From the NCBI RefSeq assembly GCF_022045235.1, contig NW_027266265.1, positions 29,140,001 through 29,204,000 of the forward strand: a DNA stretch of 64,000 nucleotides. Reading direction: 5' to 3'. This stretch comes from Haliotis cracherodii (taxonomy: Eukaryota). The notes beneath the pieces were generated by a model. The model worked only from the letters and a program-made list of their open reading frames with translations, did no database searches and had not been told where the DNA came from. Numbering within the stretch: the first letter of the stretch is position 1; each line of letters begins with the position of its first letter. Below, piece after piece: positions 1-64,000 of this stretch. The position numbers and the translations under genes are program-made.

Positions 1-261
1 CAACTTCTGTACATGTATTTCTGTTGACACTTCCTCCTAATTTCACACGTGATCTGCTGAAATACAATTGAAAAAGGCGTTGCATATACCACCAGCTACT
101 ACCGTATAAAACGAAACCTGAAATGCATATCAATGCAAATGCAACCATACGTGAAAGATGTACAATATTGACAAAATTTGTGCATGTCATCTCAAGGGAC
201 ACAATTCGCTGTACAGATGTTGCCTTACTTACATGTAGACCAGCAACCTAATTCCTGGGTA

Positions 262-463
262 TGCTTGTTATAAGAGGCGACTATGCTTGTCGTAAGAGGC
301 GACTAACGGGATCGGGTGGTCAGGCTCAGTGACTTGGTTGATACATGTCATCGTATCCCAATCGTGTGGATCGATGCTCATGATGTCAGTCACTGGATTG
401 TCTGGTCCAGACCGCCGTCATATAGCTGAGTGCGGCGTTAAACAACAAACCAACAAAAAAAAA
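262..463 (+). mobile_element. SINE family A (Nin/Deu-domain-like core)
   Basis: GCTTGTCGTAAGAGGCGACTAA core and 3' GCGGCGTTAAACAACAAAC tail; closely similar copy at 26070-26340. Confidence 0.75.
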
Positions 464-1958
464 CAAAAAACGTTCCTGGATGTGAATTCCAGATTCACCC
501 TGATTATGTTTCTAGGTTTGTCCGTACCATACCCATGCTCATAGGTTTTATCAAAATGGTAAAAGTCAAAGACCTGCATGATTTATGAATGTTACTCACT
601 CACTCATTTCTGTCTTTATCCTCCCACGTCAAGTAGACGCGCTGTGATACAACTGAAATATAAAATTCTTACCGACTTTAAACAAAACTCACCCACACAC
701 TCCTGACCGTATAAGTTGTATATCAAACATTTAACACAAGTCAAAATACCATGTTAATAAACAAAATTAATATAAGGCTAAGTATTTTCTTACATAACCG
801 TTTCCTTTGCAGAATACCAAGTGGTGCCTATATGTAGAATGTTTGAATTCTTCTTAAGGTTACACACAACCAAATGTTTTCCCATAGACTTCTATAGTAA
901 CGTTATAGCTTTTAAAAAAATAACTAGGCATTCAACAGCCATTACATTTACATATGTGCACAGTCTGGCCTTAACGCTGCAATAAAAACACAAATTTTGG
1001 CTAGGTTAGCCAGCTCCTTTTTCGAGTACAGGAAGCTGAACACACCAACCCCAGTTCCGCACCAAATCTCACCTACTTGAAAATATCTGTGCTCACATAA
1101 AGAACAAGTCATCTTGTTAAAAAAGTCAGCACTAAAAATTGATAAATATGGGCAGTTTTAATTACTGGATGGATGTGCATTTAAAAGACATAAAAATCTT
1201 ACACAATATCATCCAATCACAGCCTGCATATGTCTTTTGATCTGCACTGAAGGTACTACGATTTAGTGTAGTAGAACCTTAAGCACTGTATTGCCATGTA
1301 GGAAAATGAAACCTAGAGCTTAGATAAAAAATCTCTGATAATTATTCGAATTCTCAGTGATACGATAACTGAATGGAAATACATTTAACATGGACGCATT
1401 TGAATGATTGAAGTGATCACATGACTTCAGCTAAATAAAAGCGACAAAACCCTTTCAATATTCAAAAGAAATCTCTGCAAAAAGCAGAGCCAATTGTACG
1501 ATTCCGACGATGTCATAAACATGTGTTTATAAATCACTATCAAAAAGTGATGACAACAGATGTTCGCGAAAAAGTGTGCGTATCAAGCTAAAGAACGGAC
1601 TTAGCATGAATGTTATTTTCATCTTCACGATTTATTTCAGTTGACTTCATTATTATGTTAATTTTAGTTCGCTGATTCATAGGTTGAAGTTCGTGGCTTT
1701 TTTAGAAAATGATCGATGAAGTATAGGAGAAAAAGTAAACAGTTTAGATATATTTAATGACACGGTTTCTGCATATCCACACGTTGTGGTCTTAGAATTT
1801 TATTTTTTTTATAATTTGATATTCGTAGTAAACAATAAAGTGTAAGTTGTTAAGTTTCTACTGATTCCAATAAAAAGCCACAAAACCCTTTGCATAATCA
1901 TAAGAAATTCCATTGTACGATTCCAAAGTTACATGCAAATTGAGCATATATTTCTGAA

Positions 1959-2008
<50 letters not shown>
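1959..2008. repeat. (CA)n microsatellite
   Basis: Seen directly. Confidence 0.95.
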
Positions 2009-2010
<2 letters not shown>

Positions 2011-2613
2011 ACGTCTGCCTAAAACGTAAGTAGAGAATGTCCTAAGAACTAATTTTCATCCAAATTAAATTTTCACAGTGCTTGGTAAATTACAATTTTT
2101 ATTGATAGAATCAACCGAAGCTTAAATGTACATTTGAGTTAGGCAAACACGTTCAGAGAACTACTTTAGTTGGTGTCGGCAGTAATAACTTTTTCCAACC
2201 GGGAAATTGCATCTCAGAAGAGCTCGTTTGAGAACTTTGCTTTAAAATGCTATACTTATAAAATGAGCAACTGAAATGATATGTAGATATGTTTATGTTT
2301 AAAAAGGAAAATATTGTCTAAAACGTATAACCCTTCCAGAAGAAACTGTGTTTAGTGAAAACTAGGTGTCTTTGAAGCATGCTGATCATTGACAGTGGTT
2401 ACACGAACTAGTTTCATGGTTCGGGAGAAGCATGGTTAATCATACATTCTATTTGACAGGACATATGACATTTATACTTGCGTCGCTCTATAAACACTCT
2501 AATGAGGGAGATATGGAGCAGGGGCGAAGCTATATACGTTGTTAAATAGTCTGTTGACTCCGTTGACATCATGGGTCACCTTTGGACACACAATTCGGGA
2601 AGCAAACATGGAT

Positions 2614-2623
2614 GAATATAAAG
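2614..2623 (+). promoter_or_regulatory. Putative TATA box of the repeat-protein gene
   Basis: AATATAAAG about 50 nt upstream of the ATG at 2670. Confidence 0.45.
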
Positions 2624-2669
2624 TTCAAAAGAAATTGCGTTTCTCTTTCTCATCACAGTATCCGTAGCT

Positions 2670-5318
2670 ATGGTTCGGTCTCAAGTGTGTGTGGCACTTC
2701 TTGTCGTGGCCGTTTGTGCCGCAGCCCAAACTCCACAAAAGTATAGTTATAGCCAAGATACCAATGCAGAGGCCAGAACTGGCAAAACTACAAAACTGTA
2801 TAGGCCGGGGTTCAATTTACCAAGCCTACAACCTACACAGAGGATCCCGACAAACAACCTCCGATATGGACAGAATGGACTCATGAACCGTGGATATTAC
2901 CAAAGGAGACAGATGTATGATGGTCAGGACATTCCTAATCCTAATTATCGACGTAGTTATGGATATTCATCATATGGTCAATACAGAGGACAACCGCTTT
3001 CTTATGGCAGGTACAGTGTTCCAGACTATGACTACTATTATCCATATAATGCTGGCTATAGATACCCAGTTCAACGAGGAGCACCATCATACGGACAGAG
3101 TCGTCCCGCAGCATATGCCCCTTCACACCCATATGGCCAAGGTGCACCCTACCTTAGGGACACACGGTATGTATCCAATACCAATTATCCAACGTTGCCT
3201 CAGTACCCACAAGGTAGTGTTATGTACGGGGGAAGTAACAATGGAAAAAATAAAGGAAGGACAGGACAAAGAGGTGCAGGCAAGAGCAGTTCTGACGGTT
3301 ATGGACAAATGATGACCCCCGGAAGAGGCAATGAACCAAATAATTCTAATGGTATCAATTTCCAGCCAAATGGAAATTATTCGTTTGATAATGGTAGACA
3401 GCAGCCTCAGTCTCCCCAGTTCGGAAGATACCCGGACCCCAAAACGAAAGAAAATCAGCGACCGTCCAGTAATGTTGACTTGGCTGCTCTCTTTGGTAAC
3501 AGTGACGATAGGCGTGAACCAGGAGCACCTAGACAACCTTCAGTCATTGATATCAATGCTCTATTAAAGAACATTAGAAACAATAATCAGTTTGATGGTC
3601 GACCATTAGTACCAACATCGATGGACCTTGGGTCAGTGTACGCAAGTGGTGGCAGGGTACAAGGGTCCAACGCTGGTCCTTCTTCCTCATCTGACAATAA
3701 AATCCAGCAGAACCTTGGAGGTGTACCCAATGGACAAATCGTAGGTGCCCCTGTGATTTATCCTAATGGTGGCCAGCAACAAACCATTCTTCCACAACGG
3801 CCTAACGTACAGGGTTCACCTGAAAGGGTCCAGGGAAGACCAATTTATTATCCTCCTAGACAGAATGCTTTTCCTGGAAGAGGCAATCCACGAGAACCTA
3901 CGCGTGGAGGTAATGCTGTTCCTCAGAGGTACCCTCAGCGAAACGGTCAACCGGGAAACAATGAAGGGATACTATTGACGGAAGAACAACTCCAACAACT
4001 GTTTCAACGACAGTCAGAAAATATGAAAGGTTCCCCTGAAGGATCTAAAAATCAGAATCAAGTACCATACTATGGCCCTTCGTCAGGGCAACCGTCAGCA
4101 CAGCCACCAACACAAGGAAGACCAAATTTACCAGGGCCAGACCAACCTGGGAACAACGTGGGCAATCAAAGGTATCCTGAAGGGAATAACCAGCCCCAGG
4201 ATATCAACGGAGGTGTTATAACCTTAACGCCTGAGCAACTTCAAAATATATTTGGGCAGTCGAGAAATTCGCAAGGTTCTATAAATTCAATGCAGGACAC
4301 CGTACCATCTCGGCAACCTCCTGTCCAGCCCCCTAGAAGATCAAGTCAGCCAGGACCTAACAACCAACAGTATCCCCAGGGGGGTGGCCAAAGGTATCCT
4401 CAGGGGAGAGACCAACGTTTTCCCCAGGGCAGTGACCAACGCTATCCTCAGGGGAGTGGCCAACGTTTTCCTCAGGGAGGTGACCAAGCTGATCCTCAGG
4501 GGAGAGACCAACGCTATCCTCAAGGGAGTGATCAACGTTTTCCCCAGGGCAGTGACCAACGCTATCCTCAGGGGAGTGGCCAGCGTTTTCCCCAGGGAGG
4601 TGACCAAGGCTATCCTCAGGGCAGTGATCAACGCTATCCTCAGGGGAGAGACCAACGTTTTCCCCAGGGCAGTGACCAACGCTATCCTCAGGGGAGTGGC
4701 CAACGTTTTCCCCAGGGAGGTGACCAACGCTATCCTCAGGGCAGTGACCAACGCTATCCTCAGGGAAGTGGCCAACGTTTTCCCCAGGGAGGTGACCAAC
4801 GCTATCCTCAAGGGAGTGACCAACGTTTTCCCCAGGGCAGTGACCAACGCTATCCTCAGGGGAGTGGCCAGCCTTTTCCCCAGGGAGGTGACCAAGGTGA
4901 TCCTCAGGGGAGAGACCAACGCTATCCTCAAGGGAGTGATCAACGTTTTCCCCAGGGCAGTGACCAACGCTATCCTCAGGGGAGTGGCCAGCCTTTTCCC
5001 CAGGGAGGTGACCAACGTGATTCTCAGGGGAGAGACCAACGTTTTCCCCAGGGCAGCGACCAAAGCTATCCTCAAGGGAGTGACCAACGCTATCCTCAGG
5101 GGAGTGACCAAGGGTATGAAGGTATACCCTTGACTGCTGAGCAAATTGAGAAACTGTTTGGACAGTCTATTGGTCAAAATGTGCCAGAAAATCCAAGTCA
5201 AGGTGACAGAAATAGTGCATCTCAGTATGAAAATACTCCGGTGACACCTAGTGGGCAGCCTACCGACAACAAACCTGGTCCCCCGACCTCTTCTGATAGA
5301 ACCGTGAACCAGGGTTAA
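2670..5318 (+). CDS. Secreted low-complexity Gln/Gly/Pro/Arg/Tyr-rich tandem-repeat protein (882 aa, single exon); candidate extracellular structural, matrix or adhesive protein
   Basis: Uninterrupted 2.6-kb ORF. Hydrophobic signal peptide MVRSQVCVALLVVAVCAAA-Q. Tyr/Gly-rich N-terminal region and about 30 copies of an 8-aa unit [DG]QR[YF]PQG[SGR]. TATA-like AATATAAAG about 50 bp upstream; AATAAA at about 5546 and 5884. Confidence 0.9.
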   Translation: MVRSQVCVALLVVAVCAAAQTPQKYSYSQDTNAEARTGKTTKLYRPGFNLPSLQPTQRIPTNNLRYGQNGLMNRGYYQRRQMYDGQDIPNPNYRRSYGYSSYGQYRGQPLSYGRYSVPDYDYYYPYNAGYRYPVQRGAPSYGQSRPAAYAPSHPYGQGAPYLRDTRYVSNTNYPTLPQYPQGSVMYGGSNNGKNKGRTGQRGAGKSSSDGYGQMMTPGRGNEPNNSNGINFQPNGNYSFDNGRQQPQSPQFGRYPDPKTKENQRPSSNVDLAALFGNSDDRREPGAPRQPSVIDINALLKNIRNNNQFDGRPLVPTSMDLGSVYASGGRVQGSNAGPSSSSDNKIQQNLGGVPNGQIVGAPVIYPNGGQQQTILPQRPNVQGSPERVQGRPIYYPPRQNAFPGRGNPREPTRGGNAVPQRYPQRNGQPGNNEGILLTEEQLQQLFQRQSENMKGSPEGSKNQNQVPYYGPSSGQPSAQPPTQGRPNLPGPDQPGNNVGNQRYPEGNNQPQDINGGVITLTPEQLQNIFGQSRNSQGSINSMQDTVPSRQPPVQPPRRSSQPGPNNQQYPQGGGQRYPQGRDQRFPQGSDQRYPQGSGQRFPQGGDQADPQGRDQRYPQGSDQRFPQGSDQRYPQGSGQRFPQGGDQGYPQGSDQRYPQGRDQRFPQGSDQRYPQGSGQRFPQGGDQRYPQGSDQRYPQGSGQRFPQGGDQRYPQGSDQRFPQGSDQRYPQGSGQPFPQGGDQGDPQGRDQRYPQGSDQRFPQGSDQRYPQGSGQPFPQGGDQRDSQGRDQRFPQGSDQSYPQGSDQRYPQGSDQGYEGIPLTAEQIEKLFGQSIGQNVPENPSQGDRNSASQYENTPVTPSGQPTDNKPGPPTSSDRTVNQG
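4363..5117 (+). repeat. Coding 24-bp tandem repeat (about 30 units) with 120-bp higher-order periodicity
   Basis: Units such as gaccaacgctatcctcaggggagt and gaccaacgttttccccagggcagt recur in a 5-unit order. Confidence 0.95.
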
Positions 5319-6512
5319 TGCCTTTGGAAGAAAAAAAAAAGGAGAAAACACTAGAATATTTGCGTGAAAATATTGCTTTGCCTTCATATCAGTTTATGTT
5401 TTTTTTGTAAAATCCTCGAGTTATTCTTTTCTCTGTATTGGCTGAAGGTGGGTCTGTTTGTTGATAATGTCTGTTTTATTCAAAATCAAACATGGCATGC
5501 TGCCAAGCATATCAGGTTTTGTTTACACGCGTGCTAAACTCTAAAAATAAATGTGTATGTCAGTTTGCCTCAAGTGGTATACATCCGTTTGAAGGATAAT
5601 GACATTTGAAGGTTGACGTTTAAAGACAGTCATCTTGACATGTTTTGGTGTGCACTTTAATGAACAGCTGCGTTTCCCGGGAGTATATCTAGTCGCTTAT
5701 TTGATTCTCTTAGATACACTAGATATGGAAACCATTAATTAGAGTTTCGTTTACATCAGCAGACATTATCTTGAAGCCGACGGGTGGGTAGCGTTTCCTA
5801 GGTTTTGCCTATTGAGCCAATCACATACGTTTTTGAAGTTGCAGTTTCGTCACACATGTTTCAGATTATGTATGTACATGATAAATAAAAACAAAAAATG
5901 TATTCACGTCTTTGTATTCGTAACAATGTGTCGTCGTATTTCAAATGACAGATGATTGTTTTAAAGTTTTGCATCCAGTGAAATAATGAGTTCACCCTGT
6001 TGGGATTCTGGGCGGTTAGAAATTGTCTGTGCTGGTCAGATAATTAAATCGACCAGGTAGTCAGGAATGCCGACTTGTATGTTATCGTACTTTGACGACA
6101 TTGAGTGTTGCTCTCAGTGTCAATCACCGGATTGTCAGGTCGGTTATTTAAGGGCCGCTGCCATACAGCTGCAATATTTCTGAGGGTGGCGTTAAACAAC
6201 TAACCAACTAATGTGTACCAACATTTTCTCTGTGATCTTTCACTTGTTGGTGAGTGTACATTGATAATGTACAAACATGTGTGGATGTACATCACTATTA
6301 ATGTATTTTTGGTTTCATAAACAAGTATTAAAAGGTAATTCTAGTTTTAGTTTGGAAGGTACGAAGCTAACGGATTTTATCCACTGAAATTTCAGCTAAT
6401 GTTGAATACTTCTTGTGAGAAATAGCATATTTAAGTGATGATGAAAAGTCGGTTTTATCTTGAAGGTTGAAACCGGTGAATAAAATGGTAGACGTGGGTA
6501 TTTTTTCACATT

Positions 6513-6989
6513 TTTTCATTAAAATCAGATCTTAGTTCTCGCTACCGCTAAACAAAGGTCTGAGGACATCCCATTACGGGTAACGTCAGACCGACCTTGC
6601 GCGAACTTTGACCGACCAATGGAATGACCAATCAGAAGGCACCTTTCTCGTGCTTTACGGCACTAATTTCAAATTGGCAACTACGCTTCGAAACATATTT
6701 TGACAAATTCTCGATTACAAATTTGAAACCTGAACAATAGAACCTTCTGGAATGGCTAATAGATGGTCGAGATTGTATTGATTCAGACGTTAAACCCGTA
6801 GCTATCATTCGGAATAAAGTTTTTGAGGTTGCATGATTAGAAATCACATTCCGACTGTTACTTTCATAATTTGGTGAGCGACGCTCTTATTGGTCGGACG
6901 AAAGGTCGTTCTGACGGGACCTCCAATGGGATGTCTTCAGATCTTTGTTTAGCGGTAGCGAGAACTGAGGTCTGATTTTAATGAGAATG
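6513..6989. mobile_element. MITE-like non-autonomous DNA element with about 85-bp terminal inverted repeats
   Basis: TCATTAAAATCAGATCTTAGTTCTCGCTACCGCTAAACAAAGGTCTGAGGACATCCCATT on the left is the near reverse complement of about 6900-6985. Confidence 0.8.
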
Positions 6990-7710
6990 ATATATCAGTT
7001 TAGTTGTCATAATCTCGGGTTTGATTCCCAACATAAGTACGAAGTCTGACGCCCATTTTTTTAGTCCCCCGCTGATAGTGCCGATGCTGCACTCACTATT
7101 ATAAAAATTACACTACACTCATGTTACAAAAGGAACGATCCACCCATATACATATCTCAAAAATGAAGCGGAATCTTTTCAGGATCATATTTGGTCAACT
7201 GGAATTGCCATATTTAAAAAATGCCGTGTAATGGAACGTGCACATTTTAATCTTTATTGAAGAAGTCGTTGGAATAAAACATCCTCAATTCCAAAGGAAC
7301 AACTTCATGCACAATATGTCAGCGGATTAATCACACAAACTGAGATTTTAGGAGGTCTAACGAAAGACATTTGGGGGTCATTGAGATATTTTACTGACTC
7401 GTTCTCATATGCATGTGTGTGAAAAATACAAAAAAAATGAAAAGTATCTTCCCCTTCACATTAGTGGGACAAAGAGTGTCCTTTTACTGACTCGTTCTAA
7501 TATAGGGGTGTGGGCAAAATATGTTGACGATATAATCAGAATAACGGACAGTGATATGTAGTGAGTGTAGTTACAATGCAAATATTCATACATGTAGCTG
7601 CTATGGTGTATGCTCTGTGTAACTAAGCGACATTCTATGTATACCATGAAATGACATTTCAAAATTGGATCCTTAAAGGAATACAAGGCCATGGCAAATT
7701 GGACAGTCCT

Positions 7711-7874
7711 TACACGTTGTTTCTTTGTCTGCTTGCTCAAAATGTGTTATGAATATGCAGGGAGATGTTAATTAGGACCCCAATTATACATACACGTTGT
7801 TTCTTTGTCTGCTTGCTCAAAATGTGTTATGAATATGCAGGGAGATGTTAATTAGGACCCCAATTATACATACA
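7711..7874. repeat. Perfect 80-bp tandem duplication
   Basis: TACACGTTGTTTCTTTGTCTGC...CCCCAATTATACA twice. Confidence 0.95.
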
Positions 7875-8605
7875 CACTGATTCAGTTACACACAACACAC
7901 TATTAATAACGTCTTAGTCTTGCCTGGAGATGGACACTTACCCATAGAGCATAGTCTCTATTTAACCAATACTCAAAAGAAGTATAATTCTTTTTATAAC
8001 AAATGTTGAAGCATACTAGCACACGATTAACTATTCAGTTGGTGTAGAAAAGTGGTGAACTGAAGCACATGGCTCACTAAATATACAAGGCATTTCAATT
8101 GTAAAAGAATACAACCTGTATTTACTCTCCCACTTCATGTATGAGGAATGAAGAGACCCCAGGCAACCGGGACGTTACGCAACAAACACAGAGGCTATGA
8201 CTCACATATGTTCTCATTAAGTAAGGGAGGAGTTCTAGCAGGTGGTCCAAAATAGCCATGGCAGAATGATGATCCACCGAAGTGTTTTGTTTCCGTTGCA
8301 TTCCTTAGGCACGAGTTTAGCGAAATTATTGCTGGAATATTGCTAAAGGCGGCGTTAAACCAAACTCACTCACTCACTTATTATTCATTAAGGGGATACA
8401 TATTTTATTTCCGTTGTTTGTACATTGTAATGTCCAACATTTGGCTTTGGTAGGCATGACATTTAGGTATAGGACGTAAATATACATTGCATATACAGGT
8501 GGGTAGTCAATGACTATATACTCTGTGTACATCATGTACAATGATATTATGTACTTTGTAAATATAGATTTTATGATTGTCCATCGCGTAATTGAAAACA
8601 TGTTA

Positions 8606-8738
8606 TATATACTACTCAACTCCTGATAAGGATATTGAGCTGGACAAATCGCATCCTATTCCTGACATCTCCAAACAACCAGGTTTATCCCCCACCTTGA
8701 CACTCAAAATAAGCGTATCAAATGTTGAGTAGTATATA
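8606..8738. repeat. Short inverted-repeat element
   Basis: TATATACTACTCAAC ... GTTGAGTAGTATATA. Confidence 0.65.
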
Positions 8739-9484
8739 AAAATATATATCATTGCTCAGCATAACAATCTCGAAAGATTCTAAACTCTTTCGTGATTAAT
8801 TAACCACTGCAATAATTGCGAAAACAATAGATACTTATGTTTGATGAAACAAAAACGCCTGTTCAGAGTGCTTTAAGCAAGGGACGAATCTATCGTCTCC
8901 TTTTCCGGAAAAAGATAACTATTTTTGAATTGTACTGTTACCGCCCGTACATGTAGCTCCTATTTGAAATATGTTTGAGACAATAATCACAAGCTACCAC
9001 AAAGGATGCAAACACTTTTTAAAATATAGATTGTTGTACGTAATATATCACATGGATAAACACACCTCCTTCATATATTGGTCAGTGTTGTAGGCCGCAT
9101 ACTGACAGGGAAGCGTATCGATTTGGGCTGCTTGCACATCAACAAGCGACCCACGTCAAGCAAGAGGCGACCCACGTCAAACACTACTGACTTTTTATGT
9201 TCTAGATCTTGAGATCTGGCGTTGTTTTTAGTGCCGACGACTATGACGCATCATTTACAGAAACTACAATTTCACAAGATGAGGTTTGATTCGTGCTAAT
9301 TAGTTGACCCAAAATGCAAATGGATCTGACCGAGCGATTCAGTAGCCAGCGCAATGTTTGGGGAAAGCGCGCACATCAAATATTTGAAAAGGAACGACAA
9401 ATATATACAGAGAATCACATGTCAAACTGAATTCGAAATTGCAGATTGTGACATTGTATAAACTGACCTTTTTGAGCTATCCAT

Positions 9485-11180
9485 TTAATATCCTTCAAGA
9501 CTTTGTGTGACATCATTAGCTCTTAATCATGTCTTCTGGTCGTTTCGTTACTCACGATATAAGACAATAATCTAGATCGCGACGATAAACCCTATTTCAT
9601 CTCACCTTTTCGTGACATCATTAGCAATTCTTGTAGACTATGTGTGACATCAGTAGCACTTTATCACATCCTTCTAGACTGTGTGTGACATCATTAGCAC
9701 TTTATCACATCCTTCTAGACTGTGTGTGAAATCATTAGCACTTTATCACATCCTTCTAGACTGTGTGTGACATAGCTAGCACTTTATCACATATCCCTAG
9801 ACTGCGTGTTACATCATTAGCACTTTATCACATATTTCTAGATTGCGTGTGACATTAGCACTTTATCATATCCTTTAAGACTTTGTGTGACATCATTAGC
9901 ACTGGACAGGGACGTGTGATATCGTGAGCTCTTTGTCATATCCTTCTTGATATTGTGATATCAGTAGCACTTTATCACATCCTTCTAGACGTTCTGTGTC
10001 ATCAGTAGCTCTTTACCATATCCTTCTAGACTTTGTGTGTCATCATTAGCTCTTTAGCATATCCTTCTAGATATTGTGATATCATTAGCTCTTTACCATA
10101 TCCTTCTAGACTGCGTGTGGCATCATTAGCACTTTATCATGTCCTTCTGGTCGTTTCGTTACTCACAATATAAGACAATAATAAAGATCGCGATGATAAA
10201 CCCTTAAAAACTCATCTCACCTTTTCGTGACATCATTAGCACTTTATCACATCCTTCTAGACTGTGTGTGACATCATAAGCACTTTATCACATCCTTCTA
10301 GGCTGTGTGTGACATCATTAGCACTTTATCACATCCTTCTAGACTGTGTGTGACATCATTAGCACTTTATCACATCCTTCTAGACTTTGTGTGACATCAT
10401 TAGCACTTTATCACATCCTTGTAGACTGTGTGTGACATCATTAGCACTTTATCACATCCTTCTAGACTGTGTGTGACATCATTACCACTTTATCACATCC
10501 TCTTAGACTGTGTGTGACATCAGTAGCACTTTATCACATCCTTATAGACTGTGTGTGACATCAGTAGCACTTTATCACATCCTCTTAGACTGTGTGTGAC
10601 GTCATTAGCACTTTATCACATCCTTCAAGACTGTGTGTGACATCATTAGCACTTTATCACATCCTTCTAGACTGTGTGTGACATCATTACCACTTTATCA
10701 CATCCTCTTAGACTGTGTGTGACATCATTAGCACTTTATCACATCCTTCTAGACTTTGTGTGACATCAGTAGCACTTTATCACATCCTTCTAGACTGTGT
10801 GTGACATCATTAGCACTTTATCACATCCTTTTAGACTTTGTGTGACATCATTAGCACTGGACAGGGACGTGTGATATCGTGAGCTCTTTGTCATATCCTT
10901 CTAGATATTGTGATATCAGTAGCACTTTATCACATCCTTCTAGACTGCCTGTGTCATCATTAGCTTTTTGTTATATTCTTCGTGACTTTGAGTGACGTCA
11001 TTAGCTCTTTATATTATCCTTCTAAACTTTGTGTGATATTATCAGCTCTTTTTCATATCCTTCTAGTCTTTGTGATATCGCTAGCTCTTAATCACATTCT
11101 TCTTGACTTTGGGTGATATCATTAGGTCTCTACATTAATGCTTCTAGACTGTGTGTGATATATTTAGCTCCTTATCATAC
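9485..11180. repeat. 41-bp minisatellite array (about 1.7 kb)
   Basis: Consensus GACTGTGTGTGACATCATTAGCACTTTATCACATCCTTCTA; homogeneous core 10230-10860 with degenerate edges. Confidence 0.95.
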
Positions 11181-12598
11181 TTGACGCCTCATGCGTTCTT
11201 CTATAATGGAGGGGACATAGTAGACGAGGGTATTATGTTACATTCAAGCTTGTATTAGAAAATACATATAGTGAAAGGGTAATGATTTGGGCAGGACTTG
11301 TCGCAGAGATGCAAATGTGCAGGTGAATGTACCAAATGTGTTAATTATTTGGGTAAAATAATATATAAATAGATATTTAATGTAATTGTATCTGCTATTT
11401 TATGGGCAGTCGACTCTGCTTTTAAAAGACATGTCCTGTCCATATTGAAAAGGTTTTGTCGATTAATATTGTTCATCGGAACAACTGCTTAATATTTCAG
11501 CCCATCTATGCCTTTGATGATTTAAAATGAAATATCACCGTAGCATTATGATTTGCCAAACTGAAATACATGAATTATCTCACATTCAATATCGTCACAC
11601 GTCTTTATGAAAATAGGATAAATGTTTGGTCATAATGAAAGACCAAAATCGCAGAAATATAATGGTAGCTCGTATGATAGAGGCCAAAGCTCCAGGAAAT
11701 TACACGTACACGAATACATGGATTGCAATATGAATTCGTATTTACAACATTTACGGATTTTCTAGAGGCTATTCTATTCAAATTCCATGGTTTTCGTCAC
11801 ACCTTATTTTGTACAGTGTAAAGTTCGGATGAATGATCACGAAACATCACAAGCAGTAATCCACCTCGAAGCAAGACGAAGACCATCAAAGGAGAAGAAC
11901 ATGAAAGGAAAATTAGATAAATACACAATAATTGATGTACAGGTGCAGTACCAGATCATGGTTACCACAGTAACCGCATCTCCTGCGGGATGTCTGATGT
12001 ACTGTGTGGTGACTTTAGATGTACATGCTTTTGAATTCATTACCGAAACCGAGCGTTGTCATTTGAGAACAATCCTTTCCAGAATAATATTATGTAGAGC
12101 TTCATGGGTTATCCCTATAGAAGGTGGTTAGGGTTTAAACACACAAATCCCTTCAATCTGATAGAATCGGGGACGGGGATTTATGACAAGATCCGGGCAC
12201 GAGGTTGTGAGTAAGAATAGGACATCCTGCCTCCTAGCGACCGTCTGATTCATGTACTGCGTTTGCATTGTCTCATTGCTAGTTTGGGGATGACATCAGC
12301 CGATGGACTGACTACTAATCAGCTTGCCATTGTATTCTCGTTTACGGATGTTTTACATTTTCTTTCCTCGGCAACACTTGCACCAGATTCCCCATCTTAA
12401 CTTTGACTATCTTTCAAGTTCGCACACGTGAATCTTACTTGTGCAAAGACTTGCTCACGCCCGTCCGATCTCCTCCGTGATGGTCTTGCAACAACAGACA
12501 TTTACAAAAGAAATTGTTGGTTGATGATGACGAAGCTGATTGTGACGAATATCCGATTGCTGTTGAACAACATGGTTGACCTTTGAAGATACAGGGCC

Positions 12599-12607
12599 TT
12601 TATAAAG
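12599..12607 (+). promoter_or_regulatory. Putative TATA box of SP1
   Basis: TTATAAAGG about 55 nt upstream of the ATG at 12655. Confidence 0.55.
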
Positions 12608-12654
12608 GCAGCCAAACACTCCCGAGCCTCTGTCAGGACCACAGAAACACCAAC

Positions 12655-15600
12655 ATGAACACATTTATCATTTTGACTATTATAATTTCTCTACCTGCAT
12701 TATCACTGCAACAAAATGGTAAGTAACATACATGTATTAAATTAGAGATTATGAGAAGATCATTTTAACTTTATAGCAGTTCAGAATTAATACTTTTATT
12801 TATCAGTACTTAGCGTTTTATAATTTGATTTTATTATGCCTCAAACATTTTGATGGAACACAATAATTTAATTGATCATATCGTGTGATATTATTATGTA
12901 AAAGGCTTGCACGCTGTGATTTCCTTTAACTGTAACGTAGGGATGGAAAGATGTACGCTGTCATCGTTTGATGTTTATTTTAACCAACATGGACATGTGT
13001 GTATTGAAAAGATGTGCGCTGTACACCAACAACAGCAAGAATCCCATATACTAACAAGACAAATTTCAATTGTTCCGTCATGCTTTAATGAATATTGCTT
13101 GGTTTTATCTCAACCTTAATCTAAAGTATGCCACATACATGGATGCCTTACATCAATGAGCAAATACTAGCAATGCTGAATTTACTAATTACATTAATTG
13201 CTTTTTTCAGCTCCTTATACTTTTTGTAACACACTGTGTAACCTGATCAAAAGATGCTCACCTACCGCATCTTACTGTAGCGGCGCCAATGTGATCAGAC
13301 TATCGAGTTTATGCCGTTGCCAAGGTAAATATGTCATTCTAATGCTTGCTAAAATATACTTATAAGAATGATTAGAGAAAGAATGAACTTATTAGATAAA
13401 CGTTCAATATGAATAGATCAAGTTTGAAGAATTAGGTAATTTATTGTCGTCTTTATATTTCTGTTTTAAGTATTCTTTATCAATAAGATAAAGAAAACAC
13501 CTTAACAGATGTATGAGTAATTCTACCAGAAGGACATAGAACGTAGGGTATCTATTTTTTTAAATAGGAATTGAAACCAGTAAATCTTGAGGTATGCTAA
13601 ATGCATTCCCCGTCTTACTGATATTTCTTTACACTCAGATCGAAAAGATAATTTTTGGGTCCTTAATTTGGCTGGTATATAAAACACTGCAGTGCCTCCT
13701 AAACCTCATCTTCGCAACATGAAATTGAACATGGACGAAATAAAACTGAAAAGTAAATTAAAGCACCATCATGATGATGATATCTGATGTTCGTGAAGGG
13801 TAAATTATGTTGGTCCTCCATTAAGGCCAAGCTGATTGAGGTCAGTGTACAGTTGATCCTGGACAAAGAGTTTCTATAATTCATGAATGACAACATCCGC
13901 AAAGCGTAATAAAAGCGACAAAACCCTTGTCATAGTCATAAGATATAATCTGCGAAAAGAAGAGTCCACGGTAAGATTCCGTCTTATCATAATCATGTGA
14001 AGAACATATATATTATTGTCATTATTACATCTTTAAATGGATTATTATTTGGGTGGTCAAGTGATCGAAAGTGAGACGATGTGCTGTGCAGGTGAAGACT
14101 TTGTATCTTAGATGTCATTATCAGACACAGATCGAACATCAGACTGGCCCAGATGGACGTACTTGGTGATCTAGTGATCAATAGCCATTCTTTTCTTTAC
14201 AGAAGGTACAGGGATTGGCAATCCTCCTACAAGAAGGCCTACAAGAAGGCCTACAAGAACAACTACTACCACTACTACTACGACGACAACAACAACTCGG
14301 GCGCCATTTGTCAATAACCGTGAGGCAACATGTCGTTTATTTGATACACAATCAATAAATATCTATTTAGCAATTATCTACGCAACCTTAAGAAAACAGA
14401 TACATAATCCTTTTGTGAAAGTTCGAAAGTTAATGCTTTGTCATACGATGAAACCTTGTTAACTCGAACCTCTGAAACCATTAACTCGGTATACATGGTT
14501 AACTTAATGATCCCAGTAGGATCTCCATAAATCGATAAGTTGTCTAATATGAAAACTAAGTTTGTTTCAAACCACGGATAACTTGATATTGTGCGATGTA
14601 GTCAGAATTTTCTGAAACCTTAATACTTCATATACATGTATACATCTATTTGTAGAATGCGGCATCAGTGGAATTGCAAATCCTCAGGTATTTGTGGATT
14701 CCTTGCCTCGCATAGTGGGTGGGTATGACGCCCCAGAGACCTACTTTCCGTGGCAAGTGATTATCAAACCTGGTAGTGCCCGTTGTGGCGGCACAATCAT
14801 CAGCACAGACACTGTCATCACGGCTGCACACTGTGTGAAGTTAGTCATTTTGTACATAATTTGTCTCATGAAATTGTTTAAAAATGAATGTGGTTAGAAA
14901 CTGGTCAGGGTTACATATGAGTTTACATTTTGTTGATATATAATTACACACAGAGATGTTTCAACTCTGATACCTGAACAACCCAAATAGCTCTCGTACT
15001 CTTATTGTGTTTCTATTTTCTGTTTTAGATTTATGGAAATACATTTAATTTTAAATTTAGGACATCGTAGGACTTTATCATCAACACGGATTATCATATA
15101 CGATAAGGGTTGTTGATTCGTCACTGGAAATGGACAATGTTCCTCCTACAATGCATCACATAGATACATACATAGATACACACATAGATACATGCATGCA
15201 TGCATCCATCCATGCATCCATCCACCCCCCACNNNNNNNNNNNNNNNNNNNNNNNNNNNNNNNNNNNNNNNNNNNNNNNNNNNNNNNNNNNNNNNNNNNN
15301 NNNNNNNNNNNNNNNNNNNNNNNNNNNNNNNNNNNNNNNNNNNNNNNNNNNNNNNNNNNNNNNNNNNGTATTCGGTACATAAAATATATTTATGTATTCA
15401 TTTCAGCAATTTCCGAAATAATCCTCGCTCGGTTCAAGTAGGCCATGGTTCTGTTGACAGCAACTTCGCACAATACATAACAGCTTCCCAAATAATCGTA
15501 CATCCTGGCTACAGTCAATTCTCAGGTAATTTGTATTTGTCTTGTCTGTCTAAGAAGCACCAATATTTCTATCTTTCATTTAATTCTGACATGTGTGTAA

Positions 15601-17905
15601 AAATACAGACTAAGTTCAGAAGTAATAAAACAGTTTTTGTTTTTGCTTGTTTGGTAATATAATTGTATACTTGAATATTATCTCATTCTTGCCATAACCG
15701 ATGATCTTGCTGAAGCCCTTTTATAGTATATGGCACATCGAAGCAAATTCATTCTTGTTTGTTTGTCACAAGCCAAGATTTCTTCGGAAATTGTCAAAAT
15801 CATGAACGCCATCTTATAATTTGTAAGATATATGTAAAATTAGAATATTGCCTATTTCTTTGTTGTCGTATATTACCTCATAGTGTTTTAATTTTGGACA
15901 ATCTTTTTCAGCCCCGGACATTGCGATCATCAAGTTATCGAGGTCAATCACATATACAAGGAACAGCCGCCCAGCTTGTCTTCCTCGCAATAATCAAGCA
16001 GTCGACCCTAATCAGCTAGCTGTTGTCACCGGGTGGGGGATACTTCAAGGTGAGCATTTACCACCACCACATTTGCATTTAACGGGGAGTAGGGTCGTGC
16101 ACATTTACAGTCCCAGCACGTTTGTTAACTTGTGTTAATGGTATTTGATGATACCAGCTCAATTTTCACAGTGTGTTACCTTTTTCTCTTGACATGTGAT
16201 TGAACTTTCAGGAAATCAAGAGTTGGGATATCAGTCCAGCTGATTATGAATACTTCAATTACACAGTGACAATGTCTCAGTTTCACGGAACTAATTTCAA
16301 CGTCTTGATGTACGTGAGATAGTGGATAATAGGTCCTCATGAATATACTATGGGTTCGTTATCATCTTTTGGTAACAGGGATTCTATATCCTTTGGTTTT
16401 ACTAAGGTTTAAAATTAAAGGTTGCTTGTGGGAATATGAACACACACGCATAAAAACCGGACGGCAATGCAATGACTGATGTTTTTTGGAGCATAACAAA
16501 AACTTACTTGTGTAAAATCTGAGGCCATGATCATGAACAAAATGTTCGTCACTAGAAGCTTATTGTCAAGCTCACCTGGTCATAGGGTCTCCATCCTTCT
16601 TCTTAGTGGACAGAAAGTAAACCAAACTTGTCTGCAAACATCACAACATTGTTTAAGGCGAGGGAAGATAACTAACGGAACTAATATTAAACCGAACTTT
16701 TTACGGGACAAACCCAAGCTTGATTGAGTGATTTGGGTTAAACGCCGCCTTGAACAATAATTTAGATATATCACGGCGATGTGAGAGAAAAGCCGGCTGC
16801 TATTCAGGTCTCAGTCGTTTACTACTCTGGTGAAACACTCGAGCTCGTGAATGGGGCTGACGAGCCTATAAACATGATCGAGGCGAACCGGAATTCGAAC
16901 CCGCGATCATATCTTTATGGATTAGACATGGAACGCAACTTGAACAGCGAATTTTGGAGCCTTGGATGGGCCACCTGTGTGCCCCAAACCCCAAACCCCA
17001 GATAGTATCACCCGGAATTAAAATCGTCCTCACACAAGATGAATGATTCACACGATGGAGGGAAACTTTCCATGGTTTAACGATGTGCACATTCATCTAA
17101 CGTCGATCACTATCGATGCAGGCGCTACATTAAATTGTTTATACTCGGGCTGTATTGGTATAAGTGATTGAAAGAGCATTCATACACTTCAAAATGTGTG
17201 ATATTTGTACTCATGTACGTTCATGTTGTAGAGGGCGGGAGCAGAGTTCCCAATATTATGCAGTATGTTGCTGTCCCTATCGTTGACCAGGAAGAGTGTA
17301 ACAATGACTACTTCGGAGGAATCCGCGACGGCGAGTTCTGTGCAGGCTACGCCAAAGGTGGACGTGATGCATGCCAGGTGAGATAGTCAATACAGGCGTC
17401 AGTACAAAACCAAAATGGTTCCACTTTGATAAAATTATATATTTTTTAAAATTTATTTTACTTTTTATTTTTTCTCGTTTTTTAAACTTTCTGCTTATTT
17501 GTTGCGAATTAAGAATTTGTCTTGTTACTTCGAGTATTTTCTTGTTGTTTCTTGTATTTAAAATTCTAAATTTCGAATTATTTAATTAGATTGAGTCCAT
17601 TCTACGATTCCAACTATATGATAAGCATGTGTTTATGAATCACGCACAGGTGTAATGGAATGTATCTAATAAACCCAAATATTAAGTAGAAGGAAAGTAC
17701 AAACGAAAGTTTATTTTTGAATTAATGTTTTTGTCCTTCTCTTCAGGGCGATTCCGGTGGTGCCCTTGTCATGCCAAGTCCGTCGGGCAGAACCTGGGAA
17801 CTTATCGGCGTGGTGTCCAGGGGAACTGGATGTGCCAGACCAAACAAGCCGGGCATATATGCCAGGGTGCCAAACTATGTGTCATGGATACAACAGAACC
17901 TGTAA
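12655..17905 (+). CDS. SP1: secreted trypsin-like S1A serine protease with 6-Cys N-terminal module and Thr-rich linker (about 346 aa, 8 exons)
   Basis: Exons 12655-12718 ([18 protein letters not shown] signal), 13211-13324 (Cys module), 14203-14319 (PTRR/poly-T linker), 14656-14839 (CG..PR|IVGG..TAAHC), 15407-15525, 15912-16049 (DIAII..GWG), 17232-17377 (GRDACQ), 17747-17905 (GDSGG..WIQQNL*). All GT-AG with compatible phases, total 1041 nt. AATAAA at 18005. Confidence 0.93.
15233..15367. other. Assembly gap (N run) inside SP1 intron 4
   Basis: Run of Ns following a CATC/CATA microsatellite. Confidence 1.
16724..16985 (-). mobile_element. SINE family C (diverged)
   Basis: GGCGAACCGGAATTCGAACCC and ACAGCGAATT..GGGCCACCTGTGCCCC. 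Additional diverged copies at about 470-700 (+) and 30755-31003 (-). Confidence 0.65.
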
Positions 17906-20900
17906 CAAGTCCCTATTGAAGCGTATGACTGGATGCTACACAGTTGGACTGGTGTCATTTTCTTATGGAGTTAACATCATGGGAACCTGATGTTGTTACT
18001 ATGCAATAAACTGTATAGACGAACGTCTGTAAATGCTCTTAATGGAGCGAAGTCAATGTCGGAACAACTAGAGGAAGTGTCTCTTTAATATCAGAACATA
18101 AAACACCGGTGATACATATTTATATGACTTGTATCCAGAATACCGTGAATTTTCTATGATATTTTCAAAGGTTAATGTTGGCCCGGTGATCATAGGGTAG
18201 ATATGTATGTGAATGACTGTACATATTTAATTAATAATGATCACAATGTGTAATCATTGTATGTATCAAATATTGACATAAACACAATGTTAACAATCTA
18301 AGCAAATGGTGTTACGAGGAGCATTAAATACACGACTCAATAACAAGCTATTGAATCCTGAATAAGACTAATAAAATTGTCTGTCAAATATATTTTGAAA
18401 TTTTGTTGTCCCTAATGCTGACGTTTAACACACAGTATTAGCGTGCTCGGATAAACTTGTGCATACAGGTGGTAGACCATGCCTTCATTGTACAGGGAGA
18501 ACATATCTACATGTGTTTAAACGGAAGACCAAACACTCCCTTATCAATGTACTGGGTTTTATAGTACTTCAAACAGTGTAGTCCACATCCCTACACACCT
18601 GTATGCTGTGTGTGTTTTTGTAATCCATCGGTACATAATGTTCTATTGTGCACGTTCCTAACCACACAGGTGTATTTGGACTGTTGCTTGTCGATGAGTA
18701 CGGAGGATTACGTAGATTCCCGTATCAGGAGATTTCATGCGTCATTCCTTCCTTTGAAATATGCATCCCATTAACTAATACAATGATAACGGTAAAAAAT
18801 TTAGTCAAAATAATTAGGAAAGCGCAAGGCTCAGGAACGTCTGAGTATAGGAAAAGGATTTATACTTTCGAAAGTTATATAATCGTCAAATACGCAAACG
18901 AATATCAACCGGCTTTTAAAACTTATTTTTGTAGAAGGTGATCTTGGTGTATATTGCCAGATATTATATGCATATACATTTTTCCGCCGTTGCTGATTTT
19001 AATGTTTATTAATAGTTTTAAGGTTCGTCCGCCTATTTGACGGGATTTCACTTTCTCATTTGTACATGACACTTAAGCAGTGTCCTGTTACTGTAAACAG
19101 ATTAGTTTCAAATTCCAAACTTGTGATGTGTATTCAGACAAATGCTTAGTCTCTAAAACTGTATAGTTTTGAAAGAAACAAGTACCACCCAAACCGATCC
19201 AAACGGGACCTGAAAGCTTATTGTATGCTATATAGTCACATGGAAGTGCACCAGAATACATTGTATTCCGGACGATTGTGTTCTTTCATTTACTTTTAAG
19301 TCAGGAAAAAAATACTTAAAAGGAGAGTTGTTGAATTTAATTATTAAATGTTGCCTATACACTCATCTGGACGTACTACTCATTGTTCTATTTATGTGAT
19401 CCTATATATATTGTATATATAAATATACAATAACGTAACGTGGGTTACCGTTCTTAAAGTCCTTATCTTATGTTGTCCATAGTATAAAAGTTTAATCAAC
19501 AATATCAAGAGCAGCAGAAATACAATTTCTTGCAACATTTATACCACGAGAAAGTAGTCTAACGCTTACGCACCGGTGGAACGTAGACATTATCGCTAAT
19601 ACAGATATCACGTATTTGAATGTTGATACTAAAGACAAACACTCATTATTTTTGCAGTGACGATATAACACTTATACACGTTTATTGGTGACTTTCATCA
19701 GTTTTGCATTTCATTTTAATAACAGTTACTTGTTTTCACATATACAACTAGCAATACCCGACTAGCCTGTCATAGCAGAAGAAGAAGATATTTTATTAAA
19801 GTGTCACACACATATAAATGTGTCTGGCCAGATTTGGCCTATGAGACACTACAATTCAATAAATATCTGTTAAAATATCGTTACAATGTCATACAAAATA
19901 ATGGGGCAGTTTTCAATCTTCTACTGACTTACTCTGGTGTTCCTGAGCGAAGCTTATTGGCTTGGTTGTTATACCCTGTTTTTCTGTAATCCTATTATTA
20001 CTTCATTTTTATCTAATGACACCCTGTTCTCTGAATCACGGCTCCGTGACTATCCATAACAATTAAGATGAACATTCAGTTCAAGTACATGAATGAGTTT
20101 GTTTTGACGCCACAGTCAGTCAAAGACCAATGCTGTGAGGTTTGATTACACACTTCTACCAGGTCGAACATCGTGGATCTTTATTTTCTACCTAAAGAAA
20201 ATCATAGTCCATATGCTAATCCATCTACGAAAACCGTCCCGCTCAAGATGACCTTACTTGTTGTTAAATCCATCATCTATCCCCCTACTCTCACCCCCAC
20301 GCCCCCCCCCCCCTTACACGCACGCACGCGCACGCGCGCACACACAACGGACCTAAATAACCTGGAGAGGAAATACTGATAGCCTCTGGTCAACACCGCC
20401 GCGCTACCACAGAATGTTCGTCCACTCTGCAGGTGGCATTCTCAGTAGCTTCAAACGCGCTGAAATGTTTTTGCCTTGCATCCAAGATGGTGGACAAGTG
20501 AAATCGTATGATATTTTACTATTTTAGGTCGCTATGTCTTTTTGGATTACCCAATAAAGACAATTCATGGTTACACGGTTGTGTAGAAGCTTACAACTTT
20601 ATAACACTTATTCATCTCCATCTCCAATAGCGCTACTCGTAGTCACATAAAGTTGTAGTTGTTATGTCACTGTTTTATTTTAAAAAAAATATATTACGTG
20701 TTCATCAATAACAATTAAGATGAACATTCAATTTGCGATACAAGTAAATGAATAAGTGTGTTTTACGCCACAATCAATCAAAGACCAAAGTTGTCCGGTT
20801 TGATGACACACAATCTACCAGGTACCTCATTATGTTCCCCTGATCCCCATTTAAGTCTCCTCATGGTGTATATTCCTGCCGAAAAGGCCCCATGTACCTG

Positions 20901-21999
20901 GGAATGTCATTAATACATTCATGCACGGCATTCTCTACCTTAAGAAGATAATAGTTAATATGCTTATCCAACTGGAACTACCATCCCCCCCCCCGAAAAA
21001 AAATGAAAGAAAATATGAGTATTTTATGTAATATCCACATTTACAGACAATGACAAAATGGACAATGTTCCTCCTACAATGCATCACATAGATACATACA
21101 TAGATACACAAAATAGATACATGCATCCATCCATCCACACACACATCGTGGACGCCTCACCTCACTTCACTGTGCAATTTGTAATTGCGACCACCATGTT
21201 CCAATCGTCTCAGTGATCGAACGATTGGGAAGTAATTGTAACTTGTGTAAACTGTCGGGCAAAAGTAAGTATACACCCATGTTTGATGGTGGTTAAAAAT
21301 GAAACAAACAAGGAATGGTTATTCGATGGAGATATATTTGCTTCGGGTATCTTAGGCGATACTACATGCATCATATCAATGAGTGTCTCACAACAGGTGA
21401 AGTGCACATGACGTCTTAAGGAATATAATTCTTTATTGGTGTCGTTATTTTCTTTTACTGTTCTAATATATTTGATACTGTACAGCAGTAATGAATAGTT
21501 TCCTTGACAGAAAGCATGATGTATGAAACAGTTTCTGGTAGTTCGTAACACTCTTTGGACGACATCCACCTCGTGTCTGCAATCCGACTATCCCCTCTCC
21601 CTGGTAAGTTACATCATGTCAAGAGGTCTTTGTGTGTCAAGGACGTAAGAAAATCAGCTGATGCCCGTAGCTCAAGAACCCTCTTCACAGCTGACAGACT
21701 TGGTATGTTTCTACACTGACATAAACTGGATATACTGACACGCAGCTATACTAGATATTTAACTAACCCCTGATCAAATAGATGCCCTTCGTTAATCTCT
21801 GCGTGGAGTACCGTATATACCTGTCATAACGATACCGGTGGCGATGCTGATGGTTGTGGTGATGATAATGATGGTGACGACGATGATGATGGCAATGATG
21901 GTGATGGTGATGATATTTTTATATCCTTGCATCTTATCTGTGATTGCAAGCTTTAACATTTGAAAAATTAAAACACATATAGTTGATCATATGATCAAG

Positions 22000-22150
22000 G
22001 CCGCTGGCGTTGCCTAGTGGTAAAAGCGTTCGCTCCTCTTGCCGAAAGTCCAGGTTCGATTCTCTGCATATCATAGGCACAATGTGGGAATCCCCCGCCG
22101 TGATATTACTGGAATATAGCTAAGGCGGCGTAAATTCGACTCAATCACAA
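22000..22150 (+). mobile_element. tRNA-derived SINE family B (diverged)
   Basis: GCCTAGTGGTAAAAGCGTTCGCTC..GGTTCGATTC..CCCCGCCGTGATATT. Further fragments at about 8325-8376, 40490-40615 (-) and 43530-43610 (-). Confidence 0.75.
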
Positions 22151-22771
22151 ACTCTCATAAATCACTGTGCCATTGCTAACCAAGGTTCTGCAGATGGCAC
22201 CGGAGTATGTCAAGATTCAACTCTTGGTTGGTCTTCTTCCATTATATCTCACTAGGTGGCGCTACTGGCCTCGCTAGGTCGTTCATTCATCCACAGGGCT
22301 GTGTACATGAATGGCCACTTTCTTAAAGCGGTTGTCAAGTAGGGGTTTATGTCATGGGAAGTTGACCTCAACCGATTCCAGCAGTCCTGCATTTATCTGA
22401 TCCATTGACCTAAGTTTGTGGCTCTGTGACAACACGTACAAAAGAAAGTCTTTGTACAGGAGATGCAATGGGCCATTCATGACATACCACATGCTTTTAC
22501 GGATTGTGAACCGGCCTCGCGATGTCTAATCCGTTGTCCTCGCATAAATATTAATATATCTTCCAGATCTGAATGAATGGCGTGACAACATTCAAGAAGT
22601 AAGTTGTTTGATTCTTCGGTAGCATTTTCAATAAATGTTGTTCACAAGAAGTTCCTGAATACATTAATCGACATTACGCTATCCGCATGGATGACCTATT
22701 CCTGCATAGATATATCTAGATCGGAGACGCTAAGCCGGTGACCCGTACCCAGATCCGGGCATACCAGTTGA

Positions 22772-23020
22772 ACACTCACTCACTCACTCACTCACTCACT
22801 CACTCACTCACTCACTCACTCACTCAATCACTCAATCACTCAATCACTCACTCACTCAACTAATCAAACAACCAATCAAACAACTCAATCAAAACAATTT
22901 AATAAAACAATTAATAAAACAATTTAATAAAACAATTTAATAAAACAACTCAATCAGCTAACTCAATCAATTAATCAATCAATCAATTAACTCAAACAAT
23001 CTATAAATCAAACAATCAAT
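22772..23020. repeat. (ACTC)n microsatellite grading into AATC/AAAC variants
   Basis: Seen directly. Confidence 0.9.
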
Positions 23021-23574
23021 CGTACTTTCTTAATGCAAGACAATGGAAATCGAGTGACGGATGTTTGACTCATTCTTCTTCCTCTTCTTTCTTCTTCTTC
23101 TTCTTCTCCACGCACGCACCCACACATATTTTGAGTTACCAATCCCTGAATTGAGAAGACTTGCGTTATCTTACAATAAACAACTCCCACTCGCCGTTTG
23201 TTTCTTAATTACATGGCCATATACACTGACATTATATCATATGTTACATATCTTAAAACTGACTAATCTGCAAATCTTGCTGCACTGCGCCCGACAGATA
23301 CTAGAGCAAGGCATGCCCGAAATACGAAACATAAAGCTTCTGAAAGGAAGCCTTGGGCATCACGTGCGTCGGTTGACCAGCGCTATCTGATTGGCTGTTA
23401 ACAGTTGTACAAGGCGGAGCAAAAAGCATCGTTTTTCCGTCCATTTTACGCTTGAAAAAATCGACGCCTTTCCGTCCAATGACCATGTACGAAAAAACCC
23501 GACGTTTTCGTGTATGCAGTGTGAAGATCTATTCTCAACCCGGATATTCACGCGTGGTTGATGCATTGCCATAA

Positions 23575-23999
23575 TAAAGCTTGAATATTTTGTTCACAAT
23601 ACATCAGTTGACTCACTATGCATATGACTAGGTGGTTATGACCGAATGATTAAGTTACATTTTCGTTTCAACCATATGTATTAACGTGTAAGTGATTAAA
23701 CAGTCTAGGGAAATATATTTTCTCAGCACTTAAGAAACGCAATAGATATTTTAAAGATGTCATTAGTTATCCTACATATGTCGCTCTGTCAAGTACATAT
23801 GTGAGTGTGTATATACTTGTATAATGGGCCGGGGGCCTCATTACGGAATAAACAATAAACAAATTAAACATAACAAAGCTTGAATATTTTGTTCACAATA
23901 CATCAGCTCACTCACTATGTATATGTCTAGGTGGTTATGACCGAATGATTAAGTTACATTTTAGTTTCAACCATATGTATTAACTTGCAAGTGATTAAA
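23575..23999. repeat. About 125-bp direct repeat pair spaced about 300 bp apart
   Basis: AAAGCTTGAATATTTTGTTCACAATACATCAG...GTGATTAAA at about 23576-23700 and 23875-23999. Confidence 0.85.
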
Positions 24000-24679
24000 A
24001 GTGCACAGACGTGTTTCCTTCGTGTCAGACCCAGCAGAATTTCGGATAATTGGTCCATGCAATTCTTCGTTCATGCACATGACATGATACTTTTACATCC
24101 TGGTCTCTTTTCAATTTTGAAAATAGAGTGTGTTGAGTTGTGTTGATCTGTGCATTGCGCTGCATTGCCGGCAGTGGCGAGGCGCAGCGTGGCGTGGCGT
24201 GGCGTGGCGTGGCCTGGCGACGTTACTGGGTTGTTTATGATGGATGTTCATACATTTTAATGGTTTTCATATTTGGATCTAAACAAGATTTGGGAAAGAA
24301 TTTGTCGCTTATATTTAAATAAATTGCAGTAACATCTCGAGCGAACTTTCTTGATAAAGCCTGTGTTCATTTAGTTCAATCAATTATTGTCTTTTACTGC
24401 AAGAACGGGCCCTTACTACGAATTACAAGTCAACAGTGGTGGTTGAATATACGATTATGCGTTACATTCACATACAATTGCTTGATGTACATACCTAATT
24501 CAGTTCCGTAACATATAGAGTTGTTTTCACATCTAAACTTACACATGCCTGTATGTGGTCTCTTCTCTTTCGATTCGGCCACAAACCTGGGTGTTTATCG
24601 AAATAGAATTTGGATGTGATGTCTTGTATGACAGAGGATGCTGGCGTTTATTTTATGGACTTCCTTTCCTGTATGTAGT

Positions 24680-25360
24680 AGTCTCGTGCTTAACGTTCCC
24701 CGCGACGCCTGTAAACACGACGTCTACCATCCGCGCTGCGAACCACTAAACCAAACTTGTGGCCATACTTTGAGGCTTTGACACCATTGACGTCGCAGCC
24801 GACGAAGCAGGTCCGTCAAAATAACACCTCGAACTGGTCGTCTGGCGCGAATAGCTTTAGTGTGTAAGCGGTTCCTCGCTGTCTGGGATGGTATCCTACG
24901 CAATCCTGCCGTAGTTGTAGCGGTGCACGTGGTGGTTCTTTCACGTAAGTGACGTCACCGTATGAATCTCTCCTGTGCGCTAGTACTGATACGGATCTGG
25001 GAAGGTCCCGTGTGTGCTTGGTGCTACGAGGAAAACCCTGGCTTCAGCTGAAGATGTTTCTCCTGTTTGCAGTCAGCCGATGACTTTGCATTGGGCTTCC
25101 GTCTGTCGTGGCATGTTTCGCTGTTCACTTGTGATAAGATTGTGATGGCATCCAAATGAAAACGTCGCCATGCTCTCACGTAGTTGAGCTTTTGCATCTT
25201 TTCCCAAATTTCTGCAGTACCTCATTCTTTCCACAAAAATTGATCCAAACCACGCAGACATGACCAATTTATTTTTGATACTATTAATTTTGTATGGATG
25301 TCGATAGCACTATTTACGATTTTACTACTTTTGCGTTTCTATTTTTTTTGCTAAGTATAC
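24680..25360 (-). mobile_element. Degenerate Tc1/mariner DNA transposon (5' part of transposase plus terminal repeat)
   Basis: Minus-strand translation with stops and frameshifts: MPRQTEAQ..IG*LQTGE..ARVF.. / AQERFIR*RHLRERTTT..GLRRIPSQTARNRLH..IRARRPVRGVILT..RRQWC..VWFS..DGRRRVYRRRGER, typical of the Tc1 HTH region. Tc1-type end TTGCGTTTCTATTTTTTTTGCTAAGTATA at about 25332-25359. Confidence 0.8.
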
Positions 25361-26069
25361 AATTGTTGTCTTGCAGATACGTAATGTGATGTCGTCATTA
25401 AAAATAGAAATGCTGGTTTTAAAGTAATCAGATGACTGAAATAGGGTGAAAAAAATAGCTGTATCGCCGCGGGACTACTCAATCAATTGCAAGGAAATAC
25501 TAATAAGTATGTATAAGTATGTATTCATTATGCTTCTACAGTGTGTTTTACTTTCGATTTGTCGTATTCATGAAGCCAATTGAAACAGCATTCTCATGGT
25601 TACCCTCGCCTGGTTCACTCTTCTCACAAAGTTGGGTCAGGATTGATATCACGACGTACACGGCAACGACTGGAATATTTTATAATAGATGTATGCCAAG
25701 TATAACCCACTGCAAAATGCAGTTAACAATGAACATTTAACACGTTTGTCTTGTCGTGATATATGGCTTATGTGTAAACATGACATCAATATCTCGCCTC
25801 CTGTTGTTCATTGCTGGTGATATTCACCTGAATGCCAGTCCAAAGAAATCTAACACAACTAACCATGTAATCATATTCCACTTGAATATTAGAATTATCC
25901 GGCACAAATTGACTAAAACCAACGATGATATTTGCGATGTCGATGTGTAATGCTTCACCTAGGGCAGATTTTTTAAATTGTTCGTAAATATAAGCATTTT
26001 GAAAATATTATGTATTGTGAAAAGTACAAAACTTGTAATGTATACGAACCCATTTGATAACTTTCATAA

Positions 26070-26340
26070 ACCCGTGAAGATCCGGGTTAGAATAGGTCTT
26101 CAGCAACCCATGCTTGCCGTAAAAGGCGACTATGCTTGTCGTAAGAGGCGACTAACGGGATCGGGTGGTCCGGTTGGCTGACTTGGTTGATGCATGTCAT
26201 CGCATCCCAATTTCGTGGATCGATGCTAATGATATCAATGACTGGATTGTCTAGTCCAGACTCGATTATTTACAGACCGCCGTCATTTAGCTGGAATACT
26301 GCTGAGTGCGGCGTAAAACAACAAACAACAACAAACAATT
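26070..26340 (+). mobile_element. SINE family A (Nin/Deu-domain-like), fuller copy
   Basis: CCCGTGAAGATCCGGGTTAGAATAGG head, duplicated GCTTG(T/C)CGTAA(G/A)AGGCGACTA core and (CAA)n tail. Degenerate relatives at about 6000-6210, 27980-28140 (-), 42130-42310 and 45290-45450 (-). Confidence 0.8.
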
Positions 26341-27346
26341 TTTAAATGTCTGAAAAGCCAAAATGGCCCTTTTTCTCGATCTCTGCATACCAAATATGTA
26401 TGTAAAATAAACGTCAGATAGAAATATGTAATGACAAGAGAAGTGACACAGACAAATGTGATATGAATCCAACAGGTATGCAACAGACCATATTTTGTGA
26501 GACAACGACACGAGCACTGGAAAACAACATGCAGGTAGATCCCTGTCAGCCAACTCCGCAACAGGCACCAGACCCCCGCGACCCCTGCCCATACCATCCC
26601 GGGGAAACCGAAAATCCACCCAAACACAGCCCTGAATCGCCCATGTCAGTTCGGGGTCGACCACGACGTGACGCCATTGTTTGTGCTACAGTGTATCCGA
26701 TGTCATGGACCTTAACAGGGCAATGTACCTAATTGTTGTGCCTCAATGACGTATTCAATAAATCTCAATCGACATACAATTTACCATGTGTTGTCAGTTA
26801 ACGTTAGTTTTATCTGTCCACACTTTCTTTTTTCTGTGGTTTCCATCTATTACGTATTCAAGTAATAATACCTATTCCGTCAGTATTTTCAGAGTGAACA
26901 GAGCCCATATTCATGATCAGCAGTATATTAATTACATGTATCTATGCCTATCAGTGATTTGATTTGAGGATGGTATATAATTCCAGTGTATACACTGCAC
27001 ACCATGACATGAAGCGAGTTATGCTGTCAAAATAACATTTCAGTGACAATTCCTTGTATCTCAGGTAAACCTACAGCATTTGGATTTATCCATCATTAAG
27101 ACTATAAAACAGAGAATTGCTTCAATGTGATTTACTCAGGTAATACAGAGAAAAGTATATGTGGACATTCAAAGAACAAGACCTTTTTTAACATGAAGAT
27201 TATACAAAAAAAACGTTAGAGATCCTAAGACTTCAGAAGAAAATAAACTTGTTTCACGAACATTTTATTTCATGAACATCAACTCTCAGTTTATTCAAGA
27301 AGACAGATATTCTCTGTCGGTCACACGTTAACATCTATATGTATCA

Positions 27347-30300
27347 TTAAACCCTAATTGAGTTTATCCACTCGACATGCTGAGGTACGAAGGCATACAC
27401 TCCTGGAAAGCCTGGTTTAGCACACCCTTCTGCCACTGATACCACGCCGTACAAAACCCATTTATCTCCTTCCGGGCAAAAAAGGGGTCCACCAGAGTCT
27501 CCCTGAAAAGAAAATTGCATGTAATAAGAGATAAGAGATAAACATGAAGTTTTGATATTTTACGGGTGTGTGCTAGCTTATCGTATGTTCAGCATGTGGG
27601 TGTGTATAATGTTTCATCATCCGAGCTCCCCACCCATCACAGTGTTATACAGGTGATGCTATTAACATGTGGATCTCCAACTTGCATACCAAGGATACTT
27701 GGATGAAAAACTCAAGCAGAAGAACAGAAGGATTATTTTTTTCATCAGATGAACCAATGAACCACCGCTTCCTGGGCGTAAGAAAGGAAGTGAATAGGTG
27801 AATAACGTACTTGAAAGTATACTTTTTAAAAATTTATCTTAAACAACAGTTGGCCAAAACAAAAATCAAACTTGTGCAAATCCGGTTTGTTGGACAGGGC
27901 TTGACATGACCAGCCAATTGGTAGGACCGGGCCCACCCTACCACCTGTATAGGTGAAGCAAGGGTTGAATTGGTGTATTGGGCACGGCTTTGGTTACCTA
28001 ATTTAGTCGTCTCTTATGACCAACAACTGGGAGCCGGAGACAAATTTTACACTGAACTCCCACGGAGTCCTCTGTTTAGTCGCCTCTTACTACCAGCAGT
28101 GGGGTGCCGGGGACACATTCTGTGTCGAGGCCCCTACGGGGGTAGTCAATTGAATGGGGATGATTTAGTCACACAATGCATACAATAATGTGCTCCCATG
28201 ACAACCAAACTGTCGTGTGAGTAGAACGCCGGATACAAGTAAATTAATCTGCCAAATGTTACTCAAACTAATTCTCCACATATGTAGTCATACAAAATTC
28301 TTTCGTCATGTCGAAAATCATGATTGTTACGGGTATGTCAGATTCCAAGGGCATGCAAGTCGTGGTCCAGAGTTGTCATTTAGGCGTTTCAGGATCCGTT
28401 GTCATGGATCTTAACCATATTCGCCAAGTACATGCATGTGATGCTTGATCTATTGTTACCCATGCAGGTGGCCTGACAACAACCTCACTATGAGTATTCC
28501 TCCGACTTTAAAGTATCATCCCTTGATACCATTGAAATACTGCTCAAATGGGCTCAAATCCAATTCACTCCCTTATTCACAACTGACCTTGCAAGCGTCT
28601 ACTCCCCCGTCTCTGTAGTACCCAGCGCACAACTGCCTGTTGGACACTAGAATGTAGTCGTTGTCTGCATATGACCTTTGACATAGGTCAAGGGGAACCA
28701 AAGGTACGTATGCCTTCTGTAGAATATCAGGAAATGTGAAACCGCCATCTGGAACATATAACGTCTAATATGACCAATATGTTAATAGAAACAGATTCCA
28801 TAGGGCGTAAAAGGTAAAATAGTGATGACAATTATATGAATGGATCACTGATAATCATTGATGACCACTGATGTTTGCGAAAAGGGTAAGCATGTCCCCC
28901 CTCTACTGGCACCACCCGCCATTCACACAATTTGATTAAGAAAGTAAGTATTTATTGTTTGTTGCCTAAACCCTCGGCAATACCCCTGCAATTGACGACA
29001 ACCTGTATACAAACGGTTCTACATGAGGCAATGCAGTGATTGATATTATGAACAATCATCAACACCTTCAAGGTACGACGGATGGACCATTGGCCGAATT
29101 TCATATCTGGGTTCGTGTTCGACTTATTAACAATTTATTAACTATTCATTCGCCAAATTATTGTAATCATATTTTAGAAGAATACTGAAAAAGGCATTGC
29201 CACCAGCATATGAGATATAAATTTAGATTATTTGTGCAATAAGTTGATAGTAATTGAACGGCCAAACAAATCAAAATCCTAAATATTAGAATATTGGTAG
29301 ATATGTTAAGTCAATGTTTTTGCAATGATCTATGGGCGTTTCTGTTTTCTTATAAGCAGCAGAATCGCTGCACTTCTAGACAAAAGACATAATTCAAACT
29401 TAACATATCGTTTATAGTTTTAACAATTTCAGTAAATGCGCTATCGGCTCACTAGATTTTCTTACATGAAAATTGTGCGAGTGGCGGGTACTACCAGTAG
29501 GGCAGGACATGCTTACCCTTTTCGCGCACACCTGGTGTCATCATTGAGTTTCAGTCATCCTTTCCTATACTTTTCACCGCTGGTTTGCCTTTTGCGTCCA
29601 ATGGAATCTGTGTCGATAGATAATCAAGACTGATTATTCTCTGGAGTTGACTGCTATATTTCCAAAATTTCAAACAGATATTTCAGCCATTGGCATATCA
29701 AGCTTGGCATCAAGGCAGAGTTTTAGAAGGCACATGGAAACTCCAATGCTCTACGAAAATGAATTGTCCCATATCAACTGAGTGGCCCAGGAAGATTAAG
29801 AGGTGTGTACATTGCCTGACGTACCTAGCTGAGTCCCCCATCCTGTGATGAGGCAACCAGAGCCTGTTGAGTAGGAAGTGCTCGGCTCAGGTAGACACAC
29901 ACTTCTTAAATTTGTAGAGGCATTCAGAGGGAGATCCTTACTGAGCCTCACAATGGCGATATCATTGTCCTCTGAAAACATAGCAAAGGTATATCTGTAT
30001 CAACAAATAATAAACAGGGGATATTTCTTGTGAAATATGATGTATCGCTTATCGAGTGACGTAAAAAAGGAGATATATTGACGAGTTGATGTATCCTGGA
30101 GTGGTAATAACTCCTTTTCCACTTCTCGAGATGAGAGATAAATCATATTTCACTAAACACATGAAATCTCGTATTTATTATATACTTCATTTGTTGTTGA
30201 CAGTGTTTCTATAAACAAATTAACCAAAACAAGTAGAACGCAAAATCTAAATTCCCCCTACTATACACATTGACCTTTTCACACATTGCTTCCCGCAAGC

Positions 30301-33300
30301 AAACAATATTGCTATGTTAAAATAATCAAAAATATTAAAAAACGCCACAAAATACTTGAATCAAGTTTTTAAAATTTACGTACTTTGGAGATTTTGTTTC
30401 GCACCTTCTGAATTAATGAACACTCATTTTCTGTTCGAGGTATTGAATCTAACATAATAATTTACATGGCGTCGAACGAAACCAAGTTGAAGATCTCTCA
30501 GCGATGCATTTAAAGCATATAGCTGTTCAACTAGGCAGAGTTTCAAACAAATAACACATAAGAAGAACTGTAAAACAGTTTCACTGTCAACACAGAAGTT
30601 TAATTGTTCCGAAGCCCGGCTGCAGTTCACTGCAGTGAACAAATGACTAGTCTGTCACTGCTGTGAATATATCACTTTACTAAACTTTAGAAATCTCAAT
30701 CTTTCACACTTAGGTGTATCATAAAGTACTCCATGCTTTGTTGTATAAATGTTCTTAAACGTCCATTACTACGGCTGTGCACATGTATATCATGCTGTAT
30801 AACCAGGATTCCCGTTATATCACGGCGTGTCACGTTAATGAAGCAGGAAAGCCCGACGGTTTTATCACTATGGTGAAACCCATGAACATGTGTATGGTGC
30901 TGACAAACCTACAGACTTAATCGGACAAACCTGGATTCGAACCCACGATTATAGGTTTCTACCACGAAATATGTGGCTCTTCAAACGACTGGCTTTTCGT
31001 GCCACAAAACAAATGAATAAGTATATTTGAGTGATTAATAAACGACAGGATCGTATTCTAATACTAATACATTAATAAATAATATATACCAAAAAATGAC
31101 TTTTTCGCAAATGTGAAGTCAGACTTACTGTTCGTTATGTTGTATAGTGGGTGTGTGTCGATTCTCTCGGCAGTTATGTTAACGAGGCTAGTTCTTTTGA
31201 TGGAACCATAACCTACAGTCAGCCTTTGAGGGTTGTCTGCAAGGGATCTAAAATACATAAAGAGAGAGAGAACAATTAATTCCAACAAGTGATTCTCTTT
31301 CCAGTTGTAATGAATGACGATACTGAAAGGTAATTGGCTTAACTGTAAAGGGAGTCATGTGAGAAAAGTGCCCGTTCTTTATAAACCGAAACTTAAGCTG
31401 GGTTTTTAATAAAATAATAGCGATCATCACGTACCCCACACAATGAGATGCAATAACAATAATAACGATCATCGCGTGCCCCACACAATGAGATGCAGTA
31501 ACAAAAAATACGATCATCACGTATCCCACACAATGAGATGCAGTAACAATAATAACTATCATCACGTACCCCACACAATGAGACGGAATAACAATAATAA
31601 CGATCATCACGTGCCCCGCACAATGAGATGTAGTAACAATGATAACGACCATCACATACCCCACACAATGAGATGCAGTAACAATAATAACGATCATCAC
31701 GTAAACACATTACGATTCAGTCACGTAAATAACGATCTCAACATACCTCACACAATGCGCGGCAGTCACAACGTGACGTCTATCAATTATGGAACCGGCG
31801 CACAATCTTAAGGTGACCGTTTCTTCCAGATAGACTGTCCAGGGGAACTCCCTCTCTTCGGCATCAATGCCTCCAACAATTCGGGGCATAGCATAGCGAG
31901 ACGCGCTGCCTGTCTTTGAACTTTCGCCACAAGGAGGATCTAGAAAAATAAATAAGTTAATAAAAAACACTAAAATAAATATATAAACATCTCTGCATGA
32001 TCACATGTCCCGTTGTGTAAATGAATCTATGTTTTGGGAATCACGAGAAAGTATCAATCGGTATCATACGAAAATGTTTTTGACGGACAGTACACATAGT
32101 GCTTGTATTATTGATAGTGTACATAAAATGCCGGGAACGTGGGTCAGACTGATTCCACTTTACCCCTTGTTACAGCCGATCAAATGAAGATAGGGCTTCG
32201 TTCGTGCTGCTGGTGTGTTATGGTATCTCGTTGATTTCAGTGACTTGTTTGTTGAGTCCAAATTAAATATGTACAGACTGACATCGTAGAGCAGTAACAG
32301 TCTGTGATGGATGCTTAATAAAACAAGGATATGAAGTCACTTGTGTGAGTTTAAAAGCATGAATCAATTTGATGTTTACATCTTCTTTAAATTTTTATGC
32401 TATTACCGTCTACTTATACACATCATTAAACACACATTTTGGCGCTCCCTGTCGTAAATGTACAGATATAATGTGAGTATACACTTATATTATGAGAATA
32501 AACAATAAAATCACATAAGTTCCATCCGATACACAGCAGATGTCTTTTTTTCTGGAAACAACTGACAGTGTCTGATGCTCCTGCATAAAGCTCATACCTA
32601 TTAAACATTTCTTATCAAAGATGTAGACCTGTATGATTGTTGTTATTGCACAACAGATCGCTTGCACAATGGGACATTTTTGCGTTGGAGTACGATTGTT
32701 CAAAGGTGCAGGTAACTAGATGGCTGTGAAGAAGATTCATTTTTTTTTATTCAAACGTGAAACAGATTTGAATAGCAAAATATGAATAGTCTTTTATTAC
32801 ATAATACAACATTTGATGGACTTGCTTAACTATGTCGTAAAGATAATTTGATCCAATGTTACCATTTTTACGTCTGATGAGATCCTCTGTACACTTGTAA
32901 TAATAGAACAGGAAGACGCATACGGGGGACATGGTAAAGCATCTCTGGAACTGACTGCACATAAGAGCTTGTTGTTCCTGGGCAGCTGGAAATAAGAAAA
33001 ATTTCGAAAATACGACATCGAATGCACACAAAATGCATGTCGTTTCAATAAATCACTTCCACTGCAATTGTACATGCACTATGTGTTTAGCAACGAAGAC
33101 ATTATCACAGTATGGGTTATCCTAGTGGTTAAAGCATTTGTTCGTCAGGACGGTTGCCAGGTTGCGAATCTGTACACGAATACATCATGTAATGCTCATT
33201 TGTAGTGATTTTAAGGTGGAGGGAATGAGTGAATGAGTGAGTGAATGTGGTTTTTAGCAATATTCCAGCAATATCACGGCGGGGGACACCAGAAATGGGC

Positions 33301-35265
33301 TTCACACATTGCACCCATGTCGGGAATCGAACCCGGGTCTTCGGCGTAACGAGCGAACGCTTTCACCACCAGGCTACCCGATCGCACCGATTTACTACAC
33401 AATATACACAATATACATACATGTATAATTATGCATTACATGTGAGTGTTTATAGTATTGATTAAGTAAAACCTACCAGAATTTGAATGACAATATGGAT
33501 AGATAAAAGAATGTCTTCATTTATTTCAGATGGTAGACCTTAACATCCGTGAAGTACTGTAGCAATAGCATATCATCTAATGTAACTATATATTGATTCT
33601 AATTTGACCAGTACTGTAAGGCCACAGGCCCATAATGCATTTCGATCGGCCTGTTTTTGGCGTTTCCGAGCATGCTGCTATATTGCAGTTATTGCAATCT
33701 TTTTCAGAGGTTCAGCAATAATGTTCGCAGTCATACAGTATTACATTAATAATACCGAAGATCAATAGAATAATAGTTAGAGAAGTAATGATGAATTTCT
33801 TCAAAATACACAAGTAGCAGCCAGGACAAAGTAGCATATTTGTTTTTTTACACGCCATAGTCTAATAAACGTTTCCGGGGAATGTTTCGATGTGAATGGT
33901 GATGTAAGATCGAAAAGCACACTTTACAGACCATTATGTATATTATTGCATACAAGCAGTTTGTACAAACATTTTCAGAAGTTCATGTTCGCAGAAATAC
34001 ATTATTGTATTATTAATACAGGGGTCAGTAGAATGACAGTTGCAAAAGTAATTATGAATTTCTTATTTTTGAGCCTTACATAAGCAGGGCCCATGGCAGT
34101 GTGTATTTGCAAGCCACAATTTACTAACTATGAAACGTAGTTTGTCAACATGATGGGCGGTGCTAGCCCATATATCACCTTCACGTGAAGTCTACTCCCT
34201 GGCACTGACTTGAGCGGTGGGTGTTACCGGTAGAGCAGAACCCGTTCCCCCTTTTTGCGAATACATGTTGTATTCACTATTTTTCAGTCATCCATTCATA
34301 TAATTTTCATCCCTATTTTGCCTTATCCGCCCCATGGAATATTTCGGCAGATTTCGAGACTAATTATGCGCTAGCTGTAACATTTTGGATATGTAGGAGT
34401 ATTGCAAACGTCGGCTGACTCAAACCATGTTGAATCATATCATTCAAATATTTGTGAACATACAACCGAATGCATATGTCACCGTTCTTTCTTTTTTAGA
34501 ATGTTACTGTCCAATGCTACTTAATGTAACTACAATGCAATTGTAATATCATCGTTAATCGATGGTAATGTACCTTTGGTTGATCAAATACACACTGTCG
34601 ATTTAATTTATTTTCCCAGTTAGAAATGATATACTAGTACAGGAATTACTTTTAGATGAGTCAATTTCGGCTTCGCAACGATATTTAGACTATTACGCGT
34701 TGTTTCATTTAAAGCGTTGAAAACTCCCACAAAGATTCAATACTAATGCTATTATAGCTATCACACGTGCCTTTATATATACCTATAACTCACTTCATTA
34801 ATACAGTACATATTCTAGGAATACGTATCACGTCAGGTAACAAGTACGCATACACTCACAGAAGTTGTTAAATATCCGAATATTTGTATCCGACGATGAT
34901 TATCTCTACAAACCATTGAGTGTCAGTGTATGAAAAATGTTACAAATCAACATCAAACAATTACCAAACAAAAGTGGCATACGCCATATCCATAATCCAA
35001 GTTACTATTGGCTACTGGTAATATTAACTGCACCAAACATCGCCAGTGTCAAAAGGTGATGTAATGTCAATGACCTTAGGAATTAGAAAAAATAACTTGG
35101 AATTCATGTATACGTGAAACAGAGGTGATGGACCTTATAGAGACCTTTTACATAATTATATAGACATGTGTATAAAAAACTTAAAGCATACTCACCTATT
35201 TGTGTAGAAAAACATACTAATACCAACAAAAGGAGTAGCTGTCCTTGTCGCACGCCAGCTGCCAT
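27347..35265 (-). CDS. SP2: secreted trypsin-like S1A serine protease with 4-Cys N-terminal module (about 322 aa, 7 exons)
   Basis: Exons 35265-35196 ([23 protein letters not shown]), 32985-32863 (Cys module), 31939-31747 (CG..PR|IVGG..TAAHC), 31247-31129, 29971-29825 (NDIAIV..GWG), 28748-28588 (GVDACK), 27502-27347 ([16 protein letters not shown]). Phases consistent, total 969 nt. Minus-strand AATAAA at about 27264. Confidence 0.92.
30007..30183. repeat. Imperfect palindromic element in an SP2 intron
   Basis: AATAATAAAC..GTGAAATATGAT ... ATCATATTTCAC..GTATTTATTAT. Confidence 0.5.
31415..31746 (-). repeat. 45-bp intronic minisatellite derived from the SP2 His57 exon/intron junction
   Basis: Six full units plus one degenerate unit of (minus strand) TTATTATTGTTACTGCATCTCATTGTGTGGGGTACGTGATGATCG. 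Confidence 0.9.
33225..33388 (-). mobile_element. tRNA-derived SINE family B
   Basis: Reverse complement is nearly identical to 58294-58465. Confidence 0.88.
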
Positions 35266-36884
35266 CTTGATTTAGTTTGATGAAAGATGTTTCACGATGT
35301 AAAAACACCTGTCTCTACACCAAATGATGAGACACTCTTCACAACAAAATCTCTTTATGTGTTTAAGATCTCGGAAAAGATCTAATTATAGAGAACGTCA
35401 GCGGAATACGGATGTACCGGCCCATGTGATGGTCTTATCCAGCGCCTTTAATACTGAGATGACGTTTAAGAATCAACGATGGCACGTTTCTTTGATGTGT
35501 CATTTCCAATCAGAATAAAAACCCACACCTGATTGACAGATGTTGATTGTTATCTTAAACAGATCTGGTAACAAGCTAGTGTATCAATTATAATTGTGTT
35601 CAATATAAAATGGTTCTATACAATACATTGCGATTTAGGTACAGTGAGATGGCTCTTTTGTGAGTTTATTCTTGCAGTAGTGAAGGATATGTACGGATCT
35701 CTATTGAAGTGTTGACAGAGAAGTCCACAGCGGCACACCCTCCTTACAATTAGACGGCAGTGCTCCAGTTGAGTGTTCTTGTTCTGTATCAGTATTTGGG
35801 GTGAGACCTAAATTGACAGGTCTGTCATTATATAATACTTTGAAAAACATTTTTTCATCCTGGGGATGAGATTTGTACTCTCATACAATATTTGTATGTT
35901 TGTATGTTTGTGAGCTTACTTAAACTATTTGATCATCAGTGAAAAGTGTATGACATGGATATCAATAACAATAGTCACACTTTTTGGCTCCAAACTATAT
36001 CCCTGTAGACGGTTGAATGAAGTTCACTTACCTGTCTCTAATACGGATAGTTTATAATTCTTAAGGTTTTAATCTTTCTTAAAGAAACAAAACAGGTTGA
36101 CAGGTGGCATTCTATATACCTTAACAACCACAGGGTGGCATACATTCTTTATTGCTATGGATTCCTCTATGCTGTCACTTTCCGGGTCCACATACGTTTG
36201 TGTGTACAACGTATCATTAATTGTACTTATTAATTTCTTAAATATATCATTAAATTTAATTTATTAGTGATTGGCAATTTCAGCAAATAAACACACACAG
36301 GTGCTCATTCAAATGATCTCTACATTTTAAGCCTCATGAATATTATTGGCTCAACATACATCACGAATACCTCAAGGAAAATATAACATGTAATATGTCA
36401 TTGAACATGCTTTTCAAGTTGATTGACATGGCGGTTCATGGGTAAATGTGGACGATTTACCCAATTCGTATTTTAGCAAATGCTTTTCGTAAGTTTTGTA
36501 TTTATAAATCGTTTCCTTCAAACATTTGAAAGAGTTTTGTTTGTAAAACAGGTTTTTAATTCGTCTGTAATGAACATGTATACACAGCTGTCTTTTGACC
36601 CCTATTCTGTCTCGCGTTGAAGGTTTCAACGCGATTAAAAACTTATACATAATTGCAAACTACCGTAACGGTACATGTCTACCTTGATCAAATGTTTAAA
36701 CTAGCTTGGACAAAGGCAGAACTACAGGGGAAGCATCCATGTTTTATGAGCAGCCCAGATTGAAGACGAATGTACGCCAACCAAATACAGGAAGGGGTGA
36801 AGCAGGTGCAGTGGTACATTACACCGCATCGCATCGCCTTGCAATGGAGTGGTTCATAATACGGCTGTGGTTGTTGGTATTGTT

Positions 36885-37097
36885 TGTTTGTTGGTGTTGG
36901 TGTGGGTGTGGGAGCGGGTGCGGGTGCGGGTGCGGGTGCGGGTGCGGGTGCGGGTGTGGGAGCGGGTGTCGGGTGTGGGTGCGGTTGCGGGTGCGGGTGC
37001 GGGTGCGGGTGCGGGTGCGGGTGCGGGTGTTGGTGTTGGTGTTGGTGCGGGTGCGGGTGCGGGTGCGGGTGCGGGTGTGGGTGTGGGTGTGGGTGTG

Positions 37098-37132
<35 letters not shown>

Positions 37133-37150
37133 AGTTGTGGGTGTTGGTGC
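36885..37150. repeat. Hexamer microsatellite (GGGTGC/GGGTGT/GGTGTC)n
   Basis: Seen directly. Confidence 0.95.
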
Positions 37151-37672
37151 TGCTATGTTGGTATTATAGATTATAATCCTTGGTTCGTGGTGTACAAAAT
37201 GTGTTAGTTGGTCTTTCCTTCCACATTATACAGCACCGTGAATAAATTAAAAATACTTTTGAAAACGACGCTACATCGTTTGCATAAAAGAAGAAACTCC
37301 ACGGTCTGATTGCCATTTCCAAGCTAGATCGGTTAATTAGGATTTATATGAAGATAAGACACAACACGTATTTTAGAGAGCTGGGAATCAAATAAGCTTG
37401 GCCTGCCTATTGTTCAAAGAACCCCAAGTGTCCTCTCTTGGATGTTGGTGGTGGAACTAGTTTAATTTGTGTAATCTCAATTAGTTATCACATCCAAAAG
37501 GCCTGTACTTGTGTGTCATCATTGTCGACTTCCAACTAATAATTTGTACCTCTTAACCTTTTTCTGAACGTTAATTATTATATATTCAAGCGATGTTAGG
37601 TATAATAAGGTATAAGGTATGAGGTATGTTATTCGGAATCGATATTGGCAAAATATTTTCTTGTTCCCTTAT

Positions 37673-37764
37673 CACTCACTCACTCACTCACTCACTCACT
37701 CACTCACTCACTCACTCACCCACACACTCACTCACTCACTCACTCACTCACTCACTCACTCACT
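37673..37764. repeat. (ACTC)n microsatellite
   Basis: Seen directly. Confidence 0.95.
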
Positions 37765-37865
37765 CTGTAGTGATTATGTGTAATCCATGAAAAACAAAAC
37801 CGACGTTATTTTATGAGAAAGGTGACAACATATTTATTGACCAAAGCAAATGTCCTCGTATTATT

Positions 37866-40800
37866 CTATAAGACTATATGTGAGTTGATCCACTCTATAT
37901 GCTGAGGGACATATGAGTATATTCCAGGGTACAGCGCAAGAGCACACCCCTTGCCGGCCGAAACTATTCCGTATTGCACCCATCTGTCGCCATCGGCGCA
38001 GAACAGGGGTCCACCAGAGTCTCCCTATATAACATATGAAGATTCAAAATAAAACAACATTGCTAGAATTGTCTAAATATCCTTAAACTTACGTCGCTTA
38101 AATTGGCTCATCTTAAAACTAATTTCTTATACTAGTGTATAGTTTCTAATTGATAAATAAAATATACTTTTATCTGTTTTTGATCAACCAAAGTTTGAAT
38201 TATATTTACATTACATGCATCCTTTCCTCCAACGGTGTAGTATCCGGCACAAATTTGTCTCTCTGACAGGAGTACGGGTTCCTCTGAATAGGCGTCTCGA
38301 CAAATATTTAGTGGTATCAGAGGAACAGATACTTTCTGAAGAGCATCAGCGAGAGGGGGTCCTTGTTCTGTGAATTAAAGATGGGCTCTAAATACCTAAA
38401 CTGATCGTAATGAAGACCTTAGAAAATGCTGACGATGTTATAACATACCACTCAAAAGACGACTTCAACGAAAGTGGACAACACTTGGGTGATTTGCACT
38501 CCCAGTTTTTAGTTGTACCCAAGTCGTTTTATTACAACCACCTATTCCTATTTTGTCCTGGGTCTAGAATTGTATCACATGATTCAACTATTAAAACAAC
38601 TGCCACAATCGATACTACTATGCAATAGAAGATAAAGAACCTTCGAAATTTTCTCGTTAATCTGTTATGGATGGTGGGTATTGTGAAACACAGCCTTCCA
38701 ATTCTGGGTGTTCTTTAACTTATTACAAGTAGCATATATCCCCAGAGTACCAGTATGTCCATAACAATGAAGGAAACCAAAAATCAGACTACGAAGGGTT
38801 GTATTTGTTTAATTTTGAAAAACACACACGTGAGGTACTATATTTTGAGACCATGCTGACAGAATTAATAAGCGTTTTAAGTTAATGATCGTAAACGTTG
38901 GAGTATAAAGAAAAACCTTTCACTACGTACGAACATCTAGTGTTGTCATGATAACAACATGTTAAGTGCGATTACCTTCAGTGAATCCCCACCCTGTGAC
39001 TATACACTGTGTCCCAGCTTCATATGTAGCATCTGCATCAGGGAGACATATACTTCTTAGGTTGGTGCTGGCGTTCAACGGGAGAGGCTCACTCACGGTC
39101 ACAACAGCAACGTCATTGTCATCTAAAAACACCAACAGTATGACTTCATTGGTTCTTTGTCATGTCCAGAAATGTTCCGAAATTTCTCATCTCTACTTTC
39201 TGCTATGCACTGGTGTGACTTGATGAATGTTGTTGCCACGGTGTATGTCTACATGTGACTACATTCACTCTTTGGTGTTCTTTGCGCAACACAAACCCTT
39301 ATATGTATCGGTCGTACATCACACACACTACATATGTAAGATAAGATGGGAATTATACATAACTCTAATATTGGCAAATACAGTATCAGAACATACATAT
39401 GTGCTCTAGTGGTAGGTTGTTTTTTCAGAATTATAACCTTTGAACGTTGAAATTTGGTCGCAGAATGAGAAGGAATAATCTTTGAATCTTTTTTGTATAA
39501 ATGTGCCTAACTATTGGTTTTCATGTTAGTAAATGCTTTAAAAAATGTTGAGCCAATCAGAGTAATTATTTGTTACTAATTTCCTGGTTTACGAATTGTG
39601 TTGTGAAAAGTACTGCTTGGAAGATGGAAAGAAATAAAAAAAAAATACTTTCCAAATTGTGTATTTTGTATGTTGCCGTGTGTCAGTGTCAGTTACGATT
39701 GTCTTGTCTTCTTGTCGACGATCCGTTTCTATTGTATGCACATTTTGTGTAGTGTTGTTGTGTACACATAACTTGTTGTTGTGTACACATAACTTGTTGT
39801 TGTGTACACATAACTTGTTGTTGTGTACACATAACCTCTTGTTGTGTACACATAACTTCTTGTTGTGTACACATAACTTCTTGTTGTGCACACATAACTT
39901 GCACGTTAAACGAAAAAAAGGTCCCTTGAGATCATTTTTTGTAACACGTAGCATTTTATACGGACGGTGGAATACATGAACCAAATGGTTGGGAAATGTT
40001 TTGTCTGAACGTGCACGTTCACCAGTCTATCTTTACACACTCACAATTTGAGGCGTTATAAGCTGGATGCACTGCAATTTCCTTGGCTTCCACATATGTG
40101 AGAGATGATTTGTTTGTGGAACCGTAGCCTACGCTTAAAGCCCCTGGACGTTGTATTACATCACTGTAAAAGAAGAAAATAACGTTTTTCATATTTATTT
40201 ATTTTGTGTTGAATATCACAAATGACTATATCATGATTCTATAACTAAGCACAATAAACAGTGATATTTATACTAACTACACAAAACTAAACAGTAATCA
40301 AATAAACAATGAGTGACAATTTGATCACAATGTGTTAAAGAATTTCTTACTAGCATAAATTGATGCAGTGTATTTGGTCGTATAGTAATGTTGTGTGAAC
40401 TCTTCTTTGAGTTGGTTAAATGGAGGCGGTTTAATAAAAATAAATTCTCCATAAATCATGTATTTTGATACAATGATTAGTGTATTATGTGTGAGCATGA
40501 CTTTTATTTCGCTTTTAGCAATATTCCAGCAATATCGCTCGTACCTTTTCTGGGATTCGAAACAGGGCCTACTGTGTGACGAGCGAACACTTTAACCAGT
40601 AGGCTACGCCAAGCATCCTCACATTCACATGAACTTAATATGTCATGCTGTCTTTAGCCTCATATCTTCTTTATTTATTAGTTAATTGACGTCAACGTTT
40701 ATTTCTTTTTGAGAGTTCTGTTAAACGAGACAATATTCGATGAAAGGGGGGTGGGGGGTGGGGGGGTTGGGGGGGGGGGGGTGTCGATGTTAAAGCGACG

Positions 40801-42444
40801 TTAAACCCAACTCATTCTTCTTCATTAGGGATAAACTTCCCGACTTCCATCCATTCACGCTAGTAGATATAGAATACTTTTCAAAGCGGGGTATACCCAA
40901 ACCACTCACTTACTCTCTGACATTAGCTGCCGTACCTGACACAGTGTGCTGCCGTCAGTATAGAGTTCTTGCTGATAATGGACGCCCCGCACTCATATTT
41001 TCTGCGTCCTTGTTTGTAAAGGTGAACTGACCAGGGAAACTCCCTGTCTAAAGCTTCTGTACCACCAACTATCCGGAGCCCAGGGTATCGAGATGCATTG
41101 CCTGTCACCGAGCTGAATCCACAGGAAGGAGTGGGGTCTGGAAATATAAAGAGTCACATACCATGTTAATTAAAGTCATGAAGTGAGTGAAAACTATTTC
41201 AGCTACATCTCGGCACAAAGTGGGAGGAGAGGCCGAAGTGATACAGGTCAAAAACGTTCACAACTTTGGTTAAATCCACGAGCACGGGAATGGTGCTGAC
41301 AAACCTAGAAACATAATCAGGGCGAACCGGGATTTGAACCAACAATCATAGGTTTCATGGCGAGCCAAAGGGACGCAACTCTGCACAGCGAATTGCAGCG
41401 CCTTAGACGACTGGGCCAACCCCTATGTTCCATTGACATACATGCACTAAGACGGCTATATGTGGCAACAACATTGTTCAAGTCATACCTGTGCATCGGT
41501 AGTAAAACAACAGCAGAAAGCAGAGGGGAGAAATTTCGGAACATTTCTGGAAATGAAGACACATACTGGCTCTGACGTCTTCAGTGGCTGGAAATATAAA
41601 ACATATTTCAAGAGATGAACGAAAACTAGTGTATCGCCAAGCACTTGTCTATTTCTTACAAGTACACACTGCATGCACTTACCAATGCAGCAGTGAGACA
41701 TTTATTACAACTACCCGTATGTAAGAAGATGATAATGATATAACAAACATATAACCAATTTTCATTATACATTGAAATTCCAGTACCTTATATATGTTTG
41801 TGGAAAAGTTGACCACACTTAGGATTAGGTTACAAATGGATTGTATACTCCCCAGAGAGTTAAGAATGCAAATTGAATGTACACTGATACAGGTAATTAT
41901 TGTACACGATATGGTCATCACAAAGTAGACAAAAACCTACTACTGAGGTATTATAAGTTTTCATCCATAAATGTTTTGTCTACTTTATCATACTACAAAT
42001 TCTATGGTCATGCTTTGTTTCAAATGCACATTTGATTATCAGTTCCTCCCACTTCAATTATGCGTTTTCATACTCAAATCAGAAGGAGTGTTGCCATTTG
42101 AATGTAAACTACAACTTTCAGTTCTAGTTAAGAGGCATCCCGGATAGATATGGTCGCCGATTATATCGTATGCCTGCTGCAAAAGTAGGCTTAATGTGTG
42201 TCATATACATGTGCTCCTGATGTCAACCATTGGTTGACCTTGTCCAGATCTGATTATTTGCTGACCTGCGTTATACAGCTGTACTATTGCCTTCAGAGGA
42301 GTTAAACAATATTAGTACATTGAAATAGGATTATATTTATTCTTAAATCTAAATAATGTATATTAATAACTCACCTGCAAATGTAGAAATATACACGAGC
42401 GTCAACAAGACGCACATTGTTATTTGATATAGACCGAATGCCAT
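37866..42444 (-). CDS. SP3: secreted trypsin-like S1A serine protease lacking the Cys module (about 291 aa, 7 exons including a probable 21-nt micro-exon)
   Basis: Exons 42444-42375 (MAFGLYQITMCVLLTLVYISTFA), 41587-41567 (micro-exon, less certain), 41137-40936 (CG..LR|IVGG..TAAHC), 40163-40045, 39122-38976 (NDVAVV..GWG), 38367-38210 (GKDACN), 38024-37866 ([17 protein letters not shown]). Minus-strand AATAAA at about 37833. Confidence 0.9.
39754..39901. repeat. 21-bp minisatellite, 7 units
   Basis: (TTGTTGTGTACACATAACTTG)n variants. Confidence 0.9.
41178..41422 (-). mobile_element. SINE family C
   Basis: Matches 50843-51123, e.g. GGTGCTGACAAACCTAGAAACATAATC and GCGCCTTAGACGACTGGGCC. Confidence 0.8.
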
Positions 42445-43890
42445 CTTGAACGTGGTTGAGATAAAATGAGTAACAAAAATGTTGTTCGTGTGATGAAACA
42501 AATCACACAAGTTATCTGGTTCTTCTCCGCCGCCTTAGAAATGCAATGACAACTTATAGTTGCTTCAAGATGTGGGCAGTGCCGCAGATCCGTAATGATG
42601 GCTACATGTAGGTGGAGAAGCACCTCATTAGTCACGCCTATCACCCGTGGGGAAATCCGAGAAGTAACACCCGATTATGCGTCATGGCTGTTCATTTAGG
42701 CTCAACGCATACCAGAACAGAGTTCGTCAGCATCATAATACTATGGGCATTATGACACAAGAGACAACGTTTGGTTACTATATGGATTTATATTTGAAGG
42801 ATGTTGACAGAGGCACAGTTATAACGACAAAACCATACAATTCCATGTACTTCCTTGTCCAGTGAAGACGTTTTGAAAATCGTGGCGTTCTATTTGACAA
42901 CGTCATAAGATGGGAACGAGGAAGATTCTGTCGCATTGTCCAACCTGGTCATGTAAATATATTTTTGTCAAAAACGTGTGTACAGATGACCCTTGGGCCA
43001 ACACTGCACACTAAAATCTTTTAAAAAGTCGTGTGTGTGTCTAGTACATCCAAGTGAGGAATAACTGAAGATGCATACAGTCTATTTACTACCTTCATAG
43101 ACGACATTGTTACAAATATTTATATGTCAAATACCTTGGTAAGATGAACATAGAAACCTTACATTATATTCATTTCAAATATTACATCTCCACTTAGGTA
43201 ATGCTCACGTCAGAGCTTTGCAAACATTTAATGCTGAGTGAGCTGATGAAAGGGAATACTGTGGGACAGTAACGCCCTCGAATTTAAACCATGACAGAGA
43301 ATTAGAGTGTTTGTACTATCGGCGTAGCTCGAAATGTGTAATATGTACAATAAACGAAATTTCTTTTCAAGACTATTTGAACACGTTCTGTTATCAGTGA
43401 TCACTATTGAGTTTGATTTAGAGCCCCTTTGAACAATTTTTTCTTTGGTCAAAGGGAAATTCGCAATGACGCAGGTCGTTAGTTGGGTGCTACTCTGTTT
43501 TTGCATATCACGACGGAGGACTCCAAAAAGGATCGTCACTCATTGTACCCATGTGGGACTCGAACCAGGCCCTTCGCTTTGACTAGTGAACCACAAGGCT
43601 ATCTTATCGCCTTTATCATGTGAGGAACCTCGAGCAAGGTCATAATGTGGACAAATACAGAAACAAGAACAGGACGAATCTGTCTTGGATTTGCGGATTC
43701 TGACGCAACTAAGGGACGCAACGTGTTGAGTTTTAGATTATCAAGAGGTTCAAAACGATTATATCTAAATGTGTACGTCTCTTATAACAGTAATATTGAT
43801 GTGAATATTCAAATGTATTCAGTATGAATCTATCGCATAAATTAACACATAATGACATCGGCCAAGCAGGTGTCCCTCCCAGAGAAGTAG

Positions 43891-46800
43891 TCAGTTCATC
43901 TGGGACGTTATCCAGTCAATATACTGTGGCACGTAGGCATACACTCCTGGAAACAGAGCTCGACCACAGCCATTTCCTCTGGATACTACACCATATACAA
44001 CCCACTTGTCACCATCAGGACATATCAGAGGGCCTCCGGAATCTCCCTGGAACAATTCATTGAAGACATCAGAAGCAATTGATAAATGAATCGATATCAC
44101 AACTTAGTTAAACTCAATGTCATTCTTTTGTTGAAGAAAACGCAAAAACATGACCATACACGTTTGATTTCTTGGTTGTGTATGTGCTGTCTATGTGTAA
44201 GTGCTCGTGAAATCACACCATAGAGCAGGCGATCATAGCTTTCATTATTAGATGGAATTGACCAAAGCTCAAAGGTCTGTATAAAAATGCGCCCAGATAA
44301 TGATTGGAACGCCCACATGATGGGTATCTAATTAAAGCCCTTAAAACATGCTATCCAATGATGTATTACACAAAAACATTAATTTATCTTTATAAAAAAG
44401 TCCTTTTCCACGCACCGTGCAGGCATCAACTCCCCCAGTGCCATAAAATCCGGCACACACCTGTCTCTCCGAGACAAGGATGTAGGAGTTGTTGGAGTAG
44501 GCTCGTTGACATGAGATGCGGGGCACCAAGGGCACAGCTGCCTTTTGAAGACTATCCGGGAACCTATTACCGTTTTCTTTAAAGAACGAGGAAGAGATGA
44601 CTCATTTGATGACACAGGATTGTAAATATGTTGTAGACTGCACAACATTTGACATGAACATCCGAATGTCCAAGTGGTTAATTGGATATGCCGTAGTGTT
44701 CAGTTGCAGTGGATCAGTTTCAGCTTAATAACAAAAACATAAACATACACATTCCATAATAAGTTGTCCTTTGAAGTATATCAGCATGAATATCAAAAGC
44801 TGAGTGTTATTTATTGCAATAAAATGTTAATATAATGATTTTTATTTCGTAAGAATGTAGACCAGCGGCCCAAATTCAGAGCATACAACATATTGCGATA
44901 TAACAGCGGTTAGTGAAATATTGGCAGACTGTTTCAGTGGAAGAGAATACAATTATCACTGAAATGCGAATTTAAAGGAACCACAGCTACAAAACTAAAT
45001 ATTAAAACAATACTGGTTATGACATGATTCCCGCCGCAAAGTGGCTGCATAACCGTTGCTAACACTCTTAATAGCGTTTACCATGTTCTTTTGACGAAAT
45101 GTTTACCATTTAGAATTCCCCATCCAGCGATAATACATCTGCCGTTGCTATCATAGGATGAGCCGGCTTCAGGTAGACATATACTTCTGAGATTGTTATT
45201 CAGCGGCAGGGCTTCATGAAGAACCACAACAGCAATGTCATTGTCACCTGGAGAATCGAAGGAACAGCAATGACATGAGTGAATGTTATTTTACGCAGTC
45301 AGCAGTAATCAAGATATTACACGGCGGCCTGTACATGATCCAGTCTGGTGAAGGACAAACTGGTGATTCATTTTGTGAGCAACCACCAACGCCTTCGGAT
45401 GGAATGACACTACAGCATCCAAGTCACCGGGTCTGACCACCTGATCCAATTACGTTAAAAAATAGAGTTCTGGGTATGTAATCTTACCGGGCTAATATAA
45501 GCAGTCGTAGACAAGATTAGCAGCTATCCACGGAGTAGGAGCAGAATAAGACCCAATCATGTAGGTGAAGATATTGGGACCAAGCAATTCGCTTCACGAA
45601 CAGGAACAAAGTATATCATTTTCATGAGCACTCTCCTTTGTATTTACCTGTACGACCAAGGGCAGAATAGGTTCCCGCGCTTGTCGGAAGAGTCGATTAA
45701 TGATAGTCGGATAATTACAATATGTGATCAGGTTGATGGTGTGTTATCATCCCCCGAAGTGTGGACCTTTAACACTAATGTGCATATTCATAATGCGTCA
45801 AATTCACACCCTAAAGCATGCTCAAATGAAATCGTCAATTGTCCAGCTCCCTGGGGAGTTACACTCCATGTGAGGTGCTAGATCGTTAACAGTCACGTTA
45901 CCTTCTCATCCTATCGGGTACCCATTCGCCGCTGGGTTAACAGAGGCATATTTCGAACAAAGTCACTGCGTCGGCACCACATGCGCTACATGTGTTTCAG
46001 TGTTGGGCAGGACCGAAGGCCCAGAACTAAACAACTCAAGCACCCATCCAACTACCCTCGGCGACAAACATCGCTTAACTTCACCTGATTTGTAAACTGT
46101 GATCTGTACTCCGGACCACGTGTCACCTTTGCCCTTGTTGTGAACCACATGCCCGGACCGTGATGAAGCTGACATCCTGCTGACTGTCGCGTGAACACAT
46201 AAAGACAGTGCCCCATACTTGTTCATGTTAGTAGAGTTGACTAAACTGTTACAACTGATTATGTGTAATCGTCGCCGAGGTATGGATCGTTGCTCATATT
46301 GTCAAAGACTTGATTGAAAGAACTGGAATATCTACTTGATATAACTGGGGGTTTTCAAGATTCACTCTCAGATGTGTGTTGTTTGGCTCTAAGCTAATTT
46401 TCAGAAGAAATATACAAATGTAACCATTATTTTTTAAGGATTCCAGAAGTTATCATTATGATATAGCATACCGTTTGTTGGATTATAATCAGGATGGACG
46501 CTGATCCGACTCGCACGAACATAGACGAGTTGGGATAGTCTTGTAGATCCATATCCAATTCTCAAGGATTTTGGGCGTCTCACAAGGGATCTGTGGTGGC
46601 AAATAGTTATCTTTATACTAATAATAGATACCTTTGTATAAGCTTTGGTTATAAAAATTACATGTACACTATACAAATGAACTAAGATATACGAATTAAT
46701 ATGTATGGTATCGAGATTATGCATGTTGCAGTCATTTACACGGATAAAAGCGACAAAACCCTTTCCAACAATTCCGACAATATTATGAACTTACGTAAAT

Positions 46801-49048
46801 TACAATCAATTAGTGATAACATGCCTCAATGTTCAGAGAAGTTCTAAGATAAATGGTGTGCGAGAGGCACGATACATGGGACACGTATCAATGACAGAAG
46901 TCCGCCATGACCATGGAGTAGCCAATCACGGATCTGGAATTCGATCCCACGAATATCATTCATACCAGTTTTCTGAATTGTGTTTCTCACCCTCAGGCAT
47001 GTAGGAAATCCAGGTGAGCAGTAGCGTATGTACTTTTTCAAACCCACTTAATTGCCTATATATTTATAGATACTACATGTGGGTCTCCCATTAACGCTAA
47101 GTGTCAACTAGTTGTCATATATTGATAACACATATTTTGCAGTTAATGCGGGACACTGGTAGCACAGTCGTCTAAGGCGCCGCAGGTCGCTGTTCAGAGT
47201 TACGTCCCTTGGACACACCAGAAACCTACGATTGAATCCCGGTTCGCCCCGATTATGTTTCTAGGTCTGTCAGCACGATACCCATGGTGGTAGTTTTTTA
47301 CCAAAATGGTTAACGTCAAAGACCTGCATCACTTCGGACTGTCTTTCCACATTAAGCTGACCCGTCGTGATAACTGGAATACTGTTCAAAGCGACGTTAA
47401 ACCCAACTGACTCATTCATAAATGTCATGTTCACATGTACTTGTATTAATTATTTGGGTAATATTTATAAAGCATGTTTTCTATTGACTTAATGATATCA
47501 TTATCTTTGAAATAAAATTTGCACTATTAATTTACTTAAATCAACCTCATTCTCTACAGTCAATACTTTTTAGTTTAATAATTAATAAAAGTACATATAT
47601 ATTTGTGCACTGGTCAGAAATACACGTGTCAGATACCTGACACAATGGGCGGCCGTGAGGATGACATCTTTTCTGATGATGGAGCCACCACACATGCCGA
47701 TCAAAGATTCCTCATCTTCCACGTTAACAGTCCATGGGAACTCTCTCTCCACTGCGTCTACACCGCCGACGACGCGCGGCATAGCGTACAGAGACGCCCT
47801 TCCAGTCACGCGGCTCACCCCACACGCCGGCTCTAAGTAAAACCAGTCAAATGGCTTAAAACAATTTCAATATATTTGCTGACGAATGCTATTCAAAACT
47901 AAGTAAGGATACGAATTTATGGAACTGATATATTGTTTCAGTACAATGCTATTATTTAAAAGTGAAGTTCCCATTTCACATGTCCAACTTATAATTTTTT
48001 AACAGTTATGTATGTAAAGTTATACCTTTATTAAGGGTAATCATAATAATAAGAATTTTATAAAAAAAATAGCATATCCACGGTAAAACTTTAGTCAGGT
48101 AAATGTGAATACGATTAAATTTAATTCTCTAGACATATTATCAAACTGAGAACACAGGTTTGAGTAAACCTTTTGATGATAATTATATCAACTGAATTTG
48201 TAAAGCATAATTTCATGTCAACTATTAAATATACGTAGGCACATTAGGTGAGTGACATGATATCGTGTTTGGAATTAAGACATTAATACAAGAAAATGCT
48301 TTGGGGGGTAAATCATGAGATAAATAAGTCACCAAATAAATGGAAATTCTGACCCCTAGCCTAAAATGGGCCATGGAATTAATGCGGGTATCCTTACTAT
48401 TGACAATTTAAAAACACTCTCTTATAATTCGTCAGCCACCATATACTAAGGGAAACTAACCGATGTCAATAGTATAGCTTTAATGCATAAATACGTTACC
48501 AGTATTTCGCGCAATGTTAAAATCAGTACAGTTGTAGTATCCAAACAGCACCGGACAGAGAAGAGAAGTGTCGAAACAATTCAGTAAAGACACACAGAAA
48601 CGTGCTCTTCTTTGCGCAGCTGAAATATAAATGATTAAATATCATATGATGAAATAATAATTAATAATGTTTAAACCCGCTATAACACGGCAATATTACT
48701 GCTGGTGTCCTCAGGTCTATGCTTCACACGATCTAACCCGGGGCTCGACAGGACGAAATAATGCATTGACATCTGCATGTACATGTTGGCTACTTGAACG
48801 TCAAATTAAAAGTGAACAATGAGACTCAATTGTCGGGAGAACATAATGACATCATGTTGGTTAAATATTTCTACCCAGCAACATGTTAACAACATTCTCA
48901 ACATAAAGATTTTTTCTCTCAAAATGAAAGCATGTTGTGTTCATTGTAAATACAAAACACATTTAGGCTTACCTCCACACCAGCACAAGAAGCTCAAAAC
49001 AGTTACACGGAAAATCAGACCTCTTCTTATATTCCAAATCATTGTCAT
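43891..49048 (-). CDS. SP4: secreted trypsin-like S1A serine protease with 4-Cys N-terminal module (about 322 aa, 7 coding exons)
   Basis: Exons 49048-48973 ([25 protein letters not shown]), 48619-48500 (Cys module), 47832-47637 (CG..PR|VVGG..TAAHC), 46590-46472, 45247-45107 (NDIAVV..GWG), 44576-44416 (GVDACT), 44046-43891 ([16 protein letters not shown]). Total 969 nt. Confidence 0.92.
47150..47417 (+). mobile_element. SINE family C
   Basis: Aligns along its length with the reverse complement of 50843-51123. Confidence 0.82.
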
Positions 49049-50842
49049 TTTGTTCCCGTAGTTTACACTATCAGATCATATTTATCTCTTCTGAATTGTA
49101 TATGACTGAACCTTCATAACAAAGGCTTTTTCCTGATAGAAAATCTGACTCAAGCCACAGAACAAAGGTCCTTTCCTGCTTAAAATCTCACCACAGGAAA
49201 CTAAGCCTCAAACTAAAACTATCGCATGTGTACGGACTCATTGATACCCACTCAAATCCGGGTTCTTACCTAAAGCAATTAACAAGCGAGCGTCAGCAGA
49301 GATCTGTCAAGCTGAAAGCTTTGAAGTATGTACTCAAGTAACAAGTTGGCAATTAAATCTTGAAACTAATGAATGTTTGAAGCAAACTACAAAGAATAAT
49401 GATATGATAGTAGTGTGTGTACAGATTTTTAGTAATTTATAAGCTTTATTCAATCGTTGGGTAACGACGACAAATTCCATAGCAATAAACCCATGCACAT
49501 ATGCAGTTTTGCATAAGCCATGTTTAGGTAGGACTTACGAGAGACAACACAAGCCTTGAAAATACCTTCCAACAAATCATGTTTCTAAATGCAGCGACAC
49601 TGGCGATAATCCACAATTAAAATTCCTTGTTGCGGGTAGTTAAGGTTTGCCGTCAGTCAATATGTATTCTCTGTTGGATACATTTAATAAAAATATGCTC
49701 GAAGTAGTTGTATTTATATGTTGGGGTGATTGACGAACAGGGAGTGTCTTCAAATATTCTGTCGTTACTTGAAGTTTGGTTGATATCATGAGGTTTGATA
49801 GTCAAATGTTTCCACAAAAGATTTCTTAGAACTCGTAATAAGTGTGTTACAAAATGAACAGTAACATAAAGAAGGTAAAAAAGAAACAGTCACCACAATC
49901 ATCGACTGCATTAAAAGGTGTTCTGAAGAACATGCTTTAAATAAATGTTAGGCCGCTGGAACAAAAGATCCAGTCTGACTCCTAGGTACAATTTATGATT
50001 GGCAATCTTTTATCCAATACCTTAATCTTGCTGGACGATGGCTGAAAGCGGCGTAAGATTCCTCACTGAAAATGAGAACAATGTATAATTATAGAAATTG
50101 TTTTGGGGTTTTGATGGGAATATTCTTACATGTATTGCAAAGTTTAACATGTTGCTAGGAAGAAGGAGAGTGTTTTAACAACTAGATTACCACAAGGTCT
50201 TCTTTGAGGCGTTGACAAAGTTTTATCAAAACATTTCTTTCATTGTATGATTAATTTGTCTGATCATGTTTATCAACACATTTGAAACGATAAATACATA
50301 TGTGAAATCGCCTGACAGTATATTAGAGTGAGAGGTATTTGAAAACGTCCATAAATATATTATTAACACTTCAAGGCAGAATTGGACAGAAGAAAGGATT
50401 CGATTTCAAAGAAACCCACCTGTTGATGAGGTTGAAGATTACCATCCAGTTGGATGATGTTCCATGATATGTGAACATTCCCACACCAAAACGAAGCATA
50501 ATGTGGAGACATACATGTACAGTTTGTGTGCCAAATACAAATAATCGACCCAAGGATAATTCAAGGGTCTCACACTACCTCTTGTATGCTTGAACAAGTA
50601 CCTAAACATGGATGCATGTATGTCTTATATCAAAGTGACAAACCCATTTCCATATTCATAAGCAATCACTGCTAAAGAAACATATCTCTGAATGATATAC
50701 ACAACAGGCGTATTTAAGGAGAGGCAGGTATCTGACTTGAGCAAGGACTAATATAATTACATTTTTTGCTTGTATCTGTTAGGTGGGAGCAAAGGTTAGG
50801 AGGTGAAGCACTCGATAGCTTTTTGAATGTGTATCCGTAATT

Positions 50843-51123
50843 AGTGAGTGTGTGAGTTGTGTTTTACACCGCATTTAACAGTATTTCCATTTATATCGCG
50901 GCGTGTCAGCTTAATGTGTGAGGAAAGCCCGAAGTGATGCAGGTCTCTGGCGTTTATCACTTCGGTGAAACCCACGAGCACGGGTATGGTGCTGACAAAC
51001 CTAGAAACATAATCGGGGCGAACCGGGATTCGAACCCACAATCATAGGTTTCTGGCGTGTCCACGGGACGCAACTCTGCACAGCGAATCGCGGCGCCTTA
51101 GACGACTGGGCCACCCGTGCCCC
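50843..51123 (-). mobile_element. tRNA-derived SINE family C, full length
   Basis: Head GGTGGCCCAGTCGTCTAAGGCGCC..GGTTCGAATCCCGG, same 3' core as family B, ACTC tail. Confidence 0.85.
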
Positions 51124-52260
51124 CACCCCCCCCCCCCCCCCCCTCCTCCCCCCTCATTGTGCGCAGCATTAAGTAACGGAATATAGGATTTTCTAACAAA
51201 CCTTTAGTCAGGCATATGTAAACTTTCACGCCGATATTTTATAACGCTTTACAGACATACATATAGTGGGTATCTTCCCCATTCACCTCTTATATAATGA
51301 TTTGCAGTTGTACATTTAACACTCAGAAAGCGCTTACAGGCAAACAGGTACAGTTTCAATTTCTTTCAATTCACGATTTATACCTAATTACAATCTACTT
51401 ACTGAGTATTGTGGACAGCTCCAACCTAATATTGACAAGTAATTGGACCATGCACGCTTTAGGGAATCAGAGATGTGTTTTCTCCAGTATGTGACTTATG
51501 GCACACGTATACTGAAGCCCCTAAATATTTTTTGAAATTGATATTACAGTCTGCAGCTTGATAATGATGCACCTCATATGTACACATAATTTAAACGCCA
51601 ATTGTAAATCTGTTGAATATGTGCCCTTTATCACATCAATTTATTCAGAATGTTGGTGAATATGTAGTGAATGGTGAGTACTTTGATTGTGATAAAGTGA
51701 TGTCTTCTCGTTGTTGAACTATTTGTTTTGTGGTTTGTGGTTTGTGATGGGAAATGGAAAGAAAACACTTGCAAAAAATGTTACGGTTGTAAATAACCTT
51801 TGAAGATTCTTAACTACGTTGCTTTTGCCTTAAAAACACAGGTATACATGTACGACAACATCATCTGTATTAGAATATGACAATTACATTCCCATTTTAT
51901 GTGTGTCGTCAAAAATATGCTTTCGTCCTCCAGAATCTTATTATGTCTAGATAAGTGGGTTTAAGGCGGGACGTCATTAACAGATGACTCATGATATAGT
52001 TGGTTTTAGATTAAATACGTCCTTTAAATCTTAGAGTTACTGCTCAATTATAGCTCAGGGAGGAAAACGTCTTAATATATATAGGTATGTATACATGCTT
52101 CTCTTTGATCTTAATTGCACTTTGATTAAAAACACAAACGATTAGCCTTTAAGACCTACCCTGTGCATGTTGACCCAAGTACAACATACAAAAACCACGG
52201 AGTGAGAATCAGACGGGATCATCCAGCGAAGCAATGTTGAGTTGCCAACTGTCTTGAATA

Positions 52261-55200
52261 ATGCGTATCCTTCTTGTCATCAGCCTATTGTTCTGCATAT
52301 GCCATTGTTTTCTTGCACAAGGAGTTGGAGGTAGGTGGATGTTATAATGCATTAATTTTCTTTTGATATGTAATGGCATGTAATAGAGCTACAGTATAAA
52401 ATATGCTCTCAGGTTTATACAATTTTTCAACGTGAAATCGTTTAGCTTTTGTTGTTCAAAATCAATATAAATATATTTTTTCTGCTTTCAAATGATATGA
52501 TTTTTGTGCTGTACGTTGAACAATGTATGAGTGCTACTTGCTGGATAGCAAAGCAGTTTCAAATGTGTTTCATTTCATGTTCATGTGATCGTCTTTGAAA
52601 AATAGTAATTTTATCGATCTTTAATCAAAACGTTGCGTCGGTCCTATAGAATTGCTAATTAAGTAAGGCTTGAACAATTCATCTGCTTCTTTAATGCTAT
52701 TTATTAATATATAAAGATTTGTAAGGAAATAAGTATTTGCTAATTTGCTAAGGAAATCATGTTTACCTCAACAATGAACGATCTGTTTATTTAGTTTTTA
52801 TTTCGTGAAGATTTATGCAAGATTCTGACCGGTCTCCTTCATGATGCGGATTCCCAGCAACTCTATGACCTACTTGACTGTGATAAGATGCGTAAGTTCA
52901 TGCATATCAGCCCAACATATGAAAGATAATATCCATATTTGCAAAAAACTGTGATAAGATGCGTAAGTTCATGCATATCAGCCCAACATATGAAAGATAA
53001 TATCCATATTTGCAAAAAAATAAAGGCGAATAGTTTATATCTGATTTTTAGGTCATGTTGTTATTTAACAGTGCAAAATATGTATTTAAAAAAATATTTA
53101 ACTTTTTTTTATAAATGCTTTTGAATGAACACGTATTTGGTTTGTATGAAAAGTACTTTTGTTTGTTTTAGCATTTCATAGACCACATGTAACAACAACA
53201 GAATAGGTACGTCCTTGTCCATTTCATTTTCATCATGCATTGCATTGGATCACATAATATATTAAAGCATACCTTTATTCCAGTATCTTCATGCGGTACA
53301 GTGCTGAACAGAAAGTGCCCACACCCATGGGTAGTTATTGTTCGTGATAAGAAAAGGAAGGCTGAAATGTGTGTTGGAACACTAATAGACGAGAGGCATA
53401 TCATCACTGCTGCCCATTGCTTCAGTCAAAGGTAGGAAAATGAAATACTATTCTTAAAGGTGGACAGGGGTTGGTTAATTGGCAGTCCTAGCAAATTTGA
53501 ATCTCGTCCCTCAGATAATAGTTTCTGGGCAGAACATGTGCACTTACAGTAGAGCGTAGTCGCCATTTAACATTTGTTTAAGTTATGTTTAGGATACGAG
53601 TTGGTTGTGTCCCATGTAATACCCAGCCATATGTCTATTATCAAGCATAATCATATCTAGATTTGTAAATAAAGTTGTCCGATTCATGAATTCATTTATG
53701 ATGAACTATGTTAAAGGATAGTACGTTTGTTTTGTCATCAACATGATTTAGTTATCACACACATCACTATCACAAATTCACTAAATCTGACAAAAATCAG
53801 TATACATTTTACGAATACTATAAATATAATTTTGGGATGGACAGATCGTGTTGCCTGCATATGAAAACAGAAAAAATCGAAAAAAAATATCTGATTGTCA
53901 AGTAGCCTTCGTGTTATAACCAATACATGTTGACTACTGAGCTGCACAAATGTTTTCAACAAGCCCCCCACCTCTAATGGTTTAACCCCTCTGAAGTTAA
54001 CACCATGACGCCATTTGTTTTTGTATCATATGCTTGACGCTTCACGATTGACCGACGCTGTTCACAAGATGGTCCTGATATTGCGAGACAGGCATATTTC
54101 ATCGAATATAGGAACATGTACTTGTAAGTTCTAAACTCGTGAAGATTTTCTCAAGAGTTCTAAATTTGTTACAATTTTATATAGTGTCAAATTTAATATC
54201 ATGGAAACCCAATAGCCATTTTTTGTCAAAGAAATAACAACGACAAACACTACATTCCAAATTATCTTTACAAGGTATTTCCTCGCTGACGATGTGCATG
54301 TGGGTATGGGTTCACAAAAGGCTGGAGAGCTCACCTACATAGACTTGGAGTCCTTTACGCTTCATCCTAAATATAGAAACACTGGTTTGGCAAGTACGTT
54401 CTTACAAAACCATTTCCATAATCAATTAAATCTCTGCTGAAAACATATGGAATATAAAGAAAATCAATTAAGTCATCATTACTAAAAGGGTTGTTGTGCC
54501 TGTATCATTTTCAGGACACGATGTCGCAGTTCTCACCTTGAAGAAGAAGGTTGGGTTTACGCCCTGTATTCAGCCAATATGTATACCCGGAACAGCAACC
54601 AATCCTGAAAAGGGAGAACTGGTCACAATCGTAGGATTTGGGCGTAAGGGCGTTTTATTTTTTCCCTATATCAAACCATTTTGTCTATTTTTCAATTCTA
54701 AACAGTTGGGGGGAAAAAGCACACATACCAATGTTTGATGGTGGCTAGAAATGAGACAAACAACAAATGGTTATGCGATTGGGATGTATTTGATACGGAT
54801 ATCACATTTTGCCCCTGAAATTTACAGTGTCTCGGTTTCTGTTTTCTAGCCTATTAACTTTTGAATAACATTTCTAATTTTTGGGTCGAATCCAATTTTT
54901 GAAGCGTTTACCTTGATTTGCCCGGTAACTTGTGTAATATTGGTATGTAGTGTGACTTTTCATAGAGTTTAATTGGTGAAAAACCCCACAGTATATTGTA
55001 GATGTCAATGTGATGTCCTTTTTTGTTGTCTTACAACTTTTAATATGCCAGTTTCCTTTGATGTTTTAAGGTTTCTGGAACAAACAAAGGGCAAGATTGC
55101 AGGCAACTGTGCTACCAGTAATAAGCCGTGAGGAGTGTGTGAGCATCTACCCGGAAGTATCGGCACTACAACATTCGATCTGCGCTGGATTGTGGTCTAG

Positions 55201-55882
55201 CATATCTTCTTCGTCAGTTTGTCATGTAAGGAATTTATATTCCATGATTAATCGCACAGTCTAAGGCGCTGCAATTCGCTGTGCAGAGTTCGGTACGCCA
55301 GAAACTTATGATTGTGGATTCGAATCCCGGTTCGCCTTGATTATGTTTTTAGTTTTGTCAGCACAATATCCGAGTTTGTGGGTTTCGCCTTAGTGGAAAC
55401 CTGCATCACTTCGGACTTTCTTCCCACATTAATCTGACACGCCGTGATATAACTGGAATACTGTTCTGAACGGCGTTAAACCCATCTTACTCATTCATAA
55501 ATGTCAAGTTCACATGTACTTAATTTATTATTTTGGTAATTCTTATTGAACAAATTATCAGTTTGCTTAATAATATCATTATCGATAAAACAGAACTTAC
55601 AATTTACACCATTAATTTACTTTTCAAAGGGGAATTGAATTTAATTGAATTTTCAGTTGATAGAAATTATTAAATTTAAAATACAACTTGCACTATAAAT
55701 GATCTCACAATTTTCAGGGAAATTCAGGAGCCCCAATGATGCTTCAACGAGAATATAAGTGGTTTCTGTACGCTGTCAGCACATCACACAGGAGTTGCGA
55801 AGAAGCTGTTTCTGTGTACATAGACATTCCTCACTATGCCACCTGGATCAACAGTGTTAAAGAACATGAACAGCTCTTTTGA
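52261..55882 (+). CDS. SP5: atypical secreted S1A protease or protease homolog (triad intact, no IVGG, GNSGA instead of GDSGG; about 288 aa, 7 exons)
   Basis: Exons 52261-52330 (MRILLVISLLFCICHCFLAQG), 52811-52891 (2-Cys module), 53284-53431 (SCG..HPW..TAAHC), 54275-54393 (119 nt as in paralogs), 54515-54643 (HDVAVL..GFG), 55071-55225, 55718-55882 (GNSGAP..WINSVKEHEQLF*). Open frame of 867 nt. AATAAA at 55906. Confidence 0.85.
52877..53018 (+). repeat. 71-bp tandem duplication spanning the SP5 exon-2 donor site
   Basis: ACTGTGATAAGATGCGTAAGTTCATGCATATC...TTTGCAAAAA twice. Confidence 0.92.
55253..55497 (+). mobile_element. SINE family C
   Basis: CAGTCTAAGGCGCTGC..GATTCGAATCCCGGTTCGCC..GGCGTTAAACCC. 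Confidence 0.8.
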
Positions 55883-56182
55883 ATGTTTGCACCTATCAAT
55901 GTTAAAATAAATGCGTGACAAAATGAACATGCACCGTTTCATGGCAATTTGATTTCCATTTTGTTTAATTTTATTTTTTGAGAGTTCATGTACACACACG
56001 TGCGTATAACTCGGTAGCTAGAAATAAACATAAGGTAATGTTTCAGTCTTGGTATTTTGCTTTGAATATATTTTGAGATCTAAACAAATGGTATATCCTT
56101 TGGTGGCGACGATTATCATGATCATGAGATGCAACATTTCATATTTAAAAAGAAATTTCACTGGCAGATTCTCATTTAAATA

Positions 56183-56183
56183 A

Positions 56184-56264
<81 letters not shown>
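56183..56264. repeat. (CA)n microsatellite
   Basis: Seen directly. Confidence 0.95.
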
Positions 56265-56267
<3 letters not shown>

Positions 56268-57787
56268 ACGTTATCGGTTCAGTCCAAATTACAAAGGTTA
56301 CTGAATTTACTGAAAAACAAAATGACTTAAGATACTAGAAATGTTGTTTACTTTGATGTTTTTCTAGTGCGTGCAATGAAAAGTATATCGGAAAGACAGA
56401 ACTTAAGTTAAAAAGAAGAAAGAATCTTCACCGTTCACAAATAAAGAAGCCACACCCCCTCTATTCCTATCGATATTTCGATAAATGTGGAAGCGGCAGT
56501 GTTTTAGGCTTCCCGCTATATAAGCTTAATTTTTATAATGTACCTACATTTTTTCAAAAAGACCAACATTTCATTCATAAATACTCTCCTAAGTTAAATA
56601 TAAAGGGGGTCAGTTATTTGTTCATTGTTACCTTGGTATTGTGACGCCATAATTCTCCTAAATGATATGACGTCACATAACTATACATTACAACTTCATA
56701 ACCGTTAATCAGTTATGGCCTGATGAGACTGGAAACATTGATGACAATTCTGGTTTTCTTTGGAGAATAAAGATCAATATGGATTAATAAGGCATTTTCA
56801 ATCCTTCATTCCCCCAACCCCAACACTCCCCTTGTGCTTTACAGTTGCAATTCATCCCATAACGACATACCGTATAATCAGTCTATCAGATTTTATTGCA
56901 GATCTTGTCATATACATTGGAGGAGGCAAGGAACTTGGCATTTTTGATAAACTTACTATCGGACAAGTCGGATGTAGATTTAATAGGTAACACTTGTATG
57001 CAGTGCATTTCCCAGGTTCTAACATTTACAAGGGTCTTATGCAAAAGCTTTTAAGTAATGATGAACCCAGTGCACTGACAAGTTCAAATGTCCTCGTTTC
57101 AAGAGTGGTATTTGTGTTAATTTGAAAAAAGCTTCAAATTATCTAAATTGGATAGTGATGACTTTTCTATTGACAAAGATGTTCATGATAGATCCTCTTG
57201 CATTGTTGTAGCCAACTACAAGCGAATATATATCAAATACTAATGGTCAAATACAAATGGTAAGTTGTTTCCTTTAAAAGACAACGATAAACGTCATTTC
57301 ACTGGCGTTAAATTGGTATTTTGTATGCAGGAAAAACATGTTTATCCAATAGTGATTAGCATTCGTTTCTTTTCTTCTTTCTAATAGACCATTCAGCCGA
57401 ACTTACAGGATTGAGAGTGCAGAGTTAGTGTAATGAATAGGGCTTATCAAGAGTACATAGTCATCATAGATGGTTCATGCTGAGATGTATATATGTATTT
57501 AACAAACCCCGCTCTGATGGATTATATGCACCTGTTTAACCCCTCTGAAGTTGCAGCACTTATCACCAGAACACACACTGCATAATGCTATTATGCACCT
57601 TTCATCCTTAATGAGAAACATTCTTGTTATCCTTTGTTGCTGACACAAAAAGATATAAGAGATTGATTATTGATGAGATTTATGCATGAACTTTCAGCCC
57701 ATTGATACAATGAATTGTACAAAGTAGTGCATTTGAAGAAACATTACACACAACACACAAACACCCAAAAAAACCCCACCAAAACCA

Positions 57788-57816
57788 GACACACACACGC
57801 ACACGCACACACACAC

Positions 57817-57871
<55 letters not shown>
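57788..57871. repeat. Compound (CA)n/(TA)n microsatellite
   Basis: Seen directly. Confidence 0.95.
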
Positions 57872-57874
<3 letters not shown>

Positions 57875-58293
57875 GGAAAGTACCTATCAAGTTATGATTA
57901 ATAAAATGAGAGTAAATGTTATGCATATTATAACATCATTGTTAATTGACATTTAAGAAATAAATATGTTTTGGGACAATATGGGACAAAGCTATGTTGG
58001 TAGATTGACATGAGATTATGGTAATCAGGAATATAAGAAAGAGTAATAAATAATAGAAATTAATACACATTAATACACTTTTAAAATGGCTTCATTTCTC
58101 TAAATCTTATATCCCATTTTACATTTTGATTTAAAATGGACCTGAACGATACATATGATATAAACGCTCCTTACTTTTAAAAATATGTTTTCAAAATCTT
58201 AATATATATTGACTCCAAATACGTAATAGAGATACTTGTAACAACTTTACGCGTTTATGTACATCTCATACCTTTGCATGTCATATTGAATTA

Positions 58294-58465
58294 GGGGCGG
58301 TCGGGTAGCCTAGTGGTTAAAGCGTTCGCTCGTCACGCCGAAGACCCGGGTTCGATTCCCGACATGGGTACAATGTGTGAAGCCCATTTCTGGTGTCCCC
58401 CGCCGTGATATTGCTGGAATATTGCTAAAAGCGGCGTAAAACCAAACTCACTCAATCACTCACAC
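58294..58465 (+). mobile_element. tRNA-derived SINE family B, full length with 13-bp target-site duplication
   Basis: A box TAGCCTAGTGG, B box GGTTCGATTCC, CCCCGCCGTGATATTGCTGGAATATTGCT core and ACTC tail. TSD TCATATTGAATTA at 58281-58293 and 58466-58478. Confidence 0.92.
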
Positions 58466-59328
58466 TCATATTGAATTACACCTAATCATTTCAGAAATTA
58501 AATTGATCAAAACACTCACAATCAAATGAAGATGATGAAGAGGGAGCGAAGTGGACACATACCTTTTCCATAATTGGCAAAGGAAAAAACATCCCTCAAT
58601 GTTATTGTTTTTTCCTGTTAACATTGCTGTCATGCAGTACCCTTCACAATGAAGCTTCGGATCGGTATATTAAGTTTAGGAATATGTTGCTCCATTTTGT
58701 TTAGTTTAATATTTTATTACTTGCCCGTGAAGAGATCACCCGTTTAATAAACATACAGTTGTATTACACATTGTGTAATACCAAAACGCGTGCTTATGTA
58801 CTCTCGGAACACGTTTCACGAAAAATATTGAAAGCTCTCAACATCCCTTGGCTTATTCAACGACATTGCGTGTGGAGATGATAGATCACTGAGAGGAGCT
58901 TAAGCACACTCGATGACCACAGCAACCTTGTTGCTAGGCTGACGTCACATGGCATTGTTTCGCCGAAGGATCTTGCAACAAAATTCCACAAATTACGTCA
59001 TCGGGTATTGTGACGTGATTGTAAACTTTGAGGTGCAAGGCCCCGTTCCACAAGGCGATCGTGCTGTAGCGCAACGACAGTCGTTGGTCTAAGTTTAAGT
59101 ATGTGAGTTGCGATAACCTTAACGCTATGATAATTTTGTGGAACGGACGCTTGAATTCTAAAGCTAGACAGTTGTATGGTATTAAATTCATACGTTTCAA
59201 CTTTTGACGTGTTTGAAGTATTATTCTGTTAAACTCAATTGTATTATGCCGTGGATCGTGTAGGTGTCAGCCTATTCACACTCGACAGTATAATTCTAAA
59301 AACGTTTTAAATGGCAAGTAATAAATAA

Positions 59329-59470
59329 AATACTAAACTCGCTACCGTGTAAAACCAATTTTATGAAACTCGTGAATAGTTGTGGTATCTGACTCGCTTT
59401 CGCTCGTCAAATACCACAACTATTCACTCGTTTCATAAAATTGGTATTACACGGGAGCTCGTTTAGTATT
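59329..59470. repeat. About 140-bp near-perfect palindrome (fold-back DNA element)
   Basis: AATACTAAAC..CCAATTTTATGAAAC..GTGAATAGTTGTGGTAT.TGAC / GTCAAATACCACAACTATTCAC..GTTTCATAAAATTGG..GTTTAGTATT. Confidence 0.9.
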
Positions 59471-60577
59471 CTATATTTATTGGCCATACGAATATATGTT
59501 ACAGTCAATGTGTGAAAACAAATTTCAAATAGACCGAATAAATCTCTCAACTTATCTCAAAGATTGACAAAAAATATTAAGAAGTTAAAAAGAGCCTTAA
59601 ACATCACAATATATTCATTATTCTGGGTTTAGAAGCCAAAAACATGATACACATTGACTTTTGTTTTCTGTGAATCCTATCATTGTCAGTCATGGTGATA
59701 TAATTAAGCATACAAATGTTTGGAATTCGTGTTTTGTGAATTATCTACGTTTATACATGTAATATGAGGACTTTTTACCAGGTTTATTTGTTTGCTAACA
59801 ACACAAGCTGAGTGAGCATGAACCTACTGCATTTCAAGTGTACTAAAAAAAAGTCTTGAAAGGTGTGATATGAACAAGAAATAACAATATGGTTATGATT
59901 GAGACATAAACAAATACGTAGAAAATAACGTCTTATAATACCATCACTAGAAGAAAGAGTTACTGTGTAACGATTAGATGTAAAGAAGAAGAAAGGCGGT
60001 TTATGTAAATAGGGATTGTTATGAATGAACGTTTCCTATGTTAACTACATTACAATTGACTCATTTTGTCAATGGCGACGTAGATTCGGTGTTGACCATG
60101 TAGTCGCACCAACCACGCATTGTTGTACCTAACCTGCACATTCTCCTATATAGGGGTTGACATCAGTGCTTGAACAAACTATTGTCTCAGTTGATAAAGA
60201 AGAGAATCCACAGTTGTCTCTCGAACATAGACCTAAGTACATCTCAAACACCATTTAAAGAATAGGACTTTACACCAGTGCCCACTTCGCTTGTAATCTA
60301 AGCTGAAGAGTAGCCTTTTATTTGCGTCGGGTAATGGAAAAAGTAAAACAAATAATCCTTATCAAAAGATGGTGCAGGTACGTTTTCAGGGACTAGTTAT
60401 AAGGAGGAGCTGGTGTGTTGTCTTGTGTCATCCAAATGAGGGTCAACATAGGAAATAGTTGTAATTCTTGTACGCGTATTTAAGTAATGTTATGTGGAAG
60501 CACCATCCTTTGATGCTCCATTCTTGTCTCGTACACTATTACGGAAGATAAGAGGAGGAAACACTTTAATTGGAAAC

Positions 60578-63500
60578 ATGTGGACGAAATCTGCACTTTT
60601 ACTACTTGTACTATGTGCCTTATTCCTGACAACCGACAGCGCCAGTAAGTGTTTGTCATTTTTTTGAATTATGAATAATATATATGCTCGCGCTACAATG
60701 ATTAGTTTTTTGGAATGGCAAAGTATAGCTGCCTTGTAAAAAAAGCTTTGTTTCATGTTTCCATTTATAATCACAATACTTTGTCATCATATCAAGGCGA
60801 GGTATCACGTATTGTTCATTTGATTTTTGTTAATGAGCAAGAATTAGTAACTTCATTGGGTATAGTGTTCCACAGGTTAATCGTATCCGGAAGAAATGAT
60901 TTAGCATAGGTCTGGGTTCTACATTGTATTATGTGTATGTTAGATCTATTTCTAAGGTTATAATTGATATTACCAGAGACTGGACTTGGAATGAGATCGT
61001 TGAGATATACAGGTTAAATACTGTTTTTCATTTCGTAAAATGTAGTCAATTTGAAGCGGTGTCGTGGTTCTTTGAAGGACTGAAAGTTTGTTTCGTTATA
61101 AAATTTAACATGACTGGTACCCCGAACCGCCCCACAAATAGTTCTCAATGCGTCCAAATGTAAATTATCATATATACATGTGTATATTCCCCTGTATGCA
61201 TGATGCATGCGATTGTAAATCATGGAATGATACTATGTTCAGTTCATTGAGATATATATCTCCATTACATATGCATGGATTTTAAAAATTGCAAATAATG
61301 TTATGAATTCTGTCGTATTGTTTGGCAACATTAGAAAAGCTTTCACTGCTCAACATTGCTTTTGTGAGACACTTATGTAAAGTGAATGATCGCTTGCACG
61401 TTATAGATATGGAGGTAACAATGTTCACTCAAGTCTTGCACTGTGTGGTTTCATGTCACTGTAATGTTCCGTCATATTACAGACCTATGTGGCTTCTGTG
61501 ATGTTTTAAAGCAGTGCGTAAGCTTCCCCGCCTGCAAACAGTACTGGGACATATGCAAGTGTGAAGGTATTTAAGGCTTTAAATTTCATATTACGCAAAT
61601 ACAAGGTAGCTTCACATAGCATGTTGTATTCATAAATAAAGCTGCTTCATGTTCAAAGCCTACATTGACATGTTCGCATGAATCATTTCTTGACCCATAT
61701 CTTTTTTGTTTAACTTCATTTGCAATAGTAACAATGACTATAAAATATTAATAAATGAGGTAAATGTCAAAAATATGTTTCACTACGACACTTCGGATAT
61801 ATGCATATTTAAGGATGTCTCGAAAATATGGAGTGTATAATGAAGTAACTGTTTGAACTTTTCCAAGCTATACCCACGGACATCCAATGTGGCGTTGCTG
61901 AATCTCCTCCCATACCTAGGATATCCACCTACATCGTTGGTGGACAGGACGTTGGCGAGTGCGAGTTGCCATGGACCGTAGCGCTGTTCACCAAGGGTTC
62001 CTTGCGTTGTGGAGGCGCCATCATCGACGACAGGCACATCATCAGTGCAGCTCACTGCCTCATGTTAGTATAGCTTCTTTGGCTTTTATTTTCTCGAATG
62101 AGTGGGTGAATGAGTGATTAAATATGCTTTCAGGGGAGAAGTATGACGTCGGTGGATACCTTAACTGGACGTCACAACTGTGTCCATTTGAGTAATCGAC
62201 CCAACAACGCCTTAACCACCAGGCTACATTTGTATGCCAAATATGTAAAGAATGTTATTTTCAGTTACATTTGGACCAACAAATACCATTTAGACTATGA
62301 GATAGTCTGATATGACAGCTTGATATTTAAACAGACTGTAACACGCTTGGTGAATGATGTGATTCAACGCCACGTATAAAAGTATCTTATTTATATACAT
62401 GTAACAGATGTACAAACCATTTAGCAAATCGCTGATACTTGTTGGTATGATTTATGAAGAAATGTGAATGTGCTTCGCGCACAACTTCATATCACATTCA
62501 AGTGTTGGTATCCAAGAATGGAATTATATATGATAGATATCAATTATATAGTGTACAGAGAAAACATATACATGTTTTATTTTCACATAGGGGAATAAGG
62601 AATGCCAAAGATGTAATTGTGGGGCTCGGATCCTCAGACAGACGCCGAACGCGAAATGCAACAGTATCAGCCTTCAGCATGCATCCAGAGCATTGGTCAG
62701 GTGTGTGAGAAATATTCTCCCATGTGCATGTATCAATATTTTATTCCACTTGTTGAGTTGACTAAAATGTTTACATTTCTGTAAACTGAATACCTCCCTG
62801 TTACTGAATACCTCCCGTTTCAAGTCGAATAGGATAAAGTACATATGTAAAAGTATATCTTCTGAAAATAGACTTAGCCAATCACAATTCTTAGTGTTGT
62901 AAAAGCCCTCTGAATGTCACCAGTGAGTTATCAACCATCAAGCATGGCTTCATTATAAAAAACAAATATCCATCTATACCTTTATGTTAGAATAAGAAGC
63001 CGTCTCTTTGAAAATCTTCATGTGAACAATCAATATCATGGTTTTTTTCAGATGTCAACGATATTGTAATTTTAAGACTAAAAGAACCAATCAAGTTTAG
63101 CAAATGCATACGTCCGATTTGCCTTCCACCTCAAGACCATCAGTACAAACCCATGCAGAAATGCATTGTTGCTGGGTGGGGACTTACATCAGGTGAGTGT
63201 CATACCAAGCGAGAATTTTCCGTTTATGTAAAGCAATATACTTCCAGATCCAACTTCAGACGTCTACAAGTATAAATTGCTTAGATACTTTAGAGCGTGT
63301 ACAAAGTTATTCAAAGTTCACGGAACACTCATTCCTTGTTAATAATTGTGAAAGATTTGTCAAGGATAAAGGTCTGTATAAAAATCCAAACGACAAACAT
63401 CAAGTCTTTGAATGGCATTTAGAACATACTGCCCACTTAGGAATTGACTACAGACAGCTTGTTTTCATTTACCGTTCATAAGACATACAATCATTTTCAC

Positions 63501-63915
63501 TTAAAGGATAAATAAAAAAAATATTTTGCACCCCAATCCCTTTTTGTTGTCAAACCTAAGGCATTAACTTTCTTTTGTAACAAAGGCACTTTCTTGAACA
63601 ATGTTTCAGTGATCATATTGCGGCGTGTCAGCTTGATGTGGGGAACTTTAAACACTCCAAACTATCAAGCTGTGAATGTTCCAATACGTGTGTTTATTGC
63701 CTTGTGTTGCCACCACGAGATGTGTTCTTCATGCTAAAAGTAACGGTTATAACATGTGGCATGATGTTGCAGAGACGAGGCTGTTCCAGCCGTTCCAGCT
63801 ACAGAAGGTCAAAGTACCGCTGGTGGAGTGGGAGACGTGCCAGACGGCGTACAACATGGTGGACACACAGCTCTGCGCCGGATACTTCGACAAAGGAGGA
63901 AAAGATTCGTGTAAT
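60578..63915 (+). CDS. SP6: secreted trypsin-like S1A serine protease with 6-Cys module; 3' partial (GDSGG exon lies beyond the window)
   Basis: Exons 60578-60644 (MWTKSALLLLVLCALFLTTDSA), 61483-61566 (Cys module), 61868-62063 (CG..STY|IVGG..SAAHC), 62591-62700, 63052-63192 (NDIVIL..GWG), 63773-63915 (GKDSCN|gt). A possible extra upstream exon (ATG GTG CAG|gt, 60369-60377) could splice in frame to 60548. Confidence 0.9.
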
Positions 63916-64000
63916 GTACGTTGTTTATGTTGTCAGATGCAGAAATGCATGACATCTATATATATATCATCACACAGTCAGGAGAGGTTATTGTCAGAGT

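What the first reader, a model, noticed from the sequence alone, without database searches (positions are those of the whole stretch)
2670..63915. Candidate genomically clustered extracellular protease cascade plus disordered substrate
Seen: all seven genes I could build encode signal peptides. SP1-SP4 have Asp189 (trypsin S1 pocket) and Arg-[IV]VGG activation sites. SP6 has Asp189 but a Tyr-IVGG site. SP5 has no activation site and a non-trypsin pocket (Ser189). The neighbouring 882-aa protein is disordered and carries about 30 regularly spaced Arg-[YF]-Pro sites. Established: arthropod clip-protease and horseshoe-crab clotting cascades order their members by activation-site P1 versus S1 specificity, and use small disulfide-knotted prodomains and non-catalytic homologs. 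Inference: a non-trypsin trigger (or SP5 as cofactor) activates SP6, which activates SP1-4, which process a secreted gel, adhesive or shell-matrix precursor. Adjacency of the repeat gene could be coincidental.
Basis: partly seen in the sequence, partly recalled or inferred. Interest (0 to 1): 0.8.

Follow-up and report, generated by a model that had tools for sequence, protein, structure and literature searches.

The report
Abalone trypsin gene cluster, orphan neighbour
Six neighbouring black-abalone genes for secreted trypsin-type enzymes and an abalone-only repeat protein lying among them are real, and two of the enzymes turn up in the same RNA samples as the repeat protein. Nothing yet shows that they form an ordered activation chain or that the repeat protein is their target.

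Summary
I built six complete GT-AG gene models for S1 (trypsin-fold) proteases and confirmed the 882-aa open frame.

Arg|[IV]VGG activation site and Asp189.
- **E (SP5):** no activation site, Ser189, Asp194Asn, catalytic triad intact.
- **F (SP6):** Tyr|IVGG and Asp189. Its last exon lies 371 bases past the window and encodes Thr193.
- **Assembly gap:** it lies in an intron of A and breaks no frame.
- **Repeat protein R:** 27 Arg-[YF]-Pro sites, 23 of them in a 31-unit octapeptide array. The even spacing is a by-product of tandem duplication.

New here:
- The cluster is larger, with at least ten S1-type genes including three pseudo-proteases, and R lies inside it.
- R has only one relative (Haliotis asinina) among 1.84 billion representative proteins.
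- One run holds R plus spliced transcripts of C and D, with joints exactly at my exon borders. Two runs of the same study hold none of them.

The ordered cascade and the substrate role stay untested. The 4-Cys prodomain is not a CLIP domain. The simplest reading is a co-expressed secretory neighbourhood of self-activating trypsin-like zymogens plus an orphan disordered protein. The scan noted similar S1 clusters elsewhere in this genome.

The parts
2670..5318 (+). Gene R: single-ORF secreted protein of 882 aa. It has a signal peptide, a Tyr-rich head, a Q/P/G/N-rich middle with conserved short motifs, an octapeptide array and an acidic tail. The mature protein is about 95 kDa, pI 9.6, GRAVY -1.5, with no Cys.
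   Evidence: ORF. Composition and pI. No Pfam family above cut-off. The only relative is H. asinina P0001. Single copy in its own genome. 68% of its sampled words are held by run X1.
4363..5111 (+). Octapeptide array of R: 31 units, consensus DQR[YF]PQG[SG], of which 23 carry R-[YF]-P-Q-G.
   Evidence: Tandem Repeats Finder gives a 24-nt unit (periods 48 and 72) and a 120-nt higher-order period at 88% matches. Unit count.
2562..2592 (+). Promoter element of R, GTTGACATCATGGGTCACCTTTGGACACACA, about 40 nt upstream of a TATAAAG box. A near-copy lies upstream of gene A.
   Evidence: It is the best of 21 promoter pairs (z 4.5). The score is reached by 0.2-0.6% of random windows, which is a weak lead after correction.
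12562..12593 (+). Matching promoter element of gene A, GTTGAACAACATGGTTGACCTTTGAAGATACA, upstream of TTTATAAAGG.
   Evidence: The 17-nt core occurs only at these two places in the 1.18-Gb genome. The pattern was derived from these two copies.
12655..17905 (+). Exons 12655-12718, 14656-14839, 15407-15525, 15912-16049, 17232-17377 and 17747-17905, with a candidate Thr-rich exon at 14203-14319. SLPR|IVGG, Asp189, GDSGG.
   Evidence: Pfam Trypsin. No RNA check.
15233..15367 (.). Assembly gap, intronic in gene A between the exon ending at 14839 and the exon starting at 15407.
   Evidence: The letters were not filled or looked up.
27347..35265 (-). Protease B. Exons 35265-35196, 32985-32863 (4-Cys prodomain), 31939-31747, 31247-31129, 29971-29825, 28748-28588 and 27502-27347. 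AMPR|IVGG, Asp189, GDSGG.
   Evidence: Pfam Trypsin. The prodomain donor at 32863 was chosen by homology with D. No RNA check.
37866..42444 (-). Protease C. Exons 42444-42375, 41587-41489 (4-Cys prodomain), 41137-40936, 40163-40045, 39122-38976, 38367-38210 and 38024-37866. PGLR|IVGG, Asp189, GDSGG.
   Evidence: Spliced contigs in X1 (and one in X2) have joints at 41137/41489 and 41587/42375.
43891..49048 (-). Protease D. Exons 49048-48973, 48619-48500 (4-Cys prodomain), 47832-47637, 46590-46472, 45247-45107, 44576-44416 and 44046-43891. AMPR|VVGG, Asp189, GDSGG.
   Evidence: The donor at 48530 would make a TAG at the junction, so 48500 was used. X1 and X2 have joints at 44046/44416, 44576/45107 and 45247/46472.
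52261..55882 (+). Exons 52261-52330, 53284-53431, 54275-54384 (or to 54393), 54515-54643, 55071-55225 and 55718-55882. No [IV]VGG, Ser189, Asp194Asn (GNSGAP). His57, Asp102 and Ser195 are kept.
   Evidence: Pfam Trypsin on two exons. No RNA check.
60578..63915 (+). Exons 60578-60644, 61868-62063, 62591-62700, 63052-63192 and 63773-63915, with the last exon 371-544 bases past the window end. ISTY|IVGG, Asp189, TDSGGP (Thr193).
   Evidence: No RNA check.
42445..43890 (-). Intergenic stretch between D's stop and C's start codon. One X1 RNA contig covers it, running from D's last two exons to the end of C's first exon.
   Evidence: table 8, record 3 (1701 letters, 6 differences). A contig across two genes does not prove a single transcript.

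Best explanation
The window holds the core of an old tandem array of at least ten S1A (chymotrypsin-fold) genes of the black abalone. An abalone-restricted gene for a secreted, basic, disordered protein (R) sits inside the array.

A-D are ordinary secreted zymogens. Each has a signal peptide and a pro-piece that probably stays tethered through the Cys just before the cleavage site. Cleavage after Arg exposes [IV]VGG, and the pocket is of the trypsin type (Asp189). Their own activation bond fits their own predicted specificity. The simplest mechanism is therefore a self- and cross-activating pool, as with trypsinogen, and not a linear cascade.

F needs a cut after Tyr. E has lost both partners of the Ile16-Asp194 switch, so cleavage cannot regulate it. 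The roles of E and F are open.

R is transcribed in the same samples as C and D, so the neighbourhood probably serves one secretory tissue. If R and the enzymes meet outside the cell, R's exposed Arg-[YF]-Pro bonds could be cut by A-D.

Shown: gene structures, motifs, transcripts of C and D, and same-sample presence with R. Inferred: secretion, specificities, tethering, and any cleavage of R.
For: - Six complete GT-AG models with the stated motifs, with Pfam Trypsin on the exons.
- Pairwise identity is 25-54%, so the duplicates are old.
- The array continues outside the window. Downstream lie G and the pseudo-protease H. Upstream of R lie two pseudo-protease genes, at least one with calcium-binding EGF exons.
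- Other S1 tandem arrays exist in the same genome.
- RNA contigs of X1 and X2 are spliced exactly at the predicted borders of C and D. X20 and X21 of X1's study show no cover of C/D exons and none of R's words, while X1 holds 68% and X2 37% of R's words.
- R is single-copy. Its only relative among 1.84 billion representatives is the H. asinina protein P0001.
- R's composition, pI 9.6 and GRAVY -1.5 fit a disordered secreted protein.
Against: - Co-expression rests on four coded runs of unknown tissue. If X1 and X2 are whole animals or mixed tissue, finding the genes together means little.
- Only C and D were laid on reads. A, B, E and F are unverified by RNA.
- Signal peptides and pocket specificities are read from sequence alone.
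- All six proteases lack Trp215 (R, V, A, R, T, S at that place), so their real specificity may differ from textbook trypsin.
- Synteny in other abalones could not be checked.
Confidence: 0.5

Rival explanations
1. One reading: an ordered extracellular cascade. A non-trypsin trigger, or E, cuts F after Tyr. F then cuts A-D after Arg, and A-D process R into a gel, adhesive or matrix, or into octapeptides.
For: - P1 and pocket logic is consistent. E has Ser189 as chymotrypsin does, F has Tyr|IVGG with Asp189, and A-D have Arg|[IV]VGG.
- Pseudo-proteases, which are common cofactors in arthropod cascades, lie in the extended cluster.
- R lies inside the cluster and occurs in the same RNA samples as C and D.
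- R has 27 exposed R-[YF]-P sites.
Against:
- A-D can activate themselves.
- F has Thr at oxyanion-hole position 193, which by established S1 knowledge usually weakens catalysis.
- E lacks the Ile16/Asp194 switch, and its residues near 216 and 226 are Ser, not Gly, so a chymotrypsin-like pocket is uncertain.
- The prodomain is not CLIP.
- The site spacing is a repeat artefact.
- In H. asinina the aromatic residue after Arg is Asn in 8 of 21 units.
Confidence: 0.1
2. Coincidence of place. The proteases are a digestive or general secreted battery, and R is an unrelated fast-evolving orphan that happens to lie in the array. Finding them together reflects complex or whole-body samples.
For: - Tandem S1 arrays are common in this genome (earlier notes s1-831979 and s1-838517).
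- The tissue of X1 and X2 is unknown.
- Only one protease promoter (A) shares an element with R, and that similarity is borderline.
- R was not found among H. laevigata shell-matrix sequences, so no independent functional placing exists.
Against: - The presence/absence pattern agrees across four runs.
- R is flanked by S1-type genes on both sides.
Confidence: 0.3
3. R is a precursor of many copies of a bioactive octapeptide ([YF]PQG[SG]DQR), a pheromone or signal. The clustered trypsin-like enzymes release it outside the cell.
For: Twenty-three near-identical units are each bounded by a single Arg. An array also exists in H. asinina.
Against: - The array has no dibasic sites and no Gly-amidation signals. 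The whole protein has only four [KR][KR] pairs, all outside the array.
- The unit sequence differs between the two species (DQR[YF]P against DPR[YN]P).
- The array looks recently homogenised, which is typical of structural low-complexity repeats.
- The large conserved non-array part would be unexplained.
Confidence: 0.05

Closest known systems
Digestive trypsinogen/chymotrypsinogen gene arrays (S1A zymogens activated by tryptic cleavage)
   Same: Secreted single-domain S1A zymogens in tandem, with an Arg|IVGG bond, Asp189, and a Cys before the cleavage site that can tether the pro-piece as in chymotrypsinogen. Self- or mutual activation is possible.
   Different: B-D, and G outside the window, carry an extra 4- to 6-Cys pro-module. 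Trp215 is replaced in all six. Two atypical members (E, F) and pseudo-proteases sit in the same array. A digestive site of expression is not shown.
Arthropod CLIP-domain serine protease cascades (prophenoloxidase and Toll activation) and the horseshoe-crab clotting cascade
   Same: Secreted S1A zymogens with small Cys-rich pro-modules tethered to the protease. Members differ in activation P1. Non-catalytic homologs lie nearby. A possible Arg-cleaved secreted substrate is present.
   Different: There is no CLIP domain: 4 Cys, no Pfam match, predicted helical. R has no coagulogen-like fold or family. No sequential activation is shown. Genes of the known cascades are not generally clustered with their substrate (my own knowledge).
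Abalone trypsins with a six-Cys pro-module elsewhere in this genome (scan note s1-831979) and gene G just past the window (note s1-829821)
   Same: Same genome, same kind of secreted trypsin-type gene in tandem with a small Cys-rich module in the same slot. The 4-Cys module of B-D aligns with the six-Cys module of G.
   Different: That note reports a beta-defensin-like fold. The module here is predicted helical and has lost two Cys. I did not test that note's claim.
Low-complexity secreted repeat proteins: basic salivary proline-rich proteins, SPRR/cornifin, mussel foot proteins
   Same: Secreted, basic, Pro/Gln/Gly-rich, with short tandem peptide repeats containing PQG or aromatic residues. 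Cornifin is the best, though sub-threshold, Pfam match.
   Different: No family membership (21.4 bits against a cut-off of 34.8). Lys is scarce at 1.6%, so it is a poor transglutaminase Lys donor. No evidence for DOPA or for adhesion.

Membership tests
S1A chymotrypsin-fold serine proteases (Pfam PF00089 Trypsin) | Match to the Trypsin profile above Pfam's cut-off | tested here: met
   Exon-by-exon hits of 22.9-42.9 bits (cut-off 20.6) for tested exons of A, B and F and for E's His57 exon. E's last exon scores 18.5 bits, just below. C and D exons were not scanned; they are placed by 50-54% identity to B.
S1A chymotrypsin-fold serine proteases (Pfam PF00089 Trypsin) | Catalytic triad His57, Asp102, Ser195 | tested here: met
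   AAHC, D[IV]A and G/T-[DN]-S-G motifs are present in all six. F's Ser lies on L002.
S1A chymotrypsin-fold serine proteases (Pfam PF00089 Trypsin) | Zymogen switch: cleavage before [IV]VGG, and Asp194 to bind the new N-terminus | tested here: met
   Met for A-D (Arg P1) and F (Tyr P1). Not met for E, which has no [IV]VGG and Asn at 194.
CLIP-domain serine proteases | N-terminal CLIP domain with six conserved Cys (Pfam PF12032) | tested here: not met
   No Pfam hit for the pro-modules of B, C, D or G at E up to 1. B-D have four Cys. AlphaFold2 predicts a helical hairpin with pLDDT 87 from only 4 sequences. No PDB fold match.
CLIP-domain serine proteases | Demonstrated ordered activation of one member by another | not testable with these tools
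   Needs recombinant zymogens.
Non-catalytic serine protease homologs (pseudo-proteases) | Loss of at least one triad residue | tested here: not met
   Not met for E, whose triad is intact. Met only outside the window: H has TTSSC and RDNGG, and the gene upstream of R has LTTPLS and GDFGG.
Clottable or cross-linked substrate families (coagulogen; SPRR/cornifin) | Profile match above cut-off for R | tested here: not met
   Cornifin scores 21.4 bits against a cut-off of 34.8, and nothing else matches.
Multi-copy neuropeptide or prohormone precursors | Repeated peptides flanked by dibasic sites | tested here: not met
   Only four [KR][KR] pairs exist (residues 79, 94, 281, 556), none inside the array.

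The most novel reading that the evidence does not exclude
The cluster is a self-contained molluscan clotting- or cement-like module written as one gene neighbourhood. A cleavage-independent Ser189 protease (E) starts it, a Tyr-activated relay (F) passes it on, and Arg-activated effectors (A-D) carry it out with pseudo-protease helpers. They act on the orphan disordered protein R encoded among them, either to set a gel or adhesive or to shed octapeptides.
Probability: 0.08. Interest if true: 0.85.

Novelty: new member of a known kind. Interest (0 to 1): 0.4.

Why it matters
Outside arthropods and vertebrates, extracellular protease cascades are poorly known, and enzyme and substrate are rarely encoded side by side in animals. 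If R proved to be the target of its neighbours, the locus would give a compact, testable molluscan system for triggered gelation, adhesion or peptide release.

As it stands, the locus is:
- a well-annotated example of an old S1 tandem array with unusual members (E without the zymogen switch, F with Tyr P1 and Thr193);
- an abalone-only secreted disordered protein;
- a first hint of shared expression between the two.

Tried and rejected
- **Full-length protease searches.** Spliced models may not be typed or sent joined, and exon-sized queries cannot reach full-length relatives in the word search. Only exon-wise Pfam and PDB sequence searches were run. These give generic S1A relatives: factor IX/XI, kallikrein, plasmin, enteropeptidase, chymotrypsin. 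Joined models were assembled only inside scripts from window coordinates, for local alignment.
- **Literature.** There is no paper with R's repeat peptides and none linking abalone with the auto-name of the H. asinina ortholog. No R-like sequence appears in the H. laevigata shell proteome supplements, and nothing useful turned up on abalone CLIP proteases or tissue-specific trypsins. The shell-matrix reading therefore has no support.
- **Shared promoter words.** No 8- to 10-mer is shared by four or more of the seven promoters. SACCTTTG is not enriched in the window, with 9 found against 4.3 expected. Only the R-A pair stands out, and only weakly.
- **First splice choices for B and D prodomain exons.** The donors at 32893 and 48530 were rejected because the D junction would create TAG and the conserved Cys-Thr would be lost.
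- **The repeat at 41250-41420.** It has no Rfam match.


Full report
**What is there.** Earlier notes of this scan identify the genome as black abalone. The window is G000:C2:29140001-29204000.

An unbroken 882-aa frame lies at 2670-5318 (+); I call it R. Motif scans and an all-against-all comparison of stop-free segments showed six paralogous sets of trypsin-type exons.

Using paralogy, reading phase and GT/AG sites, I built six gene models, all with canonical splice sites and open frames:
- A (+) 12655-17905
- B (-) 35265-27347
- C (-) 42444-37866
- D (-) 49048-43891
- E (+) 52261-55882
- F (+) 60578-63915, plus a last exon 371-544 bases beyond the window

Pfam's Trypsin profile matches the exons one by one. 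Joined models were made only inside scripts from window coordinates.

**The gap.** The N run at 15233-15367 lies in the intron between A's exon ending at 14839 (phase 2) and the exon starting at 15407. The acceptor 39 nt after the gap is intact, and the frame closes across the junction. In the paralogs the corresponding exons are adjacent. The gap therefore affects no coding claim, although a hidden extra exon cannot be formally excluded. I did not fill it or look it up.

These hold.
- A-D have SLPR|IVGG, AMPR|IVGG, PGLR|IVGG and AMPR|VVGG, with Asp189 and GDSGG.
- F has ISTY|IVGG and Asp189.
- E lacks any [IV]VGG and has Ser189 and Asn194 (GNSGAP), yet keeps His57, Asp102 and Ser195. It is therefore not a dead homolog. 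This agrees with note s1-832020.
- All six begin with a Met plus hydrophobic-core exon that ends in a strong phase-1 donor.
- B, C and D have one further exon encoding a 4-Cys module, C-x5-C-x6-C-x8/9-C.

Three additions:
- F's last exon starts TDSGGP, that is Thr at oxyanion-hole position 193.
- None of the six has Trp215.
- A may have a 117-nt Thr-rich exon at 14203-14319 that fits phase 1 at both ends.

**The repeat protein.**
- Mature R is about 95 kDa, pI 9.6, GRAVY -1.5. It is Cys-free and rich in Q, G, P, R, S, N and Y.
- It has 27 R-[YF]-P sites, 23 of them in a 31-unit octapeptide array.
- The array (4363-5111) is a 24-nt tandem repeat with a 120-nt higher-order period at 88% matches. 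The even spacing is therefore what tandem duplication produces, not separate evidence of design.
- No Pfam family passes its cut-off. Cornifin is the nearest, below threshold.
- The word search and a full HMMER pass over 1.84 billion representatives both found one relative only, the 800-aa H. asinina protein P0001, at 51-58% identity. R is single-copy in its own genome.
- Alignment with P0001 shows conserved short islands in a variable chain. The array there has units [PLS]R[YN]PQG[GS]D, with Arg mostly kept and the aromatic residue replaced by Asn in 8 of 21 units.
- R-like sequence is absent from the H. laevigata shell proteome files.

**Surroundings.** I fetched 30 kb on each side.

Downstream lie two more genes:
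- G has R|IVGG, GIDSC, GDSGG and a six-Cys module that aligns with the 4-Cys module of B-D.
- H has R|IVGG, but His57 is replaced by Ser and Ser195 by Asn.

Upstream of R lie two S1-type pseudo-protease genes (LTTPLS / GDFGG), with two calcium-binding EGF exons beside the distal one, and a MULE transposase frame.

R therefore lies inside an array of at least ten S1-type genes spanning about 115 kb. Identities of 25-54% show that the duplicates are old. The genome has other S1 arrays, and the scan has described two of them (s1-831979, s1-838517).

**Expression.**
- Nineteen coded runs from six studies hold R's non-repeat part or a part of it. X1 holds 68% of its sampled words, while X20 and X21 of the same study hold none.
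- Laying X1, X20, X21 and X2 on 40900-46899 gave spliced contigs in X1 and X2. Their joints fall exactly at 41137/41489, 41587/42375, 44046/44416, 44576/45107 and 45247/46472. These are my borders for C, including its signal-peptide and prodomain exons, and for D.
- X20 and X21 covered no exon, only a ubiquitous repeat at about 41250-41420.
- The spliced joints show that X1 and X2 are RNA. One X1 contig runs from D's last exons through the 1.45-kb spacer to the end of C's first exon. This suggests a long 3' UTR or read-through, although a contig cannot prove one molecule.
- R, C and D are therefore present together in two samples of two species and absent together in two. Tissue names are coded, so I cannot tell a digestive gland from mantle or a whole animal.

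**Promoters.** Among 21 promoter pairs, only R and A share a notable element: 32 nt, GTTGA(A)CAnCATGGnTnACCTTTG..., about 40 nt upstream of a TATAAAG box in both. Its 17-nt core is unique to these two sites in the genome, but the pattern was derived from them. Against random local windows the score is reached in 0.2-0.6% of cases, which is borderline after correction. It contains a nuclear-receptor-like half-site (TGACCTTTG; my own knowledge). I treat it as a lead only.

**Prodomain.** No CLIP or other Pfam family matches. AlphaFold2 on the four-sequence alignment predicts a small helical hairpin with pLDDT 87, and it has no PDB fold match. The alignment is very shallow, so the fold is tentative. 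The Cys just before the cleavage site (CG) and the C-L-P Cys in the protease fit a chymotrypsinogen-type tether; this is inference.

**Reading.**
- The best-supported account is an old, co-expressed neighbourhood of secreted trypsin-like zymogens plus an orphan disordered protein.
- A-D can activate themselves and each other, because their activation bond matches their pocket. No cascade is needed.
- It is weakened by F's Thr193, by E's uncertain pocket, by the non-CLIP prodomain and by the repeat origin of R's sites.
- It survives the only refutation test I could run.

**Limits.**
- No signal-peptide or disorder predictor was available.

Noticed in passing
window 42375-44046 (-): One RNA contig of run X1 runs from D's last two exons through the whole 1.45-kb D-C spacer to the end of C's first exon. 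Its depth matches D's exons, not C's. This may be read-through transcription or a very long 3' UTR.
   Followed up: partly
window 14203-14319 (+): Candidate extra exon of gene A encoding [18 protein letters not shown](T)13RAPFVNN. It has a strong acceptor and donor, phase 1 at both ends and a length of 117 nt. It would give A a mucin-like Thr stalk, like the stalked pseudo-proteases noted elsewhere in this genome.
   Followed up: partly
L002:371-544 (371-544 bases past the window end): F's last exon begins TDSGGP, so the nearly invariant Gly193 of the oxyanion hole is Thr.
   Followed up: partly
window, all six proteases (alignment): None has Trp215. The residues at that place are R, V, A, R, T and S, which hints at an unusual extended substrate site.
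   Followed up: no
L003:8156 to L004:2483 (+); L005 about 2500-7310 (+); L006 about 650-4400 (+): Three S1 pseudo-protease genes flank the window. H has His57 replaced by Ser and Ser195 by Asn but keeps R|IVGG. Two lie upstream of R (LTTPLS / GDFGG); two calcium-binding EGF exons lie beside the distal one.
   Followed up: partly
L007:9265-10000 and on into L006 (+): Long open frame with a MULE transposase domain (Pfam 34.3 bits), beside the upstream pseudo-protease genes.
   Followed up: partly
window 41250-41420: Short interspersed repeat inside C's intron, present at enormous depth in all four RNA runs. Loose ends contain GGATTCGAACCC-like tRNA-type words. No Rfam match.
   Followed up: partly
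window 9630-11177: A 41-nt minisatellite in two blocks (13 and 24 copies, 77-83% matches), between R and gene A.
   Followed up: partly
window 36880-37170: Long GT/GC-type dinucleotide microsatellite upstream of gene B, seen as (GV)n and (RV)n frames in the ORF list.
   Followed up: no
window 2562-2592 and 12562-12593: R and gene A share a 32-nt promoter element with a TGACCTTTG nuclear-receptor-like half-site at the same distance from a TATAAAG box. Its statistical weight is borderline.
   Followed up: partly

Follow-up and report, generated by a model that had tools for sequence, protein, structure and literature searches.

Modular trypsin-like zymogens run the clotting, complement and insect immune cascades, in which small N-terminal modules set what the protease binds and the time at which it fires. 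Among small disulfide-rich modules, the pairing is 1-5, 2-4 and 3-6 in the clip domain and 1-6, 2-4 and 3-5 in ShKT, and the disulfide topology of chymotrypsin, on which any bookkeeping of the remaining Cys residues can be based, is well established. To our knowledge, almost nothing is known of the mollusc counterparts of such protease modules. A further group of small scaffolds, the two-helix disulfide-stapled peptides, is defined by the motif CX3C-Xn-CX3C and comprises the plant alpha-hairpinins, the scorpion kappa-hefutoxin and OmTx, and the cone-snail conotoxins flf14a and vil14a (PMC7191063).

Here we analysed a 64,000-nucleotide stretch of the genome of the black abalone, Haliotis cracherodii (hereafter, the window). 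As read from its sequence, the locus is a cluster of modular S1A zymogens with an N-terminal module that matches no named domain. The overall picture that we propose, and hold to be reasonably probable, is that of tandem S1A zymogens carrying an abalone-only exon for a disulfide-stapled helical hairpin, which would remain as a tethered appendage after activation.

Organisation of the protease cluster

The cluster consists of seven tandem genes for secreted S1A (trypsin-type) proteases, SP1-SP6 inside the window and SP7 in the flank, and the module exon is carried by 7/7 of them, directly downstream of the signal-peptide exon. In all seven copies this second exon is a cassette of 27-41 codons, in phase 1-1, bordered by an AG acceptor and a GT donor. 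A first-pass annotation had described the module in five paralogs, SP1, SP2, SP4, SP5 and SP6, whose exon 2 lengths are all multiples of 3. On re-reading, their coordinates, phases, splice borders and peptides were all correct, as were the Cys counts (six in SP1 and SP6, four in SP2 and SP4, two in SP5); the five are real, but the set was incomplete, SP3 and SP7 having been missed. The features are as follows.

12655..12718, plus strand: SP1 exon 1, coding part, predicted signal peptide, phase 1 end (Met and hydrophobic core, gtaagt donor; prediction)
13211..13324, plus strand: SP1 exon 2, six-Cys module, 114 nt, C-x3-C-x5-C-x6-C-x11-C-x-C, phase 1-1 (own-genome profile 50.8 bits)
14203..14319, plus strand: SP1 Thr/Pro/Arg-rich linker exon between module and protease, 117 nt, phase 1-1 (AG/GT, in frame with exon 2; predicted)
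14656..14839, plus strand: SP1 exon with tether Cys (CG...), R/IVGG and catalytic His
15233..15367, no strand: assembly gap in SP1 intron
35196..35265, minus strand: SP2 exon 1, coding part, signal peptide (N-terminus identical to that of RefSeq P0004; gtgagt donor)
32863..32985, minus strand: SP2 exon 2, four-Cys module, 123 nt, C-x5-C-x6-C-x8-C (100% identical to P0004 residues 24-64)
31747..31939, minus strand: SP2 exon with tether Cys, R/IVGG and His
42375..42444, minus strand: SP3 exon 1, coding part, signal peptide (N-terminus identical to that of the H. rufescens ortholog P0008)
41489..41587, minus strand: SP3 exon 2, four-Cys module, Cys spacing as in SP2/SP4 (59.2 bits)
40936..41137, minus strand: SP3 exon with tether Cys, R/IVGG and His
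48973..49048, minus strand: SP4 exon 1, coding part, signal peptide (differs at one position from the H. rufescens ortholog P0007; gtaagc donor)
48500..48619, minus strand: SP4 exon 2, four-Cys module, 120 nt
47637..47832, minus strand: SP4 exon with tether Cys, R/VVGG and His
52261..52330, plus strand: SP5 exon 1, coding part, predicted signal peptide (prediction)
52811..52891, plus strand: SP5 exon 2, degenerate module, 81 nt, two Cys (C2 and C6 by best alignment; predicted)
53284..53431, plus strand: SP5 exon with tether Cys and His, without IVGG activation site
60578..60644, plus strand: SP6 exon 1, coding part, signal peptide (ends at 60644 and joined to 61483 in transcript contigs)
61483..61566, plus strand: SP6 exon 2, six-Cys module, 84 nt, C-x2-C-x5-C-x5-C-x6-C-x-C (both joints in contigs of four organisms)
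61868..62063, plus strand: SP6 exon with tether Cys, Y/IVGG and His
L006:1484-1585, 4.8 kb beyond the window end: SP7 exon 2, six-Cys module, C-x3-C-x5-C-x6-C-x6-C-x-C (predicted)

The host catalytic domains belong to peptidase S1A, as indicated by the TAAHC, DIA and GDSGG exons, the His/Asp/Ser motifs of the trypsin fold and Asp189; PF00089 is the sole Pfam domain on the RefSeq orthologs, and Foldseek matched the host to the catalytic domains of enteropeptidase and kallikrein with E of 1e-28. The catalytic part of SP5 is degenerate, and SP6 reads TDSGG. The activation site (the slash marking the cleaved bond) is R/IVGG in SP1, SP2, SP3 and SP7, R/VVGG in SP4 and Y/IVGG in SP6, and is lost in SP5. 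The exon that follows the module, or in SP1 the intervening linker exon, begins with CG..., which provides a tether Cys, and the new N-terminus (I/V)VGG lies 13-19 residues further on; the Cys matching the tether sits at the ...CLP... position of the catalytic domain. The assembly gap falls between the SP1 His exon and the next exon, which starts at 15407, with its acceptor 39 nt past the gap. Since the reading across this splice matches the paralogs residue for residue, no SP1 coding sequence is hidden by the gap, near which no module exon lies.

Transcription, conservation and distribution of the module

The module exon is real and transcribed, as observed directly for SP6 and through RefSeq gene models for SP2, SP3 and SP4, the exons of SP1, SP5 and SP7 being predicted. 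Spliced SP6 contigs from four runs, of four organisms, contain the GT..AG joints 60644 to 61483 and 61566 to 61868, and one contig of 994 nt spans the joints of exons 1-2-3-4-5-6. Moreover, in RefSeq proteins of H. cracherodii, H. rufescens, H. asinina and H. rubra an exon-2 peptide of the SP2/SP3/SP4 type directly follows the signal peptide. Exon 2 is thus included in both contigs and gene models, its absence from transcripts having been named at the outset as an observation that would speak against the module.

The same data bear on whether the segment is a lengthened, fast-drifting activation peptide, that is, a disulfide-tied spacer that is tolerated, not used, and neither binds nor regulates in its own right. 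The module does evolve faster than the catalytic domain (68% versus 85% identity between the SP2 orthologs of H. cracherodii and H. asinina), paralogs vary in module length and Cys number, the SP5 copy is degenerate, and the module may be dispensable because one run contains an SP6 transcript form in which exon 2 is skipped in frame. On the other hand, four Cys, a Leu three residues past C4 and the aromatic positions are invariant over four species and three paralog lines, and SP6 exon 2 has one synonymous difference and no amino-acid change among four organisms, compared with 4-9 differences in the 199-nt His exon. The module has, in addition, been retained in all seven genes across several rounds of duplication, and we regard a passive spacer as unlikely.

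The module is apparently restricted to one genomic cluster and to Haliotis, and has no match to a named domain, as judged by sequence searches. With a profile built from six cluster copies, the seven copies of the cluster were the sole matches in the H. cracherodii genome (1.18 Gb), the six scoring at E < 1e-8 and every hit elsewhere in the genome at E > 0.2. A profile search for relatives, which the first-pass annotation had proposed, covered 1.84 billion proteins and returned only those of Haliotis, with no module relatives outside the genus; in the nearest non-Haliotis relatives the alignment is confined to the protease domain. When five module peptides were compared with Pfam-A by hmmscan at E up to 10, no hit reached the threshold and neither clip (PF12032) nor ShKT (PF01549) was matched, in agreement with the initial impression that no Pfam family was recognisable, and a sequence search of the PDB with the module gave no match.

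Predicted fold and pairing of the cysteines

The suggestion that exon 2 encodes a helical mini-domain agrees with AlphaFold, which predicted helices at 26-41 and 44-52 of full-length SP2 (pLDDT 89-91) and at 2-12 and 17-25 of the isolated six-Cys exon of SP7 (mean pLDDT 85; 82-85 over five models), and no strand in either; the underlying alignment was shallow, with 11 rows taken from closely related species. In a structure search by VIA-align, the only matches were antiparallel helical hairpins of a generic kind (Z at most 3.2). The second helix of the module is rich in Val, Phe and Tyr, which are also strand-favouring residues. From these predictions, exon 2 would be an autonomous mini-domain of two antiparallel helices, joined by a loop of 2-4 residues and stapled by disulfides.

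As regards the disulfides, the pattern first put forward was C1-C5, C2-C6 and C3-C4. Within the SP2 catalytic domain all Cys have canonical S1A partners, and the linker Cys fits the Cys1-Cys122 pair, so that the module Cys must pair among themselves. An antiparallel helical hairpin allows nested pairs alone, which agrees with C2-C6 and C3-C4 in the four-Cys forms and with the retention of exactly C2 and C6 in SP5. In fact, the gap-free alignment of SP5 to SP6 from which this retention had been deduced stood up well, its BLOSUM62 score being 28 (13 minus the Cys columns), while the next best offset scored 1 and that anchored at the exon start -7. For the reduced forms, nested pairs are most likely, with C2-C6 outside and C3-C4 beside the loop.

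The joint loss of C1 and C5 reported for SP2 and SP4 was seen again, and in SP3 too. SP2, SP3 and SP4 are mutual closest relatives, with the four-Cys state fixed in four species, and for this reason the loss is most simply explained as one event, probably in their common ancestor, rather than as repeated events. In the six-Cys forms, C1-C5 pairing is not separable from a 1-6/2-5/3-4 ladder: in the predicted hairpin of SP7 the position sums are 30, 32 and 31 for the ladder, hence near constant, and differ more, at 28 and 34, for 1-5 and 2-6. Under ladder pairing, C2 could have found a new partner in C6 once C1 and C5 were lost. The 5-residue insertion past C4 in SP1 is not compatible with a simple hairpin. 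The ancestral module would probably have had three disulfides, as in SP1, SP6 and SP7, with two left in the SP2/SP3/SP4 branch and one in the degenerate SP5.

Possible role and relation to known systems

The tether Cys would be expected to bond Cys122 of the catalytic domain. Given the position of this Cys downstream of the module, the hairpin should remain covalently bound to the active enzyme after cleavage, and might there form a small appendage for docking, targeting or regulation of the zymogen. By analogy of protein position alone, a functional role like that of the clip domain may be considered. We also entertained, as a quite improbable extension, that an abalone-born orphan symmetric exon, encoding a three-disulfide hairpin without relatives, displaced a defensin-type module and now provides recognition or docking in an extracellular protease cascade peculiar to molluscs, with mutual R/IVGG activation; if true, this would be an independent invention of the job done by the arthropod clip domain.

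The locus shows, within clear limits, how symmetric exons allow modules to be exchanged, since within ~130 kb the same slot holds either a defensin-like module or an unrelated predicted helical hairpin, and it offers a test system for the birth, simplification and loss of a disulfide-rich mini-domain. Moreover, the module is a compact, synthesisable domain of ~30 residues, with a fold and disulfide map that should be quick to solve, and has natural variants with three, two and one disulfides. Should it steer the activation or targeting of the proteases in the immunity or digestion of abalones, an endangered and farmed group, it could be relevant to disease work on them.

A close parallel is with the clip-domain proteases of arthropods (PF12032 with PF00089), which likewise have a small disulfide-rich module N-terminal to a trypsin-fold zymogen, a post-Arg activation site, an interchain-disulfide tether (expected in abalone from the Cys residues) and tandem gene families. 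The abalone module differs in lacking a sequence match, in its length (~30 residues versus 37-55), in its Cys spacing, which ends in CxC, in its predicted all-helical hairpin, compared with the alpha/beta fold and central beta-sheet of clip, and in being known only in Haliotis.

A second parallel lies in the neighbouring paralogs with beta-defensin-like modules, found in the same chromosome region, whose slot after the signal exon the module occupies on an equally symmetric phase 1-1 exon. These parallels raise the question of whether the module is a strongly diverged clip/beta-defensin-type domain, beta-rich, paired 1-5/2-4/3-6 and derived from the defensin-like exon of its neighbours. Such a descent would account for the shared gene position, for an exon start that precedes the first Cys by one to three residues, and for the Thr-rich linker exon common to SP1 and the defensin-type genes; the co-loss of C1 and C5 is also predicted by a 1-5 pair. 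However, the two Cys kept by SP5, C2 and C6, are not bonded to each other in the clip pattern, and both this and the hairpin geometry, in which nested pairs are indicated, oppose 2-4 and 3-6. The helical prediction was obtained with good confidence in two independent contexts, no clip match was found in Pfam, and hhalign gave a probability of 0.1% against the neighbouring modules, whose spacing, C-x6-C-x3/4-C-x12/13-C-x6/7-CC, includes a CC doublet that is absent from the C-x3-C-x5-C-x6-C-x6-C-x-C of the hairpin module. Divergence from a clip or defensin ancestor is, on this evidence, very unlikely.

The predicted ~30-residue helix-loop-helix with nested disulfides also resembles the two-helix peptides, the C2-C6/C3-C4 pairs proposed here corresponding to their C1-C4/C2-C3. 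If the likeness extended to function, the hairpin would be cut off and released as a free antimicrobial or toxin-like peptide, the protease gene being its carrier. This fold class does include alpha-hairpinins and kappa-hefutoxins, a dibasic stretch (RRK; KR in H. asinina) lies between module and tether Cys in the SP2 orthologs, and a language-model search pointed weakly to small disulfide toxins; the scores (0.78-0.86), however, are below the level that excludes shuffled sequences. No dibasic site is present in SP3, SP6 and SP7, SP4 has a single Arg, and a number of the modules are not cationic but hydrophobic or aromatic. Moreover, the module lacks the CX3C-Xn-CX3C motif by which these peptides are defined, the four-Cys forms reading C-x5-C...C-x8-C and the six-Cys forms C-x3-C-x5-C...C-x6-C-x-C, no sequence relation to these peptides is detectable, and the structural matches are generic. 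The abalone module would further differ in the third disulfide of its ancestral form and in being a zymogen domain on its own exon instead of a free peptide; release is, in our opinion, highly improbable.

For the tethered hairpin that we favour, a comparable arrangement is that of chymotrypsinogen, which shares the CG... tether Cys, the spacing from it to (I/V)VGG and the matching ...CLP... Cys. In chymotrypsinogen nothing lies upstream of Cys1, whereas the abalone proteins have there a module, predicted to be folded, of 26-40 residues and, in SP1, the Thr-rich linker as well.

Protease gene cluster and the exons encoding the cysteine-rich module

Motif scans in all six frames located six chymotrypsin-fold protease genes in the window, SP1 to SP6:

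about 12655-17902, + strand: SP1 gene
14203-14319, + strand: SP1 linker exon, Thr/Pro/Arg-rich, mucin-like, phase 1-1, separating the module from the protease part
15233-15367: assembly gap (run of N) inside an SP1 intron
27350-35265, − strand: SP2 gene
37869-42444, − strand: SP3 gene
43894-49048, − strand: SP4 gene
from 52261, + strand: SP5 gene
from 60578, past the window end, + strand: SP6 gene

SP2 corresponded to a H. cracherodii RefSeq protein along its successive exons, individual BLAST pieces matching at 82-100%. In every gene, including SP7 beyond the window end, a short upstream exon ending in phase 1 encodes the signal peptide; RefSeq N-termini confirm this exon by sequence identity in SP2, SP3 and SP4, as transcripts do in SP6, and in SP1, SP5 and SP7 it is predicted. 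The first-pass annotation had assigned to exon 2 of SP1, SP2, SP4, SP5 and SP6 an unclassified Cys-rich prodomain, hereafter the module. All five exons were found in place, bordered by AG at the acceptor and GT at the donor, with a length that is a multiple of 3 and phase 1 at both ends, and the peptides quoted for them were correct. A profile built from the five, searched against the 1.18 Gb assembly, recovered all of them and two extra copies:

41489-41587, − strand: SP3 exon 2, four Cys, with exactly the spacing of SP2 and SP4 (whole-assembly profile search)
L006:1484-1585 (L006 being the SP7 locus) = G000:C2:29208815-29208916 in the genome sequence, 4.8 kb past the window end: SP7 exon 2, six Cys, C-x3-C-x5-C-x6-C-x6-C-x-C

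The SP7 copy is the cleanest six-Cys version. In a second whole-assembly search with an improved profile, matches outside the cluster all had E above 0.2. The module is present in 7/7 cluster genes and absent from the rest of the genome, so that these searches confine it to this one cluster.

Among the window genes, SP1 is the sole carrier of the Thr/Pro/Arg-rich linker exon. Its His exon ends at 14839 and its next exon starts at 15407, 39 nt past the assembly gap; since the reading over this splice is that of the paralogs, residue by residue, no coding sequence is hidden in the gap, and 1.9 kb separate it from the closest module exon. Simple repeats lie on both sides of the gap.

The catalytic motifs and Asp189 are kept in all members but SP5, indicating trypsin-like specificity. 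SP5 is without the IVGG activation motif and Cys201, and its active-site serine motif reads GNSGAP (53284-53431 and 55715-55861, + strand); its sequence suggests a decayed or non-catalytic member, in keeping with its degenerate two-Cys module. In SP6, TDSGGP replaces GDSGGP, i.e., the oxyanion-hole Gly193 is changed to Thr (L014:4362-4380 in the SP6 locus, window-equivalent 64362-64380), a reading confirmed by loose ends of transcripts, and the activation site is Tyr-IVGG, not Arg-IVGG (window 61868-61950); SP6 may be a weakened enzyme, or a differently activated one. Long trinucleotide and GT-type microsatellites were also observed within the last SP6 intron and beyond it (L014:4119-4340 and 4634-4982, window-equivalent 64119-64340 and 64634-64982).

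Transcripts and gene models

Contigs of four public runs from four organisms, whose RNA nature was only guessed, were aligned to SP6; we regard them as transcripts because the genome is without any intron-less copy of the exon. They showed GT..AG joints from 60644 to 61483, 61566 to 61868, 62063 to 62591, 62696 to 63048 and 63189 to 63770, their loose ends ran on into the last exon, and one contig of 994 nt covered exons 1 to 6. Exon 2 of SP6, spliced at both sides, is therefore present in transcripts. Among the four organisms it differs at a single synonymous site; for the 199-nt His exon the count of differences is 4-9. Contigs from all four runs also matched the SP6 introns at L014:818-993 and 3584-3717 (window 60818-60993 and 63584-63717) with about 90-95% likeness, continuing into unlike sequence; these are probably copies of one dispersed repeat, transcribed elsewhere.

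In run X1, a contig joined exon 1 directly to exon 3 (60644 to 61868; L014 644 to 1868), skipping the module in frame, at a depth of 233 vs 699 for the module-including form. The joint is supported by 22 letters on one side and by a loose end in which exon 1 runs on into eight letters matching the start of exon 3, thin evidence which suggests an in-frame SP6 isoform without the module.

Direct transcript support thus concerns SP6; SP2, SP3 and SP4 are supported via RefSeq models, and SP1, SP5 and SP7 are gene predictions. In RefSeq proteins of the SP2, SP3 and SP4 types from H. cracherodii, H. rufescens, H. asinina and H. rubra, the module directly follows the signal peptide and its four Cys are invariant.

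Predicted fold and disulfide pairing

For the full-length RefSeq SP2 protein (35-row alignment), AlphaFold gave a mean pLDDT of 87.5, with helices at residues 26-41, 44-52 and 57-64 and a pLDDT of 89-91 over residues 31-50; in this model helix 1 contains C33 and C39, helix 2 contains C46, and C55 comes right after helix 2. The six-Cys exon of SP7 alone (11 rows) reached a mean pLDDT of 85 (82-85 across the five models) and was predicted as helices 2-12 and 17-25 joined by a four-residue loop. The helical mini-domain proposed in the first-pass annotation was thus also predicted here, and Foldseek returned no match to a known domain: with the 33-residue SP7 model nothing fell below E 6.7, and a wide VIA-align search with the same model found only generic antiparallel helical hairpins (best Z 3.2). 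We consider a helical hairpin the probable fold; the shallow alignment, and the many Val, Phe and Tyr residues of helix 2, keep our confidence at that level. The prediction lends no support to a clip or defensin fold.

According to the established chymotrypsin topology, each Cys of the SP2 catalytic domain has its canonical S1A partner, and the Cys opening the next exon (CG...) occupies the tether position of chymotrypsinogen Cys1-Cys122. All other Cys having partners, those of the module should pair among themselves. The four-Cys forms align to SP7 free of gaps, their Cys corresponding to C2, C3, C4 and C6. Since Cys six apart on the same helix cannot bond, and crossed pairs do not suit an antiparallel hairpin, the nested pairs C3-C4 and C2-C6 remain as the arrangement predicted for these forms.

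In a seven-row MAFFT alignment SP5 appeared to keep C1 and C5, a placement overruled by explicit scoring of alignments. By far the best on that scoring was the gap-free alignment to SP6 already put forward in the first-pass annotation, which makes the two SP5 Cys C2 and C6; so aligned, they agree with nesting but not with clip-type pairing.

For the six-Cys forms, the first-pass annotation had argued for C1-C5, C2-C6 and C3-C4. Its nested C2-C6/C3-C4 core fits both the four-Cys forms and SP5, but C1-C5 follows only if the connectivity was conserved, and C2 could have re-paired with C6 after the loss of C1 and C5. In the predicted SP7 hairpin the sums of residue numbers are 30 for C1-C6, 32 for C2-C5 and 31 for C3-C4, and 28 and 34 for C1-C5 and C2-C6; the first three, being nearly constant, make a nested 1-6/2-5/3-4 ladder a better fit to the predicted geometry than C1-C5/C2-C6. 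We hold the originally proposed scheme to be somewhat short of evenly probable, assign the ladder a similar standing, and regard some other pattern as rather unlikely. SP2, SP3 and SP4 are mutual closest relatives, for which reason the joint loss of C1 and C5 is most simply read as one event, and SP7 is the six-Cys copy nearest to them. Trees built from the His exon or the Ser exon singly, with a view to dating the Cys losses, were unresolved, with SP5 on a very long branch, and failed to place it.

Possible role and comparison with known systems

As the first-pass annotation had stated, no Pfam family was recognised: a scan of the module peptides yielded only sub-threshold chance matches, PF10645 (17 bits, cutoff 25) and PF22332. 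A profile search of PDB sequences with the module gave no match, and one of 1.84 billion representative proteins returned two Haliotis proteins and one chance match, an absence of relatives limited by the library holding one representative per 50% cluster and by the profile having only 32 positions. When the module region of SP2 was used in a word search, only Haliotis orthologs came up. In the full-length search, Haliotis paralogs showed 47-55% identity along 99% of the length, after which identity dropped to 42% and the match was confined to the protease domain. The queries were single exons or database proteins, with SP1, SP6 and SP7 represented by single exons. The ESM Atlas gave no match for the SP2 module and, for that of SP7, leads to small toxins only, all below 0.9. 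In the literature, nothing was found on Haliotis cysteine-rich propeptides, mollusc clip domains or the RefSeq product names. The module is, apparently, of an unclassified, abalone-only type.

As regards its mode of action, five members, cleaved after Arg, could activate themselves or each other, and SP6 would be cleaved after Tyr. Lying upstream of the tether Cys, the module should remain enzyme-bound after activation, within a light chain that would measure some 45-60 residues, or more in SP1 with its linker exon. The Cys are invariant, the Leu at the third position past C4 is nearly so, and aromatic positions are conserved as well, a pattern suggesting that the module may serve as a docking, targeting or zymogen-regulating appendage. 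It evolves somewhat faster than the catalytic domain, is decayed in SP5 and possibly skipped in one SP6 isoform. SP2 orthologs carry a dibasic stretch between the module and the tether Cys (RRK, KR in H. asinina; 32864-32900; ortholog proteins P0001 and P0005), a possible convertase site at which the module could be released; this stretch is not conserved in other paralogs.

The module holds the same position in the protein as the clip domain, but on testing it did not match clip, ShKT or the defensin-like modules of neighbouring genes. The latter are encoded on downstream protease paralogs:

G000:C2:29215900-29257700 (loci L016-L020): at least seven phase 1-1 exons for beta-defensin-like six-Cys modules, some followed by Thr-rich stretches

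They read C-x6-C-x3/4-C-x12/13-C-x6/7-CC and occupy the same slot, often with a Thr-rich linker after them; in several of these genes, matches for the His and Ser motif exons were weak or absent. A profile-profile comparison between the two kinds of module returned a probability of 0.1%. With its linker exon, SP1 is thus built like the defensin-type neighbours except for the module that comes first. Plant alpha-hairpinins, kappa-hefutoxin and the conotoxins flf14a and vil14a are two-helix disulfide-stapled peptides (PMC7191063) of the same fold class as that predicted here; however, their defining CX3C...CX3C motif is absent from the module, which is instead a domain within a larger protein. 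This analysis adds the full module family, proof from transcripts, a predicted fold and an account of how far the disulfide argument reaches. We rate these genes as modular S1A zymogens whose N-terminal module is small and disulfide-rich, and here of a type that is unclassified and apparently confined to abalones.

What the first reader, a model, noticed from the sequence alone, without database searches (positions are those of the whole stretch)
52261..55882. SP5 keeps the catalytic triad but has co-lost the Ile16 N-terminus and Asp194
Seen: the sequence runs SCGTVLNRKCPHPW, deleting the whole R-IVGG segment. TAAHC (His57), HDVAVL (Asp102) and Ser195 remain, but the motif is CH-GNSGAP (Asp194Asn). 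GWG is GFG, position 189 is Ser, and the 211-220 segment is AVSTSHRSC. The frame is intact over 7 exons with paralog-like exon sizes. Established: S1A activation requires the Ile16-Asp194 salt bridge, and most non-catalytic homologs lose triad residues instead. Inference: correlated loss of both partners suggests a permanently zymogen-like cofactor, or an enzyme activated allosterically without cleavage.
Basis: partly seen in the sequence, partly recalled or inferred. Interest (0 to 1): 0.75.

Follow-up and report, generated by a model that had tools for sequence, protein, structure and literature searches.

The report
Abalone protease lacking its activation switch
This abalone gene makes a secreted trypsin-family protein that keeps its three catalytic residues but has lost both halves of the molecular switch that normally turns such enzymes on, a rare state described so far mainly for the vertebrate protein PRSS23.

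Summary
The gene at 52261-55882 (+) has seven exons. Spliced contigs in two public runs prove it, and it equals a 288-aa RefSeq protein of Haliotis cracherodii (P0015). It keeps His57 (TAAHC), Asp102 (HDVAVL) and Ser195, but reads C-H-G-N-S-G-A-P, so Asp194 is Asn.

All six neighbouring paralogs have CG, then 25-28 residues including [R/Y]-[I/V]VGG, then PW, in one exon behind a phase-1 intron. This gene has the same intron and CG but only 9 residues before PW. A 16-19-codon in-frame deletion therefore removed the cleavage site and Ile16-Gly19.

Both traits, the triad and all 12 cysteines recur in the H. rufescens and H. asinina orthologs (68% identity). A stop-free frame at that divergence arose in only 13 of 2000 neutral simulations. 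The H. rubra model is frameshifted at a homopolymer.

It is the only S1A-type G-N-S-G-[GA]-P exon found in the genome. Function is untested. My best reading is an uncleavable, zymogen-like binding protein, as shown for PRSS23 (PMC13194640). An HtrA-like cleavage-independent enzyme is a serious rival.

The parts
52261..52330 (+). Exon 1: start codon and hydrophobic signal-like peptide MRILLVISLLFCICHCFLAQGVG; ends in phase 1
   Evidence: joint 52330|52811 in the spliced contigs of X2 and X3; identical to P0015 residues 1-23. Signal-peptide function is inferred from hydrophobicity, not tested.
52811..52891 (+). Exon 2: 27-residue acidic, helix-prone N-terminal extension with two Cys (D-LCKILTGLLHDADSQQLYDLLDCDKM), ending in Lys49-Met50
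   Evidence: joints; conserved 18 of 27 residues versus H. asinina; predicted helices 18-30, 36-44 and 47-51 at pLDDT 69-77; no Pfam family above threshold; no similar exon found in the window's paralogs.
53284..53431 (+). Exon 3: the shortened CG...PW segment through His57 (TAAHC)
   Evidence: Pfam Trypsin E 1.7e-07 for this exon alone.
53289..53330 (+). SCGTVLNRKCPHPW: the place of the 16-19-codon in-frame deletion that removed the activation cleavage site and Ile16-Gly19. Cys54 corresponds to the propeptide Cys that pairs with Cys122; Cys62 corresponds to 'Cys25', shared with SP6 and SP7.
   Evidence: CG-to-PW spacer of 9 aa here against 25-28 aa in 6 of 6 paralogs, all behind a phase-1 intron. 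The same 9-aa spacer occurs in P0012, P0013 and P0003. VIA alignments start at model residue 60 = chain residue 23 for heavy-chain-only thrombins, and at 52-53 = light-chain residue 1A/1B for single-chain entries.
53415..53417 (+). His57 codon (in TAAHC)
54275..54393 (+). Exon 4
   Evidence: joints
54515..54643 (+). Exon 5: Asp102 (HDVAVL, Asp at 54520-54522), extra Cys five residues before Cys122 (TPCIQPICIP), and GFG in place of GWG (54634-54642)
   Evidence: The extra Cys is shared with SP6 (SKCIRPICLP) but not with SP2-4.
55071..55225 (+). Exon 6: short basic autolysis loop (R-FWNKQRARLQ), Cys168, Cys182, Ser-rich 184-190 loop, Ser189, Cys191-His192
55718..55882 (+). Exon 7: Gly193-Asn194-Ser195-Gly-Ala-Pro (Asn 55721-55723, Ser 55724-55726), AVSTSHRSC (Ser214, Thr215, Ser216, Cys220), Ser226, stop codon
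   Evidence: There are no letter differences in the Asn194 codon in X2 or X3: all differences of their exon-7 pieces are listed and lie elsewhere.
52877..53019 (+). Perfect 71-bp x 2.0 tandem duplication across the exon 2/intron 2 border, giving a second copy of the donor site. The transcripts seen use the first copy.
   Evidence: 100% matches; joint 52891|53284. Using the second donor would run into a stop (ORF block).
55224..55600 (.). Very high-copy dispersed repeat inside intron 6
   Evidence: summed contig depth of 1e4 to 7e5 in all four runs, with many loose ends; no Rfam match at E<=0.01.

Best explanation
This is a functional, secreted, single-chain member of a tandem cluster of S1A (chymotrypsin-fold) protease genes in abalone, and it can no longer be switched on in the classical way.

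Shown: an old in-frame deletion of 16-19 codons removed the scissile bond and residues 16 to about 22. No new Ile16 N-terminus can therefore be made. The buried partner Asp194 has become the uncharged Asn. The gene is transcribed, correctly spliced, and kept open in abalone species that differ at one residue in three.

Inferred: without the Ile16-Asp194 clamp, the four activation-domain segments are not locked into the active geometry. All four are remodelled here: the N-terminus is deleted, the autolysis loop is 3 residues shorter and basic, the 184-193 loop is Ser-rich, and the 215-226 stretch reads T/I215, S216, S226 with a shorter 220 loop. The protein therefore stays zymogen-like, with little or no peptidase activity.

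Most likely it acts by binding, as a pseudoprotease, decoy or cofactor. The binding surface would be the unusually well conserved basic 37-loop (RDKKRK) and autolysis loop (RFWNKQRAR) that flank the cleft. The acidic exon-2 helices may serve as an intramolecular partner. The retained triad may give residual or partner-induced activity.
For: Transcript and splicing: six GT..AG joints in one contig each of X2 and X3. There is no second genomic copy that could be a retrocopy.

Deletion: spacer of 9 aa against 25-28 aa in 6 of 6 paralogs behind the same phase-1 intron. The Pfam Trypsin match begins at profile position 11 of 220.

Conservation: Asn194, the triad, the 9-aa spacer and all 12 mature Cys are kept in 3 of 3 full-length orthologs (P0015, P0012, P0003). 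X2 and X3 show no change in the Asn194 codon or in the SCGT...PW residues. Only 13 of 2000 neutral simulations stayed stop-free at 32% protein divergence. There is a single in-frame 1-aa indel in 281 aligned residues.

Basic loops: VRDKKR[KN]A[ED]MC and GFGRFWNK[QR]RARLQ are nearly invariant.

Structure model: chymotrypsin fold, mean pLDDT 81, lowest in the autolysis loop (block 181-190: 63) and the 184-190 loop (block 221-230: 67). Model residues 53-59 are not superposed on residues 16-22 of active thrombins.

Precedents: PRSS23 keeps the triad, has Gln for Ile16 and Ala for Asp194, and showed no activity-probe labelling or pNA hydrolysis (PMC13194640, passages). Thrombin D194A and I16T lose activity about a thousand-fold or more (PMC6889508, passages and Table 2).

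Further erosion: the H. asinina ortholog also replaces the oxyanion-hole Gly193 by Asp (CQDNSGVP).
Against: No activity, binding or structural experiment exists. The triad and Ser214 are intact in every ortholog. Asn at the 194-equivalent position is the norm in active HtrA proteases (motif GNSGGPL, PMC8509474). Asn194 is therefore compatible with catalysis when the fold is ordered by other means.

Ser189/Ser216/Ser226 resemble an elastase-type pocket rather than a destroyed one. Non-Gly at 193 does not by itself abolish activity (mesotrypsin Arg193, recalled, not checked here).

Conservation of three triad residues at 68% identity is not statistically informative (0.68 cubed is about 0.3). 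dN/dS of about 0.40 rests on 12 changes and is not significantly below 1 (p=0.11). The basic-loop binding idea is inference only. AlphaFold coordinates could not be inspected.
Confidence: 0.5

Rival explanations
1. Cleavage-independent active protease. Replacing the buried charge of Asp194 by Asn removes the need for a counter-ion. The single chain could then adopt an active or ligand-inducible conformation without processing, as HtrA-type chymotrypsin-fold proteases do. Ser189/Ser216/Ser226 would give a preference for small P1 residues.
For: Triad, Ser214, Gly196, Pro198 and the three core disulfides are conserved in 3 of 3 full-length orthologs. GNSGGPL with a catalytic Ser is invariant in HtrA proteases (PMC8509474, one passage). 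Thrombin D194A keeps an intact oxyanion hole and is not equivalent to the zymogen (PMC6889508, passages). The two losses are matched, which is what a compensated change would look like. Recalled only: engineered trypsinogen gains activity with K15A plus D194N. That paper is not in the library (one search found only PMC6889508, which cites D194N/I16 studies).
Against: PRSS23, the only tested natural triad-keeping and switch-less S1 protein, was inactive (PMC13194640). The H. asinina ortholog has Asp at 193. Trp215 and Gly216, which hold the substrate backbone, are replaced. The activation loops have the lowest model confidence. The protein has none of the HtrA features (TNAHV motif, PDZ domain) that mediate HtrA allostery.
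Confidence: 0.3
2. Relocated activation site. The protein is cleaved after Lys49 (CDK|MLSS; CDK|ILSP in H. asinina). The new Met/Ile50 N-terminus, three residues further from Pro28 than normal, inserts into the Ile16 cleft and hydrogen-bonds Asn194.
For: K-[MI]-L-S is kept in 4 of 4 orthologs. H. asinina has the classical Lys-Ile. HMMER aligned DKMLSS with the DK|ILNG activation site of pro-phenoloxidase activating enzyme 2OLG (domain score 17 bits, i-E 0.02).
Against: Homology says otherwise. The phase-1 intron, CG and 'Cys25' anchors place the ancestral site inside the deleted stretch, and exon 2 has no counterpart in the paralogs. The alignment to 2OLG is weak. The whole N-terminal region is conserved, so the motif is not specially marked. 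The model puts residues 52-59 where thrombin's light chain lies, not in the cleft. Asn194 cannot form the salt bridge.
Confidence: 0.08
3. A gene on its way to decay: transcribed, but with no selected function.
For: The H. rubra model P0013 leaves the frame after ...NPEKG and ends at 200 aa. Protein identity of 68% between abalones is low. 7 of 12 changes against X2 are non-synonymous, giving a ratio of about 0.40 that is not significantly below 1. There was no coverage of the exons in run X1.
Against: The open frame, splice sites and 12 Cys are kept in three species. Only 13 of 2000 neutral simulations stayed stop-free, before counting indels. Spliced transcripts without gaps occur in two runs. 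The H. rubra shift lies at an A4G3 homopolymer (window 54606-54614 region). That is a typical long-read assembly error site; this is an inference and was not checked.
Confidence: 0.07
4. Mis-modelled gene: an IVGG-bearing exon was overlooked.
For: None found. My own first exon guesses were wrong for exon 2 and included a false 'exon' near 53170-53206.
Against: The spliced contigs join 52891 directly to 53284. SCGT...PW is contiguous genomic sequence. No [RK][IV][VIL][GN]G motif occurs in any frame between 52261 and 55882. RefSeq's independent model is identical.
Confidence: 0.02

Closest known systems
PRSS23 (and PRSS35), vertebrate secreted S1 'pseudoproteases' (PMC13194640, J Biol Chem 2026; passages read, supplementary figures not seen)
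   Same: Secreted chymotrypsin-fold protein. The Ser-His-Asp triad is conserved. Both partners of the Ile16-Asp194 switch are lost, and His40 is also absent. The losses are conserved across orthologs.
   Different: PRSS23 has Ala, not Asn, at 194. It has a long prodomain that is cleaved off to leave a Gln N-terminus, whereas here the cleavage site itself is deleted. This gene is a lineage-restricted member of a tandem cluster of ordinary abalone proteases and shares their introns and cysteines, so the state most likely arose independently. Direct sequence comparison with PRSS23 was not done. Inactivity is shown for PRSS23 but untested here.
HtrA/DegP proteases (S1C), motif GNSGGPL (PMC8509474, one passage)
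   Same: Asn directly before the catalytic Ser; no N-terminal insertion; activity does not depend on zymogen cleavage.
   Different: This protein has the S1A signature TAAHC (not TNAHV), S1A disulfides and no PDZ domain. It is not a family member. The resemblance is at one motif, and perhaps in regulatory logic.
The canonical neighbours in the same cluster, especially SP6 (window about 61900 to L006:3517) and SP7
   Same: Same phase-1 intron before CG, same 'Cys25' and (SP6) the same extra Cys five residues before Cys122, and the same DxRHI[IL][ST]AAHC context.
   Different: SP6 and SP7 keep [Y/R]-IVGG, and SP6 keeps GDSGGP. Identity to this gene is only 31-47% per exon. This gene also lacks the Cys136-Cys201 pair.
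Arthropod clip-domain serine protease homologs (e.g. the hit P0016 from Orchesella, named PPAF2-like by its source)
   Same: No IVGG between CG and PW; non-canonical residues around position 195.
   Different: Those lose Ser195 (GDGGGG in P0016), carry clip domains and are cleaved elsewhere. This gene keeps Ser195 and has no clip domain, despite RefSeq's automatic name 'CLIP domain-containing serine protease B9-like' for P0012.
Engineered and natural single-chain-active S1A forms (thrombin D194A/I16T in PMC6889508; single-chain tPA Lys156-Asp194 and C2a Glu194-Arg as summarised in PMC13194640)
   Same: They show what loss of the Ile16-Asp194 contact does: a large activity loss that is not identical to the zymogen state.
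   Different: According to PMC13194640, the natural exceptions all retain an acidic residue at 194. This gene does not.

Membership tests
S1A chymotrypsin-fold peptidases (Pfam PF00089) | Sequence and fold match to the trypsin domain | tested here: met
   PF00089 E 1.7e-37, residues 63-278 = profile 11-220 of 220. Enteropeptidase 1EKB E 2.8e-24. Model Z 29, rmsd 2.2-2.4 A over 223-233 residues to thrombins.
S1A chymotrypsin-fold peptidases (Pfam PF00089) | Catalytic triad His57, Asp102, Ser195 in TAAHC / D[IV]A[LV] / xSG contexts | tested here: met
   kept in 3 of 3 full-length orthologs.
S1A chymotrypsin-fold peptidases (Pfam PF00089) | Core disulfides 42-58, 168-182, 191-220 | tested here: met
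   All six Cys align with those of 1EKB and are invariant in the orthologs. The pairing itself was not tested.
Canonical zymogen-activated S1A protease | Arg/Lys15-Ile/Val16 scissile bond and the I/V-V-G-G N-terminus | tested here: not met
   No such motif in any frame of 52261-55882; spacer of 9 aa against 25-28 aa; transcript has no extra exon.
Canonical zymogen-activated S1A protease | Asp194 preceding Ser195 | tested here: not met
   AAT = Asn at 55721-55723; Asn in P0012 and P0003 as well.
PRSS23/PRSS35-type switch-less pseudoprotease | Triad retained while Ile16 and the acidic residue 194 are both lost | tested here: met
   The definition is taken from PMC13194640.
PRSS23/PRSS35-type switch-less pseudoprotease | Orthology or close sequence relationship to PRSS23 | not tested
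   No PRSS23 sequence was fetched. Indirect evidence is against it: the nearest relatives are the tandem neighbours with shared intron phase and cysteines, and database searches returned only Haliotis orthologs above E 1e-12.
PRSS23/PRSS35-type switch-less pseudoprotease | No serine-hydrolase activity | not testable with these tools
   Needs recombinant protein and activity probes.
HtrA (S1C) | GNSGGPL and TNAHV motifs plus PDZ domain(s) | tested here: not met
   GNSGAPM only; TAAHC instead of TNAHV; no PDZ hit in Pfam.
Arthropod-type clip-domain serine protease homolog | Clip domain and loss of Ser195 | tested here: not met
   Ser195 is present. No clip-domain family was among the Pfam hits at E<=0.01. 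Exon 2 has only two Cys.

The most novel reading that the evidence does not exclude
A natural S1A enzyme that has abandoned zymogen cleavage altogether. The paired change (deletion of the Ile16 segment plus Asp194 to Asn, the residue HtrA proteases use) yields a single-chain protease that is still catalytic. It would be switched by a ligand or by its own acidic N-terminal helices docking on the conserved basic loops. That would be an evolutionary conversion from proteolytic to allosteric control within the chymotrypsin subfamily.
Probability: 0.25. Interest if true: 0.7.

Novelty: new member of a known kind. Interest (0 to 1): 0.4.

Why it matters
The Ile16-Asp194 switch is the textbook control of the largest protease family. 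Natural proteins that keep the catalytic triad but drop both halves of the switch have only just been described, for PRSS23 in 2026, and their function is unclear.

This gene is an independent invertebrate case reached by a different route: a deletion plus Asn. It comes with intact canonical sister genes beside it, which gives a clean comparative pair (this gene against SP6) for two questions. Does neutralising residue 194 compensate for the missing N-terminus? And what are retained triads in such proteins for?

For abalone biology it is one lineage-restricted, fast-evolving secreted protein of unknown role. As it stands it is a modest finding: a well-documented oddity, not a new mechanism.

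Tried and rejected
1. My first hand-drawn exon model had eight exons. It used a wrong acceptor for exon 2 and a false exon near 53170-53206. The frame did not close, and one search gave the true junctions.

2. I considered that S53-C54-G55-T56 is a substituted IVGG rather than a deletion, because length, Pfam and MAFFT alignments put it there. I rejected this as homology because the intron phase and the CG and 'Cys25' anchors in six paralogs show a 16-19-residue gap.

3. I considered that SP6 lacks its last exons, because a motif scan missed them. tblastn found them at L006:2799-2888 and 3374-3517.

4. Wider relatives. The exon-7 peptide against 1.84 billion representatives gave 11 hits, and only P0003 is an ortholog. 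Three word-index searches gave only P0012, P0003 and P0013; the next best hit is at 24% identity. No ortholog outside Haliotis was found. This does not prove absence, because the index needs shared 5-mers and few vetigastropod proteomes may be held.

Codon-based selection tests, synteny in other abalones and the H. rubra frameshift all stayed unchecked.

6. Foldseek's top list contains several collapsed or E*-form thrombin mutants (I16T, D194A, W215A/E217A). The scores are tied with ordinary thrombins, so I draw nothing from it.

7. Rfam on the intron-6 repeat gave no match.

8. Literature. Searches found no paper on this abalone gene. The only paper found on natural triad-keeping and switch-less S1 proteins is PMC13194640. 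Its supplementary figures S5-S7 (ortholog alignments, phylogeny) were not seen and might list invertebrate relatives.

Disulfide pairing, occupancy of the Ile16 cleft and oxyanion-hole geometry could therefore not be measured.


Full report
WHAT IS THERE. The window is G000:C2:29140001-29204000 of a 1.18-Gb genome. A protein identical to the gene's product is RefSeq XP_071086286.1 of Haliotis cracherodii, and its contig length (59,495,813) equals that of the window's contig. The window is therefore black abalone.

The window holds a cluster of S1A protease genes:
- SP1 on the + strand near 14.7-17.9 kb, with an assembly gap at 15233-15367 that I left alone.
- SP2, SP3 and SP4 on the - strand (31.9-27.4, 41.1-37.9 and 47.8-43.9 kb).
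- The finding ('SP5') at 52261-55882 on the + strand.
- SP6 from about 61.9 kb, running past the window's end, and SP7 about 6 kb further on.

GENE MODEL AND TRANSCRIPT. I searched the spliced model exon by exon and did not join exons for any search. Laying four public runs on 52200-55950 showed one contig in X2 (976 nt) and one in X3 (918 nt) that skip six introns, all GT..AG. The exons are 52261-52330, 52811-52891, 53284-53431, 54275-54393, 54515-54643, 55071-55225 and 55718-55882. That is 867 nt, or 288 codons plus stop.

These contigs have no gaps against the exons, and 12 (X2) and 11 (X3) letter differences. X11 holds unspliced, genomic-type contigs. X1 holds nothing on the exons.

The run kinds are only guessed as RNA by the tool. 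The intron-less contigs are the evidence. A retrocopy is unlikely, because the exon-3 and exon-7 peptides find no second copy in the genome.

My own first exon guesses were wrong for exon 2. No IVGG-type motif exists in any frame of the gene.

THE TWO LOSSES. Exon 7 starts G-N-S-G-A-P after exon 6 ends ...S-S-V-C-H. This gives Ser189, Cys191, His192, Gly193, Asn194 and Ser195 by alignment to enteropeptidase 1EKB.

For the N-terminus I compared the exon that carries His57 in all paralogs. Each starts behind a phase-1 intron, 2-6 residues before a Cys-Gly. It then has 13-16 residues, [R/Y]-[I/V]VGG, eight residues, and Pro28-Trp29. The CG-to-PW spacers are 28, 27, 27, 27, 25 and 28 residues in SP1, SP2, SP3, SP4, SP6 and SP7.

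SP5 has the same phase-1 intron, L-S-S-C-G, and then only nine residues (TVLNRKCPH) before PW. SP6 and SP7 have a Cys three residues before Pro28 (ECELPW, ECQFPW), as SP5 does (KCPHPW). SP6 and SP5 also share an extra Cys five residues before Cys122, which SP2-4 lack.

SP5 therefore belongs to the SP6/SP7 subgroup. It carries an in-frame deletion of 16-19 codons between CG and 'Cys25' that took out the scissile bond and Ile16-Gly19. SP6 itself is canonical ([13 protein letters not shown]...).

By length alone, S53-C54-G55-T56 falls on positions 16-19. The anchors show that this is coincidence of length, not homology.

In the AlphaFold model (mean pLDDT 81.4, pTM 0.78, 23-row alignment), structural alignments to thrombin heavy chains begin at model residue 60 = residue 23. 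Alignments to single-chain entries begin at residues 52-53 = light-chain residue 1A/1B. This fits Cys54 being the propeptide Cys that pairs with Cys122, and it does not fit an inserted N-terminus. Only ranges, not coordinates, could be seen.

OTHER DEPARTURES:
- GFG for Gly140-Trp141-Gly142.
- An autolysis loop about three residues shorter and basic (RFWNKQRAR).
- Val43 for Gly43, and no His40.
- A Ser-rich 184-190 loop.
- Thr215 and Ser216 for Trp-Gly; Ser226; a 220 loop two residues shorter than enteropeptidase's.
- No Cys136-Cys201 pair.

All four segments of the classical activation domain are thus altered. Exon 2 adds a 27-residue acidic stretch with two Cys, predicted helical. It has no Pfam family and no counterpart in the neighbours.

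IS IT MAINTAINED? The exon-7 peptide, searched against 1.84 billion representatives, found one ortholog, P0003 of H. asinina. Searches with that record, with P0012, and with the ortholog alignment found P0012 (H. rufescens, 98% identical to P0015) and P0013 (H. rubra). The next hit was a 24%-identical springtail protein.

P0015, P0012 and P0003 align over 281 residues with one 1-aa indel. They share the 9-residue spacer, TAAHC, the Asp102 motif, N-S-G, Ser214 and all 12 mature cysteines. Identity to H. asinina is 68%, and it is even along the exons at 62-76%.

The H. asinina protein reads C-Q-D-N-S-G-V-P, so its Gly193 is Asp.

Starting from the window's codons, random substitution up to 32% protein divergence left the frame stop-free in 13 of 2000 runs, indels not counted. 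The frame has therefore been under selection for most of that time.

AGAINST THIS. P0013 leaves the frame after ...NPEKG and ends at 200 aa. The site is an A4G3 run, so a long-read assembly error is plausible, but I could not check it.

A short-range estimate is inconclusive. X2's 12 differences split 7 non-synonymous to 5 synonymous. Seven of the twelve are listed. The other five are inferred from their agreement with P0012: 3 in exon 2 matching D24E and G31N, and 2 silent in exon 4. This gives dN/dS of about 0.40, with p = 0.11 against neutrality.

HOW UNUSUAL? In the whole genome, the DNA pattern for G-N-S(TCN)-G-[GA]-P has 28 matches, against 18 for the reversed control. Translating all 28 gave the following:
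- 1 is an S1A exon, and it is this gene.
- 1 looks HtrA-like (GNSGGPLVNL).
- 13 belong to a dispersed repeated ORF.
- The remaining 13 look unrelated.

The AGY-Ser version has 19 matches against 33 for its control, and 0 of the 19 are protease-like. The canonical G-D-S-G-[GA]-P pattern has 67 matches against 25 for its control. Variants with other residues at 196-198 were not counted.

WHAT IT MOST LIKELY DOES. Two things are shown. The protein cannot produce an Ile16 N-terminus, and it has no acidic residue at 194. The Huber-Bode activation is therefore impossible.

Established knowledge on the switch:
- Thrombin I16T and D194A lose roughly three orders of magnitude of activity, although D194A keeps its oxyanion hole (PMC6889508, passages and Table 2).
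- PRSS23 keeps the triad, has Gln/Ala at 16/194, and gave no activity-probe labelling or pNA hydrolysis. Its cellular effects survive S-to-A mutation (PMC13194640, abstract and passages).
- That paper also states that the known natural exceptions to N-terminal insertion (single-chain tPA, C2a) still use an acidic 194.

My best reading (0.5) is therefore a zymogen-like, uncleavable binding protein. The near-invariance of two normally variable loops that flank the cleft (RDKKR[KN] and RFWNK[QR]RAR) points to an acidic partner. This step is inference.

The main rival (0.3) is a cleavage-independent enzyme. Asn before the catalytic Ser is the invariant state of active HtrA proteases (GNSGGPL; PMC8509474). 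The loss of the charge matches the loss of its counter-ion. The pocket residues resemble an elastase type.

A relocated cleavage site after Lys49 (K-M/I-L-S, weakly aligned by HMMER to the K|ILNG site of 2OLG) gets 0.08. Decay gets 0.07. A missed exon gets 0.02.

COMPARISON AND NOVELTY. The protein is an S1A family member by fold, Pfam match, triad and disulfides. It fails the two features that define a zymogen-activated S1A protease. It works like, but is not shown to be related to, PRSS23/PRSS35. It is not an HtrA and not a clip-domain homolog.

RefSeq's automatic names do not capture any of this. They are 'venom peptide isomerase heavy chain-like' for P0015, 'CLIP domain-containing serine protease B9-like' for P0012, 'trypsin-like' for P0003, and 'plasma kallikrein-like' for the 239-aa isoform P0014, which starts at Met50 without a signal peptide.

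My searches found no paper on this gene. I rate it a new, independently evolved member of a recently recognised kind, with interest 0.4. It would rise if the protein proved catalytic without cleavage.

Noticed in passing
window 52877-53019: Perfect 71-bp tandem duplication (2.0 copies, 100% identity) spanning the last 15 nt of exon 2, its GT donor and 56 nt of intron. A second, unused donor copy lies 71 nt downstream, and using it would hit a stop. It is very recent, possibly polymorphic or an assembly artefact.
   Followed up: partly
window 55224-55600 (intron 6): Extremely high-copy dispersed repeat: summed contig depth of 1e4 to 7e5 in all four runs, with many loose ends. No Rfam family at E<=0.01.
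   Followed up: partly
window about 61900-62070 and L006:2799-3517 (SP6): The canonical sister gene has Tyr, not Arg/Lys, before IVGG (PRISTY|IVGG). This would call for a chymotrypsin-like rather than trypsin-like activator.
   Followed up: no
L009, L012, L015-L018, L022-L027, L032 (13 loci on 9 contigs of G000): A dispersed repeated ORF reading ...TAFVG[FL]GNSGGP[IV][EG]FWGHCWDV... turned up in the motif scan. It is presumably part of a mobile element. Its GNSGGP is not in an S1A context.
   Followed up: no
L033 (G000:C80:17575241-17575257, - strand): Exon reading F-GNSGGPLVNL, the HtrA-type motif. It is probably the abalone HtrA gene.
   Followed up: no
P0013 (H. rubra ortholog), corresponding to window about 54606-54643: The H. 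rubra gene model shifts frame after NPEKG at an A4G3 homopolymer and ends at 200 aa. This is either lineage-specific loss or an assembly error.
   Followed up: partly
P0014 (isoform X2 of the same gene): RefSeq lists a 239-aa isoform that starts at Met50, the last codon of exon 2. It lacks the signal peptide and the exon-2 helices.
   Followed up: no
window 54635 (run X11 only): In the genomic contigs of X11 the first Gly of GFG is Glu (G>A), among many intronic differences. No X11 contig was laid on exon 7 at 90% likeness.
   Followed up: no
window 15233-15367: An assembly gap of 135 N lies inside SP1, between its His57 exon and the next exon. It was left untouched.
   Followed up: no
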